Below are positions 1-64,000 of a stretch of 64,000 bases of DNA, in pieces. Both the position numbers and the translations under genes were made by a program. Below the pieces are notes generated by a model, which saw nothing but the letters and a program-made list of their open reading frames with translations, was not told the DNA's origin and did not search any database. How positions within the stretch are numbered: position 1 is the stretch's first letter; each line of letters begins with the position of its first letter. Location of the stretch: the IMG/VR virus record IMGVR_UViG_3300020477_000990, positions 1 through 64,000 of that record; one strand, written 5' to 3'.

Positions 1-76
1 GGGGGATTAGCTCAGCTGGGAGAGCGCCTGATTTGCATTCAGGAGGTCAGCGGTTCGATCCCGCTATCCTCCACCA
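1..76 (+). tRNA. tRNA-Ala(TGC)
   Basis: Cloverleaf: acceptor GGGGGAT/ATCCTCC with G3:U70, anticodon arm CCTGA-TTTGCAT-TCAGG, GGTTCGATCC T-arm, encoded CCA. Confidence 0.97.
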
Positions 77-124
77 ATTTAAATATAAGTTATTCGAAAA
101 ATCAACAAGTTAAATATAATAGTA

Positions 125-1333
125 ATGAAACATATTAGAAAACAATTTCCGATATTTAATAAAAAACTACCTAGTGGAAAGACGCTAGTGTACTTTGATA
201 GTGCTAATTCTTCACAAAAACCACAAAGAGTAATTGATCGAATGAATACGTTTTTAACAGAAGAGTATTCTAGTGTTGGTAGAAGTATACATGAATTGTC
301 TAATAGTGCAACAAAGGCGGTTGAAGATAGTAGACAAGCAGTTGCTAAATTTATTAATGCTAGAGAACCAGATGAAATTGTTTTTACAAAATCAGCCACA
401 GAAGCAATTAATATGATATCAACGTCATATGGTAGAACAATGCAACCAGGTGATGAAATAATTACAACAGAAGTAGAACATCATTCAAATTATATTCCGT
501 GGCATTTACAACGTAAGTTTAATGGAGCAGTTATTAAGTTTCTTAAATTAAATAATGAGCATCAAATTAATATTGATGAGCTAGAATCATTAATTACAGA
601 CCGTACTAAAATAATTGCAATTACACATTTATCAAATACTACAGGGCAAACAATAGACGTTAAACGTGTTTGTGAAATTGCTCATGCAAAAGGTATAGTT
701 GTATCAGTTGATGGAACACAAGGTGCTCCACATATGAAAGTTAATGTACAAGATATTGATTGCGATTTTTATGTAATGAGTGGTCATAAAATGTATGCAC
801 CAAGTGGTATTGGAGTAATGTATGCTAAACGTAAATGGATTGATGAATTAGATCCAGCATTAGGTGGTGGTGGAATGATTACAAATGTTGATCATGATAC
901 TGTTGACTTTGCAGAAGGTTCTAAAAAATGGGAAGCTGGAACGTTAGCAGTAACTGAAATTGTTGGCTTACATGAAGCATTAAATTTTTATGTAGATACA
1001 GGTTTTGATGAAATGGTTAAGCATGAAGAAGAATTAATTAATTATGCTTATGAAAAAATGTCAGAAATAGATGGAATGCAGTTTATTGGAACAAAAAAAC
1101 GTAGTGCTGTTATTTCGTTTAATATTGATGGAATACATCATCAAGATATGGCTATGTTTTTAGATGCTTATGGAATAGCAACTCGTCCAGGGCACCATTG
1201 TACACAAATGCTACATAGACAAATAGGATGGACAGGATCTTGTAGAATATCTACAGGAGTGTACAATACAAAAGAGGAAGTTGATTATTTTCTAACTTGT
1301 TTAAATGAAATTAAAGGCAGGTTTGGCAAATAA
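125..1333 (+). CDS. sufS: Cysteine desulfurase, SufS class
   Basis: YFDSANSSQKP, PLP-lysine SGHKMYAPSGIG, catalytic RPGHHC. Confidence 0.93.
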   Translation: MKHIRKQFPIFNKKLPSGKTLVYFDSANSSQKPQRVIDRMNTFLTEEYSSVGRSIHELSNSATKAVEDSRQAVAKFINAREPDEIVFTKSATEAINMISTSYGRTMQPGDEIITTEVEHHSNYIPWHLQRKFNGAVIKFLKLNNEHQINIDELESLITDRTKIIAITHLSNTTGQTIDVKRVCEIAHAKGIVVSVDGTQGAPHMKVNVQDIDCDFYVMSGHKMYAPSGIGVMYAKRKWIDELDPALGGGGMITNVDHDTVDFAEGSKKWEAGTLAVTEIVGLHEALNFYVDTGFDEMVKHEEELINYAYEKMSEIDGMQFIGTKKRSAVISFNIDGIHHQDMAMFLDAYGIATRPGHHCTQMLHRQIGWTGSCRISTGVYNTKEEVDYFLTCLNEIKGRFGK

Positions 1334-1345
1334 ATATTAATATAG

Positions 1346-1420
1346 GCGGGTGTAGCTCAGTGGTAGAGCGTCTCGTTGCCAACGAGAAGGTCATGGGTTC
1401 GAACCCCATTACCCGCTCCA
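1346..1420 (+). tRNA. tRNA-Gly(GCC)
   Basis: GCGGGTG/TACCCGC acceptor, TCTCG-TTGCCAA-CGAGA anticodon arm, TTCGAA T-loop, TCCA end. Confidence 0.97.
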
Positions 1421-1422
1421 TG

Positions 1423-1430
1423 TATAAATA
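1423..1430 (+). promoter_or_regulatory. T4-type late promoter TATAAATA
   Basis: Exact TATAAATA upstream of ORF 1449. Confidence 0.55.
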
Positions 1431-1448
1431 AATAAAAAGAAAGAAAAA

Positions 1449-2105
1449 ATGAAAACAGAAAAAATAGAACAGTTTTTAAAGAAGGTAGAATCAGAAGTTT
1501 ATTCTGAACCAGATTCACCTATGCATACACAAATGATAGATATGGTTGTTAAAGATCTTTTAGAAAATCAATTAAAAGAAACAGATAAACAAATTCGTAT
1601 TTTAGATATAGGTTGTGGCCAAGGATATGCATTAATAAAATTTAAAGAAGCTGGGTTTGAAAACTTGCAAGGAATAACAATGAGCAAAGAAGATGTTGAT
1701 AAAACTATTGAAAGAGGATTTAAATGTGAAAACATGGATCAGTCTTTTATGACATTTGATGATAATAGTTTTGATTTTATGTTTTCAAGACATTGTTTAG
1801 AACATTCACCATTTCCATATTTAACATTAATAGAATATTTTAGAGTGTGCAAACCAAATGGTAGAATTTATATAGAAATGCCTGCCCCTAATAATCATCG
1901 TCCATTAGAAAGAATAGCAAATCATTATTCAATTATGGATACTAAAATGTGGGGTGCATTAATGATGAGAGTAGGTTGGCAAGTTTTAGTTGCTAACCAT
2001 TTTACTATTAAATTAACTGACAACAACAATCCTGATAAACCGTTTGACGAAAAGAATTTAGTTTTCGTTTTACAAAAACCAACCAATGAACAATCAACCA
2101 AATAA
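1449..2105 (+). CDS. Class I SAM-dependent methyltransferase
   Basis: ILDIGCGQG motif I; FDDNSFDF...HCLEH; RVCKPNG. Confidence 0.88.
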   Translation: MKTEKIEQFLKKVESEVYSEPDSPMHTQMIDMVVKDLLENQLKETDKQIRILDIGCGQGYALIKFKEAGFENLQGITMSKEDVDKTIERGFKCENMDQSFMTFDDNSFDFMFSRHCLEHSPFPYLTLIEYFRVCKPNGRIYIEMPAPNNHRPLERIANHYSIMDTKMWGALMMRVGWQVLVANHFTIKLTDNNNPDKPFDEKNLVFVLQKPTNEQSTK

Positions 2106-2120
2106 TAATTGGAGATAATA

Positions 2121-3179
2121 ATGATCAAAATAGATACAATTTCTCAAGAAGGATATGAGAAAGTAATACGTATAACTGAACCAGAAAGTGGATTAAATTG
2201 TGTTATTGCATTATGTGATTATTTAAAAACAAAACACATTGCTTTATGTAGTATTAAAGTAGAAGAATATACATCAGATAATTTGCATTTAGATAGAACA
2301 TTAAGATATGCTAATAGTGTAGCTAAAAAACTATCGTATGCAGGATTACCTTACACTGGTGGTTCAATAACAATCAATAAAAGTTCAATTAAAAGTGAAA
2401 GAGAAGCATTAAACCAATTGTCTACTTTTTTAACAACAAATTTAAAAGATGAGTTAGTAGCCTTTGTAGAATATGGTCTTGAAGAATTAGCATTAGATCA
2501 TTTATGTAAAAATTGTGATAGTGTTATACAAATTGATAGTGATTTGTATTTTAAAGCACAGGCAAAAGGTGCATACTATTCTATACGAGCTTTACAACAA
2601 TTTCAAAGTGGAAATAAAAATTTAAAATATAAACATATTGTAATAGACGGAGTCGGACCATTAGGTTCAGAGTTAGCACAATTACTTGATCGTGCAGGAG
2701 CAAATATTACTGTTTGTGATAATGACGAACAAAATATAAACGATTTATATGCTCATATGCATTTTGGTAAATGTACAGTTGAAGAAGCTCCTTCAGTTCC
2801 AGGTGATGTATATGTTTTATGTAGTAGTCCAGAAAAATTAGATAAGAAGTCTACATATGAAATTAAGTCGTCAAGAATTGTAGGTGTAACTGATGCACAA
2901 TTATCTAGTAACAAAGCAGGATATAATTTACATAGTAAAGATATTATATATGTTCCTGAGTTTGTTGCAGGAGTTGGTGGGTTAGTTGCTATTGCAAAAC
3001 AACAATCAAAAGTTAAAAAAACTTTAGACAAAGAGTTAGATACTATTTTTACTAGAACATTGTCGTTATTAAACCATAGTTCAAAAAATAGAAAGCCACC
3101 ATTTATTGTAGCTGAACAACAAATGACAGATAAATCACCAACTAAACAGGCCAAACAACCAGAAACAATAACAATATGA
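2121..3179 (+). CDS. Glu/Leu/Phe/Val dehydrogenase homologue, catalytic motifs degenerate
   Basis: GYEKV...ESGLNCVIAL N-terminus, DGVGPLG Rossmann motif, IIYVPEFVAGVGG; GGAG at 2111 supports ATG 2121. Confidence 0.75.
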   Translation: MIKIDTISQEGYEKVIRITEPESGLNCVIALCDYLKTKHIALCSIKVEEYTSDNLHLDRTLRYANSVAKKLSYAGLPYTGGSITINKSSIKSEREALNQLSTFLTTNLKDELVAFVEYGLEELALDHLCKNCDSVIQIDSDLYFKAQAKGAYYSIRALQQFQSGNKNLKYKHIVIDGVGPLGSELAQLLDRAGANITVCDNDEQNINDLYAHMHFGKCTVEEAPSVPGDVYVLCSSPEKLDKKSTYEIKSSRIVGVTDAQLSSNKAGYNLHSKDIIYVPEFVAGVGGLVAIAKQQSKVKKTLDKELDTIFTRTLSLLNHSSKNRKPPFIVAEQQMTDKSPTKQAKQPETITI

Positions 3180-3376
3180 CAGATTTAGTATTAACCAATA
3201 TTCTTTACTCATTGCGAGTATTGTTAGTTGGTGGAATATTAGTTAGAGTGTTTATGTATTTTGGCCAGAAATATAAATTAAAATATGAGCATAATTATTG
3301 GATTTCTGTATTTCTAATGAGTCAAATAACTTTTTGGATAGATTATATCCTATTTTCGCAACTTTTAACTCGATAA
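3176..3376 (+). CDS. Small membrane protein
   Basis: Two hydrophobic segments; ATGA overlap with upstream gene. Confidence 0.55.
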   Translation: MTDLVLTNILYSLRVLLVGGILVRVFMYFGQKYKLKYEHNYWISVFLMSQITFWIDYILFSQLLTR

Positions 3377-3378
3377 AG

Positions 3379-3420
3379 ATTAGTCTTTTTGGTTGACAAA
3401 AGACTAATAGATGTTATATT
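3379..3420 (+). promoter_or_regulatory. Sigma70-type promoter overlapped by an 11-bp inverted repeat
   Basis: TTGACA 3393-3398, TGnTATATT to 3420; ATTAGTCTTTT (3379-3389) / AAAAGACTAAT (3398-3408). Confidence 0.7.
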
Positions 3421-3426
3421 AATATT

Positions 3427-3873
3427 ATGACTATGCATTTAGAACGTGGCTTAACCACTCTGAATACAAAGAAGCGAAAGACTAAACCCAAGAAAATTGA
3501 GTATTATATGAAAGGGTTTAAAGAACAAAATAAGTTCTTAAAAAGTAAAGGTTTAGTACAAATGACCATGCAAGAATATATTGATTACAGACGTGGCAAG
3601 TTTAAGTCACCCGTTACTACAAATAGGAGTGTAGTGTCAACGGTTAGCACGTCGGTCTCCAAAACCGAAAGTGAGGGTTCGAATCCTTCCACTTCTGCCA
3701 AACCAGAACCTAAATTGAGTAACAAAATAGGCGGTGGTGCTACAAGAAATTGGCGTGAAGAAAAAGAAAGATTAGAAGTAAGTAGAAAATATTCAATTGT
3801 ACCTGCTTATAATAAAGGACCATATATGGTTGTATCAAAAGACGATTTAAAAACAGCAGGTAGAAAAGTATGA
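3427..3873 (+). CDS. Basic phage protein with C-terminal PAYNKGxY motif; contains tRNA-Trp internally
   Basis: Uninterrupted 148-codon ORF directly after a promoter; its stop overlaps the next ATG. Confidence 0.72.
   Translation: MTMHLERGLTTLNTKKRKTKPKKIEYYMKGFKEQNKFLKSKGLVQMTMQEYIDYRRGKFKSPVTTNRSVVSTVSTSVSKTESEGSNPSTSAKPEPKLSNKIGGGATRNWREEKERLEVSRKYSIVPAYNKGPYMVVSKDDLKTAGRKV
3625..3700 (+). tRNA. tRNA-Trp(CCA), nested in CDS 3427..3873
   Basis: AGGAGTG/CACTTCT acceptor, GTGT/GCAC D-stem, TCGGT-CTCCAAA-ACCGA, GAGGG-TTCGAAT-CCTTC, G73, encoded CCA. Confidence 0.93.
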
Positions 3874-4190
3874 TAAGAAATCCTGGAATTTTATTTTTAA
3901 TGTTATTATGGATTACTGCGATTGTATTTTTACAAGGGTGTGCATTCCTTCCAACAACGGCTACAACAACAGCAACAGCATCAGGTTCTTATCAAACATA
4001 TAAAACAATTACTATTGCAAAAACAGGAGTTGATGGAGCACTTGCACTTCAAGATAAAAAAACAACTACTGATCATATTTTAGAAATTGTAACAGGTAAA
4101 GACTGTAAAATTATGAGAGCAGTTAAAGAAGAAAGTTTAACATTTTTCTGTGTTGATACAATACCAGAACATATACAATCTAGAGACTAA
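3870..4190 (+). CDS. Putative lipoprotein
   Basis: Hydrophobic signal ending in LQGC lipobox. Confidence 0.6.
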   Translation: MIRNPGILFLMLLWITAIVFLQGCAFLPTTATTTATASGSYQTYKTITIAKTGVDGALALQDKKTTTDHILEIVTGKDCKIMRAVKEESLTFFCVDTIPEHIQSRD

Positions 4191-4192
4191 TA

Positions 4193-4381
4193 ATGTACGA
4201 AATTTGGTATATACCTAGAATACAAGATGAATTAGTTGTAGCACGATTTGAAAATGAAGAAGATGCACAATCGGCAATGACAGATTTAAAAGATAAAAGA
4301 CCAAAAGCATTTCCACATCATTATATTTGGAATACAGAAACTAAAACTAAAATCAACTACAAAGGAGAAATAAATGCCTAA
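4193..4381 (+). CDS. Hypothetical protein
   Basis: Tightly packed in operon. Confidence 0.6.
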   Translation: MYEIWYIPRIQDELVVARFENEEDAQSAMTDLKDKRPKAFPHHYIWNTETKTKINYKGEINA

Positions 4382-4706
4382 AACAGATGATCCGTTAGGA
4401 CTATATAAAACTAATCAATATTCTTGGTCAGAAGAACTTGATAGAGAAACTACACTTGGACTTGATTTTCAGTGGTGGTGGAATATGCGTAAGTACAAGA
4501 AAAAAGATATTCCAGCAAAACAATTTAGTGATGTAAAAATTAAACAACGTAATGCAGGTAATTATGGATGGCCTGGACCTGAAAAAACTGTAAAGTATTG
4601 GGTTGAACTTATTAATGGTTATGCAGTAGGTATGCATGAACCAAAACGTGGCAAAGCGGAATTTCCGATGTATGAAATGCCTAAAAAGAAAGAAGAGGTT
4701 GCATAA
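4374..4706 (+). CDS. Hypothetical protein
   Basis: AGGAG RBS; overlaps upstream ORF. Confidence 0.65.
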   Translation: MPKTDDPLGLYKTNQYSWSEELDRETTLGLDFQWWWNMRKYKKKDIPAKQFSDVKIKQRNAGNYGWPGPEKTVKYWVELINGYAVGMHEPKRGKAEFPMYEMPKKKEEVA

Positions 4707-4774
4707 TGGAACCAGCAAGTATAGTATTAGCAATATTTTTAGCCCTGTGGATAGCAGGAACTATTGATGGTTAA
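4706..4774 (+). CDS. 22-aa single-TM peptide (MEPASIVLAIFLALWIAGTIDG), not in ORF track
   Basis: TAATG coupling, GAGGT upstream, fills the gap. Confidence 0.4.
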   Translation: MEPASIVLAIFLALWIAGTIDG

Positions 4775-5108
4775 AAAATTAGATATGAAAGCAGTAAAGA
4801 AAGAACTGGATGAAATGTTTGATAATTATAAACCAAATCAAAAAATAAAAAAAGAACCAGAAGTTATAGATTTGGTTGAACAAGTAGCAAGGGCAAATCA
4901 AAAAGAACGTGATGCATTTACTAGAGGATTAGTTGCAAAATGGCCTTTGTTAGCAAAACAAATTATGGATAGCATACAAGTTGAAATTTTTGAAGCACGA
5001 ATTAAAGAAGAGCAAGAAACTTTAGAACGTATTTCAGAAGAAGCACGTAAAGAGGATGAACCTCTAATATTAACAAAAGAAATGGAAGTAGGTAAAAATG
5101 GAAATTAA
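4767..5108 (+). CDS. Hypothetical protein
   Basis: ORF coupled to pepA. Confidence 0.6.
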   Translation: MVKKLDMKAVKKELDEMFDNYKPNQKIKKEPEVIDLVEQVARANQKERDAFTRGLVAKWPLLAKQIMDSIQVEIFEARIKEEQETLERISEEARKEDEPLILTKEMEVGKNGN

Positions 5109-6597
5109 ATTTATCGACGATATGGCAGGTAGTGGTGAAAGCAATTGCGAAGTACACTTCTTGTATAAAATTAAAGATGATATACAACTATCACAACCAT
5201 CAGCAATATTAGATGAAGGCACAGATGGATTATTAAGTGAAACATTAAACAATAATAAATTTAAAGGAAAGTTTTTAGATAGTTTCTTTATAACATCAAA
5301 TAATTTGCCTTGCCATGATGCATTGTTTATATGTGTTGGTGATCCTAATGAATTAACAGAAAGCAAAAATGAAAAAATTGGTGGAGCAATTTATAGTAAA
5401 TTGCAAGAACGTGGCACACAAGGAAAAGTATTAATTTTTATTGATGATAAAATGAAAGGTCATCCTGCAACAAATATTGGGTTTGGTATGCAGTTAAAAG
5501 AATATAAGTTTGACAAATATTTTACTAAAAAAGATAAAGAAAAAACAGACTTTGAAGTAGTTGTTTGTCGCGACGGTGTTGCATCTACAACATTAGAAAA
5601 AGAATTTATAGATAAACAAGCAATGGCTGATAGTATTGCCTTTACTAAAGATTTAATTTCTGAACCATCAAATGTATTGTATCCTAAATCATATGCTGAT
5701 AGAGTTAACGATTTAGAAAAATTTGGAATAAAAGTTACAGTATATGGTGAAAAAGAATTAAAAAAAATAGGTGCAGATGCATTATTGGCAGTTGGACAAG
5801 GTAGTGAAAGAGAATCACAAATGGTAGTAATGGAATGGCAAGGTGGTAAAAAATCTGAAAAACCTGTAGCATTTGTTGGTAAAGGAGTTTGCTTTGATAC
5901 TGGTGGGTATTCAATTAAGCCATCTAAAGGTTTAAAAGACATGAAATATGATATGGGTGGATCAGCAGTAGTTGTTGGTACTATGATGAGTATTGCAAAA
6001 CGTAATTTACCTATTAATGCAGTTGGAGTTATTGGATTAGTTGAAAATATGGTGTCTAGTACAGCATATAAGCCAGGTGATGTTATTAATTCTATGAGTG
6101 GGCAAACAATTGAAATTGATAATACAGATGCAGAAGGTAGAGTAGTATTAGCAGATTGTTTATGGTACACACAAGATAAGTTTAAACCAAAAACAATGAT
6201 TAATTTAGCAACATTAACAGGAGCAATATCAATTGCACTTGGTGATCAACTTGCTGGTATATTTTCAAATAATGATGAATTAAGTAATCAATTAATTGAT
6301 GCTGGGCATCAAGTAGATGAAAAAGTTTGGCGTTTACCATGCGATCCAATAGGAGAAAGATATGACAAGTATGTTGATTCAACTATTGCAGATATGCATA
6401 ATGTAGGTAAAGGTGGTGAAGCAAGTTCAACAACAGCGGCACAATTTTTGCAAAGGTTTGTTAATGATACTCCATGGACACATATTGATATAGCTGGAGT
6501 TACTTGGAATGATAAAGGATCTATGACAGCATCTGGTGGTGCAACTGGTTGGGGAGTTAAGCTCTTAAACAAATGGGTAGATAACCTTGATGGTTAA
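5098..6597 (+). CDS. pepA: Leucyl aminopeptidase (M17)
   Basis: VGKGVCFDTGG, MKYDMGG, NTDAEGR, ATLTGA, HIDIAG. Confidence 0.95.
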   Translation: MEIKFIDDMAGSGESNCEVHFLYKIKDDIQLSQPSAILDEGTDGLLSETLNNNKFKGKFLDSFFITSNNLPCHDALFICVGDPNELTESKNEKIGGAIYSKLQERGTQGKVLIFIDDKMKGHPATNIGFGMQLKEYKFDKYFTKKDKEKTDFEVVVCRDGVASTTLEKEFIDKQAMADSIAFTKDLISEPSNVLYPKSYADRVNDLEKFGIKVTVYGEKELKKIGADALLAVGQGSERESQMVVMEWQGGKKSEKPVAFVGKGVCFDTGGYSIKPSKGLKDMKYDMGGSAVVVGTMMSIAKRNLPINAVGVIGLVENMVSSTAYKPGDVINSMSGQTIEIDNTDAEGRVVLADCLWYTQDKFKPKTMINLATLTGAISIALGDQLAGIFSNNDELSNQLIDAGHQVDEKVWRLPCDPIGERYDKYVDSTIADMHNVGKGGEASSTTAAQFLQRFVNDTPWTHIDIAGVTWNDKGSMTASGGATGWGVKLLNKWVDNLDG

Positions 6598-6856
6598 GCA
6601 AGAAACAATATCACGTCAAGAGCTTAATGAATTAAAAGAATTAATTCAAGAAGAAGCATTAATAACTAGAAGGACAATAGTGAAAACATCACAAAAAACA
6701 GACCCACAAAGTTTAAGGCGTAAAGTTTCTGAAGTAGAACGAAAACAAAAACAGGAACAATATATGCGTAAAAAATATCCAGCAGTTAATGAAGCATATA
6801 AAAATTATCAAGAAGCATTTAAGTATTATAAAATGATAATGAGAACTGTAAAATAG
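6587..6856 (+). CDS. Hypothetical helical protein, paralogue of next ORF
   Basis: Shares SLRRK...EQYMRxxYPxVNEAYKxYQ with 6860..7093. Confidence 0.65.
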   Translation: MMVKQETISRQELNELKELIQEEALITRRTIVKTSQKTDPQSLRRKVSEVERKQKQEQYMRKKYPAVNEAYKNYQEAFKYYKMIMRTVK

Positions 6857-6859
6857 AGT

Positions 6860-7093
6860 ATGGACAAAGAAAAAGATTTAGCACATGAGTTTGAAAATAT
6901 GAGACAAGAATTAATGAAGCACCACGATACAGAATACGGAAATGAAATAGAAGTTCATTCTTTAAGACGTAAGCTCTTAAAACAAGAGCAAAAAATGAAG
7001 CATGAGCAATATATGAGAAGACGTTATCCGTCAGTAAATGAAGCATATAAGCAGTATCAAATGCTCCTAAAATTAACAAAATCGCATAAGTAA
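6860..7093 (+). CDS. Hypothetical helical protein, paralogue of previous ORF
   Basis: Same shared motif. Confidence 0.65.
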   Translation: MDKEKDLAHEFENMRQELMKHHDTEYGNEIEVHSLRRKLLKQEQKMKHEQYMRRRYPSVNEAYKQYQMLLKLTKSHK

Positions 7094-7107
7094 ATTGATA
7101 AATAAAT

Positions 7108-7133
7108 ACTGAAGAGCAGACTTCAGTTTATTT
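7108..7133 (+). terminator. Hairpin in hfq leader, possible terminator
   Basis: ACTGAAG/CTTCAGT stem followed by TTATTT. Confidence 0.35.
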
Positions 7134-7143
7134 AGGTATAACT

Positions 7144-7350
7144 ATGAACGAAAATGAAACAAATTTTATAAAAAAATTAATAGACAAAAATGCACAGGTG
7201 ACAATTTTTCTAATTAATGGTGTTAAACTAACTGGAGAAATTACCGCTGTGGATCAAAATACATTAAATTTGAAACGTGAAAAACATACTCAATTGGTAT
7301 ATAAAAACGCGATTTCAACTATAATGCCCCTAGAACCCCTAGAAATTTAA
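7144..7350 (+). CDS. hfq: RNA chaperone Hfq, divergent
   Basis: Sm1 VTIFLINGVKLTG and Sm2 QLVYKNAISTIMP. Confidence 0.9.
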   Translation: MNENETNFIKKLIDKNAQVTIFLINGVKLTGEITAVDQNTLNLKREKHTQLVYKNAISTIMPLEPLEI

Positions 7351-7351
7351 T

Positions 7352-7359
7352 TATAAATA
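7352..7359 (+). promoter_or_regulatory. T4-type late promoter TATAAATA
   Basis: Exact match directly before the non-coding structured region. Confidence 0.6.
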
Positions 7360-7363
7360 CTAT

Positions 7364-7575
7364 TGATATAGATGAGTAAGGAAACTTATGAAGGGACTGG
7401 AAAGGTTTTCCTATTTTAGAGCCCGACTATATAAGGTGTGTCATATCTCGCCTATTGACTGAACATATGGCCGGGTGAATATACCGTTGGGTAACACCAG
7501 AGAATTATTCTAACGGAACCCTGTAGAAGAAGGATATATTTTAGGCCAAAGTATAGCTGGGCATTGCAGGGTTTA
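7364..7575 (+). ncRNA. Putative structured ncRNA (~210 nt), family unrecognised
   Basis: No ORF, GC-richer than flanks, several nested stems (7376-7389 GAAA hairpin, 7421-7476, 7484-7516, 7517-7573). Confidence 0.6.
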
Positions 7576-7585
7576 GTGATTTTAA

Positions 7586-7614
7586 TTGACTTTTTATGAA
7601 AAAAATATTAAAAT
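7586..7614 (+). promoter_or_regulatory. Sigma70-type promoter
   Basis: TTGACT-N17-TAAAAT. Confidence 0.5.
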
Positions 7615-7636
7615 AAAACATAATAAGGAGAAATAT

Positions 7637-7819
7637 ATGAGTACAACAAATCAACAACTTTTAACTTTATTTGATGAATACAAAGAAAACAATGATAAGT
7701 TTGCAGAAAAAGGTAATAAAGCCGCAGGTACTAGAGCTAGAAAAGCCTTATCTGAAATGACAAAGTTAGCTAAAGTGAGAAGAAAAGAAATCCAAGAAGC
7801 AAAAACTGTAACGGCATAA
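7637..7819 (+). CDS. Small basic histone H1/Hc1-like nucleoid protein
   Basis: GNKAAGTRARKAL...RKEIQ; AAGGAG RBS before ATG 7637. Confidence 0.7.
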   Translation: MSTTNQQLLTLFDEYKENNDKFAEKGNKAAGTRARKALSEMTKLAKVRRKEIQEAKTVTA

Positions 7820-7823
7820 TTAA

Positions 7824-8366
7824 ATGGAAACTTCGAACGACAAGTACGAAATTATAAGAACGGTGTGGCGTTCTGGTCGCAAGAATGATTTTGGAGATGA
7901 ATTGGTTGTTACACAAGGTAATGTTAATTTAAAGTTAGCATATATTATGGCATGGGAAGTAAATGAAAATAGACCCGAGTGTGTTTGCTGGAATGGCACC
8001 GTAGCATACTTTCCACGTATGTTTTGGTTAGACAGCATTCCAAAAAATTTTATTAAAGTTTATAACCACTCTGAAGAGAAACATTACTTAATTGAAAAGG
8101 ATAAACATTATACTATAAATGAAGATGGCATTTATGTGAAGTATAATAAAGAAGAAGGTACAGATGTGTATCAACCACAATTTATAAATGTAACTAAAAA
8201 CCCATCAGCATTAACACAGGCAATAGAATATGTGCTTTGGTTTAATGAAAATCAACGTCAACTTGACACTTATAATAGGTTATTAAGTACGTCAAAACAA
8301 GCAAGAAAACGTAGAAGAAATAGAGCTTCTAAAACGGTTGAAAAACAGATAAATACTACATTATGA
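7824..8366 (+). CDS. Hypothetical protein
   Basis: 180-aa ORF in operon. Confidence 0.65.
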   Translation: METSNDKYEIIRTVWRSGRKNDFGDELVVTQGNVNLKLAYIMAWEVNENRPECVCWNGTVAYFPRMFWLDSIPKNFIKVYNHSEEKHYLIEKDKHYTINEDGIYVKYNKEEGTDVYQPQFINVTKNPSALTQAIEYVLWFNENQRQLDTYNRLLSTSKQARKRRRNRASKTVEKQINTTL

Positions 8367-8686
8367 TAACACTTACAGATTCAGCAAAACAACAGATTAT
8401 AGATTTGTGTAAGCAAAATGAAGTAGATGCAGTTAAGCTATCAGTAGAAGGTGGCGGATGTGCAGGCTTTAAGTATGACTGGGGATTTACTAGTAATGAT
8501 AAAATTGCATCAGATGATGAAGTTTTTGAATTAACAGAAGGTAAATTTGTAGTAGATGGTATGAGTGTGATGTATATTGCAGGTACAGAAATAGATTATG
8601 TACGTGAAGTATTTGGTTCACATTTTGAAATTAGAAATCCATCAGCATCATCGTCATGTGGCTGTGGTGAAAGCTTCGGAGTCTAA
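8363..8686 (+). CDS. iscA: A-type Fe-S carrier (IscA/HesB family)
   Basis: GGGCAGFKY and CGCGESF. Confidence 0.92.
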   Translation: MITLTDSAKQQIIDLCKQNEVDAVKLSVEGGGCAGFKYDWGFTSNDKIASDDEVFELTEGKFVVDGMSVMYIAGTEIDYVREVFGSHFEIRNPSASSSCGCGESFGV

Positions 8687-8687
8687 T

Positions 8688-8927
8688 ATGTCTGACATTA
8701 AAAATGTTTTTGAACGTCCTGATCTAGATGATGAAAGTTTAGTACAACTAGTTAGAAGTATTCAACAAAAATTGGCTTACATTGAAAAGACAGGTGGTTA
8801 TACATCAGCTCATGAGCAAATGAGAAGACAGTTAGATTTTTTACTAATAGAATTAAATACTCGTCAAAATAAAAAAGAAAGTGATGTAGTATTAAATGAA
8901 AAGCCATTTATAATTGGTGAGGAGTAA
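8688..8927 (+). CDS. Hypothetical protein
   Basis: ATG just after the iscA stop. Confidence 0.55.
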   Translation: MSDIKNVFERPDLDDESLVQLVRSIQQKLAYIEKTGGYTSAHEQMRRQLDFLLIELNTRQNKKESDVVLNEKPFIIGEE

Positions 8928-8931
8928 CTTT

Positions 8932-9111
8932 ATGTCAATGAATTTAAATGAACAAAAATTAAAAAGAGAATATGAATATTTAAAAGATAAAGTTGAAGAA
9001 GCAGAAAAAGTAAGAGACTTAAGAAGAGGACCTAATAGTTGGAAAAAATTAAGAACACTTAAAAAATTAAAATTAAATATAAAAGATAGGTTAGCACAAT
9101 TAGAAAGATAA
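8932..9111 (+). CDS. Small coiled-coil protein (DUF465-like)
   Basis: GAGGAG RBS; LKKLKLNIKDRL C-terminus. Confidence 0.55.
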   Translation: MSMNLNEQKLKREYEYLKDKVEEAEKVRDLRRGPNSWKKLRTLKKLKLNIKDRLAQLER

Positions 9112-9112
9112 A

Positions 9113-9532
9113 ATGGGTAAAAAACCAAAGTCGAATACAAAAACGTCATATACATCTAAAGGTGGCCTTGGCGGAAGAGTAGGACGCAAAACCCGTAACA
9201 TGATGAGACGTGCAAGACGTTCAGGTGAATTAACAGATGAATCAGTTATGAGAGGTTGGGTAGCTAGAGAAAAATATTGGAAAGAGTTATCAACAAGACG
9301 TGATCAAAAATCAAAAGATAGATATGCCAAATGGGCAGAGGAAGAAAAAATTAAATTAGAGGCTAGTAAATTACATAGAACATATAAGCCTGCAGGTTGT
9401 ACTTATGGCGCCTGTGTTCAAGCATTGAAAACTAATTATTTGTCACAATTTACAGAAAAGTGGAATAAACAATTAGGCGAAACTTCAGGCGGAAATATAC
9501 ATTATGGAAGACAGCGAAGACGACCTTCATAG
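9113..9532 (+). CDS. Basic hypothetical protein
   Basis: ORF in operon. Confidence 0.6.
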   Translation: MGKKPKSNTKTSYTSKGGLGGRVGRKTRNMMRRARRSGELTDESVMRGWVAREKYWKELSTRRDQKSKDRYAKWAEEEKIKLEASKLHRTYKPAGCTYGACVQALKTNYLSQFTEKWNKQLGETSGGNIHYGRQRRRPS

Positions 9533-9761
9533 TCAGCCGCGGGAAAGTCTTTCTGAGAAAGTCGTTCTTCCCCCGGCCAAGCTAAAAAAGAGAGTCAATT
9601 ACATTCTCCAAAAATTAATAATTGAGCATTCACCCAAAGAAGTTGTTGATTATCTATTTGACTTTATTAACCAAAATTATAAAGGTGATAAAAGAATAGA
9701 TGTAGCACTTAAAGAATTTTTAGAAAAACAAGAAAACAATAAAGACATTGACAATTCCTAG
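9504..9761 (+). CDS. Hypothetical protein
   Basis: ORF in operon. Confidence 0.5.
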   Translation: MEDSEDDLHSQPRESLSEKVVLPPAKLKKRVNYILQKLIIEHSPKEVVDYLFDFINQNYKGDKRIDVALKEFLEKQENNKDIDNS

Positions 9762-9776
9762 AATTTAATATATAAT
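9748..9776 (+). promoter_or_regulatory. Sigma70-type early promoter
   Basis: TTGACA-N17-TATAAT. Confidence 0.8.
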
Positions 9777-9785
9777 TTGGTTATA

Positions 9786-10325
9786 ATGATTGATACTGGA
9801 AGAATTACAAATATAAATGAATATGGTGAACCGGTTGTTAATTGTAATGACCTAGTTGAATTAATATATCAAGGTAAAACAATAGACAATTTAAAAGTAA
9901 ATGATAAGCGAATTGACTTATATAATACTGTAATTTCTGATTTAAATATTGATTGGCCAGAAATTAAAAAATTATCTAAGATAGATATTTCTGTAAAAGA
10001 TTATGATACTGCTCTACAATCAGATTGGTATATGCCAGATGAATATAAAAAACTTGATGTAGTATCACATATAAAATCATTAGCAAAATCAGATGAAGAG
10101 ATAAAAAGAGTTGACACAGAGCTTGAATTATATGTAAAATATGATTTGTTAAATGTATTAAGATTTTTAGTATATTTAATTAAAATAATGAGAGATAATA
10201 ATATTGTATGGGGAGTTGGAAGAGGATCATCAGTTTCATCATATGTATTATATTTGATAGGAATTCATAAAGTAAATTCTATTAAATATGGCTTAGATAT
10301 AGGTGAATTTTTAAAAGATAAATAA
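9786..10325 (+). CDS. Stand-alone fragment of DNA polymerase III alpha (DnaE)
   Basis: RVDTELEL...WGVGRGSSVSSYVLYLIGIHKV...EFL matches the DnaE GRGS region; no DxD catalytic motif. Confidence 0.8.
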   Translation: MIDTGRITNINEYGEPVVNCNDLVELIYQGKTIDNLKVNDKRIDLYNTVISDLNIDWPEIKKLSKIDISVKDYDTALQSDWYMPDEYKKLDVVSHIKSLAKSDEEIKRVDTELELYVKYDLLNVLRFLVYLIKIMRDNNIVWGVGRGSSVSSYVLYLIGIHKVNSIKYGLDIGEFLKDK

Positions 10326-10343
10326 TTATATAGGAGTTTTATT

Positions 10344-10721
10344 ATGGCAACTAGAAGAACAAATCAAGGTCAAACTTTAGATATGGAAGGTCTTGCTTTA
10401 AGAAATGAAAAAGCTGTAGCAGTAGGAAATATGAATACTAATGCTAGAGGCGATAAACTTGATGCAGATGGTAATATAGTTAAAACTAAAACTGAACAAG
10501 CACAGGCTTATTATGCAAATAATCCAAAAGCAGTTGTGAAAACAGTTAGTATTAAAGATGCTATTGATCCAGTTCAAACTAAAAAAATGGAAAGTGCACC
10601 AGTACAAAAAGCAAAACCAAAAGCACCTAAGGCAAAACCAGCACCAGCACAAAAGGTAAAGAAAACTGTTGAAGTTGAATTACCAAATGGTGATATTGAA
10701 CTTAGAGAAATAGAAGAATAA
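10344..10721 (+). CDS. Hypothetical late protein
   Basis: GATAAATA at 10317, AGGAG RBS; AVGNMNTNARGD. Confidence 0.7.
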   Translation: MATRRTNQGQTLDMEGLALRNEKAVAVGNMNTNARGDKLDADGNIVKTKTEQAQAYYANNPKAVVKTVSIKDAIDPVQTKKMESAPVQKAKPKAPKAKPAPAQKVKKTVEVELPNGDIELREIEE

Positions 10722-10723
10722 AA

Positions 10724-11104
10724 ATGGCTCACAGAATATATGGGAAAATAATACCCATAAAAGAAAAAATATTGGTAAAACATATTGATAAGGGCGAAAG
10801 AAAAACAGCAGGTGGACTTATTCTACCATCTAGCGATGAAGTTGCAGATGGTGGGTCAGGAGTAAGACCTCGCTGGGCTCAAGTTTATGCAGTTGGTCCG
10901 AAAGTAGATTATTTACATGAAGGCCAATGGGTTTTAATGGATCATGGACGTTGGACAAATTCAATAGAACTTGATGACGGAAACGAAGTTTTTGATTTAA
11001 GGATTTGCGATGCAGACGGAATTCTTGGAGTTCAGGACGAAAAACCTTCAGGAATTGTTTCAGTAGGAATTGAAAATCCTGGCCACGGCCCACACACAAT
11101 TTAA
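10724..11104 (+). CDS. groES: GroES-like co-chaperonin
   Basis: P..EKILVK...KTAGGLILP...VYAVGP. Confidence 0.82.
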   Translation: MAHRIYGKIIPIKEKILVKHIDKGERKTAGGLILPSSDEVADGGSGVRPRWAQVYAVGPKVDYLHEGQWVLMDHGRWTNSIELDDGNEVFDLRICDADGILGVQDEKPSGIVSVGIENPGHGPHTI

Positions 11105-11108
11105 TCAT

Positions 11109-11137
11109 TTGACAAAACATCATTTATATACTATACT
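11109..11137 (+). promoter_or_regulatory. Sigma70-type early promoter
   Basis: TTGACA-N17-TATACT. Confidence 0.75.
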
Positions 11138-11184
11138 ATACGTTGTATGCGTAAGCTCTGGAATATATTAATAGGCGGGAAATA

Positions 11185-12111
11185 ATGAAAGAATTATGGG
11201 TAGAAAAGTATAGACCTAAAAAAGTAAAGGAATATGTTTTTCGCGATGAAAAACAGGAACGACAAGTTCAAAGTTGGATTGATTCAAAAGCAATACCTCA
11301 TTTAATGTTTAGTGGTGATCCTGGTACAGGTAAAACTACTTTAGCAAAATTGTTGTTGCATGAACTTGAAGTTGATAGAGGTGATATATTAGAAATAAAT
11401 GCATCTAATGAAAATAGTGTAGATGTAATGCGTGAAAAGATTACAAACTTTTCACAAACAATGCCATTTGGTGATTTTAAATATGTATTGTTAGATGAAG
11501 CAGATTATATTACACCAAACGGACAAGCAATATTGCGTGGACTTATGGAACAGTTTGCGTCAACGTGTAGATTCATATTAACTTGTAATTGGGAAAGAAG
11601 AATTATTCCAGCAATTCATTCAAGATGTCAAGGCTTTCATATAAAACAATTAGATAAAACAATGTTTTCAGTAAGAGCAGGCGAAGTTATGGCAAATGAA
11701 GGTGTTGAGTTTGATATGGATACATTAGACATATATGTTAAAGCAAATTATCCAGATTTAAGAAAATGTATTAATACTTGTCAGATGAATTCACAAACAG
11801 GTAAGTTAGAAAAACCTGAAGATGGTGATCTTACAGAAGGTAATTTAGAAATCACTTATGTAGCAATGTTTCAAAATGGTGACATTGAAAAAGCTAGAAA
11901 ATATATAGTTGAAAATGCAGATCAAAATCAGTATGATAATATATATAGAAAGATGTATGAGAACTTAGAATGGTTCGGAGATACACAAGAAAAACAAAAT
12001 AGAGCATTATTGGCAATTCGTGAAGGACTAGTAAATCACGCAGTTGTAGTAGATCCAGAGATTAATTTAGCGGCAACTATGGTCGAATTAGAAGTAATTC
12101 GAAATAAATAG
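11185..12111 (+). CDS. Clamp loader AAA+ subunit (RFC small/gp44-like)
   Basis: WVEKYRP, GDPGTGKT, LDEAD, SRC. Confidence 0.93.
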   Translation: MKELWVEKYRPKKVKEYVFRDEKQERQVQSWIDSKAIPHLMFSGDPGTGKTTLAKLLLHELEVDRGDILEINASNENSVDVMREKITNFSQTMPFGDFKYVLLDEADYITPNGQAILRGLMEQFASTCRFILTCNWERRIIPAIHSRCQGFHIKQLDKTMFSVRAGEVMANEGVEFDMDTLDIYVKANYPDLRKCINTCQMNSQTGKLEKPEDGDLTEGNLEITYVAMFQNGDIEKARKYIVENADQNQYDNIYRKMYENLEWFGDTQEKQNRALLAIREGLVNHAVVVDPEINLAATMVELEVIRNK

Positions 12112-12118
12112 TTGTAGT

Positions 12119-12439
12119 ATGAGCAAGAATAAAGGGCACTTCATAGTTTTCCAACATAGTTATATGCCTGCAGAAGGGGCCAATACTTCTATGAAAAATT
12201 TTGGTACTGAAGGAAAATGGAGAGTGCAAGAATATGTTTATTTTGTTGACAAATTAAAAACAAGACATTGGGATTCATCCACAGTTATAGTTGATTATGA
12301 TAATTGGAAAGTGTTAAAAGGCCCCTCAGATGGGGAACCAGTTACAGTTCAAGGTATGTTAGATCATATCCAAAAACATTATCCAAAACAGTTTGCAGAA
12401 TTTATGAATTTAGTTAGAGATGTTAAGCCAAAAAAATAA
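12119..12439 (+). CDS. Hypothetical protein
   Basis: ORF after clamp loader. Confidence 0.65.
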   Translation: MSKNKGHFIVFQHSYMPAEGANTSMKNFGTEGKWRVQEYVYFVDKLKTRHWDSSTVIVDYDNWKVLKGPSDGEPVTVQGMLDHIQKHYPKQFAEFMNLVRDVKPKK

Positions 12440-12440
12440 C

Positions 12441-12469
12441 TTTACAAAAACAAAAAATCGTTATATAAT
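12441..12469 (+). promoter_or_regulatory. Sigma70-type promoter giving a leaderless transcript
   Basis: TTTACA-N17-TATAAT; ATG 6 nt later, no SD. Confidence 0.7.
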
Positions 12470-12475
12470 AAAAAA

Positions 12476-13582
12476 ATGAAGATTTGGTTAATAGATTTAG
12501 AATCAGTTGAAACAAGATATACTTGCCAATGGAAGAGCCACGTTCCTACATTATTATTACTACAAGGCTATGAAGTAGAAATAGTTGGTGGTGCAAGAGA
12601 TATACCTCCTGCAACTACACCAGGTGCATTTTTAAACTTTGGTGGAACTAACATTTATAAATCAACGCAAATAGAAAAAGTTGCTAGGGCATTTACTGAA
12701 GGTAGAGTAAGTGCAGGTGATCATTTTATTTTTACTGACGCTTGGCATCCTGGTGTTATACAATTAAAATATATGAGTGAATTATTAGGTATTAAAATTG
12801 TAACACATGGTTTATGGCACGCCGGCAGTTATGATCCAGCAGACTTTTTAGGTAGACTTATTGGTGATGAACCGTGGGTAAGATATGCAGAACAATCTAT
12901 GTTTGAGTGTTTTGATCATAATTATTTTGCAAGTGATTTTCATATTGATATGTTTGGTAAAACTTTTGACAATGCAATGAATCATGTTGGACTTACACCA
13001 CAAGCAAAAAATAAAAAAATTGTACGTACTGGATGGCCAATGGAATATTTAAGTGATACACTTAAACCTTATAATGGAGCAGAAAAAGAAAATATTATTT
13101 TATTTCCACATAGAATTGCACCAGAGAAACAACCTGACATATTTAAAGATTTAGCAACAGCATTACCAGAATATAAATTTATAGTTTGTCAAGAACAACA
13201 ATTATCAAAAGATGAATATCATAAATTATTAGCAAAATCTAAAATGGTGTTTAGTGCTAACTTACAAGAAACATTAGGGATATCACCGTATGAAGGTTTA
13301 CTAGTAGGATCAATGCCACTAGTACCAGATAGATTAAGTTATACAGAAATGTATGATGCAGATTGGAAATATCCGTCAGAGTATACTGAAACATGGGATG
13401 GTTATATAACAAATAAACAAGCATTAGTATCAATTATTAAATCAGATATGGAAAGCTATGTAGATAAACTTCCTAAATTACTTAAATTGGAACAAAATTT
13501 AACTAAAAATTACTTCTCTGCAAATAATCTTTTAAATACTATAAAGGATTATGTAAATGAGGAAGAAAAAGAAAAAGTTTGA
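12476..13582 (+). CDS. GT-B fold glycosyltransferase
   Basis: FPHRIAPEKQP and QETLGISPYEG...PLVPDRLSYTE (GT4-like EX7E). Confidence 0.78.
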   Translation: MKIWLIDLESVETRYTCQWKSHVPTLLLLQGYEVEIVGGARDIPPATTPGAFLNFGGTNIYKSTQIEKVARAFTEGRVSAGDHFIFTDAWHPGVIQLKYMSELLGIKIVTHGLWHAGSYDPADFLGRLIGDEPWVRYAEQSMFECFDHNYFASDFHIDMFGKTFDNAMNHVGLTPQAKNKKIVRTGWPMEYLSDTLKPYNGAEKENIILFPHRIAPEKQPDIFKDLATALPEYKFIVCQEQQLSKDEYHKLLAKSKMVFSANLQETLGISPYEGLLVGSMPLVPDRLSYTEMYDADWKYPSEYTETWDGYITNKQALVSIIKSDMESYVDKLPKLLKLEQNLTKNYFSANNLLNTIKDYVNEEEKEKV

Positions 13583-13859
13583 AGTAGAATTTGATATGGA
13601 AAGTGAAAGTAGGTTACCTGAATATATCTCATGGGAAGAAGAAGAGGTTATGTATGAACTTGCTAAATTTTTTCGTACAAAAATAAAAAATGGCCAATAT
13701 AGAGTAACTATGGCAGAAATAGTAGAAAAGTTTGGACATATTCCTGAACCTCATATGTATAATCAAATATTTGAAATAGCGGAAAGTCTTAATCATCCTG
13801 CATCTGGAATTACCCATAAAGGAAAGTATTATCCTTTAGGAAATTCTACTATACACTAA
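13557..13859 (+). CDS. Hypothetical protein
   Basis: ORF overlapping the GT end. Confidence 0.55.
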   Translation: MRKKKKKFEVEFDMESESRLPEYISWEEEEVMYELAKFFRTKIKNGQYRVTMAEIVEKFGHIPEPHMYNQIFEIAESLNHPASGITHKGKYYPLGNSTIH

Positions 13860-13870
13860 TAAAAAAATAC

Positions 13871-13936
13871 TTGCATTTTAAATCTAAAATTGTTATAATA
13901 AACTTTATAGGCAACCCACTGCCTTAACATCGGGAG
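13871..13936 (+). promoter_or_regulatory. folE promoter plus leader hairpin/pseudoknot candidate
   Basis: TTGCAT-N17-TATAAT with extended -10; AGGCA-ACCCAC-TGCCT then TAACATCGGGAG. Confidence 0.6.
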
Positions 13937-13943
13937 AACATGA

Positions 13944-14618
13944 ATGAGTGTAAGTGAAGATATTAAAAAAAGATTAAAAGAAGCAGGGAAGAGATTTCAT
14001 TGTAATGATAATATATCAGAATATATTAAAGAAGGTGAAATTGCACAAATACAAGAAGAAGTAGAAGAAAAAATGCAAGGAGTTTTGAATAGCCTTGTTA
14101 TTGACACAGCCAACGATCATAACACAAAAGATACAGCAAGGCGTGTAGCTAAAATGTACGTCAACGAAGTTTTTGGTGGTAGGTTTAATCCACCTCCAAG
14201 AGTTACAACTTTTCCAAATATGGGATACAAAAGTTTGTACACTAGTGGGCCAATTTCAATTAAATCAACCTGTGCCCATCATTTTCAAAATATAGTAGGT
14301 AATTGTTGGGTAGGCATTGTACCAAATGGTGAAGTTATTGGTTTGAGTAAGTTTAATCGTATAGTTCATCATATAGCAGAACGTCCACAAATACAAGAAG
14401 AAATGACATCGCAAATTGCAGATGAATTACAGAAGTATGCGAAAACAGAAAATATAGCAGTTGTAGTAAAAGCAGAGCATCATTGCATGACACATAGAGG
14501 TGTTAGGGAACATGAATCTGATATGACCACAGCAATTATGGAAGGCGGTTTTAGAGATAATGAAGCACTTAGACAAGAGTTTTATAATTTAATGCTGAAT
14601 ATGAAGGGTCATGAATAA
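13944..14618 (+). CDS. folE: GTP cyclohydrolase I
   Basis: STCAHHF, IGLSKFNR, RPQIQEE, HHCMTHRGV. Confidence 0.95.
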   Translation: MSVSEDIKKRLKEAGKRFHCNDNISEYIKEGEIAQIQEEVEEKMQGVLNSLVIDTANDHNTKDTARRVAKMYVNEVFGGRFNPPPRVTTFPNMGYKSLYTSGPISIKSTCAHHFQNIVGNCWVGIVPNGEVIGLSKFNRIVHHIAERPQIQEEMTSQIADELQKYAKTENIAVVVKAEHHCMTHRGVREHESDMTTAIMEGGFRDNEALRQEFYNLMLNMKGHE

Positions 14619-14883
14619 ATCGAAATATGTTGCAGAACACAAATTGTTTACATTTCAACCAGCCGAAGATTCTGATTATATTGTTTGGGAAGAAATGGAA
14701 ATTGGTAAAAGAGTAACAAAGTATACTGATTGGTTTAAAAGTAATTCAGTAAATCCAAAAAAATATAATTTTAAAAAATATATAAATGAAGGCAATGGAT
14801 TTGAAAGTATTGTTGAAGGTCATGTTACAGTTCAAATCTTTGATAAAAAAATTGATACACTATTTAGGTTAACTTGGTTATGA
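14611..14883 (+). CDS. Hypothetical protein
   Basis: Overlaps the folE stop. Confidence 0.55.
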   Translation: MNKSKYVAEHKLFTFQPAEDSDYIVWEEMEIGKRVTKYTDWFKSNSVNPKKYNFKKYINEGNGFESIVEGHVTVQIFDKKIDTLFRLTWL

Positions 14884-15167
14884 TGCAAAAAGTAAAAAAG
14901 TTGTTTATAGAATCTTATCAAGAAAGCCCATTTTCGTTTTGGTGTGAAACAATTGAAACTATATTATTAGTTGGTGCAAGTGCTGTTTTAACTTTTACTA
15001 TATTAGAACCAGCTACTTGGATATTTGTTCCAATGTATTTGGTTGGGTCAGCATTAGGAATAATTAGTTCAGTTATACGTAAAGCGGCTATGGTAATTTT
15101 TTTATGTAGTTGGTTTACACTTATGAATTTAATTGCTTTAATAGTTTTAATTATGGATGTAATATGA
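14880..15167 (+). CDS. Small 3-TM membrane protein
   Basis: Hydrophobic segments. Confidence 0.65.
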   Translation: MMQKVKKLFIESYQESPFSFWCETIETILLVGASAVLTFTILEPATWIFVPMYLVGSALGIISSVIRKAAMVIFLCSWFTLMNLIALIVLIMDVI

Positions 15168-15682
15168 AGGTAGGAATAACATTCTCAACATTTGATTTAT
15201 TTCATTCTGGTCATGTGTTAATGTTAAAAGAAGCAAAAGAAAGTTGTGATCATTTAATTGCGGCTATACAAACAGACCCAACTATTGATAGACCTGGAAC
15301 AAAAAATAAGCCAGTACAGTCTATTGTTGAAAGGCAAATACAAGTTAACGGTTGCAAATACGTTGATTCTATAGTAGTATATGAGAGTGAAAAGGATGTC
15401 GAAGACATTTTAAAAAGTACTAAAATTGATGTTAGGATTTTAGGAATTGAGTATAAGGATAAAGAATTTACAGGCAAAAGTATTTGCAAAGAAAAAGGAA
15501 TAGAATTAGTGTTTAATAGTAGAGATCATGATTGGAGTACTACAGAATTACGTAACAGGATAGGAAATGTTATGCCAAAAAAGTCTGAATCGTCTAGTCC
15601 TGGAAAGACATTTGATGAAAAAATGGATGAAGAATTTAAAGATTTAAGTTTTTTAAAATACAAATATAAAGGGAATGTATGA
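15164..15682 (+). CDS. Cytidylyltransferase (TagD-like, HxGH)
   Basis: FSTFDLFHSGH...WSTTELR. Confidence 0.88.
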   Translation: MKVGITFSTFDLFHSGHVLMLKEAKESCDHLIAAIQTDPTIDRPGTKNKPVQSIVERQIQVNGCKYVDSIVVYESEKDVEDILKSTKIDVRILGIEYKDKEFTGKSICKEKGIELVFNSRDHDWSTTELRNRIGNVMPKKSESSSPGKTFDEKMDEEFKDLSFLKYKYKGNV

Positions 15683-16632
15683 TGTACGCAGAAGAGTTAG
15701 TTAACAATTCAATTGGAAGGCAGTATTGGATTTATAAAGATGATGCTTTTTATCAACAAAGAATTGCAAATGCTGGTCCTTATCAAAAACAAAATTTATT
15801 AAGATTGCGAGAATTAAAACCAAATGCAAGAACTATATTAGACGTAGGTATGAATATTGGTATGAATACAATTGAATATGCCACGTGGGCTAAAAAAGTT
15901 CATGGGTTTGAACCAACTAAACAAACATATAATATGGCATTAAAAAATATAATATTGGCTAAAAAACAATTAAATGAAAATATGATTAAGCCATGGTATT
16001 TAAATGGTACTACAAATTTTAATGGAAAGTTTGGAGGATCTTTAGAAATGATAGGTGAAGTTAGTACATATAATCATGGGTTAGGTGATAAGCCAGGACA
16101 ATTTGAAATATTAATTAAAAAAGATAATGCTGGGCACAATCATATAGAAAATATTAATGTGCCGTTAGCTAATGGAAGAAAACGAAGAAGAACAGTTCAA
16201 CCAGAAAAAGAAATTGTAGAAGTTAAAACTTTAGATTCATATAATTTTGAAGATGTTGATATTATTAAAATTGATACAGAAGGTTATGAGTTTCCAGTAG
16301 TAATGGGTGCAGAGCAAACAATTGTTTCACAACGTCCTATTGTACAATTAGAAATGGTTGATGGGCAACCTGAACGTTTTGGATTTAGTTGTCAACAAAT
16401 ATATGATTGGTTTTTATCAAGAGATTTTGTAATTACATTATCTGATGGTACAGATGTTGGTACTAAATGGGAACATTACACTAAAAAAATGGAAAGATTC
16501 TTTATACATAAAAGTTTATTAAATGACGAATATCTTAAAGAAGTTGCAGTTAAAAGAACTAAAACAATACCTAGTAGTGAAGAAAAAAAATTAAAAGAAC
16601 AAATTGAACCAATAATGTTGGCACCGATATGA
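15679..16632 (+). CDS. FkbM-family methyltransferase
   Basis: LDVGMNIG, GFEP, IKIDTEGYE. Confidence 0.87.
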   Translation: MMYAEELVNNSIGRQYWIYKDDAFYQQRIANAGPYQKQNLLRLRELKPNARTILDVGMNIGMNTIEYATWAKKVHGFEPTKQTYNMALKNIILAKKQLNENMIKPWYLNGTTNFNGKFGGSLEMIGEVSTYNHGLGDKPGQFEILIKKDNAGHNHIENINVPLANGRKRRRTVQPEKEIVEVKTLDSYNFEDVDIIKIDTEGYEFPVVMGAEQTIVSQRPIVQLEMVDGQPERFGFSCQQIYDWFLSRDFVITLSDGTDVGTKWEHYTKKMERFFIHKSLLNDEYLKEVAVKRTKTIPSSEEKKLKEQIEPIMLAPI

Positions 16633-17111
16633 AAAAAGAATATTACAATTGGGAAAATATAGAAGATATGATATCTGATGTTGTACAGCAAATTGCTGTA
16701 GATGGAGATAACTTTAAACCAGATTACGTAGTAGGATTAACACGTGGAGGTTTAATACCAGCAACAATGTTAAGTCATTATTATCAAGTGCCAATGCATA
16801 CACTAGAAATTAAATTGCGTGACCATGCAGTTACGCCAGAATCAAATAAATGGATGGCGAAAGATGCAGTTGATGGAAAAAATATTTTAATTGTAGATGA
16901 TATTAATGATACAGGTGATACACTTGCTTGGATTAAACAAGATTGGGGAAAGTCAGGTGAAATAAATTGGCCTGCTAATATTAGATTTGCAGTTTTAGTT
17001 GAAAATGAGCCAAGTAAGTTTGGTGATGTTGATTATGTTTCAAAATTTATTAACAAAAACGAAAATCCTCAATGGATAGTATTTCCATGGGAAGAATGGT
17101 GGGCAATATGA
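16629..17111 (+). CDS. Purine phosphoribosyltransferase (Gpt-like)
   Basis: GLTRGGLIPA, LIVDDINDTGDT, WIVFPWE. Confidence 0.9.
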   Translation: MKKEYYNWENIEDMISDVVQQIAVDGDNFKPDYVVGLTRGGLIPATMLSHYYQVPMHTLEIKLRDHAVTPESNKWMAKDAVDGKNILIVDDINDTGDTLAWIKQDWGKSGEINWPANIRFAVLVENEPSKFGDVDYVSKFINKNENPQWIVFPWEEWWAI

Positions 17112-17551
17112 ATAAATGGAAAGATGAACCATATCCGTGGCACAATGAACCGGTAAACAGATATCCAGATGAATTTAAAGATAGTGTCTGGGCAAGTGGA
17201 GATAGAAAACCAGTTCATGATGAACCATGCTTTGCAGTATATGAAGATAAGTATCCGGTTAAAAAAGGACACTTGTTATATATTCCAAAAACTAAAGATG
17301 CTCCAGGAATGATTGGGTTATGTTTTCAAGAAGCATATCGAAAAGGAATGGAAATGGTCAATGAAGGAAAAATTACAGGATTTAATTTAGGTATGAACTT
17401 TGGAGAGTCAGCAGGTCAAAGTATTTTTTGGCCTCATGTACATTTTATACCAAGAACAGATGGAGATCAAACAGGTCGACCTAAAGGTGTAAGACGTGCA
17501 TATCCAGATGATCCTTATCAACCTGAAAATATGAAAAAGGAAGTGAAGTAA
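17108..17551 (+). CDS. HIT-family nucleotide hydrolase
   Basis: DKYPVKKGHLL...AGQS...PHVHFIPR. Confidence 0.85.
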   Translation: MNKWKDEPYPWHNEPVNRYPDEFKDSVWASGDRKPVHDEPCFAVYEDKYPVKKGHLLYIPKTKDAPGMIGLCFQEAYRKGMEMVNEGKITGFNLGMNFGESAGQSIFWPHVHFIPRTDGDQTGRPKGVRRAYPDDPYQPENMKKEVK

Positions 17552-17552
17552 T

Positions 17553-18083
17553 ATGAACGTAGTAAATGAAATGTACAGAGATAAAGTACCACAAGTAACA
17601 TTTAAAGTTAGAGAAATGTTAACACCAGGTAAGTATGGTTGGAAAGATAAAACAACTGATGATTTTTTTAAAAATAAAACAGTTGTGCTATTTTCGTTAC
17701 CAGGTGCATTTACACCAACTTGTTCGTCTACTCATTTACCTGGATATGAAGAAAAGTATAAAGAACTTAAAAAATATGCTGATGACGTATATTGTATTAG
17801 TGTAAATGATTCATTTGTTATGAACAGTTGGGCAAAAGAGTTAGATTGTCAAAATGTAAAAATGATTCCAGATGGAAATGGCCATTTTACAAAAAAAATG
17901 GGTATGTTAGTTAATAAAGAACATTTAGGATTTGGCCAAAGAAGTTGGAGATATTCAGCATTAGTTAAAAACGGTGCTATAATGAAAATGTTTGTAGAAC
18001 CTGGAAAAAATGATAAAGGCGAAGATTTTGATCCTCTTGAAGTATCAGATGTAGACACAATGTTGGCCTATCTAAAAGGTTGA
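17553..18083 (+). CDS. Peroxiredoxin (Prx5 type)
   Basis: LPGAFTPTCSSTHLPG, SVND, RSWRY. Confidence 0.93.
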   Translation: MNVVNEMYRDKVPQVTFKVREMLTPGKYGWKDKTTDDFFKNKTVVLFSLPGAFTPTCSSTHLPGYEEKYKELKKYADDVYCISVNDSFVMNSWAKELDCQNVKMIPDGNGHFTKKMGMLVNKEHLGFGQRSWRYSALVKNGAIMKMFVEPGKNDKGEDFDPLEVSDVDTMLAYLKG

Positions 18084-18107
18084 CATATTGCCTAAATACT
18101 ATATAAT
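18080..18107 (+). promoter_or_regulatory. Sigma70-type early promoter
   Basis: TTGACA-N16-TATAAT. Confidence 0.7.
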
Positions 18108-18131
18108 ATGTAGTATAATGGATAATATAGT

Positions 18132-19058
18132 ATGACATTAGCACAGCATGAGTTTGGTAAAACTGTAGAAAAGAAGTTTTATTATTCAGAAATATTTCAC
18201 AGTATTCAAGGTGAAGGACATTATACAGGTGTTCCTACTGCTTGGATAAGATTCTTTTTATGTAATTTACAATGCAATGGATTTGGACAAAAAGATCCAA
18301 CAAATCCAGATACATATGAATTACCATTTGAAGACTTTGATGTATCAAGTGTAGATAAAGTAGAAGATCTTCCAGTATGGGATAAAGGTTGTGATTCGTC
18401 ATATACTTGGGCAAAAAAATTTAAACAATTAATGGGGTATGAAACTCCTACAGTATTAGCAAATAAAATTGTAGATATAATGAAAAATGAAAGTAATCCA
18501 GATGGATTATTTTTACATCCTGTTACAGGACAAAGACAACATTTATGTTTTACAGGTGGTGAACCATTAATGGTATTGGCACAAACAGCGATTGTGGGAA
18601 TTTATCAAGAATTACAAAAGCAAAATAATTTGCCAGGATCAATGACATTTGAAACTAATGGAACACAGAAATTAAGACCACAGTTTATAGATTGGGTAAA
18701 CTCAATTGATACAGAAGTGTTTTTTAGTTGTAGTCCAAAATTATTTACAGTATCAGGTGAAAAGTCTATGAAAGCAATTAAACCTGAAATAGTTGCAGAG
18801 TATAGAAAACTTTCTGATAAAGGACAATTAAAGTTTGTTGTAGGTTCTGAAGATAGAGAATGGGAAGAAATGGAATCAGTAATTAAACAATTTAAAGAAG
18901 CAGGTGTTGACTGGCCTATATGGGTTATGCCAACAGGTGCTAGAGAAGAAGAGCAAATAGAAGGTGCTGGTAAAGTAGCAGAAAAGGCTTTTAAACGAGG
19001 TTATAATGTTGCGGCAAGAGTTCACGTATATTTGTTTGGAAATGCAATAGGTACATAA
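18132..19058 (+). CDS. queE: 7-carboxy-7-deazaguanine synthase (radical SAM)
   Basis: EIFHSIQGEG, RFFLCNLQC...CDS, TGGEP, ETNGT, SPK, RVH. Confidence 0.88.
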   Translation: MTLAQHEFGKTVEKKFYYSEIFHSIQGEGHYTGVPTAWIRFFLCNLQCNGFGQKDPTNPDTYELPFEDFDVSSVDKVEDLPVWDKGCDSSYTWAKKFKQLMGYETPTVLANKIVDIMKNESNPDGLFLHPVTGQRQHLCFTGGEPLMVLAQTAIVGIYQELQKQNNLPGSMTFETNGTQKLRPQFIDWVNSIDTEVFFSCSPKLFTVSGEKSMKAIKPEIVAEYRKLSDKGQLKFVVGSEDREWEEMESVIKQFKEAGVDWPIWVMPTGAREEEQIEGAGKVAEKAFKRGYNVAARVHVYLFGNAIGT

Positions 19059-19387
19059 TGAGAAGTTTAAAAGATTTATGGTTTGATGCAGAAGATGTTG
19101 TTAAAAAAATACAGATTAATTTTCCTGGATTTTTTGAAGTAGCAGTTAAAATATTAAAAACAGTAATACTGTTTATTTTATGTTCAGCTATTTTTATGAT
19201 TCTAATTGCAAAAGAATTTATAGTATCAATGTATAAAAAAATTAAATCTAAATTAAAAAAAGATAATGCTGTAGAAGAACTAGATGAATATGTAGATGAA
19301 TATGGAGCAAGAGAAGAAATTGTATTACCTGATAAAGTTGAACCAGGAGAATTAGATAAATTAGATAAAGTAAGGAAGTGGATGTGA
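19058..19387 (+). CDS. Single-TM hypothetical protein
   Basis: TAATG coupling; hydrophobic stretch. Confidence 0.55.
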   Translation: MRSLKDLWFDAEDVVKKIQINFPGFFEVAVKILKTVILFILCSAIFMILIAKEFIVSMYKKIKSKLKKDNAVEELDEYVDEYGAREEIVLPDKVEPGELDKLDKVRKWM

Positions 19388-19533
19388 TTGAAGAAGAACT
19401 TAAATTAAGTAAAACACAAAAAGAGTGGATAAAAGAGTTTATAAAAAAACATACAGCAAGAGGTTCACATAGATGGGCATTTTGGTGTGAAGGAATTATA
19501 ATAGGTTTAATAATAGGAACATTAATGTTGTGA
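19384..19533 (+). CDS. 49-aa protein with C-terminal TM, not in ORF track
   Basis: GTGA overlaps at both ends. Confidence 0.5.
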   Translation: MIEEELKLSKTQKEWIKEFIKKHTARGSHRWAFWCEGIIIGLIIGTLML

Positions 19534-19970
19534 TAAAAGATTTTTTAAAAAGTCGTGTACGAACTATATATGATAGAGATGGTAAAAAACCATATATGAT
19601 TAGATACTACTTGTTTTTAAAAGATAGAAAATGGTTTCCATTTAACTTTACATTACATAAAATTTGCTTATCAGACGAACCAACATTACATGATCATCCA
19701 TGGCCATGGATGTCAATTATTCTTAAAGGTGGGTATTGGGAATGGACTAGTAAGAAAAATCCAAAATGGAAAGGTCCTGGAAGAATGTCTTTTAGCTCAT
19801 CTAAAAGATTACATAGATTGCAATTAGGAAAAGATGTTTGGAATAATACTATTCCTTGTTGGACATTGTTTTTTATGGGTCCGAAAAGACGTGATTGGGG
19901 ATTTAAAGTTAAAGACAAATGGATTAATAACGAAAAATACTTATCTGATCGTAAAAAAGATGATAGCTAA
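19530..19970 (+). CDS. Cupin-like phage protein
   Basis: LHDHPW...GGYWE...HRL. Confidence 0.7.
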   Translation: MIKDFLKSRVRTIYDRDGKKPYMIRYYLFLKDRKWFPFNFTLHKICLSDEPTLHDHPWPWMSIILKGGYWEWTSKKNPKWKGPGRMSFSSSKRLHRLQLGKDVWNNTIPCWTLFFMGPKRRDWGFKVKDKWINNEKYLSDRKKDDS

Positions 19971-20316
19971 ACAAATACCTACTTGTATTAATTATGGTTG
20001 TAATAGATTAGTTACTAAAAGTGGAAAGTATAAACTAAGGCCAGTTTGTTGGAAATGCCACGAATCATCATATGGTGCCAGACAATTAGAAGAAGGTGTA
20101 AAGTTTTTTAAAAAAGAATATTGTGAAAATGTTAATGGATTTTTAGGATATAAATGTACAGCACATATTCCTTATTCAGGAGCATTAGAATTAGATCATA
20201 AAGATGGTAATCAATATAATAATGTAGAGGCCAACATACAAACATTATGTAAAGTGTGTCATTCTTGGAAAAGTAAGCAAAGTAATGATTATAAAAAGAC
20301 TAAAGAAACAATTTGA
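19960..20316 (+). CDS. HNH/Zn-finger protein
   Basis: CWKCH; LELDHKDGNQYNN...NIQTLCKVCH. Confidence 0.75.
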   Translation: MIAKQIPTCINYGCNRLVTKSGKYKLRPVCWKCHESSYGARQLEEGVKFFKKEYCENVNGFLGYKCTAHIPYSGALELDHKDGNQYNNVEANIQTLCKVCHSWKSKQSNDYKKTKETI

Positions 20317-20341
20317 CAAAATGAATAAATACGTATATAAT
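20313..20341 (+). promoter_or_regulatory. Sigma70-type early promoter
   Basis: TTGACA-N17-TATAAT. Confidence 0.75.
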
Positions 20342-20487
20342 GAAATATATAGATTATTTAAAACACGTAATAAAATTAATGGCCTATGATAATATTATAT
20401 TGTTTCCTATGGACAAAGTAGTTAATAGTGATATTGAACATTTTGAAAAACAAGTAAAGCCATTAAAAGAAAAGAGTAAGGAAAAAA

Positions 20488-20907
20488 ATGAAAAAGATAA
20501 AGATACCGTTTAAATATAATCCAACTAGTTGGTTTTTAAAAGGAAAAGAAAAAGAAATAGCTCAAGCCAAATATGAACTTAAAGGAACTGCACTAGATAA
20601 AAAATTGGCTGACATTGATGAAAAGCCTTTTGTGACTGTACTTAATACACATTTTGATCCAAACAATCCAAAACAAGGATACTTTGAATTAGATTGGAAT
20701 GACTCATTTATTACTATGTTAAACAAAAATGGTTACTCAGGTATAACTGAAGATGAAACTGTTAATAAATGGTTTGATGATTTATGTAAAGGTATTGTTT
20801 TAGAAACAATGGATACAGATGTATTAGACGAGCTAAAGTCACAAAAGAAAGAAGCAGAAAGCATTAAGAAAACTGCATTAGAGGACGGCAAAGTTGAATA
20901 CTCGTGA
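20488..20907 (+). CDS. Phage hypothetical protein
   Basis: GYFELDWND motif; precedes RNase H. Confidence 0.7.
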   Translation: MKKIKIPFKYNPTSWFLKGKEKEIAQAKYELKGTALDKKLADIDEKPFVTVLNTHFDPNNPKQGYFELDWNDSFITMLNKNGYSGITEDETVNKWFDDLCKGIVLETMDTDVLDELKSQKKEAESIKKTALEDGKVEYS

Positions 20908-21896
20908 CATATATTTTAGTTGATACTGCAAATACATTTTTTAGAGCCAGACACGTTTCAGGTAGAGGCACAGACCTTGATACAAAGATTAGTTTAGCAT
21001 TTCATATACTTTTTAATTCACTTAAAAAAGCAAATACTATGTTTTCAGGATCACACGTTGTATTCTGTTTAGAAGGACGTAGTTGGCGTAAAGATGTATA
21101 CGAACCATATAAAAAGAATCGTGCTGTAGTATTAGATAAAAGATCAACCGGCGAAAAAGAAGAAGATGAAGTATGGTGGGAAGCATTTGATGATTTTTGT
21201 ACATACGTAAAAGAAAACACAAATTGTTCAGTCTTGCGTGAATTAACATCAGAAGCAGATGACTTAATTGCGTTATGGACTCAAGCACACCCAAATGATA
21301 AACACGTTATTATATCTTCTGACTCTGATTTTTATCAATTAATTAATAATAACATTTCTTTATATAATGGTGTAGCAAATCAAATTGTTACTGCAAATGG
21401 ATTTTATGATGAAAAAGATAAACCTATTATAGATAAAAAAACAGGGCTAACAAAAATGCCACCTAATCCAGAGTGGATGTTATTTGAAAAATGTATAAGA
21501 GGAGATTCGGCTGATAATGTATTTTCTGCTTATCCAAAAGTACGTAAGACAAAATTAGAAGAAGCATTTAATGATAGATCCAACCAAGGTTTTATGTGGA
21601 ATAATTTAATGTTGCAACGTTGGACAGATCATAATGGTATTGAGCATAGAGTAAAAGAATGCTATGAACGAAATCAAAAGTTAATTGATCTTACTATGCA
21701 ACCAGAAGAAATTAAAACAAAAATTTATAAAGAAATTTATGATGCACAAAATCCAAAACACGTTGAGCAAGTTGGTGTTCGTTTTATGAAATTTTGTGCA
21801 AAATATGGTTTAAATAAGTTATCTGAACAGCCAACTGACCATGCTCAATATTTAAATGCAGGATATCCTCGTGCTACAAGCGAAGCAAATAATTAA
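20904..21896 (+). CDS. 5'-3' exonuclease / T4 RNase H-like
   Basis: LVDTAN, SWRK..YK.NR, EADDLI, SSDSDFYQL, GDSADN. Confidence 0.9.
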   Translation: MTYILVDTANTFFRARHVSGRGTDLDTKISLAFHILFNSLKKANTMFSGSHVVFCLEGRSWRKDVYEPYKKNRAVVLDKRSTGEKEEDEVWWEAFDDFCTYVKENTNCSVLRELTSEADDLIALWTQAHPNDKHVIISSDSDFYQLINNNISLYNGVANQIVTANGFYDEKDKPIIDKKTGLTKMPPNPEWMLFEKCIRGDSADNVFSAYPKVRKTKLEEAFNDRSNQGFMWNNLMLQRWTDHNGIEHRVKECYERNQKLIDLTMQPEEIKTKIYKEIYDAQNPKHVEQVGVRFMKFCAKYGLNKLSEQPTDHAQYLNAGYPRATSEANN

Positions 21897-22380
21897 AGAT
21901 TCATTTTGGATTTTAGAAAGCAATGAGCAAAAGGTTGGAACTATGAGGAAATCATCTAATACTTGGCAAATCTTATTAGAGCAAAATAAACAAGAATTTC
22001 AAGATTATAATGATGTAATTAACTTTTTAGGTTCAGATCCTTTAATTAAGAAAAAAAATAATATAGAAGAACCAGAAGCAGGAAAGTTTGATGTAAATGG
22101 GTATCCTACAGACATCAAGCCATATAATATTGAAGTACATAATAACTTACCAACCTACACTAAGACGTCAAAATCGCAGGTTAGGCATTGTGCAGGGTAT
22201 TATTGTGTAGAGTTTCCAAAGGGCTGGGTACCCTCTTATAACCCCAAATTACCTACCTTAATTGAGAATGCTATGTCGTTCGCAGGTCCATTTTATTCAG
22301 AAATGGAAATGCAAATCAACATAAATAATAAAAAGCGAGAAAGACGACAAGCATGGCAACAAACAACTACGAAAACGTAA
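21856..22380 (+). CDS. Hypothetical protein
   Basis: ORF; KSQVRHCAGYY. Confidence 0.65.
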   Translation: MQDILVLQAKQIIKDSFWILESNEQKVGTMRKSSNTWQILLEQNKQEFQDYNDVINFLGSDPLIKKKNNIEEPEAGKFDVNGYPTDIKPYNIEVHNNLPTYTKTSKSQVRHCAGYYCVEFPKGWVPSYNPKLPTLIENAMSFAGPFYSEMEMQININNKKRERRQAWQQTTTKT

Positions 22381-22580
22381 AGAATTTTTGCAATAGAGTT
22401 ATTAATTTAGAAAAGACTCATAGCACGGAAATTCGTCTAACTCGTGAAGAAGCTGTATCAATTATGTGTGAACTTAATCAATTGTTAATTAACGAATCTG
22501 CAAAAATTAAAGTTCCTGTAAGTAATACACAGAAAATGGTTTCTAGTGTATCTGTAGATGCAGGCACATTTAAGGATTAA
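22353..22580 (+). CDS. Hypothetical protein
   Basis: ORF in operon. Confidence 0.6.
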   Translation: MATNNYENVKNFCNRVINLEKTHSTEIRLTREEAVSIMCELNQLLINESAKIKVPVSNTQKMVSSVSVDAGTFKD

Positions 22581-22582
22581 TA

Positions 22583-23713
22583 ATGAAAAAGTTTTTAACA
22601 GTATTATCTATTATATTTTTACTGACTATTCCAACGAATGTCTCTAGTAATCAAGATGATAATAATCCAAATACATTTGAATACAAAACGTCTATATTCA
22701 GTAGCACAGCGGATATAGTTGACAAAGTAATATCATCAGTAGTTTACATTTATATTGAGCAAAGAGTTGCAACTGAAGAAGGTGACAATGATTTTGGTGG
22801 GCTTATGCCTCCACGTGGAGTTCCAATTACTGGAGTAGGTACAGGATTTTTTATAAACGATCAAGGATATATTGTTACAAATGCACACGTGGTTAAAGGT
22901 GCACAAGATCTTACAATTTATTATTGGTCATCACCATTAGAATTTAATAAAGCACAAATAATAGGTGTTGATGCAATAGCTGACATTGCCGTAATTAAAA
23001 TTGAACCATTGTTACCAACTGATTATGTTGAATGGGGTGATAGTGAAGCAGTAAGATTAGGTGAAGATGTTCTTGCAATTGGTCACGGTATGAGTATGCC
23101 ATGGTCAGTTACTAAAGGAATTATTAGTTATACACACAGACAAAAACCTGGATCTCCAATGATTGTTTACAATCAATCTGATGCTGTTATTAATCAAGGT
23201 AATTCAGGTGGTCCATTGTTTAATATGAATGGAGAAGTTATCGGTGTTAATACTTTATTATTTTCGCAAACTGGTTCATTTTCAGGAGTTGGATTTTCTT
23301 TACCATCAGTTTTAGCAGAACGTTCTGTTAGACATATTATGAATACTGCGGAATATGATAGTGATGGAAATATTACTAAACAAGGATTTGTTACATATCC
23401 AGCAATTGGAATTCATGTAACAACAGTTGAAACTAAAGAAGAACGTCAAGAGTTACTTGATAAAGGAATAAAATCTATAGTTATAATTGACCAAACACCA
23501 GAAGATGGTGCGGCATATGAAGCCGGATTACTAAAAGGTGATATTATAACGTTTGTTGATGGAAATGAAATAATAACTTCACTTGACCTTATAAAGCAAT
23601 TGTGGTATAATGATATAGGTGATACAGTAGATGTAGTAGTAATAAGAAATGATGAAGAACTAACAATACCTGTAACATTAAAAGAGTTTAAATTTGCAAA
23701 AGAAGGAAAATAA
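22583..23713 (+). CDS. HtrA/DegP-like serine protease with PDZ domain
   Basis: Signal peptide; TNAHVV, DIAVIKI, GNSGGPL; C-terminal GLLKGDII. Confidence 0.93.
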   Translation: MKKFLTVLSIIFLLTIPTNVSSNQDDNNPNTFEYKTSIFSSTADIVDKVISSVVYIYIEQRVATEEGDNDFGGLMPPRGVPITGVGTGFFINDQGYIVTNAHVVKGAQDLTIYYWSSPLEFNKAQIIGVDAIADIAVIKIEPLLPTDYVEWGDSEAVRLGEDVLAIGHGMSMPWSVTKGIISYTHRQKPGSPMIVYNQSDAVINQGNSGGPLFNMNGEVIGVNTLLFSQTGSFSGVGFSLPSVLAERSVRHIMNTAEYDSDGNITKQGFVTYPAIGIHVTTVETKEERQELLDKGIKSIVIIDQTPEDGAAYEAGLLKGDIITFVDGNEIITSLDLIKQLWYNDIGDTVDVVVIRNDEELTIPVTLKEFKFAKEGK

Positions 23714-23949
23714 TGAAAAAAGTAGTTTTATATTCTAAAAATTTATGTGGATATTGCACAATGGCTAAATCATGGTTAAACAATAAAGGTGTACAATATG
23801 AAGAAATTAGTATTGAAGAGCCAGAAATACGCGAAAAGTTCATGAAAGATTATCCACAGCTTCGTCAAATGCCACAAATCTTTGTAGATGGTGAAAATAT
23901 TGGTGGTTATCAGCAATTAATTAAACTAGACGAATCATCATTAAAATAG
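23713..23949 (+). CDS. Glutaredoxin
   Basis: CGYC, PQIF, IGGY. Confidence 0.9.
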   Translation: MKKVVLYSKNLCGYCTMAKSWLNNKGVQYEEISIEEPEIREKFMKDYPQLRQMPQIFVDGENIGGYQQLIKLDESSLK

Positions 23950-23957
23950 TATAAATA
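23950..23957 (+). promoter_or_regulatory. T4-type late promoter
   Basis: TATAAATA 8 nt before ATG 23966. Confidence 0.65.
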
Positions 23958-23965
23958 CAATTGTT

Positions 23966-24472
23966 ATGGAAGCAAACGATATAGTTAATAATCATTATGC
24001 AATTCACAAAAGCACTAGCCTTTTAGATGCTTTGCTTGAGTTTGAAAAAGCATTAGATGAAATGGGGTTATATACCTATAGAAATTGGGATCAAGGCGAA
24101 ATAGTTGAAGGTCCTAAAATTAGTAGATATTGGATAGAAACAACATTAATGTATCCACGCAATGAGATGCCAGATCCAACAGGTGGACAACGATTATTAG
24201 GCTATGACTGTAAAGTGTCTTATAAAAAAGACAATTACAAATCACCACGCAAAGTAGAATCATATGACGATTATCAACCAGGCACAAGAAAGCCAAAAGT
24301 TGATGACGTTCCAGTTTGGTTAGTTAATATAAAAATGCCTAAGAAATTTTTAGAAAACTTTAATTTAGAATTAGAAGCAGATCAAACAGATCAAACTGCG
24401 GCTGATCAAGAAGCCCAACAACAAGGGCAGGAGGAAGGGTTAAACGATGAAGCTTTACTCACTGATCAATAA
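23966..24472 (+). CDS. Phage hypothetical protein (late)
   Basis: NW..GE.VEGP...RYW...MPDPTGG. Confidence 0.75.
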   Translation: MEANDIVNNHYAIHKSTSLLDALLEFEKALDEMGLYTYRNWDQGEIVEGPKISRYWIETTLMYPRNEMPDPTGGQRLLGYDCKVSYKKDNYKSPRKVESYDDYQPGTRKPKVDDVPVWLVNIKMPKKFLENFNLELEADQTDQTAADQEAQQQGQEEGLNDEALLTDQ

Positions 24473-24872
24473 AGATAAGTTAGACGAAGGTCTAAGACCA
24501 AATGATTTACAACATTTGATTTTAGATAAAATTAGTCTTGATGAGTTTGAACCAAAAAGTGGTGATTCAAAAGATATATTAGTAATGGGCTTGTATTCAG
24601 TTGATGAAGAGCCTGCAAGAGATTTAAGTAGATTTATTGAACGAGGTTATATTGATGTAATTGATACAGAAGTATCACCTGGACCAGATGAAGATGGAAA
24701 CTATATGGTGTTTGTTGAAATCAATAAAAATAAAGACACAATGAAAAGAGTTTCAGAAATATTAAATGATATTAAGACTATTACATCTATTAATGAATGG
24801 CAATTACATTTTTATCGTGGCGGAGTACGTTCTTTAACTGAAGATATGATCAAACAAGCTATCAGAGGTTAA
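24447..24872 (+). CDS. Phage hypothetical protein
   Basis: ORF in late operon. Confidence 0.7.
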   Translation: MKLYSLINKDKLDEGLRPNDLQHLILDKISLDEFEPKSGDSKDILVMGLYSVDEEPARDLSRFIERGYIDVIDTEVSPGPDEDGNYMVFVEINKNKDTMKRVSEILNDIKTITSINEWQLHFYRGGVRSLTEDMIKQAIRG

Positions 24873-25090
24873 TGACGAAAGATAATATTATAAAAATGAG
24901 TGGTTCGGTGATCTCAGTTTTACCAGCTGGAATGTTTAAAGTAAAATTAGAAAATGGACATGAAATAATGGGGCATTTGAGCGGTAGGATGAGAAAGAAT
25001 CACATTAAAATTTTAGTTGAAGATAAAGTAGATTTAGAAATATCAGCTTATGATGTTACTAAAGGAAGAATAGTATATAGGTACAAATAA
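24872..25090 (+). CDS. infA: Translation initiation factor IF-1
   Basis: LPAGMFKVKLENGH...SGRMRKNHIKIL...YDVTKGRIVYR. Confidence 0.95.
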   Translation: MTKDNIIKMSGSVISVLPAGMFKVKLENGHEIMGHLSGRMRKNHIKILVEDKVDLEISAYDVTKGRIVYRYK

Positions 25091-25091
25091 T

Positions 25092-25385
25092 ATGTGGGAA
25101 TATATTACATCAATGATTAATGCAATGTTCACAGATAGATTGTGGATGTGGACAGCTATTGCAGGTGCAATATTTGGTGCATTGTTTATTGCATATATGC
25201 GTAACACAAGAATTGCTGTTTGGGTTTATGGCAAGTGGGACGCATTAATTGATTTCTTTCGTGATAGATACGGATGGACTTGGCTTAATCAAGACTTAGG
25301 TGCTTGGAGAAAAGTACACCCGCAACTAACAAAAGAAATAGAAGTTATCAAGAGTAGGCTTGATAAACTTGAAAAGAAAAAGTAA
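25092..25385 (+). CDS. Membrane protein
   Basis: N-terminal TM segment. Confidence 0.65.
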   Translation: MWEYITSMINAMFTDRLWMWTAIAGAIFGALFIAYMRNTRIAVWVYGKWDALIDFFRDRYGWTWLNQDLGAWRKVHPQLTKEIEVIKSRLDKLEKKK

Positions 25386-25389
25386 GGAG

Positions 25390-25554
25390 ATGAACATGAA
25401 TTATATTACTGAGAGACTAGGCGAAAAAGCATCACATGGTGGACTAGGTTTAGTTGCTGTGGGATTAATTATTTTATTTTTAGGTAGCTGGGTGAATATC
25501 GCGGCTTATGCCGCTATTGCCTTCGGTGCTTATCAATTTTTAACTAGAGGCTAA
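25390..25554 (+). CDS. Small 2-TM protein (holin-like?)
   Basis: AAGGAG RBS, Met-Asn-Met dual start, ERLGEKAS plus two TMs. Confidence 0.55.
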   Translation: MNMNYITERLGEKASHGGLGLVAVGLIILFLGSWVNIAAYAAIAFGAYQFLTRG

Positions 25555-25555
25555 T

Positions 25556-26053
25556 ATGAGATTTAGAGAACTAGTTCAGGCAATACAAGAAAGCATGAGT
25601 TTTAATGCAGGTTATCTAGAAAAACGAGATGACGGAAAGCATTGGGTCGGTGTTATAGATTCTGGTGATAGATATGAACCAGATGCTTATAAATCAGATT
25701 GGCCTGCTAACAAAATGCCGAAAATGAATCCGAAATATAAACCTGAGCTAGACCTCTCTCTTGCTAACACAAATATGAGAATGGTAATGGATGAACTTGG
25801 GTATCCAACAAATTTAGAAGACGTTGATCCATTTCCAATTGATGAATTTATTGCAAGAACTACACAATGGTTACAAAAAGCAATTGGAAAACCATCACCA
25901 GAAGAAAAACCACACGTAGATCAAAATCCAGGCGGACCAACAATGATTAGTGGTGGCAAACCAGAGGGTTATTATAACCAAGTAATTAAAGGTATGAACC
26001 ATATTGCTAGGGTTGGTAAGCAGAATGGAGCAACTCATGTCTGGGCCATTTAA
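25556..26053 (+). CDS. Hypothetical protein
   Basis: 165-aa ORF. Confidence 0.7.
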   Translation: MRFRELVQAIQESMSFNAGYLEKRDDGKHWVGVIDSGDRYEPDAYKSDWPANKMPKMNPKYKPELDLSLANTNMRMVMDELGYPTNLEDVDPFPIDEFIARTTQWLQKAIGKPSPEEKPHVDQNPGGPTMISGGKPEGYYNQVIKGMNHIARVGKQNGATHVWAI

Positions 26054-26831
26054 CTTTACGGTTGATAAATTTGATAAAGATACAGCATTATTTTTTGCTA
26101 AATTAAGTAAAGCGGCATACTATTCACAAAAAGCATTTATACATTTTTTAAGACAAGAAGAAATTTCTAAAATTAATTATAAATTTTTAGATCTTGACAG
26201 TAGTCAAGCATACGTACTATGGGATGATGAAAATTTTATAGTTGCATTTAGAGGAACAGAAACATCTGAAGTAAAAGACATCTTATCAGATGCTAAAATT
26301 TGGAAATCACGTGCTTGGGAAGGTGGAAAAGTTCATAGCGGATTTAAAGGTTATGTTGATGAAATTTGGGCAGATATTAAAATGCTTTTCTTTAAGCATG
26401 GTACTAATGAAGAAACTAAAAAAACTAAAAAGGTATATTTTACAGGACATTCATTAGGAGGTGCCGCGGCAACAATTGGAGCGGCAAGGTTAGGAACATT
26501 TTCAACAGGTTGTTTTACTTTTGGGTCACCAAGAGTTGGTAATAGAAAATTTGTTAAGTCAATTTATTGTCCTGTTTGGCGTTTTAGAAATAAAAGAGAT
26601 TTAGTTTCTAGAGTTCCAACAGCATTTTTTGGATATACACACGCAGGTAAGTTTTGCTATATAGATGAAAAAGGTGTATTACGTATAGGTGCTGTTTCAT
26701 TTGCTAGATTATTTAAAGATAGTATTAAAAGTTTGCTTAATTTTACACTAGGTGATGGTTTATTAGATCATTCTATAAGTGATTATTGTAAACATATAAA
26801 TAACTGTGATAAGGTATTAGTAAAAAAATAA
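26037..26831 (+). CDS. Lipase class 3
   Basis: VAFRGT, VHSGF, TGHSLGGA, FGSPRVG, DLVSRVP. Confidence 0.92.
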   Translation: MSGPFNFTVDKFDKDTALFFAKLSKAAYYSQKAFIHFLRQEEISKINYKFLDLDSSQAYVLWDDENFIVAFRGTETSEVKDILSDAKIWKSRAWEGGKVHSGFKGYVDEIWADIKMLFFKHGTNEETKKTKKVYFTGHSLGGAAATIGAARLGTFSTGCFTFGSPRVGNRKFVKSIYCPVWRFRNKRDLVSRVPTAFFGYTHAGKFCYIDEKGVLRIGAVSFARLFKDSIKSLLNFTLGDGLLDHSISDYCKHINNCDKVLVKK

Positions 26832-26832
26832 A

Positions 26833-27312
26833 ATGTTCGGTTATATTAGATTAATAATGACAATCGCTTTAATAGGTGGTTTAGCAGGTGCAGGAATGTA
26901 CGTGATGAAATTACGTGCGGATAATGCCATTTTAAAAACAAATCAAATTAAATTAGAGCAAAGCATAGAAGCACAGCACAAAACTATTGAACAGCAAAAG
27001 AAAGATATAAAAGAAATAGTTGCGGCTAATAGAGAAATGAATAAGTTAGTTAATAATTTAAAAGAAGATTTACAAAATTTAGATAAAAGATTTACTAAAA
27101 ATGGAAGAGACATTGGTAAACTTGCAGAGAAAAAACCAAAGTTAATTGAAAAGATTGTTAATAATGCAAGTGAACGTGCAAAACGATGTGTTGAAATAGC
27201 ATCAGGGGCCCCATTAACAGAACAGGAATTAAATGCTACGAAGAAATCAGAAATTAATCCTGAATGTCCTTCAATAGCAAATCCAAATTATGTACCTTAT
27301 GCGGTGGAGTAA
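26833..27312 (+). CDS. Putative i-spanin (Rz-like)
   Basis: N-terminal TM, long coiled coil, C-terminal Cys pair. Confidence 0.55.
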   Translation: MFGYIRLIMTIALIGGLAGAGMYVMKLRADNAILKTNQIKLEQSIEAQHKTIEQQKKDIKEIVAANREMNKLVNNLKEDLQNLDKRFTKNGRDIGKLAEKKPKLIEKIVNNASERAKRCVEIASGAPLTEQELNATKKSEINPECPSIANPNYVPYAVE

Positions 27313-27316
27313 CGAT

Positions 27317-27700
27317 ATGGAAAAAATTTTAGCATCAATATTATTAGTGTTATTTTTATCAGGTTGTTCAGCTGGGTTTGGTGAAAAAAGAATTAAATTA
27401 TTTACAGTAGAAGAACCAAGAGCTAAATTAGATTTAGAATCTCCTGCTCCTTTAACATTAGAAGACATTAGATGGATTATTATTACATCTGAAAATGCTG
27501 AAGAAGTATTTAAAAAATTAGAAGCAGAAGGATATGATCCAGTTTTATTTGGCCTAACTGATAAAGAATATGAAATGATTGCCAAAAACTTTGCAAAAAT
27601 TCGTTCGTATCTAAAAGAACAAAACGCAATACTTGAAAAATATAGAGAGTATTACGAAGAAGACAATTCCAAAAAAGAAAATACCAATAAAGCCAAATAA
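27317..27700 (+). CDS. Putative o-spanin (Rz1-like lipoprotein)
   Basis: LSGC lipobox; directly follows the Rz-like gene. Confidence 0.55.
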   Translation: MEKILASILLVLFLSGCSAGFGEKRIKLFTVEEPRAKLDLESPAPLTLEDIRWIIITSENAEEVFKKLEAEGYDPVLFGLTDKEYEMIAKNFAKIRSYLKEQNAILEKYREYYEEDNSKKENTNKAK

Positions 27701-27704
27701 TTGC

Positions 27705-27732
27705 TTGACATTCTTTTTAAGTGTTATATAAT
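27705..27732 (+). promoter_or_regulatory. Sigma70-type promoter giving a leaderless dnaJ transcript
   Basis: TTGACA-N16-TATAAT; ATG 6 nt later. Confidence 0.72.
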
Positions 27733-27738
27733 ATACAT

Positions 27739-28629
27739 ATGAGCGATTACTATAAAATTCTGGGTGTACAATCAACAGCTTCACAAGATGAAATAAAGAG
27801 GGCTTATAAAAAATTAGCCAGAGAACATCATCCTGATGTTAGTGGTGGAGATGGTAATAAATTTAAAGAAATAAGCGAAGCACATGATACATTAAAAGAT
27901 GCTCAAAAAAGACAGCAATATGATTTGCAACGTAAGTTTGGCGGCCAAGCTGGACAAGATGGATTTAGTTTTTCTACAGGTGACTTTGATGATATAGTAA
28001 TTAATATGAGTGGTGGCAATGGTTTTGAATCTATGTTTGAACAATTTTTTGGTCATCATCATCCAATGGGCAGAGGAAGAAGAACTTACAGGCAAAGACA
28101 AAGCCAACCAATGCGTAATCAAGACATTAGAATTAATTTAACAGTCTCGCTTGAAGACATTTATAAACAAGAAACAAAAGAGTTATTAGTTAAAACGCCA
28201 GATGGATCAAATAAAAGTGTAAAAGTTACAATTCCAGCAACAGCAGATGATGGAACGCAAATTAAATTTAGTGGATTAGGATCGTCAAAGCATAATAATT
28301 TAAGGCCAGGAGATCTTTATGTTGTATTGTCATTATATCCACATCCTAATTATACTAAAAAAGGTTATGATTTGTATACAACAATAGATGTAGATGTATT
28401 TGATGCATTGTTAGGAGTTGAAGTAATTATAAATCATTTTGCTGGAAAAGTAAAATTAAAAGTACCTGCATTGACTGAACCAGATAGTGTTATTAGGCTT
28501 AAAGGTAAAGGAATGCCAACAGCATCTGGTAGTTTTGGTAATTTATATATTAAATTAAATTATATAGTTCCAACTACATTAACTGATGAACAAAAATCAT
28601 TGTTAAATAAATTAAAGGAAAGTAAATAA
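27739..28629 (+). CDS. DnaJ/CbpA-type J-domain co-chaperone (no Zn finger)
   Basis: DYYKILGV...HPD, G/F region, GDLYV, RLKGKGMP. Confidence 0.92.
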   Translation: MSDYYKILGVQSTASQDEIKRAYKKLAREHHPDVSGGDGNKFKEISEAHDTLKDAQKRQQYDLQRKFGGQAGQDGFSFSTGDFDDIVINMSGGNGFESMFEQFFGHHHPMGRGRRTYRQRQSQPMRNQDIRINLTVSLEDIYKQETKELLVKTPDGSNKSVKVTIPATADDGTQIKFSGLGSSKHNNLRPGDLYVVLSLYPHPNYTKKGYDLYTTIDVDVFDALLGVEVIINHFAGKVKLKVPALTEPDSVIRLKGKGMPTASGSFGNLYIKLNYIVPTTLTDEQKSLLNKLKESK

Positions 28630-29126
28630 TGGAATTAGTTTATGCCCCATCAGAAATTTTAAAAACACCCACAATAAATGTTGACGAAGACATGGATAAT
28701 ATAGTACAATATGGTAAACAAATGTACGACTTAATGATGAAGAGTAATGGTGTTGGTTTAGCGGCACCACAGGTAGGAATTAACAAGAGCTTTTTTATAA
28801 TGGGCAGTAGAGAATCATATACAATAATAACAAACCCAAAAATTATAGAATCAAGTAAAGATTTAGTTAAAATGGAAGAAGGATGTTTAAGTTTTCCGGA
28901 TTTATACTTAAAAGTTCTGCGTCCAGATAATGTAACTGTAGAATATGTAAATACTATAGGGAAGAGAGTAACTGAAAAGTTAGAAAGTATGGTTTCTAGA
29001 ATATTTCAACATGAAACAGATCATACTAATGGTATAACTTATGACACTCGAGTTTCTAAACTAGCTTTAGACATTGCTACAAGGAAACGGAATAAACTTT
29101 GGAGAAAACATGGACGAGCAATTTGA
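28629..29126 (+). CDS. def: Peptide deformylase
   Basis: GVGLAAPQ, EGCLS, QHETDH. Confidence 0.95.
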   Translation: MELVYAPSEILKTPTINVDEDMDNIVQYGKQMYDLMMKSNGVGLAAPQVGINKSFFIMGSRESYTIITNPKIIESSKDLVKMEEGCLSFPDLYLKVLRPDNVTVEYVNTIGKRVTEKLESMVSRIFQHETDHTNGITYDTRVSKLALDIATRKRNKLWRKHGRAI

Positions 29127-31338
29127 CCCAATAGAACAAGTTCTTGATAGAGCAATGGAATATGCTTCTGAACGTAATCATGAATATGTTGTATTAGAAC
29201 ATTTATTATTATCATTGATGGAAGAGAAAGATATTCAAAACCTAATTAGTGAAATTGGTGGTGAAACTTCTGAAATTATGCACGAGTGTATGGCGTATTT
29301 AGATAATGCACTTGGAGATATCGTAGTTCAAACAGAAGAAGCACCTCGTAAGACATCAGCATTAGAAAGAGTATTTAATAGAGCAGTTACACAGGTTATA
29401 TTTTCAGGTAGAAAAAAACTTGGTATTAAAGATGTGTTTGTTAGTTTATTAAGTGAAAAGCAAAGTTATGCATTATTTTTTTTAAAAAAACATAAAGTAA
29501 GTAGACAGTCAGTTATTGAGCAATTAACTAAAGAAAGATATGGTGAAGAGCCAGGATTACAAGAACGTGGATTTCCAGGACAACCAGGATCAGGTCCACA
29601 AATCAATTTTGAAGATTTTTGTACAGATTTAAATAAAGAAGCAAAAGAAGGTCGTGTTGATGAGTTAATTGGTAGAACAGATGAAGTAGATGATATAGTT
29701 CATATATTAGCAAGGCGTAAAAAGAATAATGTTATTATTTGTGGTGAGCCTGGTGTAGGTAAAACAGCAATTGCTGAAGGACTTGCTAAAAAAATTATTA
29801 ATAAGCAAGTACCAGAAGTACTTAGAAATAGAATTGTTTATAGTTTAGATGTATCATCATTAGTAGCTGGTACTAAATTTAGAGGTGATTTTGAAGAACG
29901 TGCTAAAGTTGTATTAGATGAATTAAAAAAACGTAAAAATACTATTTTGTTTATCGATGAAATTCATCAAATTATGGGTGCAGGTTCGGCAGGACAATCT
30001 AATTTAGATTTTGGTACATTATTAAAACCTATATTAGCAAAAGGTAAATTATTGTGTATTGGTACAACAACATTTGAAGAATATAGAGAAAATTTTGAAA
30101 AAGATCGTGCTTTAATGAGACGTTTCCAAAGATTAGATTTAAACGAGCCTTCAAAAGAAGATACAAAATTAATTTTAAATGGAATTAAAGTTTATTATGA
30201 AAAATTCCATAAAACAAAATATGAACCTGGTACAATTGATTTAGCAGTTGATTTATCTGCTAGATTTATACATAATAAATTTTTACCAGATAAAGCAATT
30301 GATGTAATTGATGCCGCTGGAGCAAAAGCAAGATTATCTGACGCACCATCAGTTACAGTATCAATGATTGAAGAACAAGTTAGTAAAATTTCTAAAGTGC
30401 CTATGGATATTATTAATGAGAAAAAGACTGATAACTATGCTGGATTAGAAGGCAAAGTTAAAACAAAAGTATTTGGGCAAAATGAAGCAATTGAAAAGTT
30501 AGTTGATTCTATAATGATTGCTAAAGCAGGATTAAGACCATACAACAAACCAATTGGATCATACTTGTTTGTAGGTCCAACAGGAGTTGGTAAAACTGAA
30601 GTATGTAGACAACTTGCAGAGTCTTTAGGAATTAAATTATTAAAATATGATATGTCAGAATATCAAGAAAAACATTCTGTATCTAAACTAATTGGTGCTC
30701 CTCCGGGGTATGTAGGTTATGCAGAAGGTTCTATTGGATCAGGACAGTTAATTAATGATGTTGAAGACAATCCAAATTGTGTATTACTATTAGATGAAGT
30801 AGAAAAATCAGCACCAGAAGTATTACAAGTGTTATTACAAGTAATGGATGATGGTAAACTTACTTCGTCAACAGGTAAAATGGTAATGTTTAATAAAGTA
30901 ATTTTATGTTTAACATCTAACCTAGGTGCTGAAGCAAGTGAAAAAGCACCAATGGGTATTGGAGTAACTAGATCTGATAAACAAGATGATTATGTTAAAG
31001 ACTTTTTTGCACCTGAATTTAGAAATAGATTAGATGCAACAATTAAATTTAATAAATTAACAAAAACTGAAATTCTTAAAATTGTTAATAAAGTAAAAGA
31101 TGAAACTAATGTAATGTTAAAAGATAAAAAAGTTGTTATTGATTTAGATGCAAATGCTGTACAATGGGTTTGTGATAAAGGTTACAATCCGGCTATGGGT
31201 GCTAGACCAATGCAACGTATATTTGATCAAAATATTAAAAAGCCACTTGCTAAAGAAATATTATTTGGTAAATTAATTAATGGTGGTAATGTTTTAGTTA
31301 AAATTGTTAATGATAAAGTAGAGTTAGAGATAAAATAA
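29110..31338 (+). CDS. clpA: ATP-dependent Clp protease ATPase subunit ClpA
   Basis: ClpA N-domain; two AAA+ modules (GEPGVGKT, GPTGVGKT); no ClpB middle domain. Confidence 0.92.
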   Translation: MDEQFDPIEQVLDRAMEYASERNHEYVVLEHLLLSLMEEKDIQNLISEIGGETSEIMHECMAYLDNALGDIVVQTEEAPRKTSALERVFNRAVTQVIFSGRKKLGIKDVFVSLLSEKQSYALFFLKKHKVSRQSVIEQLTKERYGEEPGLQERGFPGQPGSGPQINFEDFCTDLNKEAKEGRVDELIGRTDEVDDIVHILARRKKNNVIICGEPGVGKTAIAEGLAKKIINKQVPEVLRNRIVYSLDVSSLVAGTKFRGDFEERAKVVLDELKKRKNTILFIDEIHQIMGAGSAGQSNLDFGTLLKPILAKGKLLCIGTTTFEEYRENFEKDRALMRRFQRLDLNEPSKEDTKLILNGIKVYYEKFHKTKYEPGTIDLAVDLSARFIHNKFLPDKAIDVIDAAGAKARLSDAPSVTVSMIEEQVSKISKVPMDIINEKKTDNYAGLEGKVKTKVFGQNEAIEKLVDSIMIAKAGLRPYNKPIGSYLFVGPTGVGKTEVCRQLAESLGIKLLKYDMSEYQEKHSVSKLIGAPPGYVGYAEGSIGSGQLINDVEDNPNCVLLLDEVEKSAPEVLQVLLQVMDDGKLTSSTGKMVMFNKVILCLTSNLGAEASEKAPMGIGVTRSDKQDDYVKDFFAPEFRNRLDATIKFNKLTKTEILKIVNKVKDETNVMLKDKKVVIDLDANAVQWVCDKGYNPAMGARPMQRIFDQNIKKPLAKEILFGKLINGGNVLVKIVNDKVELEIK

Positions 31339-31940
31339 TGCAATTTAAAAATACAACAAAACTATTTTATGGTGAATTTCCATATAAGTTAGTTTTGCAT
31401 CATCAAAATATTGATATTGATAATTGGTATACTCATATGAGAAAAACTTTAGAATGGTTGCGTAATTTACCAAAAGAAAATTATCGTGTAAGGCATATGA
31501 ATAGTATGCAATTATTTTTTAAATCAAGAAAAGATTTAATGCACGTATTAGATAATGATCATAGGTATGCAATTGAAGTGCATGAGCCAATTAATAAAAA
31601 GCATTATGAACATTTAATGGATAATCCTAATTGTATTACAAGAACAACTTTGTTTTGGAACAAATACAAATATAAAATTACATTTGATAATCATAAAAAC
31701 TTTTCACCTGAATGGTTTACTGGATTTTTTCAAGATCGTGAGCCAAGTAGATATAGATATGGATCTTCAATGGCAAAAATGATTAGAACAAAAGGACAAT
31801 ATGAATATTATTGGTGTAATCCAGTTTTATATCTTGCTAATAATGATGATGTAATGTTATGTAAATTAGCAATGAATGATAAAATTTTAAAAATAGAAAC
31901 AGCGATAACATTTGATGAATTTAAGGAGGATAAAAAATGA
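31338..31940 (+). CDS. Hypothetical protein
   Basis: TAATG coupling. Confidence 0.7.
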   Translation: MQFKNTTKLFYGEFPYKLVLHHQNIDIDNWYTHMRKTLEWLRNLPKENYRVRHMNSMQLFFKSRKDLMHVLDNDHRYAIEVHEPINKKHYEHLMDNPNCITRTTLFWNKYKYKITFDNHKNFSPEWFTGFFQDREPSRYRYGSSMAKMIRTKGQYEYYWCNPVLYLANNDDVMLCKLAMNDKILKIETAITFDEFKEDKK

Positions 31941-32046
31941 TCTCATTTTGGATATGGCATATTCTAGCGATTTGTACTGTAATAGCAGTATCATTTAGCA
32001 TAGGATATAGTGTAGGTAAAGCAACGAAAAAAGAAAGAAAAATAAA

Positions 32047-32358
32047 ATGGACAAACAACTCGGAGATACGTTAATTAAACGTAAAATAGTTTCTGTAGAT
32101 ACTGAAATTGAAGCCTGGTATAAAGCAAATGAATTTGGTGGTGGAACATTTGACCAAAAAGGCTTTTTTACTATAAATGAAATAGAGCAAAAAGACAATG
32201 GAGCAGTATGTTTCCATGCTAGATCTAATATTGATGGCAAATGGTATGATTTTAACTATAGCAATATAATTGCAATCGATGGCATGGAGCCAGAAAAACT
32301 AGCAAATGCGTATGGAATTAAACTTCCAAAGGTAAATAAAAATACTAACAAGAAATAA
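32047..32358 (+). CDS. Hypothetical protein
   Basis: IDGMEPEKLA motif. Confidence 0.65.
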   Translation: MDKQLGDTLIKRKIVSVDTEIEAWYKANEFGGGTFDQKGFFTINEIEQKDNGAVCFHARSNIDGKWYDFNYSNIIAIDGMEPEKLANAYGIKLPKVNKNTNKK

Positions 32359-32363
32359 GCATT

Positions 32364-33392
32364 ATGAAAAACAATGTAGCTATCATCGGTAATGGTAAAA
32401 TTGGCAGAGTCATCGCCAGTTTATTAAAATCAGAGTATTTCAATGTAACTATAGCAGATCAAGAACCACAAGGCGGAGCAGTATTGCTTGATGCCACAGA
32501 TCAAAAAGCACTTGAACATTTTATACAAGGTAAAGATGTTGTAGTATCAGCGGCACCATATTTTTTAAATAAAAAAATAGCCTTAGTTGCTTCTGAAATG
32601 GGAGTAGCATATTTTGATTTAACAGAAGATATTGATGTAACAAGTTATATTCAAAGTTTAAACACAAAAACATTCATGATGCCACAATGTGGGTTGGCGC
32701 CTGGAGCAGTTAATATTATAGGTTCTAATCTAATAAAAGAATTTGATGAAGTGCATGATGTTCAAATGAGAGTAGGAGCATTACCGCGATATCCATCAAA
32801 CGAAATGAGTTATTATTTAACTTGGTCTACAAATGGTTTAATAAATGAGTATTGTAATTTGTGTGATGCTATAGTAGATGGCCAAAAATTAGAAATTCCA
32901 CCATTAACAGGTGTAGAAAGAATTTATATTGATGGTAGAAAATACGAAGCATTTAATACTTCAGGTGGAGTAGCAACAATGTGTGAAACATTTGATGGCA
33001 AAGTACAAAATTTAAGTTATAAAACTATTAGGTATCCTGGACATAGAGACAGGATGAATTTTTTATTACAAGATTTAGGATTAAAAAGAAATAGAGATAA
33101 AATTGCAGACCTTTTTGATCAACAAGTTCCATATACAACAGAAGATGTCATCGTTATGCTAGTTAAAGTAATTGGAGTAGCTAACGGAAAACTAATCGAA
33201 CGTTCATATCAAAAAAGTATTTTTGGACAAGATGGAATGAGTGCAATTCAGAGGTCGACAGCGTCAGGAGTTTGTGCTATAGTGTTAGCTTATTGTAGAG
33301 ATGAAATAACAGGTGAAGGTTTCATTAAACAAGAAGACATTAATTGGGATACATTTATTAACAACAAATTCGGACAAGTATATAGCAAATGA
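32364..33392 (+). CDS. Saccharopine/lysine-6-dehydrogenase family protein
   Basis: IIGNGKIG, YFDLTED, CGLAPG, YKTIRYPGH. Confidence 0.87.
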   Translation: MKNNVAIIGNGKIGRVIASLLKSEYFNVTIADQEPQGGAVLLDATDQKALEHFIQGKDVVVSAAPYFLNKKIALVASEMGVAYFDLTEDIDVTSYIQSLNTKTFMMPQCGLAPGAVNIIGSNLIKEFDEVHDVQMRVGALPRYPSNEMSYYLTWSTNGLINEYCNLCDAIVDGQKLEIPPLTGVERIYIDGRKYEAFNTSGGVATMCETFDGKVQNLSYKTIRYPGHRDRMNFLLQDLGLKRNRDKIADLFDQQVPYTTEDVIVMLVKVIGVANGKLIERSYQKSIFGQDGMSAIQRSTASGVCAIVLAYCRDEITGEGFIKQEDINWDTFINNKFGQVYSK

Positions 33393-36109
33393 GTTATGTA
33401 GACGCTTACCTAAATAGAGACAAAGATACTATTAATATTGTTGAAAGAATAGATGGCAAAAGGGTATATAAAAGTTATCCTACTTGCTATAGATTTTATC
33501 ATGACGACAAAGATGGAACATATACATCAATATATGGTAGGTCATTAAGTAAATTTGAAACAGCAAATAGTAGAACATTTCAAAAAGAAAAGAAATTATT
33601 TGATGGGCAAAGGTTATATGAATCAGACCTAAATCCTGTGTTTAGATGTTTAGAAGAAAATTATCTTGATAAAGAAGCACCGGATCTTCATATAGCATTA
33701 TTTGATATTGAGGTTGACTTTGATAAAGATCGTGGATTTGCTAAACCAGATGATCCACATCAACGTATTACAGCAGTTACACTACATTTAAGTTGGTTAG
33801 ATAGTTTAATTACATTATGTCTTGCTCCAAAAGATATGCCTTTTGAAATGGCAGACCAAATTGCTAAAAAGTTTGAGAATACTGTATTGTGTGAAACTGA
33901 ATCACAATTACTAAACACTTTTTTACATTTAATTGAAGATGCTGATATATTGAGTGGTTGGAATAGTGAGGGTTTTGATATTCCATATCTTGTAAACAGA
34001 ACTGAAATGATATTAAGTAAAGATGATGTTAGACGTTTTAGTTTATGGGATTTGTATCCACGTGAAAGAATGTTTACAAAGTTTGGTGTAGAACAGCAAA
34101 CATATGATTTCTTTGGCAGAGTTCATTTAGATTATTTAGAATTATATAGAAAATATACATATCATGAAATGCATAGTTATAGATTAGATGCAATTGGTGA
34201 ATATGAAATTAGTGAAAAGAAAATACCATATGAAGGAACATTAGATCAGTTATATAATGAAGATTTTGAAAAGTTTATTGCATATAACAGACAAGACGTT
34301 GCACTATTGGCAAAACTTAATAAAAAATTAAAGTTCATTGACTTGTCAAATGTACTAGCACACGCAAATACTGTTTTATTGCAGACTACAATGGGTGCAG
34401 TTGCAGTTACAGAACAAGCAATTGTAAATGAAGCACATAAAAGAAATTTAATTATTCCTGATAGAAAATATCGTAAGCCACATTCAACAGATGCGGCAGT
34501 TGGTGCCTATGTAGCAAAACCTAAGAAAGGATTGCATGATTGGATAGGAGCAATTGATATTAATTCACTATATCCAAGTGTTATTAGAAGTTTAAATATG
34601 GGTCCAGAAACTATTATTGGGCAGTTACGACCAACACATACAGAAAAATACATTAATGATAAAATTTATAATGAAAAGAAATCACCAGCAGATGCTTGGG
34701 AAGGATTATTTGGTACATTAGAATATACCGCAGTTACAGAACAAGATAGAGGTACAAATATTATTGTTGATTTTGAAGATGGTACTACCGAAGAAATGAG
34801 TGGTGCTGAATTGTATGCAGTAATATTTCAACAAAATACAGATTGGTGTTTGTCAGCAAATGGTACAATTTTTAATACACAAGAAAAAGCAATTATTCCT
34901 GGATTATTAGAACATTGGTTTGCAGAAAGAAAAGTGTTACAAGGCAAAATGAAAGAAGCAATTGAAAAAGGTGATTCAGATGAAATAGCATTTTGGGATA
35001 AGCGTCAATTAGTTAAAAAGATTAATTTAAATTCATTATATGGTGCAATATTAAATCCAGGTTGTAGGTTTTTTGATCATCGTATTGGGCAATCAGTTAC
35101 ATTAACTGGTAGAACAATTACAAAACACATGGCTTCAATTACAAATGAAATTATAGCAGGTGAATATGATCATAGAGGTAAAGCAATTGTATATGGTGAT
35201 ACAGATTCAGTTTACTTTAGTGCGTACTCAATGGTTAAAGAAGATGTTAAAAGTGGTAGGTTACCATGGGATAAAGAAGCAGTAATAGAATTATATGATA
35301 ATGTAGCAAATGAAGTTAATAAATCATTTCCAGCATTTATGAAAAAAGCAACAAATGTTCCAATTAAAAATGGTGAAATAATTGTTGGTGGTAGAGAAAT
35401 GGTTGCATCAAAAGGATTGTTTATTACAAAGAAAAGATATGCAGTTCTTATATATGATTTAGAAGGACATAGACAAGATGTTGATAATCCAGGTAAACTT
35501 AAAGCAATGGGTCTTGATTTAAAAAGATCTGATACACCTGAGTTTGTACAAAACTTTTTGTCAAAAATTTTAATTGAAATTTTAACAGGCAAAGATAAAA
35601 AAGAAATATTATCCGGCATACAAGAATTTAAAAGAAAGTTTGGTGAAAGACCTGGTTGGGAAAAAGGTACACCAAAACGTGTAAACAATTTAACAAAGTA
35701 TGTTGATGAACTTGAACGTTATAGTAAGCATACAGCGAGAGTAGGATATATTAATGGCAATGGCAATGGTAAACTTAAAAAACCAGCATTACCTGGTCAT
35801 GTAAGAGCAAGTATTAATTGGAATAAAATGCGTGAAGCATATAGAGATTTGTATTCGTTGCCAATTATGGACGGACAAAAAGTTATTGTATGTAAATTAA
35901 AATCAAATCCAATGAATTATACATCAATTGCATATCCAATTGATGAATTAAATATTCCAAAATGGTTTAAAGAATTACCTTTTGATCATGAAGCAATGGA
36001 ACAAGCAATAATTGATCAAAAAGTTAGTAATTTAATGAGTGGGTTAGGATGGGATTTAGAGTCAACTAAAAAGTCAGCAGTATTTGATTCTTTATTTGAA
36101 ATGGTATAA
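33389..36109 (+). CDS. Family B DNA polymerase
   Basis: Exo DIE, GWNSEGFD; Pol DINSLYPS, KINLNSLYG, YGDTDS, KKRY. Confidence 0.96.
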   Translation: MSYVDAYLNRDKDTINIVERIDGKRVYKSYPTCYRFYHDDKDGTYTSIYGRSLSKFETANSRTFQKEKKLFDGQRLYESDLNPVFRCLEENYLDKEAPDLHIALFDIEVDFDKDRGFAKPDDPHQRITAVTLHLSWLDSLITLCLAPKDMPFEMADQIAKKFENTVLCETESQLLNTFLHLIEDADILSGWNSEGFDIPYLVNRTEMILSKDDVRRFSLWDLYPRERMFTKFGVEQQTYDFFGRVHLDYLELYRKYTYHEMHSYRLDAIGEYEISEKKIPYEGTLDQLYNEDFEKFIAYNRQDVALLAKLNKKLKFIDLSNVLAHANTVLLQTTMGAVAVTEQAIVNEAHKRNLIIPDRKYRKPHSTDAAVGAYVAKPKKGLHDWIGAIDINSLYPSVIRSLNMGPETIIGQLRPTHTEKYINDKIYNEKKSPADAWEGLFGTLEYTAVTEQDRGTNIIVDFEDGTTEEMSGAELYAVIFQQNTDWCLSANGTIFNTQEKAIIPGLLEHWFAERKVLQGKMKEAIEKGDSDEIAFWDKRQLVKKINLNSLYGAILNPGCRFFDHRIGQSVTLTGRTITKHMASITNEIIAGEYDHRGKAIVYGDTDSVYFSAYSMVKEDVKSGRLPWDKEAVIELYDNVANEVNKSFPAFMKKATNVPIKNGEIIVGGREMVASKGLFITKKRYAVLIYDLEGHRQDVDNPGKLKAMGLDLKRSDTPEFVQNFLSKILIEILTGKDKKEILSGIQEFKRKFGERPGWEKGTPKRVNNLTKYVDELERYSKHTARVGYINGNGNGKLKKPALPGHVRASINWNKMREAYRDLYSLPIMDGQKVIVCKLKSNPMNYTSIAYPIDELNIPKWFKELPFDHEAMEQAIIDQKVSNLMSGLGWDLESTKKSAVFDSLFEMV

Positions 36110-36193
36110 AATGATAAGATTAATTCTTTGGATTATGTTATTAGGAACTTGGAGTTTTGTAATATTAGCAAGTGTAAAAGGTGTATCAGGATT

Positions 36194-36445
36194 ATGAAAA
36201 CAGCAATAGTAATAACAATATTATTTTTTATGTTCGTTTTTGGTTTGCCTATGATGGCAATGTTGAATACAGCACATATTATTACTGGCCAAAGTAATGT
36301 AGAACAAGTTTTAAAAGATATAGAGCAGAAAAAACTTAAATTAAAAATGGCTCATGAAAAGCAATTAGCAATAAACATGGAGGCACTTCATAATGGAACT
36401 TATAAACCAAGGCCTTGGAAAGGTTTGCAAATAGATACACAATGA
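36194..36445 (+). CDS. Membrane-anchored hypothetical protein
   Basis: N-terminal TM. Confidence 0.55.
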   Translation: MKTAIVITILFFMFVFGLPMMAMLNTAHIITGQSNVEQVLKDIEQKKLKLKMAHEKQLAINMEALHNGTYKPRPWKGLQIDTQ

Positions 36446-36705
36446 AAATACTTAGAATTATATTATGGCCTTTTAAGATGTTGTCAAACATATTATCTGC
36501 AAATTACTGGGCAAACAAAATAGCCGATAAAACCAATATGCATGAAAAGGTAAAAGGTAGTAGATTTAATAGATGGCAGAATAGTCTACCTCAACCATAT
36601 AGATTTATATTCAAAACATCTATGTTGATAATATGTATCTACCTTATTGAGATGTATTTTAATCTAGTAGGTATGTCAATGTTGCCATGGAGATGGGATT
36701 GGTAA
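36442..36705 (+). CDS. Membrane hypothetical protein
   Basis: ATGA overlap; hydrophobic C-terminus. Confidence 0.6.
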   Translation: MKILRIILWPFKMLSNILSANYWANKIADKTNMHEKVKGSRFNRWQNSLPQPYRFIFKTSMLIICIYLIEMYFNLVGMSMLPWRWDW

Positions 36706-37484
36706 TGAAAATAATTGTAACAGGTAGCACAGGATTTATTGGAAAGCATTTAGTTAAAAAATTAAATGAAGATGGCCATGATATTATACAATGGGATAGA
36801 TCACATGGTTGGGATATTGCTGATTTTACAGCAGATAAAGTACAATTTGATGTAGACTTTGTAATACACTTGGCCGCAATAGCAGATGTTAGACGTAGTT
36901 TAAAAGAACCAGAATTATATTGGAAAACTAATGTAGAATATAGTAAAAAGATTTTTGATCTTTGTTATAAAAATAATATTCCAGTTGTATATGCATCAAG
37001 TTCTTGCGTACACGCATGGTGGAAGTCGCCATATGGTACAAGTAAAAAAGCAATGGAGGCAATAGCACATCCAGGGCAAATTGGATTAAGATTTACTACT
37101 GTTTTTGGTGAAGGTGCTAGAGATACTATGCTTATGTCAAGAATACGTAATGGAACAGTTAAGTTTGCTACAGAACATATTAGAGATTTAATTTTTGTAG
37201 AAGATATAGTGTCAGCAATTATGATATTTGTTAATACCGGAACTAAAAATAAAAATACAACGTATGAAGTAGGAACTGGCCAAGGAACAAAAGTATCAGA
37301 TATAGTAAAACACGCAGGATATAATGTTCCTACACAAGAAGGCCAAGATGCAGAAGCTGATGATAATACAGCAAATAATTCAGAGTTAAGAAAATTAGGT
37401 TGGAAGCCAACATTAACAGCAAAAGAGTGGATAGATATTAGGATTGCCGTAGATTATACAAATAGATTAGGTGAACCAAAATAA
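36705..37484 (+). CDS. NAD-dependent epimerase/dehydratase (extended SDR)
   Basis: TGSTGFIG, HLAA, ASSS, YGTSK. Confidence 0.9.
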   Translation: MKIIVTGSTGFIGKHLVKKLNEDGHDIIQWDRSHGWDIADFTADKVQFDVDFVIHLAAIADVRRSLKEPELYWKTNVEYSKKIFDLCYKNNIPVVYASSSCVHAWWKSPYGTSKKAMEAIAHPGQIGLRFTTVFGEGARDTMLMSRIRNGTVKFATEHIRDLIFVEDIVSAIMIFVNTGTKNKNTTYEVGTGQGTKVSDIVKHAGYNVPTQEGQDAEADDNTANNSELRKLGWKPTLTAKEWIDIRIAVDYTNRLGEPK

Positions 37485-37497
37485 ATTAAAAAGTGTA

Positions 37498-37526
37498 TTG
37501 ACATCAATAACTAAAAATGCTATTAT
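37498..37526 (+). promoter_or_regulatory. Sigma70-type promoter
   Basis: TTGACA-N17-TATTAT with extended -10 TG. Confidence 0.7.
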
Positions 37527-37562
37527 AAAAACAATAAAACAAACGTCGGAGGCGAAATATTT

Positions 37563-38306
37563 ATGTTAAGAGATGTATTATTAGACATTGTGAAGCATAC
37601 TCATTCATTGGGGTTTATTCAAGCAGTTAAAATTGAAAATACCGATGAAGGAACTATGGTTGAAGCAATGGATGAAGAAAGAACAGTTGTTCTAAAAGGT
37701 AAATTGAACAACAAATTAAACGAAGTACCTGGCTTGGTTGGAATGGGTAGACTTGGTGTATTATCAGGTTATTTAAATTACGAAGCATATGGTAAAGAAG
37801 GTGCAAACATTGAAGTTGTAACTGCATCAAGAGATGGTAAAGATGTTGCAGAAGAAATGAAGTTTACATCACCAGGTGGATATACTGCAAATTATAGATT
37901 TATGGTAAGTTCATTAATTGAAGAACAACTTAAAACTATTAAGTTTAAAGGTGTTAGTTGGGATGTTAGTATACAGCCAACAGCACAAAATTTAAAAGAC
38001 CTTTCATACTTCAATGGTATTATGGGTGGGTTTGAACCTACATTTGTTGCAAAAACAGATGGTACTACATTAAAATTTTATATTGGTGATGGTGCTAATG
38101 ATAGAGTTGAAATACCATTTGCTACAAACGTTGAAGGTAAACTTACAAAAGGTTGGGCTTGGCCATTAGCACAGGTATTAAGTATTTTAAAATTAAGTGA
38201 TACTTCAAAGGCTACTATGGGTTTCAGTGATCAAGGAGCAATGCAAATTGAAATTGATTCTGGAATAGGCAAATACGAATATATACTTCCTGCACGGAGC
38301 CAATAG
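37563..38306 (+). CDS. Probable sliding clamp (gp45/PCNA-like)
   Basis: ~250 aa, C-terminal YEYILPA, context with PolB and clamp loader; inferred. Confidence 0.6.
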   Translation: MLRDVLLDIVKHTHSLGFIQAVKIENTDEGTMVEAMDEERTVVLKGKLNNKLNEVPGLVGMGRLGVLSGYLNYEAYGKEGANIEVVTASRDGKDVAEEMKFTSPGGYTANYRFMVSSLIEEQLKTIKFKGVSWDVSIQPTAQNLKDLSYFNGIMGGFEPTFVAKTDGTTLKFYIGDGANDRVEIPFATNVEGKLTKGWAWPLAQVLSILKLSDTSKATMGFSDQGAMQIEIDSGIGKYEYILPARSQ

Positions 38307-39829
38307 TGAATAAACCATACGGTGAAGATTTAACTGCAAGTCATAAAGATTATGCTGTCTTCTTACCAGCGGTAAGTGGATTTTATCAAACTTACGTTAG
38401 TAAACAACAGCAAACATTTGGTACAGATAAACAATTTGTTCCAGATGAACGTATTCCAAAAGGTTTTGAACAAGGTATTGAAGGATTAAATTATCTTAAT
38501 AAAGAAAAAGGATATTTTAATTACAAATACGGATTATATTCGGCAGGTCACGCACATCTAGATGTTGACAAGTCAATGGTTCAAGAATCTATGTTTCATA
38601 CAAGAAACAAAAATGATACCATTATAGTTGGTGATTCCGGCGGTTACCAAATTGGTAAAGGAATATTAAAATTTGATTGGCAAAATTTTAAAGGTAAGTC
38701 AGCAAATGATATGCGTACAAAAATCTTGCATTGGTTAGAACTTACAGCAGATTGGTCAATGGTATTAGATATTCCTAGTTGGGCTTGTGATGCCACACAT
38801 AGTCCAAAGACAGGATTAAAATCATATGGTGACTGTATTTCAGGTACAGTACATAATAACGAATTTTTTTTAAAAAATAGATTAGGACAAACGAAGTTTC
38901 TTAATGTGTTGCAAGGCTTTGATGCTCAAACGGCTGACGTTTGGTATGATGCTGTTAAGCATTTTCCATTTGAAGGCTGGGCATTTGGCGGAAACAATAT
39001 GTGTGATATGACTATGGCTCTCCGACGCCTAATTATATTGCGAGATTCTAAATTACTAGATAATAGGGATTGGGTTCACTTCTTAGGTACTAGTAAATTA
39101 GATTGGGCTTGTTTCTTGACGTCCATCCAACGTCAATTGAGAAAACACGTTAATGAGAACCTAACCGTATCTTATGATAGTGCAAGTGCCTTTGTGGCAA
39201 CAGCACATGGTTTGGTTTACACTTCACCAGTTCATACTAATAAGCGATGGTCTTATATTATGGATAAGGCAACAGATAGTAAAGCCTTAAAACTTTCTAC
39301 TATTCCTTTTCCATGGGAGTCGGAAATCGGTAAACGATTGACAATAGGAGACATTTGCTGGTATGGACCTGGTGATTTAAACAAAGTTGGAAAAGAAGGT
39401 AAAACTTCTTGGGATTCATTTGCTTATGCATTAATGATGGGTCATAATGTAAATCAACATATTAAGATTGTACAAAAAGCAAATCAAATAATGGATATTG
39501 AATCAGTAATTCATAAACCAGATTATAGGCATTGGAGAAAAGCAAAACAAAAAGAGACAGCAACAGAATATAGTGATTGGTGTCCTAGAAATGTACTGTA
39601 TTTTAATTCATTTATTGAAGACTTTTTTAAATCAGAAAAACCTATGGAAATGCTAAATGATAATAAAGCATTTTTAGATGACATTAAAGGTGTTAGATGG
39701 ACAGGTAATTCAGGAAATGTGTTTAATGATTTATTTGATGTAGAAACTAAAAGCTCAATGGGTGATGAATTATCTAATCCTAACGATGAGAAGTTAGAGA
39801 AATTAGGGAAAGTTTTAGAAACTATTTAA
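38306..39829 (+). CDS. TGT-fold transglycosylase, DpdA-like
   Basis: DSGGYQ, MVLDIP, NVLQG, GWAFGG, HFLG, SYDSAS in TGT order. Confidence 0.78.
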   Translation: MNKPYGEDLTASHKDYAVFLPAVSGFYQTYVSKQQQTFGTDKQFVPDERIPKGFEQGIEGLNYLNKEKGYFNYKYGLYSAGHAHLDVDKSMVQESMFHTRNKNDTIIVGDSGGYQIGKGILKFDWQNFKGKSANDMRTKILHWLELTADWSMVLDIPSWACDATHSPKTGLKSYGDCISGTVHNNEFFLKNRLGQTKFLNVLQGFDAQTADVWYDAVKHFPFEGWAFGGNNMCDMTMALRRLIILRDSKLLDNRDWVHFLGTSKLDWACFLTSIQRQLRKHVNENLTVSYDSASAFVATAHGLVYTSPVHTNKRWSYIMDKATDSKALKLSTIPFPWESEIGKRLTIGDICWYGPGDLNKVGKEGKTSWDSFAYALMMGHNVNQHIKIVQKANQIMDIESVIHKPDYRHWRKAKQKETATEYSDWCPRNVLYFNSFIEDFFKSEKPMEMLNDNKAFLDDIKGVRWTGNSGNVFNDLFDVETKSSMGDELSNPNDEKLEKLGKVLETI

Positions 39830-40048
39830 ATGAATGAAGATCATATGGCGAAAAGATACACAGCAGAATATATGGCAAACGAATATAGAAACGAAGCGGC
39901 AGACGTAAAATATAAGTATAAAGAATTAAGGAATTTAGTAGTTGAACTAATAGATGCTATTCCAGAAGACAGAATATTGTGGCATCAAGATGTAAATGAC
40001 TTAATAACAAAAGTAAAACAGAAAATGGAGAATGATGATGTCAGATAA
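39830..40048 (+). CDS. Hypothetical protein
   Basis: ORF in operon. Confidence 0.55.
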   Translation: MNEDHMAKRYTAEYMANEYRNEAADVKYKYKELRNLVVELIDAIPEDRILWHQDVNDLITKVKQKMENDDVR

Positions 40049-40442
40049 TATTGATTTGAAAGAGTATTCTGATTTTGTAGATAAGGTTACAAGTGATGAA
40101 TCAAAAGATAGTGGAGCATTTAGGCAAAGATTAGACGATTTAGGAGATGGTGATATTCCTAGGTTACTTACAGCGTCATTAGGGTTATCAGCTGAATCAG
40201 GTGAGTTTACTGAGATAGTTAAAAAGTTAGTATTTCAAGGTAAGCCATTAACTGATGAAACTAAAGCACATATGGCCAAAGAATTAGGAGATGTAATTTG
40301 GTATTGGATACAAGGGTGTATGGCAATTGGAATTGACCCAAATGAAGTTATTAACACAAATAAAGAGAAGTTAATGGCCAGATATCCGGCCGGAGAGTTT
40401 TCAGCTATAAGAAGTGAAAATAGAAAAGAGGGTGATATCTAG
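40032..40442 (+). CDS. MazG-like NTP pyrophosphohydrolase
   Basis: GLSAESGEFTEIVKK...KELGDVIWY...NKEKL.ARY. Confidence 0.88.
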   Translation: MMMSDNIDLKEYSDFVDKVTSDESKDSGAFRQRLDDLGDGDIPRLLTASLGLSAESGEFTEIVKKLVFQGKPLTDETKAHMAKELGDVIWYWIQGCMAIGIDPNEVINTNKEKLMARYPAGEFSAIRSENRKEGDI

Positions 40443-40444
40443 TA

Positions 40445-40472
40445 TTGACATTCTCAGTAATTCTGTTATAAT
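40445..40472 (+). promoter_or_regulatory. Sigma70-type promoter giving a leaderless transcript
   Basis: TTGACA-N16-TATAAT with extended -10; ATG 6 nt later. Confidence 0.75.
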
Positions 40473-40478
40473 AGTATT

Positions 40479-41000
40479 ATGAAGAGAACATACGATAATA
40501 ATGAACAACGTGATGATGTTTTAACTTTTACTGGAATAGAAGTTGAAAGAACACCATGTTATGGTCTCAAAACATATTTTGTAGTTGGAGTTCCAAGAGA
40601 AGATCCTGTAGTTTTTATTAATAAAGTAATGAAGCAGGAATGTGAACAAATTTATTTTGGTGCAAATCATTCATTAAAAGATTGGAAAGATGATTGGACT
40701 GGTCCAATGACTGCATTAATAAAAGAAAGTCTTAATGCTAAATTTTGGGTTACATTAGATGTTGATGGTACAAAACTACCTCCAATGTTAACTGATTTTT
40801 TAACAAACAAATATTTTAGTGTAACTTATTCAATACAAGTTCCTAATGTTGATAAAATTAATGGTAATATTAATATTAAAATAGATGATGAAGATTTTGA
40901 AGCAACAAATAAAGGTGTTTGGTCAACTACTTTAAGATCAATTAAAGTTAAAAATAATTTTACTCCATGGGATGATTATAAGAAAGATACAGTAATATGA
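40479..41000 (+). CDS. Phage hypothetical protein (IYFGANHS)
   Basis: FTGIEVERTP..G.KT.FV; KIDD.DF.ATN.GVW. Confidence 0.75.
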   Translation: MKRTYDNNEQRDDVLTFTGIEVERTPCYGLKTYFVVGVPREDPVVFINKVMKQECEQIYFGANHSLKDWKDDWTGPMTALIKESLNAKFWVTLDVDGTKLPPMLTDFLTNKYFSVTYSIQVPNVDKINGNINIKIDDEDFEATNKGVWSTTLRSIKVKNNFTPWDDYKKDTVI

Positions 41001-41185
41001 AAAAAGTATCTATAACATTAGAAGTGGGAGACAAAATAGATTTAGGTCGTTTTAGAAATGTACGAGCTGAAATAATTGATATTAAAAAAGACCAATATGG
41101 ACAGCCTGTAATTGTAACAAGTAAAGGCGATAAAAAAGCATTAACATTTAGGTTAGTTAAATTAGATAATGACAAAAAGAGCTAA
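40997..41185 (+). CDS. Small hypothetical protein
   Basis: ATGA overlap. Confidence 0.6.
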   Translation: MKKVSITLEVGDKIDLGRFRNVRAEIIDIKKDQYGQPVIVTSKGDKKALTFRLVKLDNDKKS

Positions 41186-41321
41186 AATAAAGAAAAAAGA
41201 TTATCAAGATTATTATGATGTAATTGTTACAGATCAATGTCCACCAGAAGATATTGCATATTGGTTTAGTGATTTAAAATTTTTAGAATGGTTTAGAAAA
41301 CAAAAGGATAGAAAAGAATAA

Positions 41322-41672
41322 ATGGACAGTAAAATAAAAGAACAAATTAAAAGTAATATTGATAATAATGATGTTTTTCTTTTTATGAAAGGAACACCTG
41401 ACGCACCACAATGTGGATTTTCAGGAATGGTGTGTGGAGTATTGAAAAAATTTAATGTGACATTTAATCATTGTAATGTTTTAGAAAATAATGATATTAG
41501 AGAAGGAATAAAAGAATATAGTGATTGGCCAACAATACCTCAGTTATATATAAAAGGAGAGTTTGTAGGTGGAGCAGATATTGTTAGAGAAATGGTTCAA
41601 TCTAGTGAGTTAATTGATTTGCTTAATTCAAAAGAAATTAAAAATAATTATACAAAGGAGAATGTAAAATGA
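41322..41672 (+). CDS. grxD: Monothiol glutaredoxin Grx4
   Basis: FMKGTP..PQCGFS, WPTIPQLY, GGADI. Confidence 0.95.
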   Translation: MDSKIKEQIKSNIDNNDVFLFMKGTPDAPQCGFSGMVCGVLKKFNVTFNHCNVLENNDIREGIKEYSDWPTIPQLYIKGEFVGGADIVREMVQSSELIDLLNSKEIKNNYTKENVK

Positions 41673-41878
41673 AAAACTTTTTTCTTAATGTATGGTATTT
41701 TTTTGTTGGTGTGCCAATAGATTTAACTTATTGGTTTAATGGACAAGAAGTTAATGTAAAAGTTCGTAACTTTAGAAATATGAGAGCTGGACGTATAACT
41801 TTTAAAAATATTGATACAGGAAAAATAGAAACAATAAGCTCACCAGATTTAAAATATAAAATTGTAAAGGAGGACTAA
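41669..41878 (+). CDS. Hypothetical protein
   Basis: AGGAG RBS. Confidence 0.55.
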   Translation: MKNFFLNVWYFFVGVPIDLTYWFNGQEVNVKVRNFRNMRAGRITFKNIDTGKIETISSPDLKYKIVKED

Positions 41879-42336
41879 TGGCACAAAAAAGAATGATATG
41901 GGTAACATTTCGCAAAGAAGGTATTCACAAATATCCTGCGGCATTAGATGATCCTAAATTAGCAACAGGTAAAGATGATGATGTTAGTTTTTTAGGATAT
42001 CCACATAGGCATATATTTCATTTTAAAGTTGCTATTGAAGTGTTTCATGATGATAGAGATATTGAATTTATACAATTCAAAAGATGGCTTGAAGCATTAT
42101 ATCAAGGAACATTAGAATTAAATTATAAGTCTTGTGAAATGATTGCAGATGATTTGTATGCACAGATTAAACAAAAATATCCAAAAAGAGATGTTAACAT
42201 AGAAGTTTCAGAAGATGGAGAAAATGGAGCATCAATTTCATATCCAAAAGCTGAAAGTGTAAAAACAAAATATAAAACTTATTCTGAAATGGAAGAAGAC
42301 TTTGCTGATGAGTATTCAGCACAAAATACATTGTAA
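41878..42336 (+). CDS. T-fold QueD paralogue (DpdL-like CDG decarboxylase candidate)
   Basis: LGYPHRHIF (LxxxHRHxF), SCEMIA, VSEDGENG; lacks canonical QueD CxxxHGH. Confidence 0.7.
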   Translation: MAQKRMIWVTFRKEGIHKYPAALDDPKLATGKDDDVSFLGYPHRHIFHFKVAIEVFHDDRDIEFIQFKRWLEALYQGTLELNYKSCEMIADDLYAQIKQKYPKRDVNIEVSEDGENGASISYPKAESVKTKYKTYSEMEEDFADEYSAQNTL

Positions 42337-42348
42337 AAGGAGAGGACA

Positions 42349-42801
42349 ATGAAATTAACTGAAAATTTTACACTAGCAGAATTGTGTAAAAGTCAAACGG
42401 CTTTAAGAAAAGGTATTGACAACTTACCAAATGATCCAAATGTTGTTACAAAATTACAAACAATTGCTGAAAAAATATTACAACCAGTTAGAGATAAATT
42501 TGGTCCAACGGTAATTAATTCAGGTTATAGATGTAAAAAATTGAATACAGCTATTGGTGGTTCTAAAAAATCACAACATTGTTTTGGAGAAGCGGCAGAT
42601 ATAGAAGTTCCAACATTAAGCAATAGAGATTTAGCCGAATGGATTAAAAATAATTTAGATTTCGACCAACTAATATTGGAATTTTATAATGGAAAAGATC
42701 CACGTAGCGGTTGGGTTCATGTGTCATTTAAGTCTGATGGTAATAATCGTAAGCAATGCCTAACAATTAATAAACAAGGTACTTTTAACGGTTTTGTTTA
42801 G
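42349..42801 (+). CDS. Peptidase M15A (D-Ala-D-Ala carboxypeptidase-like; possible endolysin)
   Basis: SGYRC..LN..IGG..SQH..GEAAD...WVHVS. Confidence 0.88.
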   Translation: MKLTENFTLAELCKSQTALRKGIDNLPNDPNVVTKLQTIAEKILQPVRDKFGPTVINSGYRCKKLNTAIGGSKKSQHCFGEAADIEVPTLSNRDLAEWIKNNLDFDQLILEFYNGKDPRSGWVHVSFKSDGNNRKQCLTINKQGTFNGFV

Positions 42802-42919
42802 AATTCTATATATTATTACATAATATAGGCCTCTTTAGCATAAATAAAAGTGTAAAACTTAATGATTCGGAGAATTGGGCCGGATTGTTATTTTAATAAA
42901 TTTTATAGGAGAACATACC

Positions 42920-43222
42920 ATGGCATTAGGTATTGGAAATCCTAACACGGCACCTTCAGCAGGTCAAAATATTGCTGGTTCATTGAGCCACTTTACTCTT
43001 GCTGACGGTAATACAGACTGTTCAACAGCGGCTAACTTAAAAAACCTAGTTGAAGTTATTCAAATGATTTCAACTACAGTTGTTATCGGTGCAGTTGCGG
43101 CAGGTGGCTTTAGATTTGCAGTTGAAAACAACGGCACTACAGCGGCACAAATGCAGGCACATATCAGAGCAAACGGCTTGTCTGGTTTCTCAGATTTAAC
43201 AATTGCTGATTTTGATTACTAA
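42920..43222 (+). CDS. Small late (probable virion) protein
   Basis: CATAAATA at 42839, leader hairpin 42861-42889, AGGAG RBS, own terminator. Confidence 0.7.
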   Translation: MALGIGNPNTAPSAGQNIAGSLSHFTLADGNTDCSTAANLKNLVEVIQMISTTVVIGAVAAGGFRFAVENNGTTAAQMQAHIRANGLSGFSDLTIADFDY

Positions 43223-43260
43223 TCTGTAATCCGTAATAGGAATATAAAACAAATATATAA

Positions 43261-43290
43261 AGGGCGGGCCTTAAAATCCGCCCTTTTTTT
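43261..43290 (+). terminator. Rho-independent terminator
   Basis: AGGGCGGG/TCCGCCCT stem plus T-run. Confidence 0.88.
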
Positions 43291-43381
43291 ATGACTATAC
43301 AAATATATAATAAAACAATAAATACTAGCATATAATGGCGTCTAATTCCTATTTTAAGCGTCATATAAAAGGATTTATAGC

Positions 43382-45292
43382 ATGAGAGCACTCATAGTAC
43401 CAAATACAGACGTCATATCAAAAGAAGCTCTAATTACAGAGCTAGAAACAGAAGGCCAAGGTGATATTTCACGTTCTGTAACTATTGTAGATAGAGATAC
43501 TCCAGAAATTATTTGGGTTGAATTAGATTCAAGAGATGAATTTGATATATTATTAAATTCACCAAAAGTGGCCGGTGCTAATAGTGATGCATATGAAGAC
43601 AGTTTAAAATTTGATCCTCAAGGTTCAGCAACAATTAATCCACAAAAAACACATTTAATAAGTGATGCATATCATAATTGGGGATTAGCACAAATGACTC
43701 AAGATGGTACAACACTTGCAACAACATTTTCATGGCAGAATGATGGTGCAAATGTTGATGTAGTTATTATGGATACAGGTATTACAGTAGGACATCCTGA
43801 ATTTAATGATTTAGCAACAAATACATCATCAAGAATTAATCAAGTTAATTTTGGTGGTACACAAGGAGCAAGTTTTTATACTGACCCAGATGGACATGGT
43901 ACACACGTTGCAGGTATAATGGCAGGAAGAACACAAGGTTGGGCCAGAGATGCAACTATACATTCATTTACATCTAACATTGGTGGATTGACACATGGAT
44001 ATAATATTTCACAAATGGGATTGCTAACTTCTTGGCATACAGCAAAATCAAATAATAAACCAACGGTAGTTAATATGAGTTGGGGAACGTCAACTTGGTA
44101 TCCACCAAATCATCCTAGCCATACTATTACTATTTTAGATTGGGATCCAAATGCAATTCCAGATAGTCAATATCATATGACACGTTCGTCAAGTTATGAT
44201 ACGTTAGTAAGAAATATGGTTAATGCAGGAATTGTTGTAGTATGTTCAGCAGGTAATGATAGTGAAAGGATTTATGCAACAAGTGAAACTGGAGCAAATG
44301 AGTGGAATTCAGGTTATTGGTATTTCTTTGATTCGGGTAACGATGTAGGTTATGGTGGTGGTACAAAAATGTATATGCAAGATGCATCAGCACATGATCC
44401 AAATGTTCATGGTACGGGATCTAGATCAGGTATACCTGGAGCACCTCCAGGTGGTAGTTATAATAACACAATTTATTTTCAAGCAACAAATAATGGACAA
44501 TCTCCTAGTAATGCTTGGTTACAAGATGGAACGTCTACAAGACATGATATTGCTGTAATGTCTCATAATATGTATTTGTCTAAATCTAGTTTTTCAAATT
44601 ATGGAACGCCATTAAGAGTATGGGCACCAGGAACATATATTATGAGTGCATATATTAATTCAGGATCTGCGGTTCAAATAGGTGCAACAGGATATTATGT
44701 TAACAAGTTAAGTGGAACGTCAATGGCATCTCCACAAGTTGCAGGATTAATTGCTTGTTATCTTGATAGAGATGCAACAACTTATGCTGGAATAACAACA
44801 AAAGCAAATCAAGAATCTGCAATAGCATTTATAGAAAATGATGGTGATATTGATGATGGTGTTGGTGATTGGGGAAGTGCTCCACCAAATAGAAATAGAG
44901 CATATCAACCTTATCAAGAATATAATTATACGTGGAATGTTGGTCATGGTGTAGGTGGAACGTATTCAATTGGTACAGAAGATGAAAATGATCCTTTAAG
45001 TTATCAATTAAATGCAACAATTAGAAATAAAGCATCTGAGCAATTACATACAGCAACATTTTCAATACAATCTGGTTCTTTACCAGATGGTATTACTTTT
45101 AATAATTCAACAGGTACAATTACAGGATCGCCTAGTGCTACATCAGGTGGGCAAACATATACCTTTGTTGTTAGAGCAGATAATGGTTTTGAATATATGG
45201 ATAAAAGTTATTCTTTAACAATTAGTGATGATGTTGCTAATTATACTATTAGTGGCGGAGTAATAATAGGCGGCGGAGTGTCAATAGGATAA
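43382..45292 (+). CDS. Subtilisin-like S8 protease with C-terminal Ig-like domain
   Basis: VIMDTG, GHGTHVAG, SAGN, SGTSMASPQVAG; GSLPDGITFN..TGTITGSP. Confidence 0.9.
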   Translation: MRALIVPNTDVISKEALITELETEGQGDISRSVTIVDRDTPEIIWVELDSRDEFDILLNSPKVAGANSDAYEDSLKFDPQGSATINPQKTHLISDAYHNWGLAQMTQDGTTLATTFSWQNDGANVDVVIMDTGITVGHPEFNDLATNTSSRINQVNFGGTQGASFYTDPDGHGTHVAGIMAGRTQGWARDATIHSFTSNIGGLTHGYNISQMGLLTSWHTAKSNNKPTVVNMSWGTSTWYPPNHPSHTITILDWDPNAIPDSQYHMTRSSSYDTLVRNMVNAGIVVVCSAGNDSERIYATSETGANEWNSGYWYFFDSGNDVGYGGGTKMYMQDASAHDPNVHGTGSRSGIPGAPPGGSYNNTIYFQATNNGQSPSNAWLQDGTSTRHDIAVMSHNMYLSKSSFSNYGTPLRVWAPGTYIMSAYINSGSAVQIGATGYYVNKLSGTSMASPQVAGLIACYLDRDATTYAGITTKANQESAIAFIENDGDIDDGVGDWGSAPPNRNRAYQPYQEYNYTWNVGHGVGGTYSIGTEDENDPLSYQLNATIRNKASEQLHTATFSIQSGSLPDGITFNNSTGTITGSPSATSGGQTYTFVVRADNGFEYMDKSYSLTISDDVANYTISGGVIIGGGVSIG

Positions 45293-45300
45293 ATACTTTT

Positions 45301-45672
45301 ATGTCAAGAACTAGTGTACAAATGTTGTCAAAAGATACCGCTGGAGCTTCAATTACATTACCTTTTTCAGGTGCAAGTGTAACAAGTTCAAATGTTCCAG
45401 CTGATTCCTATTATGGATTTTCAGACGGTTTACATACTGTAGGCATCACTTTAGATGGTTTTACAGGCTCTATTGCGATTGAAGGCACGTTAGCTAAGAC
45501 TCCTGGAGCAAATGATTGGTTTAGAATATCATTAGGCGGGCAAAATGCAGTTCCATTTACTACACATACAGGTACTACTGCATATACATTTACTGGTAAT
45601 TATTTGTATATACGAGCATTGGTATTTGGTAGATCTGCAGGTTCAGTAACGTCATTTCTTTTAAACCACTAA
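45301..45672 (+). CDS. Probable virion structural protein
   Basis: GATAAATA 5 nt upstream; YYGFSDGLHTV...FTGNY. Confidence 0.7.
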   Translation: MSRTSVQMLSKDTAGASITLPFSGASVTSSNVPADSYYGFSDGLHTVGITLDGFTGSIAIEGTLAKTPGANDWFRISLGGQNAVPFTTHTGTTAYTFTGNYLYIRALVFGRSAGSVTSFLLNH

Positions 45673-45732
45673 AATTACTTCCAGAAATAAATACATATAA
45701 TACATATATTGTATAAAAGGGATTGATAAAAT

Positions 45733-48700
45733 ATGGCTGATAACACGGGTTCAAATTTAGGTACAGGACACATAGTCTTTAGTTCAAAAGTAGGTAATGA
45801 TCTACAATTTAAAACACTAGTAGGTGGTACTAATATAACATTGGCAAATACTGCCTCAGAAATAACTATTACTGCATCAAATGATACTACTGCTTTAAAT
45901 ATAGGTACAGGATCAGGTATATTTACTAGTAAAGCAGGCGATAATATACAGTTTAAATCGCTTATAGCAAATGCGGCATCTGGTATTAGTTTAACTTCAA
46001 ATGCAGATGATTTAACTTTTCAATTAGTTTCAGCAAATGTAGATGCTGGTAAATTAGGTGGTGTAGCGGCATCAGACTTTTTACAAAAATCAAATAACTT
46101 ATCTGGATTGACAAATCTAGCAACAGCAAGATCAAATTTATCAGTATATTCAAAAGCAGAAGTAGATGGCTTTGCAGTCAAAAATAATGCTAATGTATTA
46201 CCATCAGCAGACAATACATGGTCTCTAGGAGATAACTCAAATAGATGGGCGGCAATCTACGCAAATAGATTTTACGGAATGGCAACTACAGCAGGTAGTA
46301 TGGCATCACTTAATGATATTACTGATGTTGATACTTCTGGTGCAGTTAACAATTCAGTATTAAAATGGAATTCATCAACATCACAATGGGAAATTGGTGT
46401 TGACTCAGGTGGAGGCGGTGGATCGTCTAGCTTCGTTGGTTTATCAGATACACCTGGAAACTTTACAGGTGACGCAAACAAATATGTAAGAGTTAATGCA
46501 GGAGAAACTGCATTAGAATTTGTAGATGGTGTTGCAACAGAGGCTTATGTAACAACACAGGTTAATAATTTAATTGACTCGGCACCTGGAGCATTAGATA
46601 CATTAAACGAATTAGCGGCGGCGTTAGGTGATGATGCAAACTTCTCAACAACAATAACAAATTCAATTGCAACAAAACTAGCAACAGCAGATTTTAACAA
46701 TACATTTGATACAAGATTTGGAAATAAAAATATTAGTGACTTATCAAACGTACACACAGCGGCACCAACAGATGGACAAGTACTTTCTTGGGATAATGGA
46801 AATTCAAGATGGGCACCATCAAATGTAGGTTCAGGAGATATTACAAGAGTTAATATTACAGCAGGAACAGGGTTAAGTGGTACACAAGATACAACATCAG
46901 GTGATCATACACAAACACTTGCAGTTGATGTTGGTACAAGTGCAGGCAAAATTGTACAACTAGATGGTTCAGCTAAATTACCAGCAGTAGATGGTTCGGC
47001 ACTTACAAACTTGCCGGCGGCTTATACTAATGCAAGTGTAGATGCACATTTAAATCAATCAAATCCAACTTCAGGATTTGTATTAAGTTGGAATGGATCA
47101 GATTATGCTTGGGTTACTAATGCAGGTTATACTGATACAGATTTTGATAATAGATTAGCTACTAAATCAACAACAAATTTAACAGAAGGCACAAATCTTT
47201 ATTATACAGATGCTAGAGTAAACGCAAGAGTTGGAGCATTAGGTTCAGCAAACTGGGATACAGCATTTGGTTGGGGTGACCACTCGAGTGCAGGTTACTT
47301 ATCATCAGTTGCGTTGAATAATTTAACAGATGTTAATACGGCAGGCGTCGCAAATGGAAAAATTTTAAAATACAATGGTACTTCTTGGGTAGTTGCAGAT
47401 GACACAGGTGGTCCTGCAGATACAGATGCGTTAGGAGAAGGTTCAACTAACCTTTACTTTACTAATGCAAGAGCAGATGCACGTATTAGTGCGGCAACAT
47501 TTACTACATTATCAGATGTAGATGCTGTAGTAGCCGGTGATAATGGAAAAATTTTATATTATGATCACGGTACAACTTCATTTAAATGGAAAGTTGATGC
47601 AGGTGGTCCAGCAGACACAGATGCTTTAGCAGAAGGTTCAACTAATTTATACTTTACTAATGCAAGAGTAGATACACACTTAAACCAAAGTAATCCAACA
47701 AGTGGATATGTTCTTTCTTGGAACGGTTCAGATTATGTTTGGGTAGCAAATGGTACACCTGGTGCTATTACAGATATTGTTAATGACGCAACTCCACAAT
47801 TAGGTGGAACATTAGATGCAAACGGTAATACAATTGACATGGGTACAAATGTATTAACAGATGTAAATCTTGGACAATTTATAACAGCACACGGTTGGGG
47901 AGATCATAGTGGTGCTGGATATTTAACAAGTACTGGTGTAATAAGTTCACACACAGATGTACACAATGCGGCGGCAACAGATGGGCAAGTATTAAAATGG
48001 GATAATGCGAATTCAAGATGGGCACCTGCAAACGATACAGATACAGTTTATAGTTCATTTAACTCAGACTTTGATACAAGATTAACAGCAAAAGACACAG
48101 GTGATTTAAGTGAAGGATCTAACTTATACTTTACTAATGCAAGAGCAGATGCACGTATAGGTGCGGCAAGTATTAATGCATTATCAGATGTAGATACATC
48201 TGGTGCGGCAAATGGTAAAATTTTAAAACATAATGGAACAAGTTGGGTAGTAGCAGATGACACAGATACTGATACAGGGATATTAAATGTTGTAGAAGAT
48301 ACAACACCACAACTAGGTGGAAATTTAGATGTACAAACTAACACAATTAAATCAAGTGATAATGTACAATTAGGTGAAGGTGTTAGTGCAACAGGTATTA
48401 CTGGAACACTTGCAACTAGAGTAAGTGGATTTGGTGCATACTTTGGATTTACTTCAGACAACTCAAAAAGACATTATAATAATGTTTGGCAATCTAAACA
48501 AACATTATCTACAAATGTAGATACAGGAAATAAAAAGCAAGGTTGGCTTATAGATTCAGTTTTAGAATTAGATGGTAATACACACGGTGCTAATGATACT
48601 GCTGATGTTTCAAAATTATTTGGTGACTATAGTTATACAAGTCTTAAATCAAGTAGTGGAAATACAAGTGCTAATGGTGTAGTTGGTCATTCATTCTCGG

Positions 48701-51270
48701 CAGAAGTTACAGATGCTTCAACTAATACTGTTAATACATCACACATTATTGGTATTAAGGCTAGAGCAGGAAACTTTAAAGCAGGAAGTACTGCCACTAA
48801 CGCATATGGTTTATATGTTGACACATCAAAAGATGGTGCGGCAACTATAACAAATAGATATTCAATTTACGCACCACAGTCAAGTGATAAGGCATACTTT
48901 GCAGGTCAAGTACAAATAGGTGCATTTACAATACCAAATACAGATGGTACTAATGGACAATTTTTAAAAACAGATGGTGCTGGAAACCTTACATGGACAT
49001 CAATAACACAAGAAAATTTAGCAGATAATGATACAGATGATTTAAGTGAAGGTTCTTCTAACTTATACTTTACTAATGCAAGAGCAGATGCACGTATTGG
49101 AGCATCAAGTTTAAGTGATATATCAAATGTACACACAGCGGCTCCAACAGATGGTCAAGTACTTAAATGGGATAACGGAAATAGTAGATGGGCACCAGCG
49201 GCAGACACAGATACAGTTTATACTTCATTTAACTCAGACTTTGATACAAGATTAGCGGCAAAAGATACAGGTGATTTAAGTGAAGGAAGTAATTTATATT
49301 ACACAGATGCAAGAGCTGATGCAAGAATTACAAACGCATTAATTGATGAAGACAATATGGCTTCAGATAGTGCTACAAAATTACCATCACAACAATCAGT
49401 TAAGGCATACGTTGATTCACAAGTAGCAAGTGAAAATGAATTAAGCGAAATGAATGATGTAACTTTATCAGGTTTAGCATCAAGTCAATTCTTACAATAC
49501 AATGGTACTGCTTGGGTGAATGTAAGTAGTTCAGCAGTTCCGGCAGGCTCAGATACAGAAGTTCAATTTAATGATGGTGGTGGTTTTGCTGGTGATTCAG
49601 ACTTTACATATAATAAAACAACAAATAAAATTACAGTTGGATCAGTTACAACAACAGGTGCTTCACCGTCTATTTCATCTTCAGGTGCTTTAGGAATTTC
49701 AACTACAGCATCAAACAGCGATATTACAATTACACCACATGGTACTGGTGACATTGTACTTGATAGTCAAAAATGGCCACAGGCAGATGGTCCAGCAGGT
49801 TCATATTTAAAAACAGATGGTGCTAGTCAGTTAAGTTGGGACTTGTTAGATACAGATGATGTAGGTGAAGGCGGAAGATTATATTATACAACTGCAAGAG
49901 TTGATCAAAGAATTACAGGACAATGGTTAGTTGATGAAGATAATATGGCATCAGATAGTGATACTAAAATTCCTTCTCAACAATCAGTTAAAGCATACGT
50001 AGACGCACAGATTTTAACAAAAGATAATACAGATGAAATTGCAGAAGGTTCAACTAATCTTTATTATACAGATGCAAGAGCACAGGCAGTTTCAATTAAT
50101 AATTTAGTAGAAGATACTACTCCACAGTTAGGCGGTACACTTGATGCCAACAGTAATACAATTGACATGGGTACAAATATTATTACTGATGCAAAAGTTG
50201 GTAATTGGGATACAGCACATGGTTGGGGTGACCACTCAAGTGCAGGTTACTTAACATCAATTAGTGCAAATTCAATTAATGATACACACATTGATTGGGG
50301 AACAGGTGCTAATCAAGTATCATCAGCTGATGTTCCAGAACAAACAAATTTATATTACACAGATGCAAGAGCTGATGCAAGAATTGGAGCGGCAAGTATT
50401 AATGCATTATCAGATGTTAATACATCAGGTGCGGCAAATGGCAAGATATTAAAACACAATGGTACTGATTGGGTAGTAGCAGATGACTCAGGTGGTCCTG
50501 CAGATACAGATGCATTATCAGAAGGTTCAAGTAACTTATACTTTACTAATGCAAGAGCAGATGCACGTATAGCCGCGGCAACGTTTACTACACTATCAGA
50601 CGTAGATGCTGTAGTAGCCGGTGATGATGGTAAGATATTATACTACGATCATTCATCAACTTCATTTAAATGGAAAGCAGATGCAGGTGGTCCAGCAGAT
50701 ACTGATGCATTGTCAGAAGGTTCAAGTAACTTATACTTTACAAACGCAAGAGCTGATGCACGTATTGGAGCGGCGGATATAGCTGACTTAAACAATGTAC
50801 ACACAGCGGCGGCAACAGATGGACAAGTACTTACTTGGGATAATGGAAATTCAAGATGGGCACCAGCTGATGCAGGTGGTGGTGGAACAACCACAGTAGA
50901 AAGATTTAAAATTAACTATGCAACAAATGGTAACTTACAAAGTATTACAGATATAACATCTGGAATATCAGGAGTAAACATTGATTCAGCGGCAGGTGGT
51001 GATATTACAATTACATTTACAGGATACAGTTATCCACCAGCAGGTATATTATACTTTGGTTACAAATATGCATCAAATGAATATGATATTATGCCTTGGA
51101 ACAAAGACGTTACATTAAGAAAAGTACCAGGCGGTGGATCATCAGGATCTCCAACAGCATTTGGATCAATATCAACAATTTCAATTAAAGCGGCTGAAGG
51201 TGATACTGGAGCTTCAAGATCATTTGGTACAGTTACTCATGCATGGATACAATTGGTAATGGGAGGCTAG
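45733..51270 (+). CDS. Large repeat-rich tail fibre / virion adhesin (1845 aa)
   Basis: APGALDTLNELAAALGDD fibre motif; ~11 NLY(F/Y)T.AR repeats; GQVL.W repeats. Confidence 0.85.
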   Translation: MADNTGSNLGTGHIVFSSKVGNDLQFKTLVGGTNITLANTASEITITASNDTTALNIGTGSGIFTSKAGDNIQFKSLIANAASGISLTSNADDLTFQLVSANVDAGKLGGVAASDFLQKSNNLSGLTNLATARSNLSVYSKAEVDGFAVKNNANVLPSADNTWSLGDNSNRWAAIYANRFYGMATTAGSMASLNDITDVDTSGAVNNSVLKWNSSTSQWEIGVDSGGGGGSSSFVGLSDTPGNFTGDANKYVRVNAGETALEFVDGVATEAYVTTQVNNLIDSAPGALDTLNELAAALGDDANFSTTITNSIATKLATADFNNTFDTRFGNKNISDLSNVHTAAPTDGQVLSWDNGNSRWAPSNVGSGDITRVNITAGTGLSGTQDTTSGDHTQTLAVDVGTSAGKIVQLDGSAKLPAVDGSALTNLPAAYTNASVDAHLNQSNPTSGFVLSWNGSDYAWVTNAGYTDTDFDNRLATKSTTNLTEGTNLYYTDARVNARVGALGSANWDTAFGWGDHSSAGYLSSVALNNLTDVNTAGVANGKILKYNGTSWVVADDTGGPADTDALGEGSTNLYFTNARADARISAATFTTLSDVDAVVAGDNGKILYYDHGTTSFKWKVDAGGPADTDALAEGSTNLYFTNARVDTHLNQSNPTSGYVLSWNGSDYVWVANGTPGAITDIVNDATPQLGGTLDANGNTIDMGTNVLTDVNLGQFITAHGWGDHSGAGYLTSTGVISSHTDVHNAAATDGQVLKWDNANSRWAPANDTDTVYSSFNSDFDTRLTAKDTGDLSEGSNLYFTNARADARIGAASINALSDVDTSGAANGKILKHNGTSWVVADDTDTDTGILNVVEDTTPQLGGNLDVQTNTIKSSDNVQLGEGVSATGITGTLATRVSGFGAYFGFTSDNSKRHYNNVWQSKQTLSTNVDTGNKKQGWLIDSVLELDGNTHGANDTADVSKLFGDYSYTSLKSSSGNTSANGVVGHSFSAEVTDASTNTVNTSHIIGIKARAGNFKAGSTATNAYGLYVDTSKDGAATITNRYSIYAPQSSDKAYFAGQVQIGAFTIPNTDGTNGQFLKTDGAGNLTWTSITQENLADNDTDDLSEGSSNLYFTNARADARIGASSLSDISNVHTAAPTDGQVLKWDNGNSRWAPAADTDTVYTSFNSDFDTRLAAKDTGDLSEGSNLYYTDARADARITNALIDEDNMASDSATKLPSQQSVKAYVDSQVASENELSEMNDVTLSGLASSQFLQYNGTAWVNVSSSAVPAGSDTEVQFNDGGGFAGDSDFTYNKTTNKITVGSVTTTGASPSISSSGALGISTTASNSDITITPHGTGDIVLDSQKWPQADGPAGSYLKTDGASQLSWDLLDTDDVGEGGRLYYTTARVDQRITGQWLVDEDNMASDSDTKIPSQQSVKAYVDAQILTKDNTDEIAEGSTNLYYTDARAQAVSINNLVEDTTPQLGGTLDANSNTIDMGTNIITDAKVGNWDTAHGWGDHSSAGYLTSISANSINDTHIDWGTGANQVSSADVPEQTNLYYTDARADARIGAASINALSDVNTSGAANGKILKHNGTDWVVADDSGGPADTDALSEGSSNLYFTNARADARIAAATFTTLSDVDAVVAGDDGKILYYDHSSTSFKWKADAGGPADTDALSEGSSNLYFTNARADARIGAADIADLNNVHTAAATDGQVLTWDNGNSRWAPADAGGGGTTTVERFKINYATNGNLQSITDITSGISGVNIDSAAGGDITITFTGYSYPPAGILYFGYKYASNEYDIMPWNKDVTLRKVPGGGSSGSPTAFGSISTISIKAAEGDTGASRSFGTVTHAWIQLVMGG
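47395..50751 (+). repeat. Intragenic direct repeats in the fibre gene (~270-bp copies at ~47395-47667 and ~50479-50751; ~100-bp copies at ~48030 and ~49200)
   Basis: Near-identical in both DNA and protein. Confidence 0.85.
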
Positions 51271-51273
51271 TAG

Positions 51274-53250
51274 ATGGCCTACAAAACTAATTATATTGAT
51301 GTTAATAAACCAGCAAAAGTTTTAAGTTTAAACATTACATCAATTGCAAACAAAACACAATGGCCACATAATGATGGACAAGGTGATAAATGGTGGTCGA
51401 GTGGTTCAAATCCAAAATATTATCAATGGACAGTTCAAGGAACAGTAACAGCACAGAATCATGGTTCTCACTTAACAAGAAAAGATTTTCAATATAATGG
51501 ATTAGATATACAAGTAGGTGATTGGATTGCAGGTGCATCAACAGGATTATGTTGTAGAATTGTTTCTATATCAGCAAAAGCAACAGGTAGTTTTACCTGT
51601 ATTGTAGAAGATTGGTTAAGATATAATACATTTAGATCATCTTCAGGTTCTGGTATATTTGCTACAGGTACAGCGGTTTGTTTTCAATTAAATGAAAACG
51701 GACACCCTATGATAGATCCAGTACCAGCATCTATTACTTCTGGAACGTTTTATCAAAATATTAACTCAAGATTTCAATATTTAAATCCACAAATGCACTA
51801 TGTATTAGATCAAACAGCACATGGTTTTGCGGCAGGAGATGTTATATCAATTACAGGTTCAGGCTTTGCTAAAACAACAGGTGCAACAGCAAGTAAAACA
51901 ATTGGTACAGTAACTAATCCAGGACCAGGCCCAAATCAATTTATGTTAAGACCAAATACAAGAATTATTGATTTCAATCCTGCTATACCAGGATCAGTAG
52001 GTGATTTTATTTACACAGACAATAGTACAGCAGGTGGTTTAACAACTACTTCAACATCAGGTAAGATACAGTTTTTAAAAATAGCAGATGCTATTGCTTC
52101 ATCAGTTACAGGATCACAAGTAGACCCAACAACTACAGCAAGTGATGTTTTAGAAATTAATGAAATAGCGGTTACATTTACTGGTGGTAATTTGACACAA
52201 ACAATAACAGACATTAATGGTGGTACAGGAACGCATGGGGTTTCAGCATCAAGTTCACCTTCACCAACTACAGCAACCACGGCAGTAGAAAGTTTAGCTT
52301 ATGGACTAGTTGGTGTTTATCCAAATGGACAAATTACTATTAATGGTACTAATGTAACATTTACAACTACAACGGCTGGACAAGCGGCATATGGTATTGC
52401 AGTTGGTATTGCAGATGATATTATTGCAGATGTTAACGCGGCATCTCCAACAAATATTACAGCAAGTAAGTCAGGATCAAATGTTATATTAACAGAATCA
52501 CAAGGTAATGCAATTACAATTGTAAATGTACAAAATGATGGACAAGGTAATCCAGTAGCAGGTCCAAGTTCAGGTACAGGATGGGAATTGTCAACAAGTG
52601 CATCATCAGGTGCTTATATAAAATTAACAAGATCAGATGGTGGAGAAATTTTATTAGATGAAACAACTGGAACACCATTAAACGATTTAGGATTATTTTC
52701 CGTACATAATGGAAGACCACCGTTAGCAGTAACAGTAGAACAAGGTATTGTTGCAGGTGGCGGCGGAACAACTGTTGTAAATGATATAGCGGCAAGAAAT
52801 GCTTTATCTCCTTCAGTTGGAGATATGGTCTATGTAATTGATTCAGGTAATAGTGAGTATGCTTTCTATGTTTATAGTGGCGGTACTTGGAAATTACTTG
52901 CAGATGAAGATTCAGCAAATACAGATGCTAATACACTTTCAGCAACTATAACACAGGCAGGCGGCTCAGGTACAACAGCAATTGGAACAGTATCAGATGG
53001 TTCAAGAATAACATTAATTAGTGTAGAAGTTACAGTAGCATTTGACGATGCACCAACATTAACAATTGGTGACGCAAGTGATAATGATAGACTTGTTACT
53101 AATAATGAAATAGATTTAGGATCTGTAGGAACCTATGCAATACAGCCTGCTTATCAATACTCTACAGGTTCAGATGCGACTATAAATGCGTATTTTAATG
53201 TTGCAAGTGCAACAACAGGATCGGCTAAAATACTAGTTAGTTATATGTAA
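51274..53250 (+). CDS. Probable virion structural protein
   Basis: T/G/S-rich, beta-rich; follows the fibre gene. Confidence 0.75.
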   Translation: MAYKTNYIDVNKPAKVLSLNITSIANKTQWPHNDGQGDKWWSSGSNPKYYQWTVQGTVTAQNHGSHLTRKDFQYNGLDIQVGDWIAGASTGLCCRIVSISAKATGSFTCIVEDWLRYNTFRSSSGSGIFATGTAVCFQLNENGHPMIDPVPASITSGTFYQNINSRFQYLNPQMHYVLDQTAHGFAAGDVISITGSGFAKTTGATASKTIGTVTNPGPGPNQFMLRPNTRIIDFNPAIPGSVGDFIYTDNSTAGGLTTTSTSGKIQFLKIADAIASSVTGSQVDPTTTASDVLEINEIAVTFTGGNLTQTITDINGGTGTHGVSASSSPSPTTATTAVESLAYGLVGVYPNGQITINGTNVTFTTTTAGQAAYGIAVGIADDIIADVNAASPTNITASKSGSNVILTESQGNAITIVNVQNDGQGNPVAGPSSGTGWELSTSASSGAYIKLTRSDGGEILLDETTGTPLNDLGLFSVHNGRPPLAVTVEQGIVAGGGGTTVVNDIAARNALSPSVGDMVYVIDSGNSEYAFYVYSGGTWKLLADEDSANTDANTLSATITQAGGSGTTAIGTVSDGSRITLISVEVTVAFDDAPTLTIGDASDNDRLVTNNEIDLGSVGTYAIQPAYQYSTGSDATINAYFNVASATTGSAKILVSYM

Positions 53251-53258
53251 TTTTAACC

Positions 53259-53291
53259 AATTCCAGATAAATATGTGTATAGAATGGAGTT
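53259..53291 (+). promoter_or_regulatory. Late promoter inside an SD-sequestering hairpin
   Basis: AATTCCA/TGGAGTT stem; GATAAATA (53266-53273) in loop. Confidence 0.5.
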
Positions 53292-53294
53292 ATA

Positions 53295-53597
53295 ATGAGT
53301 AGACCAAAACCAGATATTTTATTAGAATTTACGAATCCAAAGAACTATAAGAGTGAACAGGTTCTTAAGGCCGAGGCAATCTATGCGGTTTTCTTTAAAG
53401 ATGCTCCAATCAATTTACGTTCATTAAATACTTTAGTGAACTACCCCGGACCTAAGTACAAAAAAGTCTCCTTTTCAAATTCAGGACACGCAATTAACCT
53501 TGCGGAAAAATTAAATTCATTATTCAAATGTGATGATTTTTCAGTCCACGTTTTAACAGCAGGAAAGAAACTTAATGTACAAGGACAACCAAAGTAA
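53295..53597 (+). CDS. Phage hypothetical protein (MSRPKP...)
   Basis: PGPKYKKVSFSNSGHA. Confidence 0.75.
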   Translation: MSRPKPDILLEFTNPKNYKSEQVLKAEAIYAVFFKDAPINLRSLNTLVNYPGPKYKKVSFSNSGHAINLAEKLNSLFKCDDFSVHVLTAGKKLNVQGQPK

Positions 53598-53964
53598 AAA
53601 AATCATTTTAGATTATTTAAAAAGTAAGAATGTGTCAGATGCACAGATGTTTACTATGTTTGTGAGTCGTATTGGCAAAGATTCTTTTGAGCAATCATTA
53701 AGATTAACAAAAATGGGTGTACAGGTATTAGAAGAACACTTTCCTTCTTATGTAATTAAAATTAAACAGCCTTTTACAGTTAAAGCAATTCATATACATA
53801 ATTTAGAACGTGAAATGCTATTACCTTATTATATAGATAATAAAAAAATTGTAGTTTTTAATGAAAAAGATGCAGTAGATCTAAAGTTAATTGACGGTGA
53901 TGTTGAGCTTTGGTCCAGAAATTTCAGCATAAACAACCAAGATTATTCTCCTAAATTTGACTAA
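53575..53964 (+). CDS. Hypothetical protein
   Basis: SLRLT..G; PYYI. Confidence 0.7.
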   Translation: MYKDNQSKKIILDYLKSKNVSDAQMFTMFVSRIGKDSFEQSLRLTKMGVQVLEEHFPSYVIKIKQPFTVKAIHIHNLEREMLLPYYIDNKKIVVFNEKDAVDLKLIDGDVELWSRNFSINNQDYSPKFD

Positions 53965-53971
53965 AAGAGGA

Positions 53972-54052
53972 TAAGTCATTGAAATCATTGGCTTTTTTCT
54001 GGCCATTTTTCTGACAAATAATGGTTGACAGATTTCTATATGATGCTATTAT
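53972..54052 (+). promoter_or_regulatory. Duplicated promoter cassette, copy 1 (IHF-like site + sigma70 promoter)
   Basis: TAAGTCATTGAAATCATTGGCTTTTTTCTG...ATAATGGTTGACAGATTTCTATATGATGCTAT. Confidence 0.8.
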
Positions 54053-54086
54053 ATAATTATAAACAAAAAAGCAGAAAGAGGCTAAA

Positions 54087-55178
54087 ATGGTGAAAACAAA
54101 TACAACAGAAACTAGAACAGTTAGACCAAGCGATGTTAAAGCAGAAGTTCTAGCCTGTATAGATGCAAAGAGACCTGTAATGTTATGGGGTCCTCCAGGC
54201 ATTGGAAAATCAGAAATTATTAATGAAATAGGACAAGACTTAAATCGTAATGTTATTGATTTAAGATTGTTATTATTGGAACCAACAGATTTACGTGGTA
54301 TTCCATATTTTAATTCGAAAGCGAATAAAATGGATTGGGCACCACCAGTAGATCTTCCAAGTGATCCTAAAGATAATTCAATATTATTTTTAGACGAAAT
54401 AAATGCCGCACCACAATCAGTACAGGCCGCGGCGTATCAATTAGTTCTTAATAGAAGAATTGGTACTTATAAATTACCAGATGGAGTATCAATTGTAGCG
54501 GCTGGTAATAGAGAAAGTGATAGAGGTGTTACTTATAGAATGCCTTCACCACTTGCTAACAGAATGTTACATATTGAGATGGCTGTTAATTTTGAAGATT
54601 GGCAGGATTGGGCAACCAAAAATGAAATCCATGCTGATGTAGTTGGATATTTAACATTTGCTAAAAATGATTTATATGACTTTGATCCTAGAAGTTCATC
54701 TAGAGCATTTGCAACACCAAGAAGTTGGTCGTTTGTAAGTGATATGCTAGAAACTGGAAAACTTGAAGGTTCAAGATTAACTGATATTATCACAGGGTCA
54801 GTTGGTGAAGGTCTTGCAGTAAAATTTATAGCACATAGAGATGTTGCTGGTAAATTACCTAACCCATCTGATATTTTAAGTGGTAAAGTTAAAAAACTTG
54901 ATACTAAAGAAGTTAGTGCTATGTATTCATTAATTACTTCATTATGTTATGAATTAAAAGATGAATGTGAAAAGGCTCAAAAATCTAAAAAGATGGCTGG
55001 GTGGCATAAAATGGCAGATAACTTTTTGCAGTATATGATGGATAATTTTGAAACTGAAATGGTAGTGCTAGGGGCAAGAATTGCTCTTAAAAATCATCAA
55101 CTACCGTTTAGTCCTAAAGAGCTAAAGAGCTTTAAGGACTTTTATAAGAGATATGGTAAGTTAATCGTTGACGTTTAA
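54087..55178 (+). CDS. MoxR-like AAA+ ATPase
   Basis: GPPGIGKS, LFLDEIN, AAGNR, PLANR, TPRSW. Confidence 0.9.
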   Translation: MVKTNTTETRTVRPSDVKAEVLACIDAKRPVMLWGPPGIGKSEIINEIGQDLNRNVIDLRLLLLEPTDLRGIPYFNSKANKMDWAPPVDLPSDPKDNSILFLDEINAAPQSVQAAAYQLVLNRRIGTYKLPDGVSIVAAGNRESDRGVTYRMPSPLANRMLHIEMAVNFEDWQDWATKNEIHADVVGYLTFAKNDLYDFDPRSSSRAFATPRSWSFVSDMLETGKLEGSRLTDIITGSVGEGLAVKFIAHRDVAGKLPNPSDILSGKVKKLDTKEVSAMYSLITSLCYELKDECEKAQKSKKMAGWHKMADNFLQYMMDNFETEMVVLGARIALKNHQLPFSPKELKSFKDFYKRYGKLIVDV

Positions 55179-55191
55179 TTTATCATTATAT

Positions 55192-55241
55192 GGGGACTAG
55201 GTCTACCTCTCTCTGCTCTTTCGGAAGACCGGTCCCCGCCA
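55192..55241 (+). ncRNA. tRNA-like minihelix RNA (7+5 bp, GCCA end, pyrimidine-rich loop)
   Basis: GGGGACT-A-GGTCT pairs with AGACC-GGTCCCC, followed by GCCA. Confidence 0.5.
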
Positions 55242-55255
55242 AATTATGATAAGTA

Positions 55256-55651
55256 TTGTATATGGACAAAGTGCTAATATTAATAAAATTAATTTCGTTA
55301 TTATATCCTAAGAAAAATTGGGATAAGAATTCTCATTTTATTTTTACACATCAAGATAGAAAATTAATGAAAGAGTATTTAAAGTCAGCAAAGAAAATGG
55401 GACTTCATAAAATATTAAGAGAAGTGAATTTAATAGATCATGATTTTTTATCTTATGAAAAAGGTGAAGTATATCATTTATATATTGGTCCTAAATATAT
55501 TTGGGATCATGATTATAAAATGCTTTGGAAACCCCATGAAGATAAAGGCATTTGGAAAATAGAAAAAATATTTAATGAAAAAATTTCTCATGTACCTAAA
55601 GTAATGGGACAAAAAATATTAGGTAATTATTCATCGAAAGGTAAGGAATGA
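55256..55651 (+). CDS. Hypothetical protein
   Basis: ORF. Confidence 0.55.
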   Translation: MYMDKVLILIKLISLLYPKKNWDKNSHFIFTHQDRKLMKEYLKSAKKMGLHKILREVNLIDHDFLSYEKGEVYHLYIGPKYIWDHDYKMLWKPHEDKGIWKIEKIFNEKISHVPKVMGQKILGNYSSKGKE

Positions 55652-55836
55652 AAATAACATTTTTAGATAAAAAATATGCAACAATGAGATATGAAAAACT
55701 TTTATCTAATTGTGATAAAGCATTATTAGAAGCAGAAGATCAATGGGCTATTACTTATTGGACTAATGTAAAAGAAAAATTAAGAAAAAATATGTCTAAA
55801 TTAGGTTTATTAAAAGGAAGTAAAATAGTTAACTAA
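55648..55836 (+). CDS. Hypothetical protein
   Basis: ATGA overlap. Confidence 0.6.
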   Translation: MKITFLDKKYATMRYEKLLSNCDKALLEAEDQWAITYWTNVKEKLRKNMSKLGLLKGSKIVN

Positions 55837-56109
55837 ATGGAACAACAATTTAATAACAAAGTATATCCAATTTATAAAAACGATATAGGTGTAAAAGAAA
55901 TACAGATAGGAGTAAAAAGTTTTATGTGTATGGGATGTTCACCACCAGATGATCACCCACACGTCTTTTTAACTATGGGAAATGATGAGTCATTAAATTG
56001 TATCTATTGCAATACAAAATATGTATATGATCATACACTAACATTTAGATATACTAATCCACCTGAGTGCTATGCAGGTGATAATATAATAGGTGAAAAA
56101 AATGAGTAA
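55837..56109 (+). CDS. zf-CHCC zinc-finger protein (alphaproteobacterial type)
   Basis: FMCMG.SPP.DHPHVFL.MG...CIYC. Confidence 0.82.
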   Translation: MEQQFNNKVYPIYKNDIGVKEIQIGVKSFMCMGCSPPDDHPHVFLTMGNDESLNCIYCNTKYVYDHTLTFRYTNPPECYAGDNIIGEKNE

Positions 56110-56401
56110 AGAAGAACTTTCAGTTTTGAAAAATCATAAGAGAAAGTTTTTAGGAATGCCAGCGGTTTGTGAAAATTATTTTGGTAAAAAGTATAAACAC
56201 AATGTTCATTTTCCTACAAAGAATGTAGCTGAAAATATAGGTAACTGGCTTGAAACAGGACCACAGGGTAAATGGGGTTGGTATTATGAAGCCCATAAAA
56301 CTGATATGGAAATGATGTATGATGAACCAGTTAGAAAAGAACACGTGGTATTATCATTTGAAAATGGAGAAGATGCTTTAATATGCCAAATGAAAAAGTA
56401 G
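56093..56401 (+). CDS. Hypothetical protein
   Basis: ORF. Confidence 0.6.
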   Translation: MKKMSKEELSVLKNHKRKFLGMPAVCENYFGKKYKHNVHFPTKNVAENIGNWLETGPQGKWGWYYEAHKTDMEMMYDEPVRKEHVVLSFENGEDALICQMKK

Positions 56402-56763
56402 AAATAGAAGAATATAAAGTTAAAAAAAATAAATCTACTTATCGTAAAAAGAGTAATGAAGAATTAAAACAATTGGCTATTGAATGTTATCGAGGATCAG
56501 TATTTACAAGTTACCAAATACATCAGCAAGATATGAATATGTTGCAATCAATTTTTATGCCATTAGCATTTATGAACCCAGCACAATTAAAAGATACATA
56601 TAAAGATAAGCCTCATATGTATTATTCACACGAGAAAGATGCATTTCCAACTGGAATAAATGGATATGGCTGTTATGGATCTGTAGCATATCTTAATAAA
56701 GAAGATGGAGATCGTTTTAGAAAATACTATAATGCAATAGAAGAAAAACTAGAAAAATTATAA
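56383..56763 (+). CDS. Hypothetical protein
   Basis: ORF; PTGINGY. Confidence 0.65.
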   Translation: MPNEKVEIEEYKVKKNKSTYRKKSNEELKQLAIECYRGSVFTSYQIHQQDMNMLQSIFMPLAFMNPAQLKDTYKDKPHMYYSHEKDAFPTGINGYGCYGSVAYLNKEDGDRFRKYYNAIEEKLEKL

Positions 56764-57002
56764 TGCAAATATCATCACACGAATTTATGGAATTAGATCA
56801 AGATTATTATGTGATAGATATACATACAGTTTTTGAATCAAAAGAAGATAAATTAATAGAAGATGTATTAAAAAAACACACAACAGGTTGGTATTATAAA
56901 GCAGGATCATTTTTTGCATTTGAAAAAGCAAAAGATAGAGATATTGTAAAAGGTGCATTGGCTTGGGATAAGTTAACAAAGAGTTTTAAAAAAGATGAGT
57001 AA
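56763..57002 (+). CDS. Hypothetical protein
   Basis: TAATG coupling. Confidence 0.6.
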   Translation: MQISSHEFMELDQDYYVIDIHTVFESKEDKLIEDVLKKHTTGWYYKAGSFFAFEKAKDRDIVKGALAWDKLTKSFKKDE

Positions 57003-57177
57003 TGTATATTACAAGGTTACAGTCACTAAAAACGATATGGAATGTACTTTATATTGGTGGGAAAAAACATATAAAAAGTTAATGGAATCAGTTGACTTAT
57101 TGTATAAATGTGCTAAAGTAGATGCAGTAGAATTAGAAATGGTTACAAAGGAAGAATATGATGAAAATTTTGTATAA
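56995..57177 (+). CDS. Hypothetical protein
   Basis: Overlapping start. Confidence 0.55.
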   Translation: MSNVYYKVTVTKNDMECTLYWWEKTYKKLMESVDLLYKCAKVDAVELEMVTKEEYDENFV

Positions 57178-57186
57178 GGAAATATT

Positions 57187-57507
57187 ATGACAGTAAAAAA
57201 GACAATAAAAGATGTGGTAGAAGAACAGGTCACACTCGCCATACAAGATAAGAAAAAACTAATTAAAAAGGTAACACCATTACATGATAGGTCATGGTAT
57301 GTTAAATGGGTATCCTCTTTTATTATAATAATAGCAATGGCACTTACAGCTCTAGATTGGCATCCGTACAATTTGTTTTTTCATTTAGTTGGTGTAACAG
57401 GATGGGGAATTGTTGGATATCTATGGCACGATAGAGCATTAATGTTATTAAATGGAATAGCCGTTGGTATATTTACGGCCGGAATTATCGGATTTTATAC
57501 AGGGTAA
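57187..57507 (+). CDS. Small membrane protein (DUF6552-like)
   Basis: SWYVKW...PYN...GW..VG.LWHDRAL..LN. Confidence 0.7.
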   Translation: MTVKKTIKDVVEEQVTLAIQDKKKLIKKVTPLHDRSWYVKWVSSFIIIIAMALTALDWHPYNLFFHLVGVTGWGIVGYLWHDRALMLLNGIAVGIFTAGIIGFYTG

Positions 57508-57574
57508 GTCATTGAAATCATTGGCTTTTTTCTGATCAGATAATGGTTGACAGAATTCTATATGATGCTATACT
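57505..57574 (+). promoter_or_regulatory. Duplicated promoter cassette, copy 2
   Basis: 30-bp block identical to 53972-54001; 32-bp block with 1 mismatch to 54018-54049. Confidence 0.8.
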
Positions 57575-57604
57575 ATATATATAATTAGAAAAAGGAAGAG
57601 CTAG

Positions 57605-58855
57605 ATGACTTTTAAAACAACAACAAAATCAAAGATTAATAAGAAGCCAAAAATAGTGGCACAAACAGATGATGAAATTCGTGAAAGAATTGTACAAAGT
57701 AGAGTAAGACTTCTTTTAAAACATCCATTCTTTGGTAATCTAGCAACAAGATTGAAACTTAAAAACGCAGATGATTTTTGTCCTACCGCGGCAACTGATG
57801 GTAGACATTTTTATTATAATAGAGAATTTATTACTCCGTTAACACCTGAAGAATTAGACTTTCTTGTAGGCCATGAAGTGATGCATTGTGTTTATGATCA
57901 TATGGAAAGAAGAGAAGGAAGAAATCCTCAAATTTGGAATATGGCAACGGACTATGTGATAAATGGTCAGCTTGTTCGTGAAGGTCTTGGTAAAATGCCA
58001 AAACAAGGATTGCACGATTCAAAATATTATGATAAAAATTCAGATGAAGTATATCAAGATTTAGAGAAAAATGCAGTAGAAATTAAAGTTACTTTAGATA
58101 TGCATATGGATGGTGAAGGTCAACAAGGTAAAGGTGATCAACAAAATCCTGGAGACAAAGATGGTGAAGGTAAAGAAAAAATGCCAGTTATGTCTAAAGA
58201 AGAAAAAGAAAAATTAAAAGACGAAGTTAAAAATGCAGTATTACAAGCGGCACAGGCGGCAGGTGCTGGTAATGTTCCAAAAGGTGTTGAAAGACTTATT
58301 AAAAATATTACAGAACCTAAAATGGATTGGCGTTCGTTATTAGATCAGCATATTACATCAGTTGTAAAATCAGACTATTCATTTATGAGACCTTCAAGAA
58401 AAGGTTGGTCAGTAGATGCAGTATTACCTGGATTACAACCAGAACCAGCAGTAGATGTATGTGTTGCAATTGATACTTCAGGTTCTATTAGTGATAAGCA
58501 GTTGCAAACATTTTTAGCTGAAGTAAAAGGTATTATGGATTCATTCCAAGATTATAAAATACATATATGGAGTTTTGATACAGATGTTCATAATCCAGAA
58601 GTGTTTACACCAGATAAAGATATTACAGATTATAAGCCTGGTGGCTTTGGTGGTACAGAATTTACTGCCAATTGGGAATGGATGAAAGAAGAAGGTATAC
58701 AGCCTAAAAAATTAATTGTATTTACAGATGGTTATCCTTGGGGTTCATGGGGTGATGAAAACTATTGTGATACACTTTGGGTAATTCATTCTAATCACGA
58801 TAAAGATTTAGAAGCACCTTTTGGTGTAACTTGTCATTATGATGAGGTTGCTTAA
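57605..58855 (+). CDS. Metallopeptidase-like (HExxH) + VWA protein, DUF2201-type MoxR partner
   Basis: TAATDG, HEVMH, IDTSGS MIDAS, GGT.F, FTDG. Confidence 0.88.
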   Translation: MTFKTTTKSKINKKPKIVAQTDDEIRERIVQSRVRLLLKHPFFGNLATRLKLKNADDFCPTAATDGRHFYYNREFITPLTPEELDFLVGHEVMHCVYDHMERREGRNPQIWNMATDYVINGQLVREGLGKMPKQGLHDSKYYDKNSDEVYQDLEKNAVEIKVTLDMHMDGEGQQGKGDQQNPGDKDGEGKEKMPVMSKEEKEKLKDEVKNAVLQAAQAAGAGNVPKGVERLIKNITEPKMDWRSLLDQHITSVVKSDYSFMRPSRKGWSVDAVLPGLQPEPAVDVCVAIDTSGSISDKQLQTFLAEVKGIMDSFQDYKIHIWSFDTDVHNPEVFTPDKDITDYKPGGFGGTEFTANWEWMKEEGIQPKKLIVFTDGYPWGSWGDENYCDTLWVIHSNHDKDLEAPFGVTCHYDEVA

Positions 58856-58953
58856 TGCTTTGGTTTTTATTATTTCTTTTACTATCAATTTATGCATTTG
58901 GATTTAAAAATGTTTTAAGGGTTAGTTTACTAACCTTTGCTATGCTATTTGTA

Positions 58954-59178
58954 TTAGTTGTTTTTCTTGGAGTTATGGCATAACCTATCATCTAGGTGCT
59001 CACTAATTTTTTTAACTAGTTTAGAACTAGTATTTTCAAATATAAAAGGAAAGAAGGCATGAATAAATGTCATCATGCATAAAAGTAAAAATTTTATGCT
59101 ATATGATAATGAATGTATCATATGAGTGAAGTATGATTCACCGACACTATTAGGATGTTTCATAAATAGGTTTTTCAT
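58954..59178 (-). CDS. Small protein (DUF6356-like)
   Basis: F.KHPNSVGESYF.H...IHAFFPF.F...SS. Confidence 0.7.
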   Translation of the reverse strand: MKNLFMKHPNSVGESYFTHMIHSLSYSIKFLLLCMMTFIHAFFPFIFENTSSKLVKKISEHLDDRLCHNSKKNN

Positions 59179-59182
59179 TTTA

Positions 59183-59707
59183 CTACTCTATATTAGAATA
59201 GTCTACTGTAGAAGTATAATCGCGACACATTTGAGATTTTTCAAGTAGACCTTTAACAACATTAGCTATCATGGCAGGGTTTTCTTTGCCTTGTGCTAAC
59301 ACTAAACCTATAGACTGTTGAGTCTGGACCTGGTTACGTCTCATTTGTTCTATTAATCCTGGTAAAGGAAAATTGTAATCTTTTATTAATTTTTTAATAA
59401 CCATTTGAGATTTACTTTCAAACATTTGCCTTTGTGCTTTAATATTTGCAAGTAGTTCTTGCATACGTTGTAAATATTCTGTTGGGTAGCCTAAATTTGA
59501 ACCTACACCATAATTAACAGCCACTAACATCATTAAGTTATCATGGATTGCTCCACAGACAGTATATTCTCTAAAGTCACTTGCTATTGCTTGATATGTT
59601 GCATCGTTTGTATAGTCATGATTTTCATCTGGGTAAGTAACTGCTTGAACTGATGTTGTTAAACAGAATAGTATTACAAAAATAAAACCGACAATGCTCT
59701 TTCTCAT
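59183..59707 (-). CDS. Secreted hypothetical protein
   Basis: Signal peptide ending VQA; 174 aa. Confidence 0.7.
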   Translation of the reverse strand: MRKSIVGFIFVILFCLTTSVQAVTYPDENHDYTNDATYQAIASDFREYTVCGAIHDNLMMLVAVNYGVGSNLGYPTEYLQRMQELLANIKAQRQMFESKSQMVIKKLIKDYNFPLPGLIEQMRRNQVQTQQSIGLVLAQGKENPAMIANVVKGLLEKSQMCRDYTSTVDYSNIE

Positions 59708-59785
59708 AATAATATTTAACTATATATTTTTCTATAATAACATACTGGTTAACTTGTAGTTTAGTTTAAGATAAATATTTTTGAA

Positions 59786-60322
59786 ATGAGTTCCACCTTA
59801 ATATTAAATTCAACTGGTTCCCCTTTAAGTTTACTTCCTATTAGTGCGGTTAATTGGCATTTATCAATTAAATTACTTGTTTTAGATAAGTTTAAGGTAT
59901 TAGATGAATATGAAGATTGGATTATCCACAGCCCATCAATGGAAATGAAAGTTCCAGCGGTAATGATAGCAAAAAGATATTTAAATTTAACAAGATATCC
60001 AAAGTTTTCGCGGGGTAATGTATATCTAAGAGATTTATTCACTTGTCAGTATTGTGGTTGTGAGCATGGCTGGAATGATTTAACATTAGATCATGTACTT
60101 CCAAGAGCAAAAGGAGGCAGGTCAGCTTGGGAAAACATTGTGACTGCCTGTCATGATTGTAATGTATCAAAAGGTGATGATAAGTTATCTCCAATGAAAG
60201 ATCCATATAAGCCACATTATTGGGAATTGGCCAATAAAAGAGCCAGGTATCCTGTTAAAGTTGGCCATCATAGTTGGGTAAAATATCTAAAATGGAATGA
60301 AAATCTTATTAATGTTGCATAA
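59786..60322 (+). CDS. HNH endonuclease
   Basis: RD.FTCQYCG, LTLDHVLPRAKGG..WENIVTAC..CN. Confidence 0.9.
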   Translation: MSSTLILNSTGSPLSLLPISAVNWHLSIKLLVLDKFKVLDEYEDWIIHSPSMEMKVPAVMIAKRYLNLTRYPKFSRGNVYLRDLFTCQYCGCEHGWNDLTLDHVLPRAKGGRSAWENIVTACHDCNVSKGDDKLSPMKDPYKPHYWELANKRARYPVKVGHHSWVKYLKWNENLINVA

Positions 60323-60330
60323 AATAAAGG

Positions 60331-60360
60331 TTGACAATAAATATTAAAGTATACTATAAT
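60331..60360 (+). promoter_or_regulatory. Sigma70-type promoter
   Basis: TTGACA-N18-TATAAT. Confidence 0.65.
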
Positions 60361-60382
60361 AGAACAATAAGGAGTAAAAAAT

Positions 60383-60718
60383 ATGGCCGATACTCAAGAA
60401 GTAAAAAAACAAGAAGCAGTAGCACCTAGCCCAGATCAGGCAGTTGCTCCTCAATTAACAATTGCAGACTTAACACAATTGTTGAATATAATTGATGCCG
60501 CTTCTTCAAGAGGAGCCTTCAGAGCCAATGAACTTACTAACGTTGGTAGTGTAGTTGATAAACTTTCTAAGTTTTTACAATACGTTACAGACCAACAAAA
60601 AGCAGAAGCTGAAGCGAAAGCTAAAGCAGAAGGCGGATCAGTTGACGCAGGAACCGTAAGTGGTACTGATGCATCAGCTGGAAGTGGTTCAGGTGAATCT
60701 GAAGCTTCGAAAAAATAA
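60383..60718 (+). CDS. Phage hypothetical protein
   Basis: AAGGAG RBS; IID.ASSRGAFRANEL. Confidence 0.8.
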   Translation: MADTQEVKKQEAVAPSPDQAVAPQLTIADLTQLLNIIDAASSRGAFRANELTNVGSVVDKLSKFLQYVTDQQKAEAEAKAKAEGGSVDAGTVSGTDASAGSGSGESEASKK

Positions 60719-60750
60719 ATGAATAATAATTGCAATTAAGGAGAAACATC

Positions 60751-61377
60751 ATGACTGACATGATTAAACATACAGGTAGGATAGACTCAACTAACAGACG
60801 TGTTATTGTTGTATTTCCACAAATTCCTGAAGATCAAGAAAATTGTCTTGTAGTTGATGTTGATTCATTACCAGAGAAATATCACGATGGTTTAATGAAA
60901 ATAGTTGAATCAGCAGAATCGCAAGAATCAAATCAGTTGTATGAAGTATTAGGAAGAAATTTATTTTGGGATGGTAAAAATTGTTTGTCAACTTTGCACG
61001 AACAAGGTTTTTTAAGACGTGTTCCTGTTAATACAGTTACATTATTACCAAGACCAGATCAGTCTCTTCCATTAAAAGACTTTAATGCATACCAAAGTAT
61101 GGTAGCTGAAACAAAAACAACACCAGCAGAACCTACTGATGCTCAAACTACACGAGCTGGGGATATTACAAATCCAGCAGATGAAACTGACAGCGAAGGT
61201 ATAGCAAGAAATCTTTTAGTGCAGGCAGAATTACTTGAAAATGAAGCACGTCAAAAACGTGCAGAAGCAGAACAAGTGTCACCTGGTATACAGGTTAAAT
61301 TAGGTAAAGTTACTACCGTTGTTACAAAACGTGGTAGAGGAAGACCTAAAAAAGCCGAAGCTACAACGACTGCGTAA
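60751..61377 (+). CDS. Phage hypothetical protein with C-terminal AT-hook-like RGRGRPKK
   Basis: AAGGAG RBS; basic tail. Confidence 0.75.
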   Translation: MTDMIKHTGRIDSTNRRVIVVFPQIPEDQENCLVVDVDSLPEKYHDGLMKIVESAESQESNQLYEVLGRNLFWDGKNCLSTLHEQGFLRRVPVNTVTLLPRPDQSLPLKDFNAYQSMVAETKTTPAEPTDAQTTRAGDITNPADETDSEGIARNLLVQAELLENEARQKRAEAEQVSPGIQVKLGKVTTVVTKRGRGRPKKAEATTTA

Positions 61378-61393
61378 TTAATAATTATTAATT

Positions 61394-61439
61394 AATCTGC
61401 CTATGTTTTATGATAAATATTACGTAGGCAGATTTTTTT
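61394..61439 (+). terminator. Terminator-like hairpin containing a late promoter
   Basis: AATCTGCCTATGT/ACGTAGGCAGATT plus T-run; GATAAATA (61412-61419) in loop. Confidence 0.7.
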
Positions 61440-61790
61440 ATGACAGAAGAGCAAAATTCAAATAGAAAATTTTTACCATCTAAAGAATCGGGAGATCACG
61501 ATCATGCGGAATTTAATAAAATAATGCATGAAATTGCTCCAAAAGAAATTCCAGCTAAATTTGTTGATATGATTAAAATTATCCGTAAAGATGGAACTGT
61601 TACTAATATGACAAGAGATGATATTGTTAATACTGTTCCTCTTGCAGGTCCAGTTGATTGGGAAAGCATAGCTGGTAATTATCATGATATCCGCGATATG
61701 GAAATTTATATAGATATGGATGCCTTAGAATATACAGTTCATAAAAATGTTCATCGAATGCTTGGTAAATTCTTTAAAAAAAGCAATTAA
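61440..61790 (+). CDS. Hypothetical protein
   Basis: ORF. Confidence 0.7.
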   Translation: MTEEQNSNRKFLPSKESGDHDHAEFNKIMHEIAPKEIPAKFVDMIKIIRKDGTVTNMTRDDIVNTVPLAGPVDWESIAGNYHDIRDMEIYIDMDALEYTVHKNVHRMLGKFFKKSN

Positions 61791-61821
61791 TTGACAATCT
61801 TATTAAAATATGTTATAAATA
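61791..61821 (+). promoter_or_regulatory. Overlapping early and late promoter
   Basis: TTGACA-N17-TATAAA; the -10 also reads TATAAATA. Confidence 0.7.
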
Positions 61822-61866
61822 CTAATACAAATTACCGTATTAAACAATAGGGGTTGGGGTAATATT

Positions 61867-62418
61867 ATGATAAAAACTATTTTAGCATTTCTTTATATTT
61901 CAGGCATTCTTGCCTTGGGAAGATTAATTCCACATCCACCAAACTTAACACCAATATTAGCCGCGGCTATTTTCGCTCCATACATTATTAATGATCGTTG
62001 GACAGCAATTGCAATTCCTTTAATGGCGATGTTTATTGCAGATTTAGTTATAGGGTTTCATCCATATATGTTATGGGTCTATGGTGCAATAGGTTTATCA
62101 ACTTTAATTAGTAAATGGTCAATGCAATTTAATAAAAAGTATATTCAATTAGGAGCAATGACAATAGTATCTTCTGTATTATTTTTTATAATAACAAATT
62201 TTGCAGTATGGACTATGTGGGATTACTATCCAAAAACATTAGATGGTTTAATAATGTGTTATACAATGGCAATACCATTTTTTCAAAATACATTATTAGG
62301 AACTATAATATATACAGCTCTAATGGCATCTTTAACTGTAGCATTAACTCGACCTTTTGAAAATACCTATGTACTGGTAATAAGCAAAGGAAGAGATTAT
62401 GTTAACAAACATTTTTAA
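61867..62418 (+). CDS. BtuM-like (DUF6580) ECF S-component membrane transporter
   Basis: RLIPHPPNLTPI, SSVLFFIITNFAVW, YP.T..GL..CY..AIPFF.N; ~6 TM. Confidence 0.78.
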   Translation: MIKTILAFLYISGILALGRLIPHPPNLTPILAAAIFAPYIINDRWTAIAIPLMAMFIADLVIGFHPYMLWVYGAIGLSTLISKWSMQFNKKYIQLGAMTIVSSVLFFIITNFAVWTMWDYYPKTLDGLIMCYTMAIPFFQNTLLGTIIYTALMASLTVALTRPFENTYVLVISKGRDYVNKHF

Positions 62419-64000
62419 GTTAATAATAATATTTTTTATTTTTTTAGGAACAGCAAAAGCAAACGAATGCTATTGGGAAGAAATGAAAGACGAAACAATC
62501 GTTTGTGATTCGTTAGTTATTAATATACCAATATTTTTTACACAAACACCTTCACATAGAAGTAATGAAATACATAATAACGAATACATATTTCCAGACA
62601 ACGAAAGTATTCTAACAGATGCATTAAATGATGTAGCAAATTTTAATGCAGTACGTTCTGGATCAAAAGGACAACAAACATCGTTGTTTACTAGAGGAAC
62701 AAATTCAAATCATACATTAGTAACAATAAACGGATCAGCAATTACAGATCACTCAACAACTAATGGAGCAACAGATCTTAACAATGTAAATATAAATTTT
62801 GCAGATGGTATACATTTGTATACAGGTCCTATGAGTACTATATATGGACCTAATGCAATAGGTGGTGTAGTTGATATTAAAACAAGTGATGTTAAAGAAA
62901 ATGAAGTAGTAGTTACTTATGGATCTAACAATACCAAACAAACACATATTACAATTAGTGAAGGACTTACAAACTTTGGAATAAATTTTGAAGAATCAGA
63001 TGGTATATCAGTTTATCCAAAAGGTGATGAAAAAGATGGATACAACATACTTGGATTTAACTTTGGGCATTTAACAAAAATTGATAATACAGAAATTAAA
63101 ATAACAGGAATAACAAATAATACAGAATCAGATTTAGATGCCTCGGGTGCAGATGATTTAGACTATACAGCAGATACTAAATTCCATTTTGGACAAATAC
63201 AAACGTCTACAGAATTTGATGATGGAATTCTTAAATCAGTTTTAGATGCTACCTATTGGGATAGAGAATATGTAAATGGAACTGAACTTGATGAATATGA
63301 TTCTTCAGCTATACATTCAGCAACTGATTGGATAACACACACAGACAAAGTATCAACTAAAACTGGAATAGATACTGTTTGGTATAGTGCAGAATTTAAC
63401 AACAGAGGATCTTATAATTCTTCTGTAGATAAAGAAGCAAATACAACTGGAATATATCATAACTTTGATTATGTAACTGATTTAGATATAGTAGTGTCAG
63501 GTGGTTTACGTTATGATTATAATTCAATAGTAGAAGGGCAATCAACATACAGGGTTGGTACAGCATACAAAGGACTTTACTTTAGTAGGTCAACAGGGTA
63601 TAGAGCACCAACACTATATGAATTATATGGTGCAGACAATTACGGGTATAGTGGTAATGAAAATTTAAAAGCAGAAACTTCTGTAACAAATGAAGTAGGA
63701 TATAAATTTGGTAACCAAACGGTAAATGGTAATATTAGTGTTTACTCTACAAAAATAGAAGATATGATTACATACGGAAATTCTACTTATAGTAATGACA
63801 GTAATGGTACGTCAACAATGAAAGGTGGAGATATAAAACTTAACTACTACAAAGGAAATTATGGTTTTCATAATAGTATAGCATTTACGTCAGCACAAGA
63901 CTCAACTGATAATTGGTTAAAAAGAAGACCACATACGATTATCAATTCATCAGTTAGTTATTATAAAGATGATTTTTATATTTCTCCAAGTATAAATTAT
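62399..64000 (+). CDS. btuB: TonB-dependent receptor, BtuB-like (partial, runs off window; not in ORF track)
   Basis: Hand translation open for 534 codons: signal peptide, SGSKGQQTSLFTRGTNSNHTLV, GPMSTIYGPNAIGGVV, TGYRAPTLYELYG..GNENLKAE. Confidence 0.85.
   Translation, partial: MLTNIFKLIIIFFIFLGTAKANECYWEEMKDETIVCDSLVINIPIFFTQTPSHRSNEIHNNEYIFPDNESILTDALNDVANFNAVRSGSKGQQTSLFTRGTNSNHTLVTINGSAITDHSTTNGATDLNNVNINFADGIHLYTGPMSTIYGPNAIGGVVDIKTSDVKENEVVVTYGSNNTKQTHITISEGLTNFGINFEESDGISVYPKGDEKDGYNILGFNFGHLTKIDNTEIKITGITNNTESDLDASGADDLDYTADTKFHFGQIQTSTEFDDGILKSVLDATYWDREYVNGTELDEYDSSAIHSATDWITHTDKVSTKTGIDTVWYSAEFNNRGSYNSSVDKEANTTGIYHNFDYVTDLDIVVSGGLRYDYNSIVEGQSTYRVGTAYKGLYFSRSTGYRAPTLYELYGADNYGYSGNENLKAETSVTNEVGYKFGNQTVNGNISVYSTKIEDMITYGNSTYSNDSNGTSTMKGGDIKLNYYKGNYGFHNSIAFTSAQDSTDNWLKRRPHTIINSSVSYYKDDFYISPSINY

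Follow-up and report, generated by a model that had tools for sequence, protein, structure and literature searches.

Transcripts that carry both tRNA and coding sequence are familiar in bacteria and their phages. In the thrU-tyrU-glyT-thrT-tufB operon of E. coli, and in the tRNA cluster of phage T4 with its interspersed small ORFs (the T4 tRNA region is also described in PMC2330249), one transcript holds both, and host RNase P and other nucleases separate them. In those cases the tRNAs lie outside the coding sequences, so both products can come from one RNA without conflict. Overlapping and embedded phage genes are equally familiar: in Rz1 inside Rz (PMC9144972), as in the overlaps of phiX174, one stretch of phage DNA codes for two products and the constraints of both are visible, although there the second product is another protein read in another frame. 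In tmRNA (ssrA) a single RNA combines a tRNA part and a translated part, but the short ORF lies outside the tRNA-like domain and the molecule acts in trans. A further close case is a putative tRNA-Pro-like gene nested in the mitochondrial mutS gene of octocorals (PMC11353228), where a tRNA-shaped sequence sits on the same strand inside a protein-coding region, is conserved among relatives, and was discussed as dual coding; it is in an organelle, and was described as putative and tRNA-like. Finally, marine phages carry free-standing tRNA-Trp genes within tRNA clusters, which are intergenic and have no conserved protein domains on either side.

Here we describe a tRNA-Trp gene that lies in frame, on the same strand, inside the predicted-disordered linker of a small conserved phage protein gene. 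The window, meaning the whole stretch of DNA that was analysed, is 64,000 nucleotides long and forms the first 64 kb of the 328-kb IMG/VR viral contig IMGVR_UViG_3300020477_000990. Compared with the co-transcripts above, the tRNA here is part of the reading frame; compared with the embedded phage genes, the second product is a structural RNA on the same strand; and compared with the octocoral case, this one adds covariation, selection on both flanks, several configurations, and homologues without a tRNA. Our full-text literature searches found no description of this arrangement in phages. The features of the locus are as follows.

3379..3408, + strand: a perfect 11-nt inverted repeat (3379-3389 / 3398-3408, 8-nt loop) overlapping the -35 hexamer, which could be a hairpin ending the upstream gene or an operator.
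3393..3420, + strand: a sigma-70-like promoter, with TTGACA at 3393-3398, a 16-nt spacer, and a TG-extended TATATT ending at 3420.
3427..3873, + strand: a 148-codon ORF of an uncharacterised two-domain marine-myophage protein family.
3427..3624, + strand: the N-terminal half of the ORF, a basic stretch followed by two helices (..NKFLK.., ..EYIDY.G..).
3625..3700, + strand: tRNA-Trp(CCA), 76 nt with an encoded CCA, also codons 67-92 of the ORF, within the predicted-disordered linker.
3701..3873, + strand: the C-terminal half of the ORF, the rest of the linker, an invariant W109, and a helix and beta-hairpin carrying the PAYNKGPYMVV motif, with no conserved start codon of its own.
3870..4190, + strand: the next gene, whose start overlaps the stop of the ORF as ATGA; from the sequence only, its N-terminus, a hydrophobic stretch ending in LQGC, looks like a lipoprotein signal peptide.

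ARAGORN calls three tRNA genes in the window, Ala at 1-76, Gly at 1346-1420, and Trp (anticodon CCA) at 3625-3700, and neither ARAGORN nor Rfam found a tmRNA there. The Trp gene scores 60 bits against the Rfam tRNA model RF00005, whose threshold is 29 (E = 2e-11), and forms a cloverleaf with 7/4/5/5-bp stems, G18G19, and a T-loop TTCGAAT. The CCA anticodon, G73, and an A1-U72 pair are identity elements of bacterial TrpRS, and all three are present; among relatives the 1-72 pair is A-U, G-U, or G-C. The canonical tertiary pair U8-A14 is absent, since the tRNA has C14 instead of the near-universal A14. The tRNA begins at codon position 1 and is translated without a stop as RSVVSTVSTSVSKTESEGSNPSTSAK. 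The promoter matches 11 of 12 consensus positions and its -10 ends 6 nt before the ATG, which is a leaderless-mRNA geometry; this spacing is conserved in many relatives, both tRNA-bearing and tRNA-less, while the RNA contigs described below begin only at 3531, so that the position of the transcription start is inferred from the promoter. The inverted repeat at 3379-3408 is also seen in the close relatives L165, L244, and L245 (L with a number denotes one of the loci we examined), and more distant relatives have a different hairpin just upstream.

A tblastn search found homologues of the ORF annotated as single hypothetical proteins in three cultured phages: Methylophilales phage Melnitz, and Pelagibacter phages Mosig and HTVC008M. 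Mosig and HTVC008M have both halves of the protein and no tRNA, whereas Melnitz has a tRNA-Trp in the same place. A megablast of positions 1-8000 against the phage collection gave no match. The family is large, with more than 400 IMG/VR loci and 525 database proteins matching at E <= 1e-5, and its members share a basic N-terminus and two helices, a variable linker, and a C-terminal domain with the PAYNKGPYMVV motif. AlphaFold2 models both domains with confidence (pLDDT is about 90 for residues 21-60), while pLDDT is below 50 for residues 70-104, the segment predicted to be disordered in which the tRNA-coded residues 67-92 fall. Searches for a function returned only uncharacterised proteins: Pfam gave no hit, PHROG phrog_4593 (unknown function) gave a weak hit with E = 5e-4 over residues 85-146 only (the Mosig and HTVC008M homologues also gave weak hits, and four other relatives none), and the ESM Atlas and Foldseek against viral structures added nothing further.

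Nesting is widespread in this family. Of 251 loci examined that carry the gene, 177 have the same two domains with no tRNA and 74 have a tRNA inside the linker; these give 29 distinct tRNA sequences, mostly Trp and some Pro, and the ORF is continuous with both domains in phase in every case. Five configurations exist, where phase is (tRNA start - ORF start) mod 3: tRNA-Trp of 76 nt in phase 0 (the window), tRNA-Trp of 75 nt in phase 1 (L197), tRNA-Trp of 74 nt in phase 2 (the Melnitz type), tRNA-Trp of 74 nt in phase 1 (the L130 type, in which the whole tRNA is read in another frame), and tRNA-Pro(UGG) of 77 nt in phase 0 (L159/L380:759-835, L381:1354-1430, and L387:1339-1415, the last being a divergent member with the other C-domain subtype). 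The first three read the 3′ two-thirds of the tRNA in the same frame, the difference in D-loop length being offset by a matching difference in phase at the tRNA's 5′ end. The tRNA also sits at more than one linker position, after 66 codons in the window and after 92 in L197. Sampling loci by tRNA sequence instead of by protein gave the same result, since all 8 tRNAs followed by the C-domain motif had no intervening stop and an in-frame N-domain upstream. A tree built without the tRNA-coded residues needs 9 changes of tRNA presence, 5 of them on well-supported branches.

Selection is visible on the tRNA and on both halves of the protein. Across 28 nested tRNA-Trp sequences, 98.3% of stem positions pair, against about 50% when partners are shifted, and 12 of 21 pairs show changes on both sides, with compensatory changes in the acceptor, anticodon, and T stems; the anticodon loop, G73, and CCA never vary, although some relatives have a mismatched 27-43 or 31-39 pair. 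For window-type genes dN/dS is 0.11-0.43 in the N half and 0.0-0.38 in the C half, and for Melnitz-type genes the medians are 0.09 and 0.18; both halves stay well below 1 even where synonymous sites are saturated. The C half has no conserved in-frame ATG, GTG, or TTG after the tRNA, and seven lineages have none at all between the tRNA and the motif; it can therefore only be made by reading through the tRNA. Some tRNA-less relatives keep decayed tRNA remnants inside an intact ORF, so the ORF outlives the tRNA: L149, L152, and L156 retain the anticodon stem-loop, and L077 retains the first six tRNA-coded residues. An Rfam scan of tRNA-less relatives found no sub-threshold tRNA hits, so these remnants are visible only in alignments.

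The tRNA is more than a chance resemblance, but an open frame through a tRNA is not more than chance, and it proved to be weak evidence. In free-standing tRNAs from the same contigs 13 of 36 frames are open, and what makes the nesting non-accidental is instead the homology and selection on both flanks. We had first read A8 in the Melnitz type and C14 in the window type as adaptations to the ORF, because U8-A9-G10 would be an in-frame UAG and U13-A14-A15 an in-frame UAA. Pattern scans rejected this: the same D-arms occur in free-standing tRNA-Trp genes within phage tRNA clusters, at L252, L254, and L258 for C14 and at about 100 loci for A8/U14, including some Pro, Gly, and Gln tRNAs. These free-standing genes are up to 93% identical to the nested tRNAs, and close free-standing relatives of the window tRNA are open in the same frame. 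The oddities are therefore lineage traits that made nesting possible, and not signs of decay or of adaptation to the ORF. The A8/U14 genes (the IMG/VR loci L260-L378, and also L001:3099-3172 in the Melnitz record) form a large class of marine-phage tRNA genes, with about 96 distinct tRNA-Trp genes in our sample besides the Pro, Gly, and Gln cases, and U8 with C14 forms a second class; this looks like a swapped or altered tertiary pair.

Four marine metatranscriptome runs hold contigs that cross the tRNA borders, covering 3531-3768 (94 nt upstream and 68 nt downstream of the tRNA), 3595-3758, 3617-3766, 3603-3703, and 3674-3840. The upstream genes at 2600-3530 are uncovered, while in one of the runs contigs also cover the downstream genes. 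This fits transcription from the promoter region and the existence of unprocessed, precursor-like RNA, but because these are assembled contigs they say nothing about the mature tRNA, and carried-over DNA cannot be fully excluded. The minimum-energy fold of the whole mRNA does not show the cloverleaf, which counts for little, since such folds often miss tRNAs.

We consider it probable that this is a dual-use locus, in which a bacterial-type tRNA-Trp gene lies within the part of a conserved phage gene that codes for a disordered linker. Judging from its sigma-70-type promoter, the gene is probably expressed early, and transcripts probably start at or next to the ATG. In this view, while ribosomes cover a transcript they read straight through the tRNA sequence and make the full two-domain protein, with the tRNA bases supplying 26 linker residues. 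When the region is free of ribosomes, the tRNA would fold and be cut out by host RNase P and 3′ trimming, which would yield tRNA-Trp and destroy the message, as the 5′ piece has no stop codon and the 3′ piece has no start. That 5′ piece would be a non-stop mRNA, the substrate of tmRNA. Melnitz encodes a tmRNA (PMC9004378), and in L077 a two-piece alphaproteobacterial-type tmRNA (L077:1377-1731, 96 bits), followed by tRNA-Ala and tRNA-Asp, lies just upstream of the family member that holds a decayed tRNA remnant, so a link is conceivable. Our comparisons show purifying selection on both products, a frame kept across many variants, and, within the limits of the contigs given above, RNA spanning the tRNA borders. 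The processing steps, which follow what is known of bacterial tRNA processing, the competition between translation and maturation, the making and aminoacylation of a mature tRNA, the making of the protein, and any function of that protein are inferred, neither product nor a mapped transcript end having been observed directly.

The sequence-only reading that prompted this work was correct in its observation: the intact tRNA, the continuous ORF around it, the start 6 nt after a -10, the C-terminal PAYNKGPY motif, and the stop overlapping the next start are all there. Its interpretation is only partly supported. Its claim that the flanks look like a real protein holds, because homologues with and without the tRNA share both halves around a variable linker, which is the comparison that it had proposed in advance; the motif is the hallmark of the family, the leaderless promoter geometry is conserved, the tRNA-coded residues do fall in a segment predicted to be disordered, and selection acts on the tRNA fold and on both protein halves. 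Nothing shows a regulated processing switch, however, and the proposal that one transcript yields either protein or tRNA is an inference and probably too strict, as a transcript could be translated several times before it is cut. The absence of a stop inside the tRNA is weak evidence on its own, for the reasons given above. What could not be known from the sequence alone is that the arrangement is widespread and appears to have changed repeatedly across the family.

It remains possible, though very unlikely, that only one of the two products matters. Open frames through tRNAs are common and tRNA clusters give long accidental open frames, so that, with protein data lacking, the long ORF might be a gene-caller artefact or a dead gene whose two halves are no longer made as one protein; against this stand the dN/dS values of both halves in tRNA-bearing lineages, the halves being in frame in all 74 loci and all five configurations, the lack of a start codon for the C half, and the single ORFs of the tRNA-less homologues. 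Conversely, the tRNA-like stretch might be a relic, or an RNA structure used for something other than decoding, such as a cleavage or stability signal, given that the tRNA has decayed in several lineages while the ORF survived, that C14 is non-canonical, and that most family members do without a tRNA. This is hard to reconcile with the compensatory changes, with the invariant anticodon loop, G73, and CCA over 28 variants, and with the near identity to free-standing phage tRNA-Trp genes in tRNA clusters; moreover, in Melnitz this is the only tRNA-Trp reported (PMC9004378). An intron-like behaviour, in which the tRNA is cut out and the two mRNA pieces are rejoined, might be entertained because T4-like phages often carry RNA repair enzymes, but we reject it as all but ruled out: the tRNAs are 74-77 nt long, which is not a multiple of three for the Trp tRNAs, the frame runs through them and not around them, and no form joining 3624 to 3701 appeared in the RNA contigs.

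A regulated switch, in which ribosome traffic on the ORF sets how much tRNA is released, for example through stalling at Trp codons when charged tRNA-Trp is scarce, in the manner of attenuation, is likewise unlikely on present evidence. The geometry allows it, because translation and tRNA folding exclude each other on one RNA, and all 44 distinct tRNA-bearing ORFs have at least one Trp codon outside the tRNA, against 76 of 129 tRNA-less ORFs. That association disappears once relatedness is taken into account, as 5 independent pairs show no trend; W109 is also invariant in tRNA-less relatives, and tRNA-Pro nests in the same place. Similarly, and with little weight placed on it, the linker may be a recurrent safe harbour where phage tRNA genes (Trp of several types, and Pro) settle and are swapped, and the overlap may not be merely tolerated but may work as a translation-sensing device. 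Ribosome traffic on the message would then decide, molecule by molecule, between making protein and releasing tRNA, tying tRNA supply to the state of the host's translation during infection.

Annotation pipelines and curators routinely treat a CDS that overlaps a tRNA as an error, but here the comparative evidence says that both are real, so such overlaps should not be removed automatically. The overlap is also of an unusual kind, in that a protein linker's sequence is dictated by a tRNA fold, and it shows how a decaying tRNA can become ordinary coding sequence. Since one RNA must be either translated or processed, the locus would be a simple natural system for studying how ribosomes and RNase P compete. 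The phages involved infect SAR11- and OM43-like bacteria, among the most abundant marine bacteria, and because Melnitz is a cultured phage with the same layout, experiments are possible. The paper describing Melnitz lists its tRNA-Trp as matching no host or phage tRNA and, in the parts of it that we consulted, does not mention the overlap (PMC9004378). In the Melnitz record (MZ577097.1 68376-68819, equal to L001:2905-3348) the locus tags jump from _124 to _126 around the CDS that contains the tRNA, so the tRNA is probably tag _125, annotated on top of the CDS without comment.

All long ORFs of the window are on one strand, and they include a 1845-aa tail-fibre-like protein. Among the tRNAs, at 1-6597, lies a cluster of metabolic-type genes, which includes an IscS-like class-V aminotransferase (125-1333) between tRNA-Ala and tRNA-Gly, a SAM methyltransferase (1449-2105), a Rossmann/ELFV-dehydrogenase-like protein (2109-3179), and an M17 leucyl aminopeptidase (5098-6597); relative L244 adds ribosomal protein L33, Hfq, and Hc1 genes. 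The window also encodes a family-B DNA polymerase (33389-36109) that is closest to those of jumbo phages (Sinorhizobium phage Phosso 51%, Agrobacterium phage Atu_ph07 46%) and not to those of the pelagimyophages, yet the nested-tRNA gene family is shared with Kyanoviridae phages such as Melnitz and HTVC008M.

What the first reader, a model, noticed from the sequence alone, without database searches (positions are those of the whole stretch)
7144..7350. Phage Hfq with proximal face and rim remodelled, distal face kept
By manual alignment to E. coli Hfq: FDQF becomes VDQN (F39, F42 lost), YKHA becomes YKNA (H57 lost), the Q8/D9 region is altered and rim arginines are absent. Distal-face residues (aromatic 25, N28, G29, K31, Q52) remain. 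Established: the proximal face and rim bind sRNA U-tails and drive annealing. Inference: either a dominant-negative subunit that disables host sRNA control, or a chaperone specialised for phage RNAs such as the adjacent ncRNA.
Basis: partly seen in the sequence, partly recalled or inferred. Interest (0 to 1): 0.62.

Follow-up and report, generated by a model that had tools for sequence, protein, structure and literature searches.

The report
Host-type Hfq in marine jumbo phage
A 328-kb marine phage carries a real, conserved copy of the bacterial RNA-binding protein Hfq that lacks the usual uridine pocket and arginine rim, but the nearest bacterial Hfqs (streamlined marine alphaproteobacteria) lack them too, so the odd surface looks inherited, not a phage invention to sabotage its host.

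Summary
ORF 7144-7350 (+) encodes a 68-aa Hfq (Pfam E 3.6e-19) with a confident Sm fold. Against E. coli Hfq it has Q8E, R16I, R17D, R19N, F39V, F42N and H57N. The distal residues F25, N28, G29, V30, K31, Q52, S60 and T61 are kept.

The gene is conserved in syntenic marine phage contigs (PepA, Hfq, structured RNA, Hc1) and is under purifying selection (dN/dS 0.05-0.22).

The closest cellular Hfqs (up to 59% identity) are the single chromosomal Hfqs, lying between trkA and mazG, of a 0.9-1.6 Mb, ~30% GC marine alphaproteobacterial order whose relatives NCBI labels 'OCS116 cluster'. They share E8, I16, D17, a non-aromatic residue at 39, N42 and T43, and some have N57. Phage and OCS116 Hfqs group together even when these columns are removed. 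Loss of F42 also recurs in gut RF32 alphaproteobacteria and in other phage Hfqs.

Best reading: a host-derived Hfq that keeps only the A-rich-RNA (distal) binding mode and supplements the host-type protein during infection. The dominant-negative reading is unlikely. A dedicated partnership with the adjacent conserved structured RNA is untested. The host is not proven.

The parts
7144..7350 (+). hfq: 68-aa Hfq homologue with the Sm core only and no C-terminal tail. The proximal uridine pocket and rim arginine patch are replaced; the distal face is kept.
   Evidence: It is conserved at 68-100% identity in 28 90%-identity clusters. dN/dS is 0.05-0.22.
7108..7127 (+). Terminator-like hairpin (7 pairs followed by TTATTT) between the upstream small ORF and hfq. 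The sequence is not conserved in related loci.
7351..7585 (+). Conserved structured intergenic RNA (hfq 3' UTR or separate ncRNA). It has hairpin 7399-7411 with loop GGU, a weaker mid helix, and a long bipartite hairpin 7513-7577 followed by UUUAGUGAUUUU.
   Evidence: A 250-300 nt gap is present at this place in every related locus. The 3' hairpin has 19 pairs, 7 with compensatory changes and 100% paired cells; 0 of 500 shuffles reach this and slid controls collapse. Hairpin 1 covaries. There is no Rfam match. It is single-copy in the 328-kb genome.
7586..7614 (+). Sigma-70-type promoter TTGACT-17-TAAAAT (TACAAT in relatives) for the downstream Hc1 gene.
   Evidence: It is invariant across loci in alignment A2.
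7637..7819 (+). Histone H1-like Hc1 gene, the conserved downstream neighbour. It is context only and not shown to work with Hfq.
   Evidence: Pfam PF07432 at E 4.1e-18. Synteny is shown.

Best explanation
This is a genuine, functional Hfq gene that a clade of marine jumbo phages acquired from an alphaproteobacterial lineage whose own Hfq had already lost the proximal uridine / 3'-end pocket and the rim arginine patch. It most likely assembles into the usual Sm ring. It most likely binds single-stranded A-rich (ARN-type) RNA on its intact distal face, and it cannot hold sRNA U-tails or catalyse sRNA-mRNA annealing as E. coli Hfq does. In the infected cell it would add to, or replace, the host's own like-surfaced Hfq while host expression fails, acting on A-rich mRNA leaders or tails in this 31% GC system to protect RNA or control translation. 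Shown here: homology, fold, residue states, conservation, purifying selection, shared states with cellular relatives, and grouping with them. Inferred: ring assembly, distal-face A-rich RNA binding, loss of U-tail binding and annealing, direction of transfer, and the role in infection.
For: Identity as Hfq rests, and on an AF2 model with pLDDT 95.9 and alpha1-beta1..beta5 topology.

The gene is conserved. There are 28 clusters at 68-100% identity on marine contigs up to 324-328 kb, with the fixed gene order PepA, small ORF, Hfq, gap, Hc1, IscA. dN/dS is 0.05-0.22.

Within the clade the invariant residues are the distal and core ones (F22, N25, G26, K28, Q50, S58, T59), Y53-K54-N55 and D14. The former pocket positions 39, 41 and 42 vary freely.

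The roles of the lost and kept residues are taken from the literature. F42 is the stacking platform, Q8/Q41/K56 read the base, and H57 binds the 3'-OH. Y25/Q52/S60/T61 form the distal adenine site (PMC4152361). A triple mutant lacking the rim arginines is inactive in annealing, and even R16K is impaired (PMC3753642).

The trait appears inherited. The best cellular match among 401 alphaproteobacterial species is G416 at 59% identity. G416 is 1.4 Mb with 29% local GC, and its Hfq is the single copy next to trkA. Its relatives are labelled OCS116 cluster or Rhodobiaceae bacterium. They share E8, I16, D17, non-aromatic 39, N42 and T43, and some have N57. A second Hfq type in that order shares N28, A-M at 38-39 and the KRD loop with the phage.

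In the tree, phage and OCS116 Hfqs are sisters at 94/78. With the 11 trait columns removed, phage plus OCS116 plus one representative has SH-aLRT 96.
Against: The host is not identified. Identity to OCS116-order Hfqs is at most 59%, so the transfer is old or came from an unsampled relative.

The alignment has only 60-72 columns. The exact phage+OCS116 clade is merely not rejected (AU p 0.41). Convergence in AT-rich streamlined genomes is possible, because loss of F42 also arose in gut RF32 alphaproteobacteria.

The phage PepA and Hc1 genes show no special link to G416.

H57N is invariant in the phage clade but only occasional in OCS116 Hfqs. N28 and the KRDKH loop are more canonical in the phage. 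The phage protein is therefore not simply a copy of the host protein.

Confidence: 0.55

Rival explanations
1. Dominant-negative subunit: the phage protein co-assembles with the host's Hfq and poisons its proximal face and rim, shutting down host sRNA control.
For: The strands that form the ring interface (QLVYK-AISTIMP) are nearly identical to those of alphaproteobacterial Hfqs. A modelled 3+3 ring of phage Hfq with the G416 Hfq gave weak support. The score was 0.55 against a best control of 0.01. That mark was reached by 51 of 78 solved complexes and 2 of 108 mismatched pairs. At 0.60 or under, however, it was reached by only 5 of those 78 solved complexes and by all 4 mismatches that passed. 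The runs agree in at least 89% of contacts and the partner pLDDT is at least 77. The pass may simply reflect memory of solved Hfq rings.
Against: The nearest cellular Hfqs already lack the same residues, so in such a host there is nothing to poison. The trait groups by descent with those cells. The distal face is under strict purifying selection, which a mere poison subunit would not need. Other phages also carry Hfqs without F42, as do many cellular genomes.
Confidence: 0.1
2. Dedicated RNP: the phage Hfq is specialised to bind, stabilise or present the conserved structured RNA encoded directly downstream (7351-7585), or other phage RNAs.
For: The hfq-RNA adjacency is kept in every related locus over 68-100% protein identity. 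The RNA has covarying helices. It is single-copy in the genome and was not found in the G416 genome. In the closest phages an A-G-rich stretch (AGAAGAAGG or AAAAGAAGG) lies in the internal loop of the 3' hairpin.
Against: Adjacency alone is weak evidence. The A-rich stretch is not conserved in the more distant loci (L012, L005, L014). The element could equally be the hfq 3' UTR and terminator, or an insulator ahead of the strong Hc1 promoter. OCS116-type cells have the same kind of Hfq without this RNA.
Confidence: 0.15
3. Protein-binding Hfq: as reported for cyanobacterial Hfq, the altered ring has largely left riboregulation and acts through a protein partner.
For: Cyanobacterial Hfq is a known structural homologue with altered RNA-binding properties that appears not to take part in riboregulation (PMC4152361, citing Boggild 2009). 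D14 (the R17 position) and N55 (the H57 position) are invariant in the phage clade, which suggests a selected new surface rather than plain decay.
Against: The protein scores far below the cut-off of the cyanobacterial Hfq-related model, 26.3 against 52 bits. The distal adenine-site residues are fully conserved, which points to RNA. No candidate partner was identified.
Confidence: 0.1
4. Decaying passenger gene without function.
For: Canonical pocket residues are lost and positions 39, 41 and 42 vary.
Against: dN/dS is 0.05-0.22. Of the 68 positions, 37 are invariant across phages whose synonymous sites are near saturation. The frame is intact and the same length (68 aa) in 27 of 28 clusters, and synteny is fixed.
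Confidence: 0.03

Closest known systems
Canonical alphaproteobacterial / E. coli Hfq (PF17209, TIGR02383; e.g. Caulobacter Hfq, PDB 6gwk)
   Same: The Sm fold is the same, identity is 46-60%, and the beta2 (TIFLINGVKL) and beta4-beta5 (QLVYK-AISTIMP) strands are identical or nearly so. The distal adenine-site residues are the same. The protein scores above the Pfam and TIGR02383 cut-offs.
   Different: It has no F42 stacking platform, no Q8 and no H57. F39 is replaced. The R16/R17/R19 patch reads I, D, N. There is no C-terminal tail. The gene lies in a phage genome and not beside hflX or trkA.
Single chromosomal Hfq of the streamlined marine alphaproteobacterial order labelled 'OCS116 cluster' (G416 and relatives, P0390-P0509)
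   Same: The derived states are the same: E8, I16, D17, non-aromatic 39, D40, variable 41, N42 and T43. Some members also have N57. The protein is short (72 aa) with no tail, and the genomes have ~29-31% GC, like the phage.
   Different: Identity is only 46-59%. OCS116 type A has S28, E33 and the loop KGTNNIQ, where the phage keeps N28 and KRDKHTQ. Most members keep H57. The gene is cellular and lies between trkA and mazG.
Cyanobacterial Hfq (Synechocystis / Anabaena; NF047718 Hfq_rel_Cyano)
   Same: It is also an Hfq-fold ring whose proximal RNA site is not conserved, with altered RNA binding.
   Different: It is not a close relative; the phage protein scores 26.3 bits against a 52-bit cut-off. 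The phage protein keeps a canonical distal face.
Gram-positive Hfqs with a weak rim patch (S. aureus KANQ, B. subtilis RKEN)
   Same: The arginine patch is reduced or absent, which is linked in the literature to a weak or absent sRNA matchmaker role (PMC3753642).
   Different: Those proteins keep the proximal aromatic residue and H57. The phage protein has lost both the patch and the pocket.
Other phage Sm/Hfq-like proteins (Pfam PF23874 Phage_Hfq; BFVD models such as Mycobacterium phage Tonenili 'Hfq-like domain')
   Same: They are small Sm-like folds encoded by phages.
   Different: Sequence identity is only 10-25%, and PF23874 scores 14.6 bits against a 24.2-bit cut-off. No PHROGs family matches. 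The present protein is a true Hfq orthologue-type sequence and not a remote Sm-like protein.

Membership tests
Hfq protein family (homology; Pfam PF17209 / NCBIfam TIGR02383) | Profile match above the curated cut-off | tested here: met
   PF17209 scores 68.6 bits against 27. TIGR02383 scores 64.8 against 61.7. The stricter NF001602 scores 67.2 against 95 and is not reached.
Hfq protein family (homology; Pfam PF17209 / NCBIfam TIGR02383) | Sm fold: an N-terminal helix followed by five bent beta strands | tested here: met
   AF2 model with mean pLDDT 95.9: H3-14, E18-23, E28-36, E40-45, E48-53, E57-62.
Hfq protein family (homology; Pfam PF17209 / NCBIfam TIGR02383) | Ring (hexamer) assembly through the beta4-beta5 strands | tested here: inconclusive
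   The interface strands are conserved. The modelled 3+3 ring with the G416 Hfq gave only weak support, 0.55 against a best control of 0.01, and may reflect memory of solved Hfq rings.
Canonical sRNA-matchmaker Hfq (E. coli type) | Proximal uridine pocket: Q8, Q41, F42, K56 | tested here: not met
   The residues are E, Q, N, K in the window. Across the clade they are E/Q at 8, Q/D/E/L at 41, N/H/E/T/S at 42 and K at 56. Roles are per PMC4152361.
Canonical sRNA-matchmaker Hfq (E. coli type) | H57 of the YKHAI motif, which recognises the RNA 3'-hydroxyl | tested here: not met
   N is invariant at this position in all 28 phage clusters.
Canonical sRNA-matchmaker Hfq (E. coli type) | Rim arginine patch R16/R17/R19, required for annealing | tested here: not met
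   The residues are I, D, N. D at 17 is invariant and I at 16 nearly so. The role is per PMC3753642.
Canonical sRNA-matchmaker Hfq (E. coli type) | Distal A-rich RNA site: aromatic 25, N28, G29, I30, K31, Q52, S60, T61 | tested here: met
   The residues are F, N, G, V, K, Q, S, T and are invariant in the clade apart from V/I at 30. Q33 is T or S.
Canonical sRNA-matchmaker Hfq (E. coli type) | RNA binding and annealing activity; complementation of an hfq mutant | not testable with these tools
   This needs biochemistry and genetics.
Cyanobacterial Hfq-related proteins (NF047718) | Profile match above the cut-off | tested here: not met
   26.3 bits against 52.
Phage_Hfq (Pfam PF23874) | Profile match above the cut-off | tested here: not met
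   14.6 bits against 24.2.

The most novel reading that the evidence does not exclude
Hfqs that keep only the distal face form an undescribed functional class. They have no uridine pocket, no H57 in some members, and an acidic or aliphatic rim. They are the sole Hfq of abundant streamlined alphaproteobacteria (marine OCS116-type, gut RF32) and have been captured repeatedly by phages. In this jumbo-phage clade the protein would have become the dedicated partner of the conserved structured RNA encoded next to it, or would retarget the host ring by mixing with it. That would be a phage-borne post-transcriptional control module working without sRNA U-tails.
Probability: 0.15. Interest if true: 0.7.

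Novelty: new variant of a known kind. Interest (0 to 1): 0.42.

Why it matters
Hfq is the model bacterial RNA chaperone, and its three RNA-binding surfaces are textbook knowledge. A true Hfq is rare in phages. PHROGs has no family for it, INPHARED gave five weak hits (at least two in bacterial genome records), and BFVD holds only remote Sm-like folds.

This example shows two things. First, large marine phages carry host-type post-transcriptional regulators alongside tRNAs, a histone-like protein and metabolic genes. Second, whole lineages of streamlined alphaproteobacteria, and several phage groups, run on an Hfq that lacks the surfaces thought essential for sRNA work.

That raises a testable question: what does an Hfq with only a distal face do? 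It also gives a possible host clue (OCS116-type bacteria) for an uncultured 328-kb phage group. Finally, it is a caution. A deviation from the E. coli reference is not a phage adaptation until host-lineage proteins have been checked.

Tried and rejected
- **Megablast of window 5000-12000 against INPHARED:** no match.
- **tblastn of the Hfq against INPHARED:** five weak hits at 40-46% identity. At least two lie in Salmonella enterica genome records held in the phage set.
- **The search for related loci with the single protein in IMG/VR:** nothing found. The alignment-based scan gave L018-L021.
- **Rfam, at gathering thresholds and at E<=10:** nothing in the hfq-hc1 spacer. The HrrF hit at 7028-7132 is chance (16.9 bits against 77).
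- **Covariance model R1 of the spacer RNA:** only the source copy in the 328-kb genome, plus one hit at E 0.35, and nothing in G416.
- **Host inference from other phage genes:** PepA is 45-55% identical to hundreds of alphaproteobacteria, with G416 not among the best. Hc1 was found in 1 of 401 alphaproteobacterial genomes and not in G416. Neither is informative.
- **First lead, G001 / L016:** this cellular Hfq with QHDEE and YKNA turned out to belong to a gut order; a relative is named Candidatus Scatocola faecigallinarum. I infer from memory that this is GTDB's RF32. It is not a plausible host of a marine phage, but it shows that loss of F42 recurs in cells.
- **Conserved GATAAATA motif upstream of hfq as a phage promoter:** its count in the window equals the chance expectation (7 against 7.08).
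- **Sigma-70 scan:** no + strand promoter directly upstream of hfq.
- **The look-up of sequencing runs:** No expression or transcript-end data were obtained, and no other route was tried.
- **Seven of 61 RF32 loci** could not be parsed by my motif script and are left out of the counts.

Full report
**What is there.** The window is the first 64 kb of a 328,149-bp IMG/VR virus record with direct terminal repeats and about 31% GC. All large ORFs in the first 30 kb are on the + strand. ORF 7144-7350 (+) encodes 68 residues. It matches Pfam Hfq (PF17209) at E 3.6e-19, 68.6 bits against a cut-off of 27. It just passes NCBI's Hfq equivalog model TIGR02383, at 64.8 against 61.7 bits. It matches 36 distinct solved Hfq chains, the best being Caulobacter Hfq 6gwk at E 2.9e-12. 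An AlphaFold2 model built on 55 sequences has mean pLDDT 95.9 and the Sm topology of one helix and five strands. It is the only Hfq in the phage genome.

**The observation.** I took E. coli Hfq from NC_000913.3 and aligned it with the phage protein and about 75 others. The alignment is gap-free from F11 to L46. It gives:
- Q8E, D9T, R16I, R17D and R19N on the helix and rim;
- F39V, F42N and H57N on the proximal face;
- D40, Q41, Y55 and K56 kept;
- distal Y25F, N28, G29, I30V, K31, Q52, S60 and T61 kept, with Q33T.

The literature assigns F42 as the base-stacking platform. Q8, with K56 and Q41, reads the base, and H57 contacts the 3'-hydroxyl. Y25/Q52/S60/T61 form the distal adenine pocket (PMC4152361). 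R16/R17/R19 form the annealing site: the triple mutant is inactive and even R16K is impaired (PMC3753642).

**It is a conserved, selected phage gene.** A search of 5.8 billion proteins found 28 clusters of 68-aa proteins (one of them 74 aa) at 68-100% identity. After these, identity drops to alphaproteobacterial Hfqs at 46-60%. The clusters come from Tara and other marine or estuarine metagenomes, on contigs up to 323,919 and 328,149 bp.
- Fourteen fetched loci show the same order: M17 aminopeptidase, one or two small ORFs, Hfq, a 250-300-nt gap, Hc1, a 180-aa ORF, IscA, and a DnaE fragment.
- Where dS is not saturated, pairwise dN/dS is 0.05-0.22.
- In the clade, 37 of 68 positions are invariant. 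These include all distal-face residues, Y53-K54-N55 and D14 (the R17 position). The former pocket positions vary: V/M/Y/S/A at 39, Q/D/E/L at 41 and N/H/E/T/S at 42.

**Do cellular Hfqs share the substitutions? Yes.** A pattern scan of one genome per GTDB species found two cellular YKNA Hfqs. Roseospirillum parvum is otherwise canonical. An alphaproteobacterial MAG, L016, reads QHDEES in place of SFDQFV.
- In L016 the gene is the only Hfq and sits in an hfq-hflX pair.
- Its order has genomes of 1.3-1.9 Mb. A relative is named Candidatus Scatocola faecigallinarum; from memory I take this to be the gut group RF32.
- Every one of the 61 genomes sampled from that order has one Hfq. Of the 54 I could read, only 17 keep an aromatic residue at 42, and 7 have also lost F39. 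Loss of the pocket is therefore recurrent in cells.

That order is not marine, so I searched 401 alphaproteobacterial species with the phage protein.
- The best full match is G416 (1.4 Mb, local GC 29%) at 59% identity.
- Its 72-aa Hfq lies next to trkA and reads FIKDLID...ITSSDSNTLTLK...YKHAISTILPV.
- Its relatives are abundant in Tara data. NCBI names two of them 'OCS116 cluster bacterium' and 'Rhodobiaceae bacterium'. OCS116 is an incertae sedis alphaproteobacterial clade.
- These proteins share E8, I/V16, D/N17, a mostly non-aromatic residue at 39, D40, a variable 41, N42 and T43 with the phage. Seven of the 120 listed also have N57.
- The order holds 25 species genomes of 0.9-1.6 Mb at 29-31% GC, close to the phage's 31%. 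A second Hfq type in it (…IIAMGKNSLLLKRDEN…) shares N28, A-M at 38-39 and the KRD loop with part of the phage clade. Both types lie between trkA and a convergent mazG, which argues for vertical descent in the cells.

**Phylogeny.**
- A careful ML tree (77 rows, 72 columns) puts the phage clade (97/78) and the OCS116 clade (100/100) as sisters at 94/78. They sit inside a wider group of Hfqs lacking F42 that also holds other viral Hfqs.
- After removing the 11 trait columns, phage plus OCS116 plus one metagenomic representative still form a starred set (SH-aLRT 96). The exact two-group clade is not rejected (AU p 0.41).
- The alignment is short and the OCS116 branch is long, so this is good but not conclusive evidence that the odd surface predates capture by the phage.
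- Identity of at most 59% means the donor was ancient or is unsampled.

**Other phages.** IMG/VR contigs of 38-124 kb encode Hfqs reading KHDQSC…YKDA. A 57-kb contig carries a YKNA Hfq without F42 beside SSB, ERF and YqaJ genes. Among the 149 nearest 50%-identity representatives, 61 of 155 Hfq domains lack an aromatic residue at 42. Seventeen lack that, H57 and a basic residue at 16 together. This sample is biased towards the query. PHROGs has no matching family. BFVD holds only remote Sm-like phage proteins at 25% identity or less. I found no paper on phage-encoded Hfq of this kind.

**Mechanism.** The residue pattern predicts a ring that can still bind A-rich single-stranded RNA on the distal face. 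It also predicts no capture of uridine-rich 3' ends and no catalysis of annealing. Because the most similar cellular proteins have the same pattern, the simplest role is supply of host-type Hfq activity during infection. This would resemble the phage's tRNAs, Hc1, IscS/IscA and PepA genes. That step is inferred.

The dominant-negative idea needs a host with a canonical Hfq, which the evidence does not favour. A modelled 3+3 ring of phage and G416 Hfq gave only weak support:
- The score was 0.55 against a best control of 0.01.
- The mark was reached by 51 of 78 solved complexes and 2 of 108 mismatched pairs.
- At 0.60 or under, it was reached by only 5 of those 78 solved complexes and by all 4 mismatches that passed.
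- The runs agree in at least 89% of contacts, and the partner pLDDT is at least 77.
- The pass may simply reflect memory of solved Hfq rings.

**The adjacent RNA.** The hfq-hc1 spacer contains three structural elements:
- a small hairpin (7399-7411) with a covarying stem and a GGU loop;
- a weaker long-range helix;
- a bipartite hairpin (7513-7577) of 19 pairs, 7 of them with compensatory changes.

For the bipartite hairpin all cells are paired, 0 of 500 shuffles reach the covariation score, and slid controls collapse. A sigma-70-type promoter, TTGACT-17-TAAAAT at 7586-7614, follows and serves Hc1. The RNA has no Rfam match. It is single-copy in the phage and was not found in G416. It is a real conserved structure. 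It could be an ncRNA, the hfq 3' UTR and terminator, or a ligand of the phage Hfq, and none of these was tested. Expression data could not be obtained.

**Verdict.** The 'phage-remodelled, dominant-negative' interpretation is not supported. The best reading is a host-derived Hfq variant that keeps only the distal face, carried by a marine jumbo-phage clade. The nearest cellular counterparts are in OCS116-type streamlined alphaproteobacteria.

Noticed in passing
window 7351-7585: Conserved structured RNA between hfq and hc1. It has three helices with compensatory changes, no Rfam family and a single copy in the 328-kb genome. Its class and function are unknown.
   Followed up: partly
window 7637-7819: Phage-encoded histone H1-like protein Hc1 (PF07432) behind a near-consensus sigma-70 promoter (7586-7614). 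A homologue was found in only 1 of 401 alphaproteobacterial genomes sampled, so its origin is unclear.
   Followed up: partly
window 6587-6856 and 6860-7093: Two adjacent small ORFs (89 and 77 aa) share a C-terminal motif, EQYMRKKYPAVNEAYKNYQ against EQYMRRRYPSVNEAYKQYQ. They look like tandem paralogues. They have no Pfam or PHROGs match. Related phages have one or two copies.
   Followed up: no
window 1-3700, 5098-6597, 8363-8686: A cluster of host-like genes lies near the genome end. It holds tRNA-Ala, tRNA-Gly and tRNA-Trp, an IscS-like class-V aminotransferase (125-1333), a methyltransferase, the M17 leucyl aminopeptidase PepA, and the IscA-type Fe-S carrier. PepA is 45-55% identical to many alphaproteobacteria.
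   Followed up: partly
window 9777-10325: A 182-aa ORF matches only the NTPase part of DNA polymerase III alpha (PF07733). It has the same size in related phages (179 aa), which suggests a split or fragmentary DnaE.
   Followed up: no
L016, L024-L083 (gut alphaproteobacterial order, probably RF32): In this order, 37 of 54 sole chromosomal Hfqs lack an aromatic residue at position 42, and 7 also lack F39. The rim residues grade from RKNK to KEGE. This is a stepwise natural series of proximal-face loss in cells.
   Followed up: partly
L019-L021 (IMG/VR contigs of 38-124 kb); L116:5001-5213: Independent viral Hfqs also lack F39, F42 and H57 (KHDQSC…YKDA; KFDEKC…YKNA). The one in L116 lies next to SSB, ERF and YqaJ recombination genes.
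   Followed up: partly
L085, L119-L129 (order of G416): The OCS116-labelled order has two divergent Hfq types at the same trkA-mazG locus. Type B has even lost D40 (…AMGKNS…). No HflX gene follows hfq there.
   Followed up: partly
P0124-P0130 and others: Many of the top-scoring metagenomic relatives are tandem double-Hfq proteins of 120-200 aa with two Sm domains.
   Followed up: no

What the first reader, a model, noticed from the sequence alone, without database searches (positions are those of the whole stretch)
7352..7575. Unrecognised ~210-nt structured late ncRNA directly after hfq
Seen: a long non-coding stretch in a very dense genome, preceded by TATAAATA. It folds by eye into GTAAG-GAAA-CTTAT (GNRA loop); GCCCGACTATAT/ATATGGCCGGGT (7421-7476) enclosing AGGTG/CGCCT, whose loop GTCA can pair with TGAC at 7456; CCGTTGG/CTAACGG (7484-7516); and AACCCTGTA/TGCAGGGTT (7517-7573). 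Loop CCAG (7497) may pair with CTGG (7557). Many G-U pairs favour RNA-level structure. No tmRNA, RNase P or tRNA hallmarks. Inference: a new phage RNA, possibly partnered with the phage Hfq.
Basis: partly seen in the sequence, partly recalled or inferred. Interest (0 to 1): 0.72.

Follow-up and report, generated by a model that had tools for sequence, protein, structure and literature searches.

The report
New late small RNA beside phage hfq
The gap after the phage's hfq gene encodes a real, abundant, about 217-base structured RNA made from a T4-type late promoter; it matches no known RNA family and is found only in marine jumbo phages that carry their own Hfq, which suggests a virus-encoded RNA and chaperone pair.

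Summary
The finding holds. Window 7365-7581 (+) is a discrete non-coding RNA. In three ocean metatranscriptomes, contigs start exactly at 7365, six bases after TATAAATA (7352-7359). One contig ends at 7581. Its depth is about 150, against 0-19 for this phage's flanking genes.

The genome is a 328-kb T4-like phage (gp23 capsid). TATAAATA is avoided in it except in front of genes.

48 related marine loci keep the order hfq, gap, hc1. All 42 distinct gaps carry a late-promoter motif.

Three helices covary:
- a GGU-triloop hairpin;
- a new helix P4, which encloses a small hairpin;
- a 65-nt irregular 3' hairpin that ends in a U-rich tail.

Rfam and ARAGORN find nothing.

Function is inferred, not shown. 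The long element occurs only where hfq is present; 53 hc1 loci without hfq lack it. hfq also carries late-promoter motifs. An Hfq-partnered late riboregulator is therefore my best reading. A leader or attenuator for hc1 is the main rival.

The parts
7144..7350 (+). Phage hfq gene (68 aa, Sm-like core only). It is preceded by an ATAAATA late-promoter-like motif.
   Evidence: Pfam Hfq E 3.6e-19. Best solved relative 6gwk_A, E 2.9e-12, with YKNAISTIMP against YKHAISTIMP. A late-promoter-like motif lies upstream of hfq in 39 of 39 loci.
7352..7359 (+). TATAAATA, a T4-type late promoter (-10-like element, no -35 element).
   Evidence: Sequence. The window has 5 copies against 18 +/- 3.7 expected, all on the + strand. 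In the genome, 22 of the 25 + strand copies lie in the roughly 7% that is non-coding. A TAAATA-type motif is present in all 42 distinct homologous gaps.
7365..7581 (+). The RNA itself, about 217 nt.
   Evidence: Metatranscriptome contigs: X19, 219 nt, depth 149.9, covers 7365-7581 with 0 mismatches. X25 and X26 cover 7365-7523 at depths 60.8 and 22. A relative's contig in X20 ends at 7580. The strand follows from the promoter and from G-U pairs.
7376..7389 (+).
   Evidence: Sequence. L089 has GCAAG-UUUA-CUUGU at the same place. Not conserved more widely.
7399..7411 (+). GGU-triloop hairpin: GGAAA-GGU-UUUCC, loop at 7404-7406.
   Evidence: Found in all 23 group A and B RNAs at nt 17-39. GGU is invariant. 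The three inner pairs are 100% paired with AU/GC swaps. There are 48 compensatory cells, and 0 of 500 shuffles reach the observed score.
7421..7476 (+). Variable central domain.
   Evidence: 11 of 12 positions pair. Positional analogues exist in L086 and L089. An alternative MFE pairing is seen.
7477..7510 (+). Helix P4 (GAAUA 7477-7481 with UAUUC 7506-7510), enclosing hairpin P5 (UUGG 7487-7490, loop GUAACA, CCAG 7497-7500).
   Evidence: P4 encloses 19-24 nt in 19 of 23 relatives. In alignment A7, 78.6% of cells pair against 56% in shuffles, with 30 compensatory cells and 0 of 500 shuffles as high.
7513..7577 (+). 3' domain: a 65-nt irregular hairpin. The basal stem is 7513-7526 with 7564-7577. 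The inner stem is 7532-7542 with 7548-7558. The apical loop AGGCC is 7543-7547. G-A mismatches at 7515/7575 and 7534/7556 are conserved.
   Evidence: Gapless 80-column alignment A6. 21 pairs, 96.3% paired, 11 pairs with compensatory changes, 0 of 500 shuffles as high, slid controls at most 46%. The covariance model finds a single copy in the genome.
7572..7583 (+). U-rich tail UUUAGUGAUUUU, the probable termination zone.
   Evidence: The RNA contigs end at 7580/7581. TTTAGTGA is invariant in groups A and B. The simple terminator scan does not call it.
7586..7614 (+). Sigma-70-type promoter of hc1: TTGACT-N17-TAAAAT.
   Evidence: TTGAC[T/A]-N17-TA[A/C]AAT is present in 23 of 23 group A and B loci.
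7637..7819 (+). hc1, a histone H1-like protein gene and the downstream neighbour.
   Evidence: Pfam Hc1 E 4.1e-18.

Best explanation
Shown:
- Window 7365-7581 (+) is a stand-alone, abundant, about 217-nt non-coding RNA of a T4-like marine jumbo phage.
- Its 5' end lies 6 nt after a TATAAATA late promoter.
- It ends in the U-rich tail after a conserved 65-nt irregular hairpin.
- It folds into at least a GGU-triloop hairpin, a helix P4 that encloses a small hairpin, and the 3' hairpin, all supported by covariation.
- It belongs to no described RNA family.

Inferred:
- It is the RNA partner of the phage's own Hfq. Both appear to be made late.
- Hfq would bind the 3' hairpin and U-rich tail, and perhaps the purine-rich internal loop. 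The complex would act as a riboregulator on phage or host messages that are still unknown.
- The 3' hairpin also works as a terminator. It insulates the neighbouring hc1 gene, which in this phage has its own sigma-70-type promoter.
For: Discrete transcript:
- Contigs from three RNA runs start at 7365, and one ends at 7581.
- Depth is 150, against 0 in the two bins just upstream and 11-19 for exact-match flanking contigs.

Late promoter:
- The spacing fits a -10-like late promoter (PMC7892883).
- The genome has a gp23 capsid gene.
- TATAAATA is avoided except in front of genes.

Conservation:
- The hfq, gap, hc1 order is kept in 48 loci, and all 42 distinct gaps carry the promoter motif.
- Covariation supports three helices.
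- The 3' domain is single-copy in the genome.
- No known family matches.

Link to Hfq:
- The long element is present in all loci with hfq (gaps of 154-320 nt).
- It is absent from 53 distinct hc1 loci without hfq, where hc1 mostly sits 20-100 nt behind a late promoter.
- hfq has late-promoter-like motifs in 39 of 39 loci.
- hfq mRNA is seen in the same samples (record 10).
- Phage-borne hfq is rare: 5 of 50,697 records, two of them bacterial contigs, and no PHROG family.
Against: - No binding data exist.
- The co-occurrence with hfq may reflect a single evolutionary event in one lineage.
- The tail has only four consecutive U and is interrupted (UUUAGUGAUUUU). Some group B members lack a U run altogether.
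- The A/U-rich stretch before the 3' hairpin is paired in P4, so it is not a free Hfq site.
- No single-stranded seed of 7 nt or more is shared between groups A and B.
- No complementarity to the hc1 start region was found.
- The phage Hfq has N in place of the usual H in YKHAI, and its rim region lacks the arginine cluster that I recall from E. coli Hfq (the E. coli comparison is from memory).
- In groups C and D there is no promoter between the element and hc1, so there it must be part of the hc1 leader.
- The contigs are unstranded.
Confidence: 0.45

Rival explanations
1. The element is a cis-acting leader or attenuator of hc1. Late transcripts start at 7365 and mostly stop at the 3' hairpin. 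Regulated read-through gives late Hc1, and the 217-nt species is the terminated leader.
For: - The element always lies directly upstream of hc1.
- In 18 of 19 group C and D gaps, only 19-56 nt and no sigma-70 promoter separate the 3' domain from the hc1 start. There hc1 must be transcribed through the element.
- In hfq-less phages hc1 is a late-promoter gene, so the element sits inside an ancestral late hc1 leader.
- Terminated leaders are typically abundant in RNA-seq.
Against: - In this phage and all 23 group A and B loci, hc1 has its own TTGACT-N17-TAAAAT promoter after the hairpin.
- RNA depth drops from 150 to 0 between 7582 and 7792 in X19.
- No alternative anti-terminator pairing covaries. 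The GGU loop against GAACC was checked by eye and did not correlate.
- Sequence outside the 3' hairpin changes fast, unlike metabolite-sensing cores.
- hc1 does without the element wherever hfq is absent.
Confidence: 0.27
2. It is a protein-binding or scaffold RNA that does not work through Hfq. Examples would be a decoy for Hc1, or a 6S-like modulator of RNA polymerase or the ribosome.
For: - It is highly structured, with few free bases.
- Conserved non-canonical features (two G-A mismatches, a 5x5 internal loop, invariant GGU and AGGCC loops) look like protein-recognition sites.
- It is very abundant.
Against: - No match to 6S, SRP, Y RNA or any other Rfam model, even at E up to 10.
- It has no rod-like shape with a central bubble.
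- This reading does not explain the exclusive co-occurrence with hfq.
Confidence: 0.15
3. There is no separate function. The gap only holds an hfq terminator, a late promoter and the hc1 promoter, and the rest is spacer.
For: - Thermodynamic z-scores are unremarkable.
- The middle of the RNA is poorly conserved in sequence.
Against: - Compensatory changes maintain three helices across relatives whose flanking proteins are 58-70% (p180) and 65-93% (Hfq) identical to the window's.
- The late promoter lies after the hfq stop and drives the RNA.
- Length and architecture are kept in 42 distinct sequences.
- The transcript is far more abundant than its neighbours.
Confidence: 0.06
4. It is a divergent member of a known family that Rfam models miss, or a self-cleaving ribozyme.
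For: Phage versions of cellular RNAs can be very divergent. The genome does carry other cellular-type RNAs (tmRNA and tRNAs).
Against: - cmscan with permissive filters gives only noise hits on 7050-7700 (E 2.6-9.8), and none up to E 1 in two relatives.
- The genome's tmRNA lies elsewhere.
- The 5' end coincides with a promoter start rather than a cleavage site.
Confidence: 0.04

Closest known systems
Hfq-dependent small RNAs encoded by phages and prophages (for example DicF, IpeX, AgvB/AsxR); named from my own knowledge
   Same: A short, independently transcribed non-coding RNA on a phage genome. It ends in a stable hairpin plus a U-rich tail and is presumed to act with Hfq.
   Different: - Those RNAs use the host Hfq, are mostly 50-110 nt long, and have a conserved single-stranded seed.
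- This RNA is about 217 nt and almost fully structured.
- It is driven by a T4-type late promoter and sits next to a phage-encoded hfq.
- It shows no conserved seed.
T4-type late transcription units (TATAAATA, gp55/gp33/gp45; PMC7892883)
   Same: The same 8-bp -10-like element with no -35 element. The RNA 5' end lies 6 nt downstream. The genome has a gp23-type capsid gene.
   Different: Known T4 late units encode proteins, mainly structural ones. To my knowledge a late-promoter-driven stable non-coding RNA has not been described for T4.
IhtA sRNA and hctA (Hc1) in Chlamydia; from my own knowledge
   Same: A small RNA associated with a histone H1-like Hc1 gene, whose product must be kept in check.
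   Different: - There is no Rfam match to IhtA.
- No complementarity to the hc1 start region was found.
- IhtA is Hfq-independent and acts in trans from another locus.
Terminator-type riboswitches and leader attenuators
   Same: The order is promoter, structured RNA, terminator-like hairpin, gene. The short terminated species is abundant.
   Different: - In this phage a separate promoter lies between the hairpin and the gene.
- No conserved ligand-type core is present.
- No covarying anti-terminator was found.
T4 stable RNAs species 1 and 2 (RNA C and D); from my own knowledge
   Same: Stable, structured small RNAs of unknown function encoded by a T4-type phage.
   Different: The T4 RNAs are processed from the tRNA cluster transcript. 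This RNA has its own late promoter and lies about 3.7 kb from the nearest tRNA. I could not compare sequences.

Membership tests
Any Rfam 15 family (including 6S, SRP, tmRNA, RNase P, Y RNA, IhtA, the IMES RNAs and known riboswitches) | A covariance-model score at or above the family's gathering score | tested here: not met
   No hit in 7352-7600 at gathering score. At E up to 10 on 7050-7700, only five noise hits of 11-21 bits against cut-offs of 43-100. Nothing up to E 1 in relatives L002 and L037.
tRNA / tmRNA | ARAGORN or Rfam detection | tested here: not met
   ARAGORN finds only three tRNAs, at 1-76, 1346-1420 and 3625-3700. The genome's tmRNA lies at 94,937-95,228.
T4-type late transcription unit | A TATAAATA -10-like element without a -35 element, used as a promoter motif across the genome | tested here: met
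   7352-7359. The motif is depleted 3.6-fold in the window and is strand-biased. 22 of 25 + strand copies lie in non-coding DNA.
T4-type late transcription unit | An RNA 5' end a few bases downstream of the motif | tested here: met
   Contigs from three RNA runs begin at 7365, 6 nt after the motif. The contigs are unstranded, and 5' triphosphate status is unknown.
T4-type late transcription unit | A T4-like genome that encodes gp55, gp33 and gp45 | not tested
   Only the gp23 capsid gene was sought and found (PF07068, E 5.9e-97). gp55, gp33 and gp45 were not searched for.
Hfq-dependent sRNA | An independent transcription unit that ends in a hairpin followed by a U tail | tested here: inconclusive
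   It has its own promoter, and the contig ends in the U-rich tail. The tail is interrupted (UUUAGUGAUUUU), some relatives lack a U run, and the simple terminator scan does not call it.
Hfq-dependent sRNA | Physical binding to and stabilisation by Hfq | not testable with these tools
   There is only co-occurrence and shared late-promoter motifs. A complex prediction with a hexamer plus RNA exceeds the tool's chain limit.
Hfq-dependent sRNA | A conserved single-stranded seed complementary to a target | tested here: not met
   No unpaired stretch of 7 nt or more is shared by groups A and B. Duplex energies with the hc1 start region match those of shuffles, z from -1.5 to +1.1. Other targets were not tested.
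Leader / attenuator of the downstream gene | No promoter between the element and the regulated gene | tested here: not met
   TTGACT-N17-TAAAAT at 7586-7614, present in 23 of 23 group A and B loci. The feature is met in groups C and D.
IhtA-like repressor of hc1 | Base-pairing with the hc1 start region | tested here: not met

The most novel reading that the evidence does not exclude
A virus-encoded Sm-like ribonucleoprotein. The phage brings both an Hfq and a dedicated, highly structured RNA that is made late. Together they would control late events such as synthesis or action of the histone-like Hc1 and DNA condensation, in a host (probably an AT-rich marine alphaproteobacterium) whose own RNA-chaperone network is minimal. 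This would be the first cognate phage Hfq and RNA pair.
Probability: 0.2. Interest if true: 0.85.

Novelty: new variant of a known kind. Interest (0 to 1): 0.7.

Why it matters
- Phage-encoded small RNAs are few, and phage-encoded Hfq is very rare: 5 of 50,697 deposited records, two of which are bacterial contigs.
- Here a widespread group of uncultured marine T4-like jumbo phages keeps an hfq gene next to a conserved structured RNA. [quoted passage not shown]
- This gives a concrete, testable candidate for a virus-supplied RNA and chaperone pair.
- It shows that T4-type late promoters can drive stable non-coding RNAs.
- It adds a new RNA family, with 42 sequence variants and three covarying helices, that can be modelled and then searched for in marine data.

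Tried and rejected
- **Rfam.** At gathering score there is no match in or near the finding; the only Rfam hits are tRNAs and a tmRNA elsewhere in the genome, and at permissive thresholds only noise.
- **ARAGORN.** Nothing in the region.
- **blastn of the region against 50,697 phage records.** No match.
- **nhmmer and blastn against the first 80 hc1 loci.** No match, even though L002 and L037 turned out to be syntenic. The sequence evolves too fast for this.
- **The search for homologous proteins.** The database was switched off, so this query could not be made.
- **Hfq and p180 scans of IMG/VR.** Only one related contig was found.
- **IUPAC pattern for the 3' domain in IMG/VR.** It found the same contig plus three chance hits inside coding DNA.
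- **Covariance model R1 of the 3' domain.**
  - One copy in the own genome.
  - It does not detect the group C and D elements.
  - Their homology to groups A and B therefore rests on position, promoter, the shared basal-stem pattern (a G-A mismatch next to a G-U pair, with covarying flanks) and the GUUGCU motif, all read directly.
- **IhtA-like pairing with the hc1 start region.** No signal. An earlier run of that script timed out.
- **Anti-terminator idea** (GGU-loop region against GAACC of the 3' stem). No correlated changes by eye, so I dropped it.
- **Kissing-loop idea** (GUAAC against GUUGC loops). It fits some group B members but not L095, L097 or L105. It is better explained by helix P4.
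CCGTTGG/CTAACGG and the two pseudoknots are not conserved.
- **A 15-codon ORF starting at 7372.** It has no ribosome-binding site and is absent from L089.
- **PHROGs.** No family for hfq, hc1 or the three neighbouring ORFs.
- **Complex prediction.** Not sent, because an Hfq hexamer plus RNA exceeds six chains and RNA jobs get no verdict.
- **Literature.** A paper on pelagimyophages does not mention Hfq, tmRNA or Hc1.

Full report
**Context.** The window is the first 64 kb of a 328,149-bp virus record with direct terminal repeats. The genome is 32% G+C and about 93% coding. It encodes a T4 gp23-type major capsid protein (PF07068, E 5.9e-97). Around the finding the + strand carries:
- an M17 aminopeptidase (5098-6597);
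- two small paralogous ORFs;
- hfq (7144-7350; Pfam Hfq, E 3.6e-19);
- a 286-nt gap;
- hc1, a histone H1-like gene (7637-7819; E 4.1e-18);
- a 180-aa ORF with no known family (p180);
- an IscA-type gene.

**The observation.** The gap is the 13th largest of 247 gaps, whose median is 50 nt. Folding energy alone is unremarkable: z is -1.4 on the + strand and 0.0 on the - strand. Energy alone therefore does not lift the hand-drawn fold above chance.

**The promoter.** TATAAATA (7352-7359) occurs 5 times in the window against 18 +/- 3.7 expected, always on the + strand. Genome-wide there are 25 + strand copies. Of these, 22 lie in the roughly 7% of non-coding DNA, mostly 20-60 nt before a start codon. 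This is the signature of a T4-type late promoter, a -10-like element with no -35 element (PMC7892883).

**Expression.** Public runs were searched for the sequence. Marine metatranscriptomes hold the 249-nt region far better than its surroundings: 0.84 of the sampled words, against 0.21 for a 1.8-kb stretch in the same run. I then laid four RNA runs on 4800-10700:
- In X19, a 219-nt contig at depth 149.9 covers 7365-7581 with no mismatch.
- In X25 and X26, contigs at depths 60.8 and 22 cover 7365-7523.
- All three start at 7365, exactly 6 nt after the promoter motif.
- The two bins just upstream (6967-7360) have depth 0 in X19. Exact-match flanking contigs reach 11-19.
- DNA carry-over therefore cannot explain the peak.
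- In X20, a 157-nt contig at depth 64.7 matches only 7509-7580. Upstream it continues with sequence identical to relative L090, so a second phage of the group makes the same RNA with the same 3' end.

The contigs are unstranded. The strand follows from the promoter and from G-U pairs (see below).

**Relatives.** No isolated phage matches the DNA, or the p180 protein by tblastn. Two syntenic IMG/VR contigs emerged from an hc1 scan. A scan of metagenome contigs with p180 gave 51 marine loci. Every locus that contains both genes (48 loci, 42 distinct gaps) has the order hfq, gap of 154-320 nt, hc1. All 42 gaps begin with a TATAAATA, AATAAATA, CTAAATA or CATAAATA motif right after hfq. They fall into four groups:
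- A: the window and six others;
- B: 16 sequences;
- C: 17 shorter RNAs of 115-139 nt;
- D: two sequences.

**Structure.** All 23 group A and B RNAs have a hairpin with an invariant GGU triloop at nt 17-39 (window 7399-7411).
- Its three inner pairs are always paired, with AU/GC swaps.
- Overall there are 48 compensatory cells, against 18.5 in shuffles, and 0 of 500 shuffles reach the observed score.

The last 80 nt align without gaps. They form one long irregular hairpin (window 7513-7577).
- It has 21 pairs, and 96.3% of cells are paired, against 82.5% in shuffles and at most 46% when the partner is slid.
- 11 pairs show changes on both sides.
- It also has two conserved G-A mismatches, a 5x5 internal loop and an AGGCC apical loop.
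- About 17% of its cells are G-U pairs. That fits the + strand only.

The stretch just before it is not free. It forms helix P4 (7477-7481 with 7506-7510), which encloses a 19-24-nt hairpin in 19 of 23 sequences.
- Variants include GUAAGA/UCUUAC, GCAAGA/UCUUGC, GCAAAA/UUUUGC, GUAAAA/UUUUAC and GGUAA/UUACC.
- 78.6% of cells pair, against 56% in shuffles, with 30 compensatory cells and 0 of 500 shuffles as high.
- One caveat: the 19 sequences were chosen because they show the helix.

The central part is variable, and I could not settle it. In group C the predicted 5' end pairs with the segment just before the 3' domain, and this pairing covaries (AGACAUA/UAUGUCU, GUAGCGA/UCGCAAC, CCGUAAG/CUUAAGG). 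Across groups B, C and D the base of the 3' hairpin keeps a G-A mismatch next to a G-U pair, while the flanking pairs swap (AC/GU, GU/AC, GAGU/ACUC).

**Known families.** Rfam gives nothing in the region. ARAGORN finds only three tRNAs elsewhere in the window. A covariance model of the 3' domain finds a single copy in the genome. It does not reach groups C and D.

**What the RNA is tied to.**
- In all 23 group A and B loci, a TTGAC[T/A]-N17-TA[A/C]AAT promoter follows the hairpin by 14-25 nt and precedes hc1. There the RNA is a separate unit.
- In 18 of 19 group C and D gaps, no such promoter fits into the 19-56 nt before hc1. There the element must be part of the hc1 leader.
- Among 53 distinct hc1 loci from other marine phages that lack hfq, 48 have less than 100 nt upstream of hc1, often a late-promoter motif followed by 20-40 nt. 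None shows the long element.
- hfq itself is preceded by a late-promoter-like motif in 39 of 39 loci.
- hfq mRNA is present in the same sample.
- The Hfq has a normal Sm-like core. Its best solved relative is 6gwk_A, with YKNAI in place of YKHAI.
- Phage-borne hfq is rare: 5 of 50,697 records, two of them Salmonella contigs, and no PHROG family.

**Interpretation.** Shown: a discrete, abundant, structured RNA that starts at a late promoter and defines a new family restricted to hfq-bearing T4-like marine jumbo phages. Inferred, and my preferred reading (0.45): it is the RNA partner of the phage Hfq, with the 3' hairpin serving both as terminator and as binding platform. The main rival (0.27) is a leader or attenuator for late hc1 expression, which fits groups C and D well. 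The two readings could be combined if Hfq acts on this RNA to set Hc1 synthesis. I found no pairing with the hc1 start region, no conserved seed and no covarying anti-terminator. The target and mode of action therefore remain open.

Noticed in passing
genome 94,937-95,228 (L142:10937-11228), outside the window: The phage encodes an alphaproteobacterial-type permuted (two-piece) tmRNA (RF01849, 131.6 bits; RF04321, 111.1 bits). Together with the 32% G+C content, this hints at an AT-rich marine alphaproteobacterial host such as SAR11. The host was not established.
   Followed up: partly
genome 112,664; 116,438; 269,310 (outside the window): Three further TATAAATA motifs are followed by apparently non-coding, G+C-richer sequence rather than by a ribosome-binding site and start codon. 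The region 112,565-112,794 folds with z -5.2. These may be more late-promoter RNAs or leaders.
   Followed up: partly
window 1423-1430: A TATAAATA motif lies 3 nt after tRNA-Gly (1346-1420). Another, at genome 323,366, sits directly in front of a tRNA. Some tRNAs may therefore be late transcripts.
   Followed up: no
window 7108-7127: A terminator-like hairpin (7 pairs followed by TTATTT) lies between an ATAAATAAATA late-promoter-like motif and the hfq start. If that promoter is used, the hairpin is inside the hfq leader.
   Followed up: no
window 6587-6856 and 6860-7093: Two adjacent small ORFs (89 and 77 aa) share a C-terminal motif (EQYMR..YP.VNEAYK.YQ). They look like tandem paralogues. Neither matches any Pfam or PHROG family. 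One copy is conserved upstream of hfq in relatives.
   Followed up: partly
loci L003-L081 (hc1 loci of other marine phages): hc1 is widespread in marine phage contigs. It usually sits 20-60 nt behind a TATAAATA or ATAAATA motif, which makes it a late gene there. In the window's group it instead has a sigma-70-type promoter.
   Followed up: partly
window 7824-8366: A 180-aa ORF with a strongly basic tail (KQARKRRRNRASK) always follows hc1 in this lineage. It has no match in Pfam, PHROGs or the phage record collection.
   Followed up: partly
window 5785-5981: RNA-run depth peaks here (38, 17.5 and 39 in three runs). The contigs carry loose ends unlike the window, so this is cross-mapping from the conserved M17 peptidase core of other organisms and not phage expression.
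   Followed up: no

Follow-up and report, generated by a model that had tools for sequence, protein, structure and literature searches.

A glycosyltransferase in the conserved core of a predicted 7-deazaguanine DNA-modification module of a marine jumbo phage and its relatives

In phages that replace guanine by 7-deazaguanines, FolE, QueD and QueE make 7-carboxy-7-deazaguanine (CDG) from GTP, and a transglycosylase of the DpdA type inserts the deazaguanine into DNA as a protection against restriction. A DpdA is considered to be present in every phage with these bases, and insertion to be post-replicative (PMC10516641). In Cellulophaga phage phiST, whose DNA holds dDG, the genome encodes FolE, QueD, QueE, DpdL, a phosphoribosyltransferase (PRTase) and a MazG-like gene, but no glycosyltransferase (GT). 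DpdL, a QueD paralog recognised by the motif LxxxHRHxF, is the proposed CDG decarboxylase, although this activity has never been shown; ACP17 DpdL plus DpdA alone gave no dDG in E. coli, and it was suggested that other enzymes may be needed (PMC10516641). The virion DNA of phage PA5oct resists G-site restriction enzymes and is attacked by nucleases that sense modified G (PMC12191111). A glycosylated deazaguanine in DNA is not known to have been described.

The window analysed here is a stretch of 64,000 nucleotides, positions 1 to 64,000 of IMG/VR record IMGVR_UViG_3300020477_000990, and forms the start of a complete 328-kb marine jumbo phage genome. The first-pass annotation had described a 7-deazaguanine pathway with linked sugar-transfer enzymes between positions 12,476 and 42,336, and this observation is confirmed: every gene that it listed is a real open reading frame on the + strand, with the start it had assigned. 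The features are as follows.

12476..13582 (+), glycosyltransferase with a predicted GT-B, GT4-like fold, related to queuosine mannosyltransferase (QTMAN)-like proteins
13944..14618 (+), GTP cyclohydrolase I (FolE), the first step from GTP
15110..15682 (+), cytidylyltransferase-like nucleotidyltransferase (TagD / HldE domain II type), which probably activates a sugar phosphate or polyol phosphate
15679..16632 (+), FkbM-family methyltransferase
16629..17111 (+), type I purine phosphoribosyltransferase (Xpt/Gpt-like)
17072..17551 (+), HIT-family nucleotide hydrolase or transferase
18132..19058 (+), QueE-like radical SAM enzyme (CDG synthase type)
19530..19970 (+), cupin ('cysteine dioxygenase'-like PHROG)
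36687..37484 (+), SDR nucleotide-sugar epimerase/dehydratase, directly upstream of the clamp and DpdA genes
37563..38306 (+), PCNA/gp45-like sliding clamp
38306..39829 (+), long TGT-fold transglycosylase (DpdA-like, 507 aa), proposed to exchange guanine in DNA for the deazaguanine
40032..40442 (+), MazG-type nucleotide pyrophosphohydrolase
40479..41000 (+), conserved protein without assigned function between DpdA and DpdL
41878..42336 (+), DpdL, the proposed CDG decarboxylase

FolE is identified by Pfam (GTP_cyclohydroI, E 3e-47) and PHROG (E 1e-54). The QueE-like enzyme has no Pfam hit, but matches PHROG 2076 ('QueE-like radical SAM', E 6e-53), and its best PDB sequence hits are CDG synthases (E 1e-4); its cysteine spacing is unusual, with C44-x3-C48 and the next cysteine at position 87. 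The T-fold protein carries L39-GYP-H43-R44-H45-I-F47, an exact LxxxHRHxF motif, lacks the QueD-specific insertion, and is 58% identical to ACP17 DpdL and 35% identical to phiST DpdL. The first-pass assignment of this motif to DpdL rather than QueD is correct (PMC10516641). No QueC, QueF or QueD lies in the window, as had been stated; however, the absence of a canonical QueD holds for the window only, since one lies at genome positions 269701-270150. The genome has no canonical QueC, but three divergent QueC-like PP-loop paralogs are found at 81.3, 107.9 and 119.1 kb.

The accessory genes were confirmed by Pfam: the nucleotidyltransferase (CTP_transf_like, E 1e-11; the best NCBIfam hit, heptose-1-P adenylyltransferase, is far below its cut-off), FkbM (E 2e-18), the PRTase (E 3.5e-18, with Xpt as best NCBIfam hit), HIT (E 2.7e-5), the epimerase (E 1e-29; PHROG nucleotide-sugar epimerase, E 3e-52) and MazG (E 1e-8). 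The cupin was assigned by PHROG 4786 (E 1e-32). The clamp has no Pfam hit, but its structural neighbours in the Atlas are gp45/PCNA clamps (TM 0.74-0.75), and it is 43% identical to PA5oct gp170. Searches of Pfam, PHROG and the Atlas gave no lead for the protein at 40479, which is homologous to ACP17 gp122, a gene located between FolE and DpdA (E 6e-8).

Comparison with related IMG/VR loci shows that the two halves of the window form one array. We examined 160 loci anchored on the GT, 80 in which the GT is about 62% identical (set 1) and 80 further loci (set 2); the GT is thus present in all by construction. The order is (nucleotidyltransferase-epimerase)-sliding clamp-DpdA-unknown-DpdL-GT-PRTase-(HIT)-FolE-QueE. 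In sets 1 and 2, respectively, DpdL was found in 75 and 78 loci, DpdA in 65 and 74, the clamp in 59 and 65, the protein of unassigned function in 65 and 61, FolE in 65 and 60, QueE in 62 and 47, the PRTase in 56 and 53, the cupin in 48 and 32, and HIT, following the PRTase, in 20 and 30. The nucleotidyltransferase was found upstream of clamp-DpdA in 33 loci of set 2 but only 2 of set 1, and the epimerase occupied the same position as here in 41 loci of set 2, so that these two genes recur in a large sub-clade. In the present window the module is split by about 15 kb of chaperone and protease genes; it does not represent two independent clusters. The grouping is more than chance, as the genes recur together in the 160 GT-anchored loci and in unrelated cultured phages. 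Much of the synteny comes from related marine phages, so those loci are not independent, and the module lies among replication genes, whose order is conserved anyway. The cupin family is widespread in unrelated phages (89 records match, mostly Mycobacterium phages without deazaguanine genes), as is the nucleotidyltransferase family.

FkbM and MazG were found in none of the 160 loci. In cultured phages FkbM occurs only in Caulobacter jumbo phages and others without DpdL, and it is an accessory specific to this genome; phiST has a MazG-like gene beside its DpdL, but it is unrelated. The suggestion in the first-pass annotation that the base might be further glycosylated or methylated has, for methylation, no comparative support.

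The TGT-fold enzyme has no Pfam, PHROG or NCBIfam hit. Its AF2 model (pLDDT 90) gives only tRNA-guanine transglycosylases as top PDB matches (Foldseek E 1e-7, with all of the top 50 being TGT; VIA Z 18 over about 300 residues). Residues D110, S111, G113 and D291 are invariant, and D155 nearly invariant, in 46 diverse homologs, and profile alignment (hhalign) with ACP17 gp123 gives a probability of 96.6%. The family comprises 954 representative clusters, and the homolog in Vibrio phage 2.275.O lies beside QueF, QueC and FolE. These matches, together with the resemblance of the GT to tRNA-queuosine mannosyltransferase-type proteins and the presence of 16 tRNA genes in the genome, including tRNA-Asp(GTC) and tRNA-Asn(GTT), raise the possibility that the target is position 34 of phage or host GUN-anticodon tRNAs, as a phage version of glycosyl-queuosine. 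We consider this unlikely. All DpdA enzymes share the TGT fold; PA5oct, which has the same four genes in a row, has restriction-resistant virion DNA with a modified G; the DpdL pathway yields dDG in phiST DNA; and the gene always immediately follows the sliding clamp gene, among replication genes. In addition, a small Methylobacterium prophage carries the operon beside a primase and an endonuclease, which suits an anti-restriction role better, and the PRTase makes sense for bulk release of guanine from DNA rather than for a few tRNA positions.

The PRTase tracks these systems closely. It matches only 24 of 50,697 phage records, mostly of phages already linked to deazaguanine DNA: the phiST group, Flavobacterium immuto 2-6A, BUCT-ZZ01 and the PA5oct group. 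This distribution, almost only in phages with full-replacement deazaguanine systems, the conservation of the PRTase in the module, and the presence of the nucleotide hydrolases HIT and MazG could also fit a pre-replicative route, in which the PRTase attaches the deazapurine base to PRPP, as TubE and ToyH do in tubercidin and toyocamycin synthesis, the nucleotide is converted to a dNTP and incorporated by the polymerase, MazG and HIT clear competing nucleotides, and the TGT-fold enzyme has a side role. Such a route appears improbable, given the published view of post-replicative insertion, the invariant catalytic-type residues of the TGT-fold enzyme, the lack of a PRTase in the minimal prophage operon and the lack of conservation of MazG.

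The GT matches Pfam Glycos_transf_1 only below the cut-off (E 3e-4), but its AF2 model (pLDDT 83) has a GT-B fold. Its profile aligns with QTMAN-like proteins at 95% probability (E 1e-8), compared with 1.1% or less for eight generic GT4 controls, and the top Swiss-Prot structural hit by E-value is a tRNA-queuosine mannosyltransferase. However, the first ~130 residues, the acceptor half, do not align with QTMAN, and Pfam QTMAN_N does not hit; nor does the fold search separate QTMAN (TM 0.56) from other GT4 enzymes (0.60-0.65). UDP-glucose:tetrahydrobiopterin glucosyltransferase structures are also among the PDB fold matches (rank 20, E 3e-8). Since FolE and a PTPS-family protein are the first steps of pterin synthesis, and one GT-bearing phage infects Synechococcus PCC 7942, the genes might instead make a pteridine glycoside, like the tetrahydrobiopterin glucoside of cyanobacteria, without involvement of DNA. 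This is very unlikely: DpdL lacks the catalytic cysteine of PTPS/QueD, the GT is linked just as tightly to the transglycosylase and to QueE, which have no role in pterin glycosides, and the pterin GT scores no better than dozens of other GT4 enzymes.

The best explanation is a DpdL-type 7-deazaguanine DNA-modification module whose conserved core includes a glycosyltransferase. In this view FolE, the distant QueD and the QueE-like enzyme would make CDG, DpdL would convert it to 7-deazaguanine, and the TGT-fold enzyme would swap guanine in newly made phage DNA for this base, with the PRTase returning the released guanine to the GTP pool, possibly helped by HIT. The GT would then add a sugar to the deazaguanine, either in DNA or on the free base before insertion, with the donor supplied or tailored by variable nucleotide-sugar genes, here the nucleotidyltransferase and the epimerase, and perhaps with FkbM methylating the sugar; the product would protect the DNA from restriction. 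Of this scheme, the analysis establishes the gene identities, folds and conserved motifs, the conserved gene order, the co-variation of the GT with DpdL and with TGT-like DpdAs, and the specific profile similarity of the GT to QTMAN-like proteins. Every enzymatic activity, DNA as the target, the deazaguanine as acceptor of the GT and the atom carrying the sugar are inferred, for this phage from assembled contigs alone. 7-Deazaguanine has no hydroxyl, amine side chain or carboxyl to accept a sugar, so that a C-, N- or ester-linked sugar, or a different DpdL product, has to be assumed. The scheme as a whole is about as likely as not, and a glycosylated deazaguanine in DNA is plausible but unproven, perhaps slightly less likely than not. 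The interpretation in the first-pass annotation is thus supported in part: the pathway and its link to the GT hold, whereas the roles it gave to FkbM and MazG do not have comparative support. Genes for sugar nucleotides recur inside the module of relatives, including the nucleotidyltransferase, SDR epimerase, UDP-glucose dehydrogenase and GFO/IDH/MocA oxidoreductase, and SDR genes also follow the GT in other clades. No ThyA-like hydroxymethylase that could supply a pyrimidine acceptor was found in the genome.

The main alternative is a plain dDG system as in phiST, with the GT and sugar genes modifying, for example, another phage or host molecule and being carried along by linkage. It is favoured by phiST itself, by the lack of an obvious sugar acceptor in dDG, by the occurrence of the nucleotidyltransferase family in phages without deazaguanine genes, and by a distant GT homolog in Xanthomonas phage PhiXhv-12, which lies with GlmS and a deacetylase and no deazaguanine genes. 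We nevertheless regard it as rather unlikely, because the GT is linked to the pathway far more tightly than the window alone could show. Among 185,579 prokaryote species genomes only three loci with this GT were found, and all three sit beside deazaguanine module genes: two carry DpdA-like and DpdL genes, and the third, a short MAG contig, only FolE. The Methylobacterium prophage carries a four-gene operon, DpdA-x-DpdL-GT, with overlapping reading frames and no FolE, QueD or QueE nearby, while its host has its own QueC and QueD. Of the 23 GT-hit records among the 50,697 phage records, 18 are also DpdL-hit records, and the GT is immediately adjacent to DpdL or DpdA in at least five unrelated cultured phage lineages: PA5oct (gp168-167-166), ACP17 (gp122-126), BUCT-ZZ01, BUDD and Phosso. 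In a sample anchored on DpdL, the GT lies within 2.5 kb in 41 of 54 loci; it accompanies TGT-like DpdAs in 36 of 36 loci and the phiST-type DpdA3 in 0 of 5.

The window is the first 64 kb of a 328,149-bp virus record with direct terminal repeats that is rated complete. The GC content is about 31%, GC skew is positive in every 2-kb bin and essentially all genes, including essentially all long ORFs, lie on the + strand. The record starts and ends inside the same tRNA-Ala gene (1-76 and 328075-328149), which belongs to the terminal repeat. Near-identical sequence occurs in marine metagenomes from 2014 to 2025 across many studies, and pieces of the DpdA-like gene occur, letter for letter, in contigs of three metatranscriptome runs; this is compatible with transcription but does not prove it. 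A megablast search of the region against 50,697 phage records returned no match.

The genes named in the first-pass annotation are real ORFs beginning where it placed them, and its observation is confirmed. The features that bear on the analysis are as follows.

13944: FolE, Pfam E 3e-47.
15110: nucleotidyltransferase, passes Pfam.
15679: FkbM methyltransferase, passes Pfam.
16629: type I PRTase, passes Pfam.
17072: HIT protein, passes Pfam.
18132-19058: QueE-like protein, PHROG 'QueE-like radical SAM' E 6e-53.
19530-19970: cupin.
19834-20316: HNH endonuclease ORF, overlapping the 3' end of the cupin gene in another frame; it may be a homing endonuclease inserted into or beside the cupin gene.
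36687: SDR epimerase, passes Pfam.
37563-38306: protein predicted to be a PCNA/gp45-like sliding clamp.
38306: 507-aa protein with a predicted TGT fold (DpdA-like).
40032: MazG, passes Pfam.
40479: conserved protein without a family assignment.
41878: T-fold protein, DpdL by motif and homology.

The best PDB sequence hits of the QueE-like protein are CDG synthases (E 1e-4), but there is no Pfam hit, Radical_SAM included, and the NCBIfam QueE models score far below their cut-offs. Its Cys pattern is C44-x3-C48, with the next Cys only at residue 87, after a 38-residue acidic insert; the usual radical SAM CxxxCxxC is missing, which may be why Pfam Radical_SAM does not hit. The T-fold protein carries L39-G-Y-P-H43-R44-H45-I-F47, which is exactly the LxxxHRHxF signature published for DpdL in place of the CxxxHGH of QueD (PMC10516641). 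By tblastn it is 58% identical to ACP17 gp125 (E 4e-39) and 35% identical to phiST CGPG_00067 (E 9e-11), the two DpdL proteins named in that paper. It aligns with the DpdLs of ACP17, phiST, BUCT-ZZ01 and BUDD, groups with DpdLs in the alignment and lacks the QueD insertion, while the QueD encoded elsewhere in the genome keeps the Cys. PA5oct DpdL (gp166; 11766-12140 of locus L009) reads H-F-H where the published signature and all other DpdLs aligned here read H-R-H.

The 507-aa protein at 38306 was not recognized by Pfam, PHROG or NCBIfam. A profile built from 46 sequences found no TGT among PDB sequences, pairwise BLAST to phiST DpdA3 found nothing, and PF01702 (Pfam TGT) does not hit the protein or anywhere in the genome; only structure prediction and profile-profile comparison were informative. 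An exhaustive search found 954 representative clusters of homologs, all unnamed. In 46 diverse members of 27-53% identity, D110, S111, G113 (the GDSGGxQ motif) and D291 are invariant and D155 is at least 90% conserved; by motif resemblance, the aspartates may be equated with D102, D156 and D280 of TGT. An AlphaFold model built on that alignment has pLDDT 90 and pTM 0.89. Its 50 best PDB matches in Foldseek are all tRNA-guanine transglycosylases (E 1e-7), and VIA-align gives Z 17.4-18.6 over about 300 residues against the bacterial, archaeal and human enzymes. The family profile matches ACP17 gp123 at 96.6% probability, and the protein is related to the ACP17, BUDD and BUCT-ZZ01 enzymes, but phiST DpdA3 is matched at only 64%. 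Thus the predicted fold and the catalytic-type residues of a DpdA are present, although the protein is not a detectable sequence member of phiST DpdA3 or of Pfam TGT. The homolog in Vibrio phage 2.275.O lies beside QueF, a YhhQ-like transporter, QueC, an amidotransferase and FolE; the family therefore keeps company with deazaguanine genes of more than one pathway type. The upstream gene at 37563, termed a probable clamp in the first-pass annotation, has gp45/PCNA clamps as its language-model and structural neighbours in the ESM Atlas. It is 43% identical to PA5oct gp170, which is annotated 'structural protein' from virion mass spectrometry.

In the rest of the genome, a canonical QueD is located at 269,701-270,150, and no canonical QueC is present; the one full PP-loop hit near QueD is NAD synthase. 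FolE, QueD, QueE-like and DpdA-like proteins are all present in addition to DpdL; however, three divergent, paralogous QueC-like ORFs of 298, 265 and 238 aa exist elsewhere in the genome.

81289-82182 (+), locus L001:781-1674 (L numbers denote extracted loci).
107904-108698 (-), locus L002:1498-2292.
119133-119846 (-), locus L004:1501-2214.

These have an SGGxDS PP-loop and a QueC-like C-terminal Cys motif, but Pfam QueC matches only their last ~55 residues, at 24.9, 22.6 and 17.8 bits against a cut-off of 22, so that two of them are just above it. In a tblastn search none matches any of the 50,697 phage records, and no link to the module could be shown. There is no ThyA-like hydroxymethylase in the genome, so the glycosyltransferase (GT) has no obvious pyrimidine acceptor. 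The phage also encodes many translation and proteostasis genes (window 22583-33392 and genome 266-277 kb, locus L006), namely a DegP-like protease, DnaJ, peptide deformylase, ClpB, ClpX, EF-G and IF3, together with 16 tRNAs, a tmRNA with the tag ADENLALAA, NAD synthase, AdoMet decarboxylase, a saccharopine-dehydrogenase-like enzyme, a class 3 lipase and two more radical SAM proteins.

To establish whether the GT belongs to the pathway, 160 IMG/VR loci anchored on relatives of the GT were fetched and homologs of the window's proteins were located in them; the GT, DpdL and DpdA each have more than 590 IMG/VR hits. The gene order is almost invariant: (nucleotidyltransferase-epimerase)-clamp-DpdA-40479 family-DpdL-GT-(cupin)-PRTase-(HIT)-FolE-QueE-small protein-RNase H. 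In the first 80 loci, DpdL is found in 75, DpdA in 65, FolE in 65, QueE in 62, PRTase in 56 and HIT in 20, most misses being at contig ends; in the second 80, DpdL is found in 78, DpdA in 74, the epimerase in 41 and the nucleotidyltransferase in 33. QueD is inside the module in 14 and 6 loci, respectively. A conserved ORF of about 85 aa sits between DpdL and the GT in 67 of the first 80 loci (9763-10017 of L042 and 66 others; also 2973-3194 of locus L179), with no Pfam hit and no detectable homolog in this window or genome. The window therefore holds the same module cut in two, at 12.4-21.9 kb and 36.7-42.3 kb, by a block containing a DegP-like protease, a lipase, DnaJ, deformylase, ClpB, a saccharopine-dehydrogenase-like gene and the DNA polymerase. 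Other relatives carry further sugar-nucleotide enzymes at variable places in the module: UDP-glucose/GDP-mannose dehydrogenase, a GFO/IDH/MocA oxidoreductase and a Zn-ADH-like protein.

Not every neighbouring gene belongs to this arrangement. FkbM and MazG, which the first-pass annotation had listed among the linked genes, are absent from all 160 loci. The nucleotidyltransferase is common in unrelated phages and counts only as a recurrent accessory; the best NCBIfam hits of the nucleotidyltransferase and the epimerase point to an ADP-heptose pathway, but both are far below their cut-offs. The cupin was considered as a hydroxylase that could create a sugar acceptor, but its family is widespread in phages without deazaguanine genes and there is no specific support for this role. 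Protein 40479 gave no lead in Pfam, PHROG or the Atlas and is not related to the 201-aa ORF of the Methylobacterium operon described below, to PA5oct gp164 or to phiST CGPG_00066.

Since these marine loci are kin, distant phages were also examined. Among the 50,697 phage records the GT matches 23, of which 18 are also DpdL-hit records. PA5oct has DpdA-GT-DpdL in a row, the GT being gp167, followed within 2 kb by the PRTase and QueE; the cyanophage BUCT-ZZ01 has QueE-PRTase-x-QueD-FolE-x-DpdA-DpdL-GT; BUDD has FolE-...-GT-DpdA-DpdL-QueE; and in Phosso the GT starts 6 bp after DpdL. ACP17 has FolE-gp122-DpdA-GT-DpdL-QueE, where gp122 is a homolog of protein 40479 and gp124 is the GT. These phages use two different transglycosylase families, one long (500-600 aa) and one of the ACP17 type (416-437 aa). 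The PRTase matches only 24 phage records, most of them phages already linked to deazaguanine DNA: the phiST group, Flavobacterium immuto 2-6A, BUCT-ZZ01 and the PA5oct group. A distant homolog of the GT (28% identity; hhalign 99%) in Xanthomonas phage PhiXhv-12 and relatives (5669-8903 of locus L175) lies with GlmS and an LmbE-type deacetylase and with no deazaguanine genes nearby; this may be a different amino-sugar modification system.

In 185,579 prokaryote species genomes the GT was found only three times. Two are MAG contigs, one carrying the whole phage module and the other, of 4.6 kb, only the GT and FolE. The third is a prophage in the chromosome of Methylobacterium sp. NFXW15 (5590-9068 of locus L180), with a serine recombinase on one side and a VapE-like primase, endonuclease I and HNH on the other. 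Its four-gene operon, DpdA-like-201aa-DpdL-GT, has overlapping genes and no FolE, QueD or QueE nearby, while the host has its own QueC and QueD elsewhere; this looks like the minimal specific gene set. In a sample anchored on DpdL instead, 41 of the 54 loci with enough flank have the GT within 2.5 kb, including all 36 loci with a TGT-like DpdA and none of the 5 with a phiST-type DpdA3. A plain dDG system with an unrelated GT is contradicted by this tight, repeated linkage, and we consider it unlikely.

Pfam detects only a sub-threshold Glycos_transf_1 in the GT (20.8 against 26.4 bits). ESM-Atlas structural neighbours of its cluster included bacterial 'tRNA-queuosine alpha-mannosyltransferase' families, and such QTMAN_N proteins were taken from Bacteroidota genomes for profile comparison. 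The phage GT family matches two of these by hhalign at 92-95% probability (E 1e-8 to 5e-7) over about 165 residues, including the P(D/N)RL(S/A)Y.E segment, whereas eight generic Glycos_transf_1 proteins from the same bacterial genome give 1.1% or less. The match covers the end of the N-domain and the donor-binding half; it starts only at about residue 133 of the GT, and none of 20 family members hits the QTMAN_N domain (PF12038) at E up to 5. The AlphaFold model (pLDDT 83) is a two-Rossmann GT-B, matching GT4 enzymes (PimB', MshA, BshA, GlgM, glycogen synthase) at TM 0.55-0.65. In Swiss-Prot the best hit by E-value is Drosophila tRNA-queuosine mannosyltransferase, but many GT4 enzymes follow closely and have higher TM-scores, and the fold search does not discriminate among them. 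The pteridine glucosyltransferase BGluT ranks 20th or lower in the PDB search, in the same E range as many others, and the family profile does not hit it among PDB sequences at E up to 1; a pterin glycoside cannot be excluded but is less supported, and appears very unlikely. The predicted fold is thus GT4-like, and only the profile comparison singles out the queuosine-glycosylating family.

The most economical reading is that GTP would be turned into CDG by FolE, QueD and QueE, and that DpdL would then process CDG, decarboxylation being the published proposal, which has never been shown (PMC10516641). The clamp-linked TGT-fold enzyme would exchange guanine in DNA for the product, the PRTase would salvage the released guanine, and the GT would add a sugar whose donor is shaped by the variable nucleotide-sugar genes. 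The gene content, its order and the linkage of the GT to DpdL are shown by the comparisons presented here; the enzymatic steps, including decarboxylation by DpdL and the action of the transglycosylase on DNA rather than tRNA, are inferred, the latter only indirectly from the modified G of PA5oct DNA, the position behind the clamp gene and the Vibrio phage 2.275.O neighbourhood. The weak point is chemical, since plain 7-deazaguanine has no usual acceptor group. Possible ways out, all of them inference, are a C-glycoside on the electron-rich pyrrole carbon, an N-glycoside, an ester on dCDG, or a DpdL product that is not 7-deazaguanine. Two published observations fit a missing step: PA5oct DNA has a modified G of unknown structure (PMC12191111), and ACP17 DpdL plus DpdA without the GT gave no dDG in E. 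coli (PMC10516641). A tRNA target gains from the QTMAN likeness and from the phage tRNA-Asp and tRNA-Asn genes, but it loses on the PA5oct DNA data, the clamp linkage, the prophage operon and the PRTase, and is improbable. A nucleotide-level route through the PRTase cannot be excluded but is less supported still. The interpretation offered in the first-pass annotation is thus partly supported, and is sharpened by these comparisons.

It is possible, though on balance slightly less likely than not, that phages pairing DpdL with a TGT-like DpdA and this QTMAN-like GT carry a sugar-bearing 7-deazaguanine in their DNA; these include this marine jumbo phage, hundreds of its relatives, PA5oct, ACP17, BUCT-ZZ01, BUDD, Phosso and the Methylobacterium prophage. 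It would be the first glycosylated purine-type base in any genome, the sugar would vary between phages through the interchangeable nucleotide-sugar genes embedded in the module, and the chemistry would have to be new for DNA. Eight 7-deazaguanine DNA bases are known, none of which carries a sugar, and glycosylation of DNA bases is known only for hydroxymethyl-pyrimidines. The deazaguanine pathway itself is of a described type; in the literature that could be searched, no paper was found describing a glycosylated deazaguanine in DNA, this GT, or the clean split between GT-bearing and phiST-type systems. The conserved GT marks a large, mostly marine group of phages, including cultured ones, whose final base has not been identified, and may explain the open results for ACP17 and for PA5oct, a therapy-relevant Pseudomonas phage. 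If true, the reading would extend the arms-race logic of T-even sugar coats to purines, connect phage DNA modification to the enzyme family that glycosylates queuosine in tRNA, and offer a new enzyme set for site-directed DNA glycosylation. Even if the sugar goes elsewhere, the module definition (clamp-DpdA-40479 family-DpdL-GT-PRTase) and the split from phiST-type systems would still stand, and both are useful for annotation.

The dDG system of Cellulophaga phage phiST (Cui, Hutinet et al. 2023, PMC10516641) shares FolE, QueD, QueE-like and DpdL with the LxxxHRHxF motif, and in both there is no canonical QueC or QueF; a Gpt-like PRTase lies elsewhere in the phiST genome and a MazG-type gene beside its DpdL. 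The transglycosylase here is, however, a 507-aa TGT-like protein with a DSGG motif and not the 259-aa DpdA3, and a GT, the conserved protein 40479 and nucleotide-sugar genes are added. The Pseudomonas jumbo phage PA5oct (Wroclawvirus), whose DNA resists G-site restriction enzymes (PMC12191111), has homologs of the clamp, DpdA-like protein (40% identity), GT (45%), DpdL (58%), PRTase and QueE in one cluster, gp170 to gp162. It belongs to a different phage family and host, and its cluster is contiguous where that of the present phage is split. The records annotate its DpdA-like gene, the GT (in most of them) and DpdL as hypothetical proteins, and the paper names only QueE and PTPS. The cluster of Acidovorax phage ACP17 holds the same six families, but its DpdA belongs to a shorter, 424-aa sister family.

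In T-even phages, hydroxymethylcytosine is glucosylated by alpha- and beta-glucosyltransferases, so that there too a phage GT-B enzyme is coupled to a base-modification pathway, with varied sugars for counter-defence (PMC13216743). The base in that case is a pyrimidine with a hydroxymethyl acceptor made at the nucleotide level, and T4 glucosyltransferases are not among the listed PDB or Swiss-Prot fold matches of the GT described here. The tRNA-queuosine alpha-mannosyltransferase QTMAN/GTDC1 and its bacterial QTMAN_N homologs differ from the phage GT in the N-terminal acceptor domain, which is not detectably related. QTMAN acts on the cyclopentenediol of queuosine in tRNA, a group that is not made here, whereas the presumed target of the phage enzyme is DNA. 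Both are nevertheless GT4-type GT-B enzymes, by prediction in the case of the phage protein, with specific profile similarity in the donor-binding half, and QTMAN glycosylates a 7-deazaguanine nucleoside.
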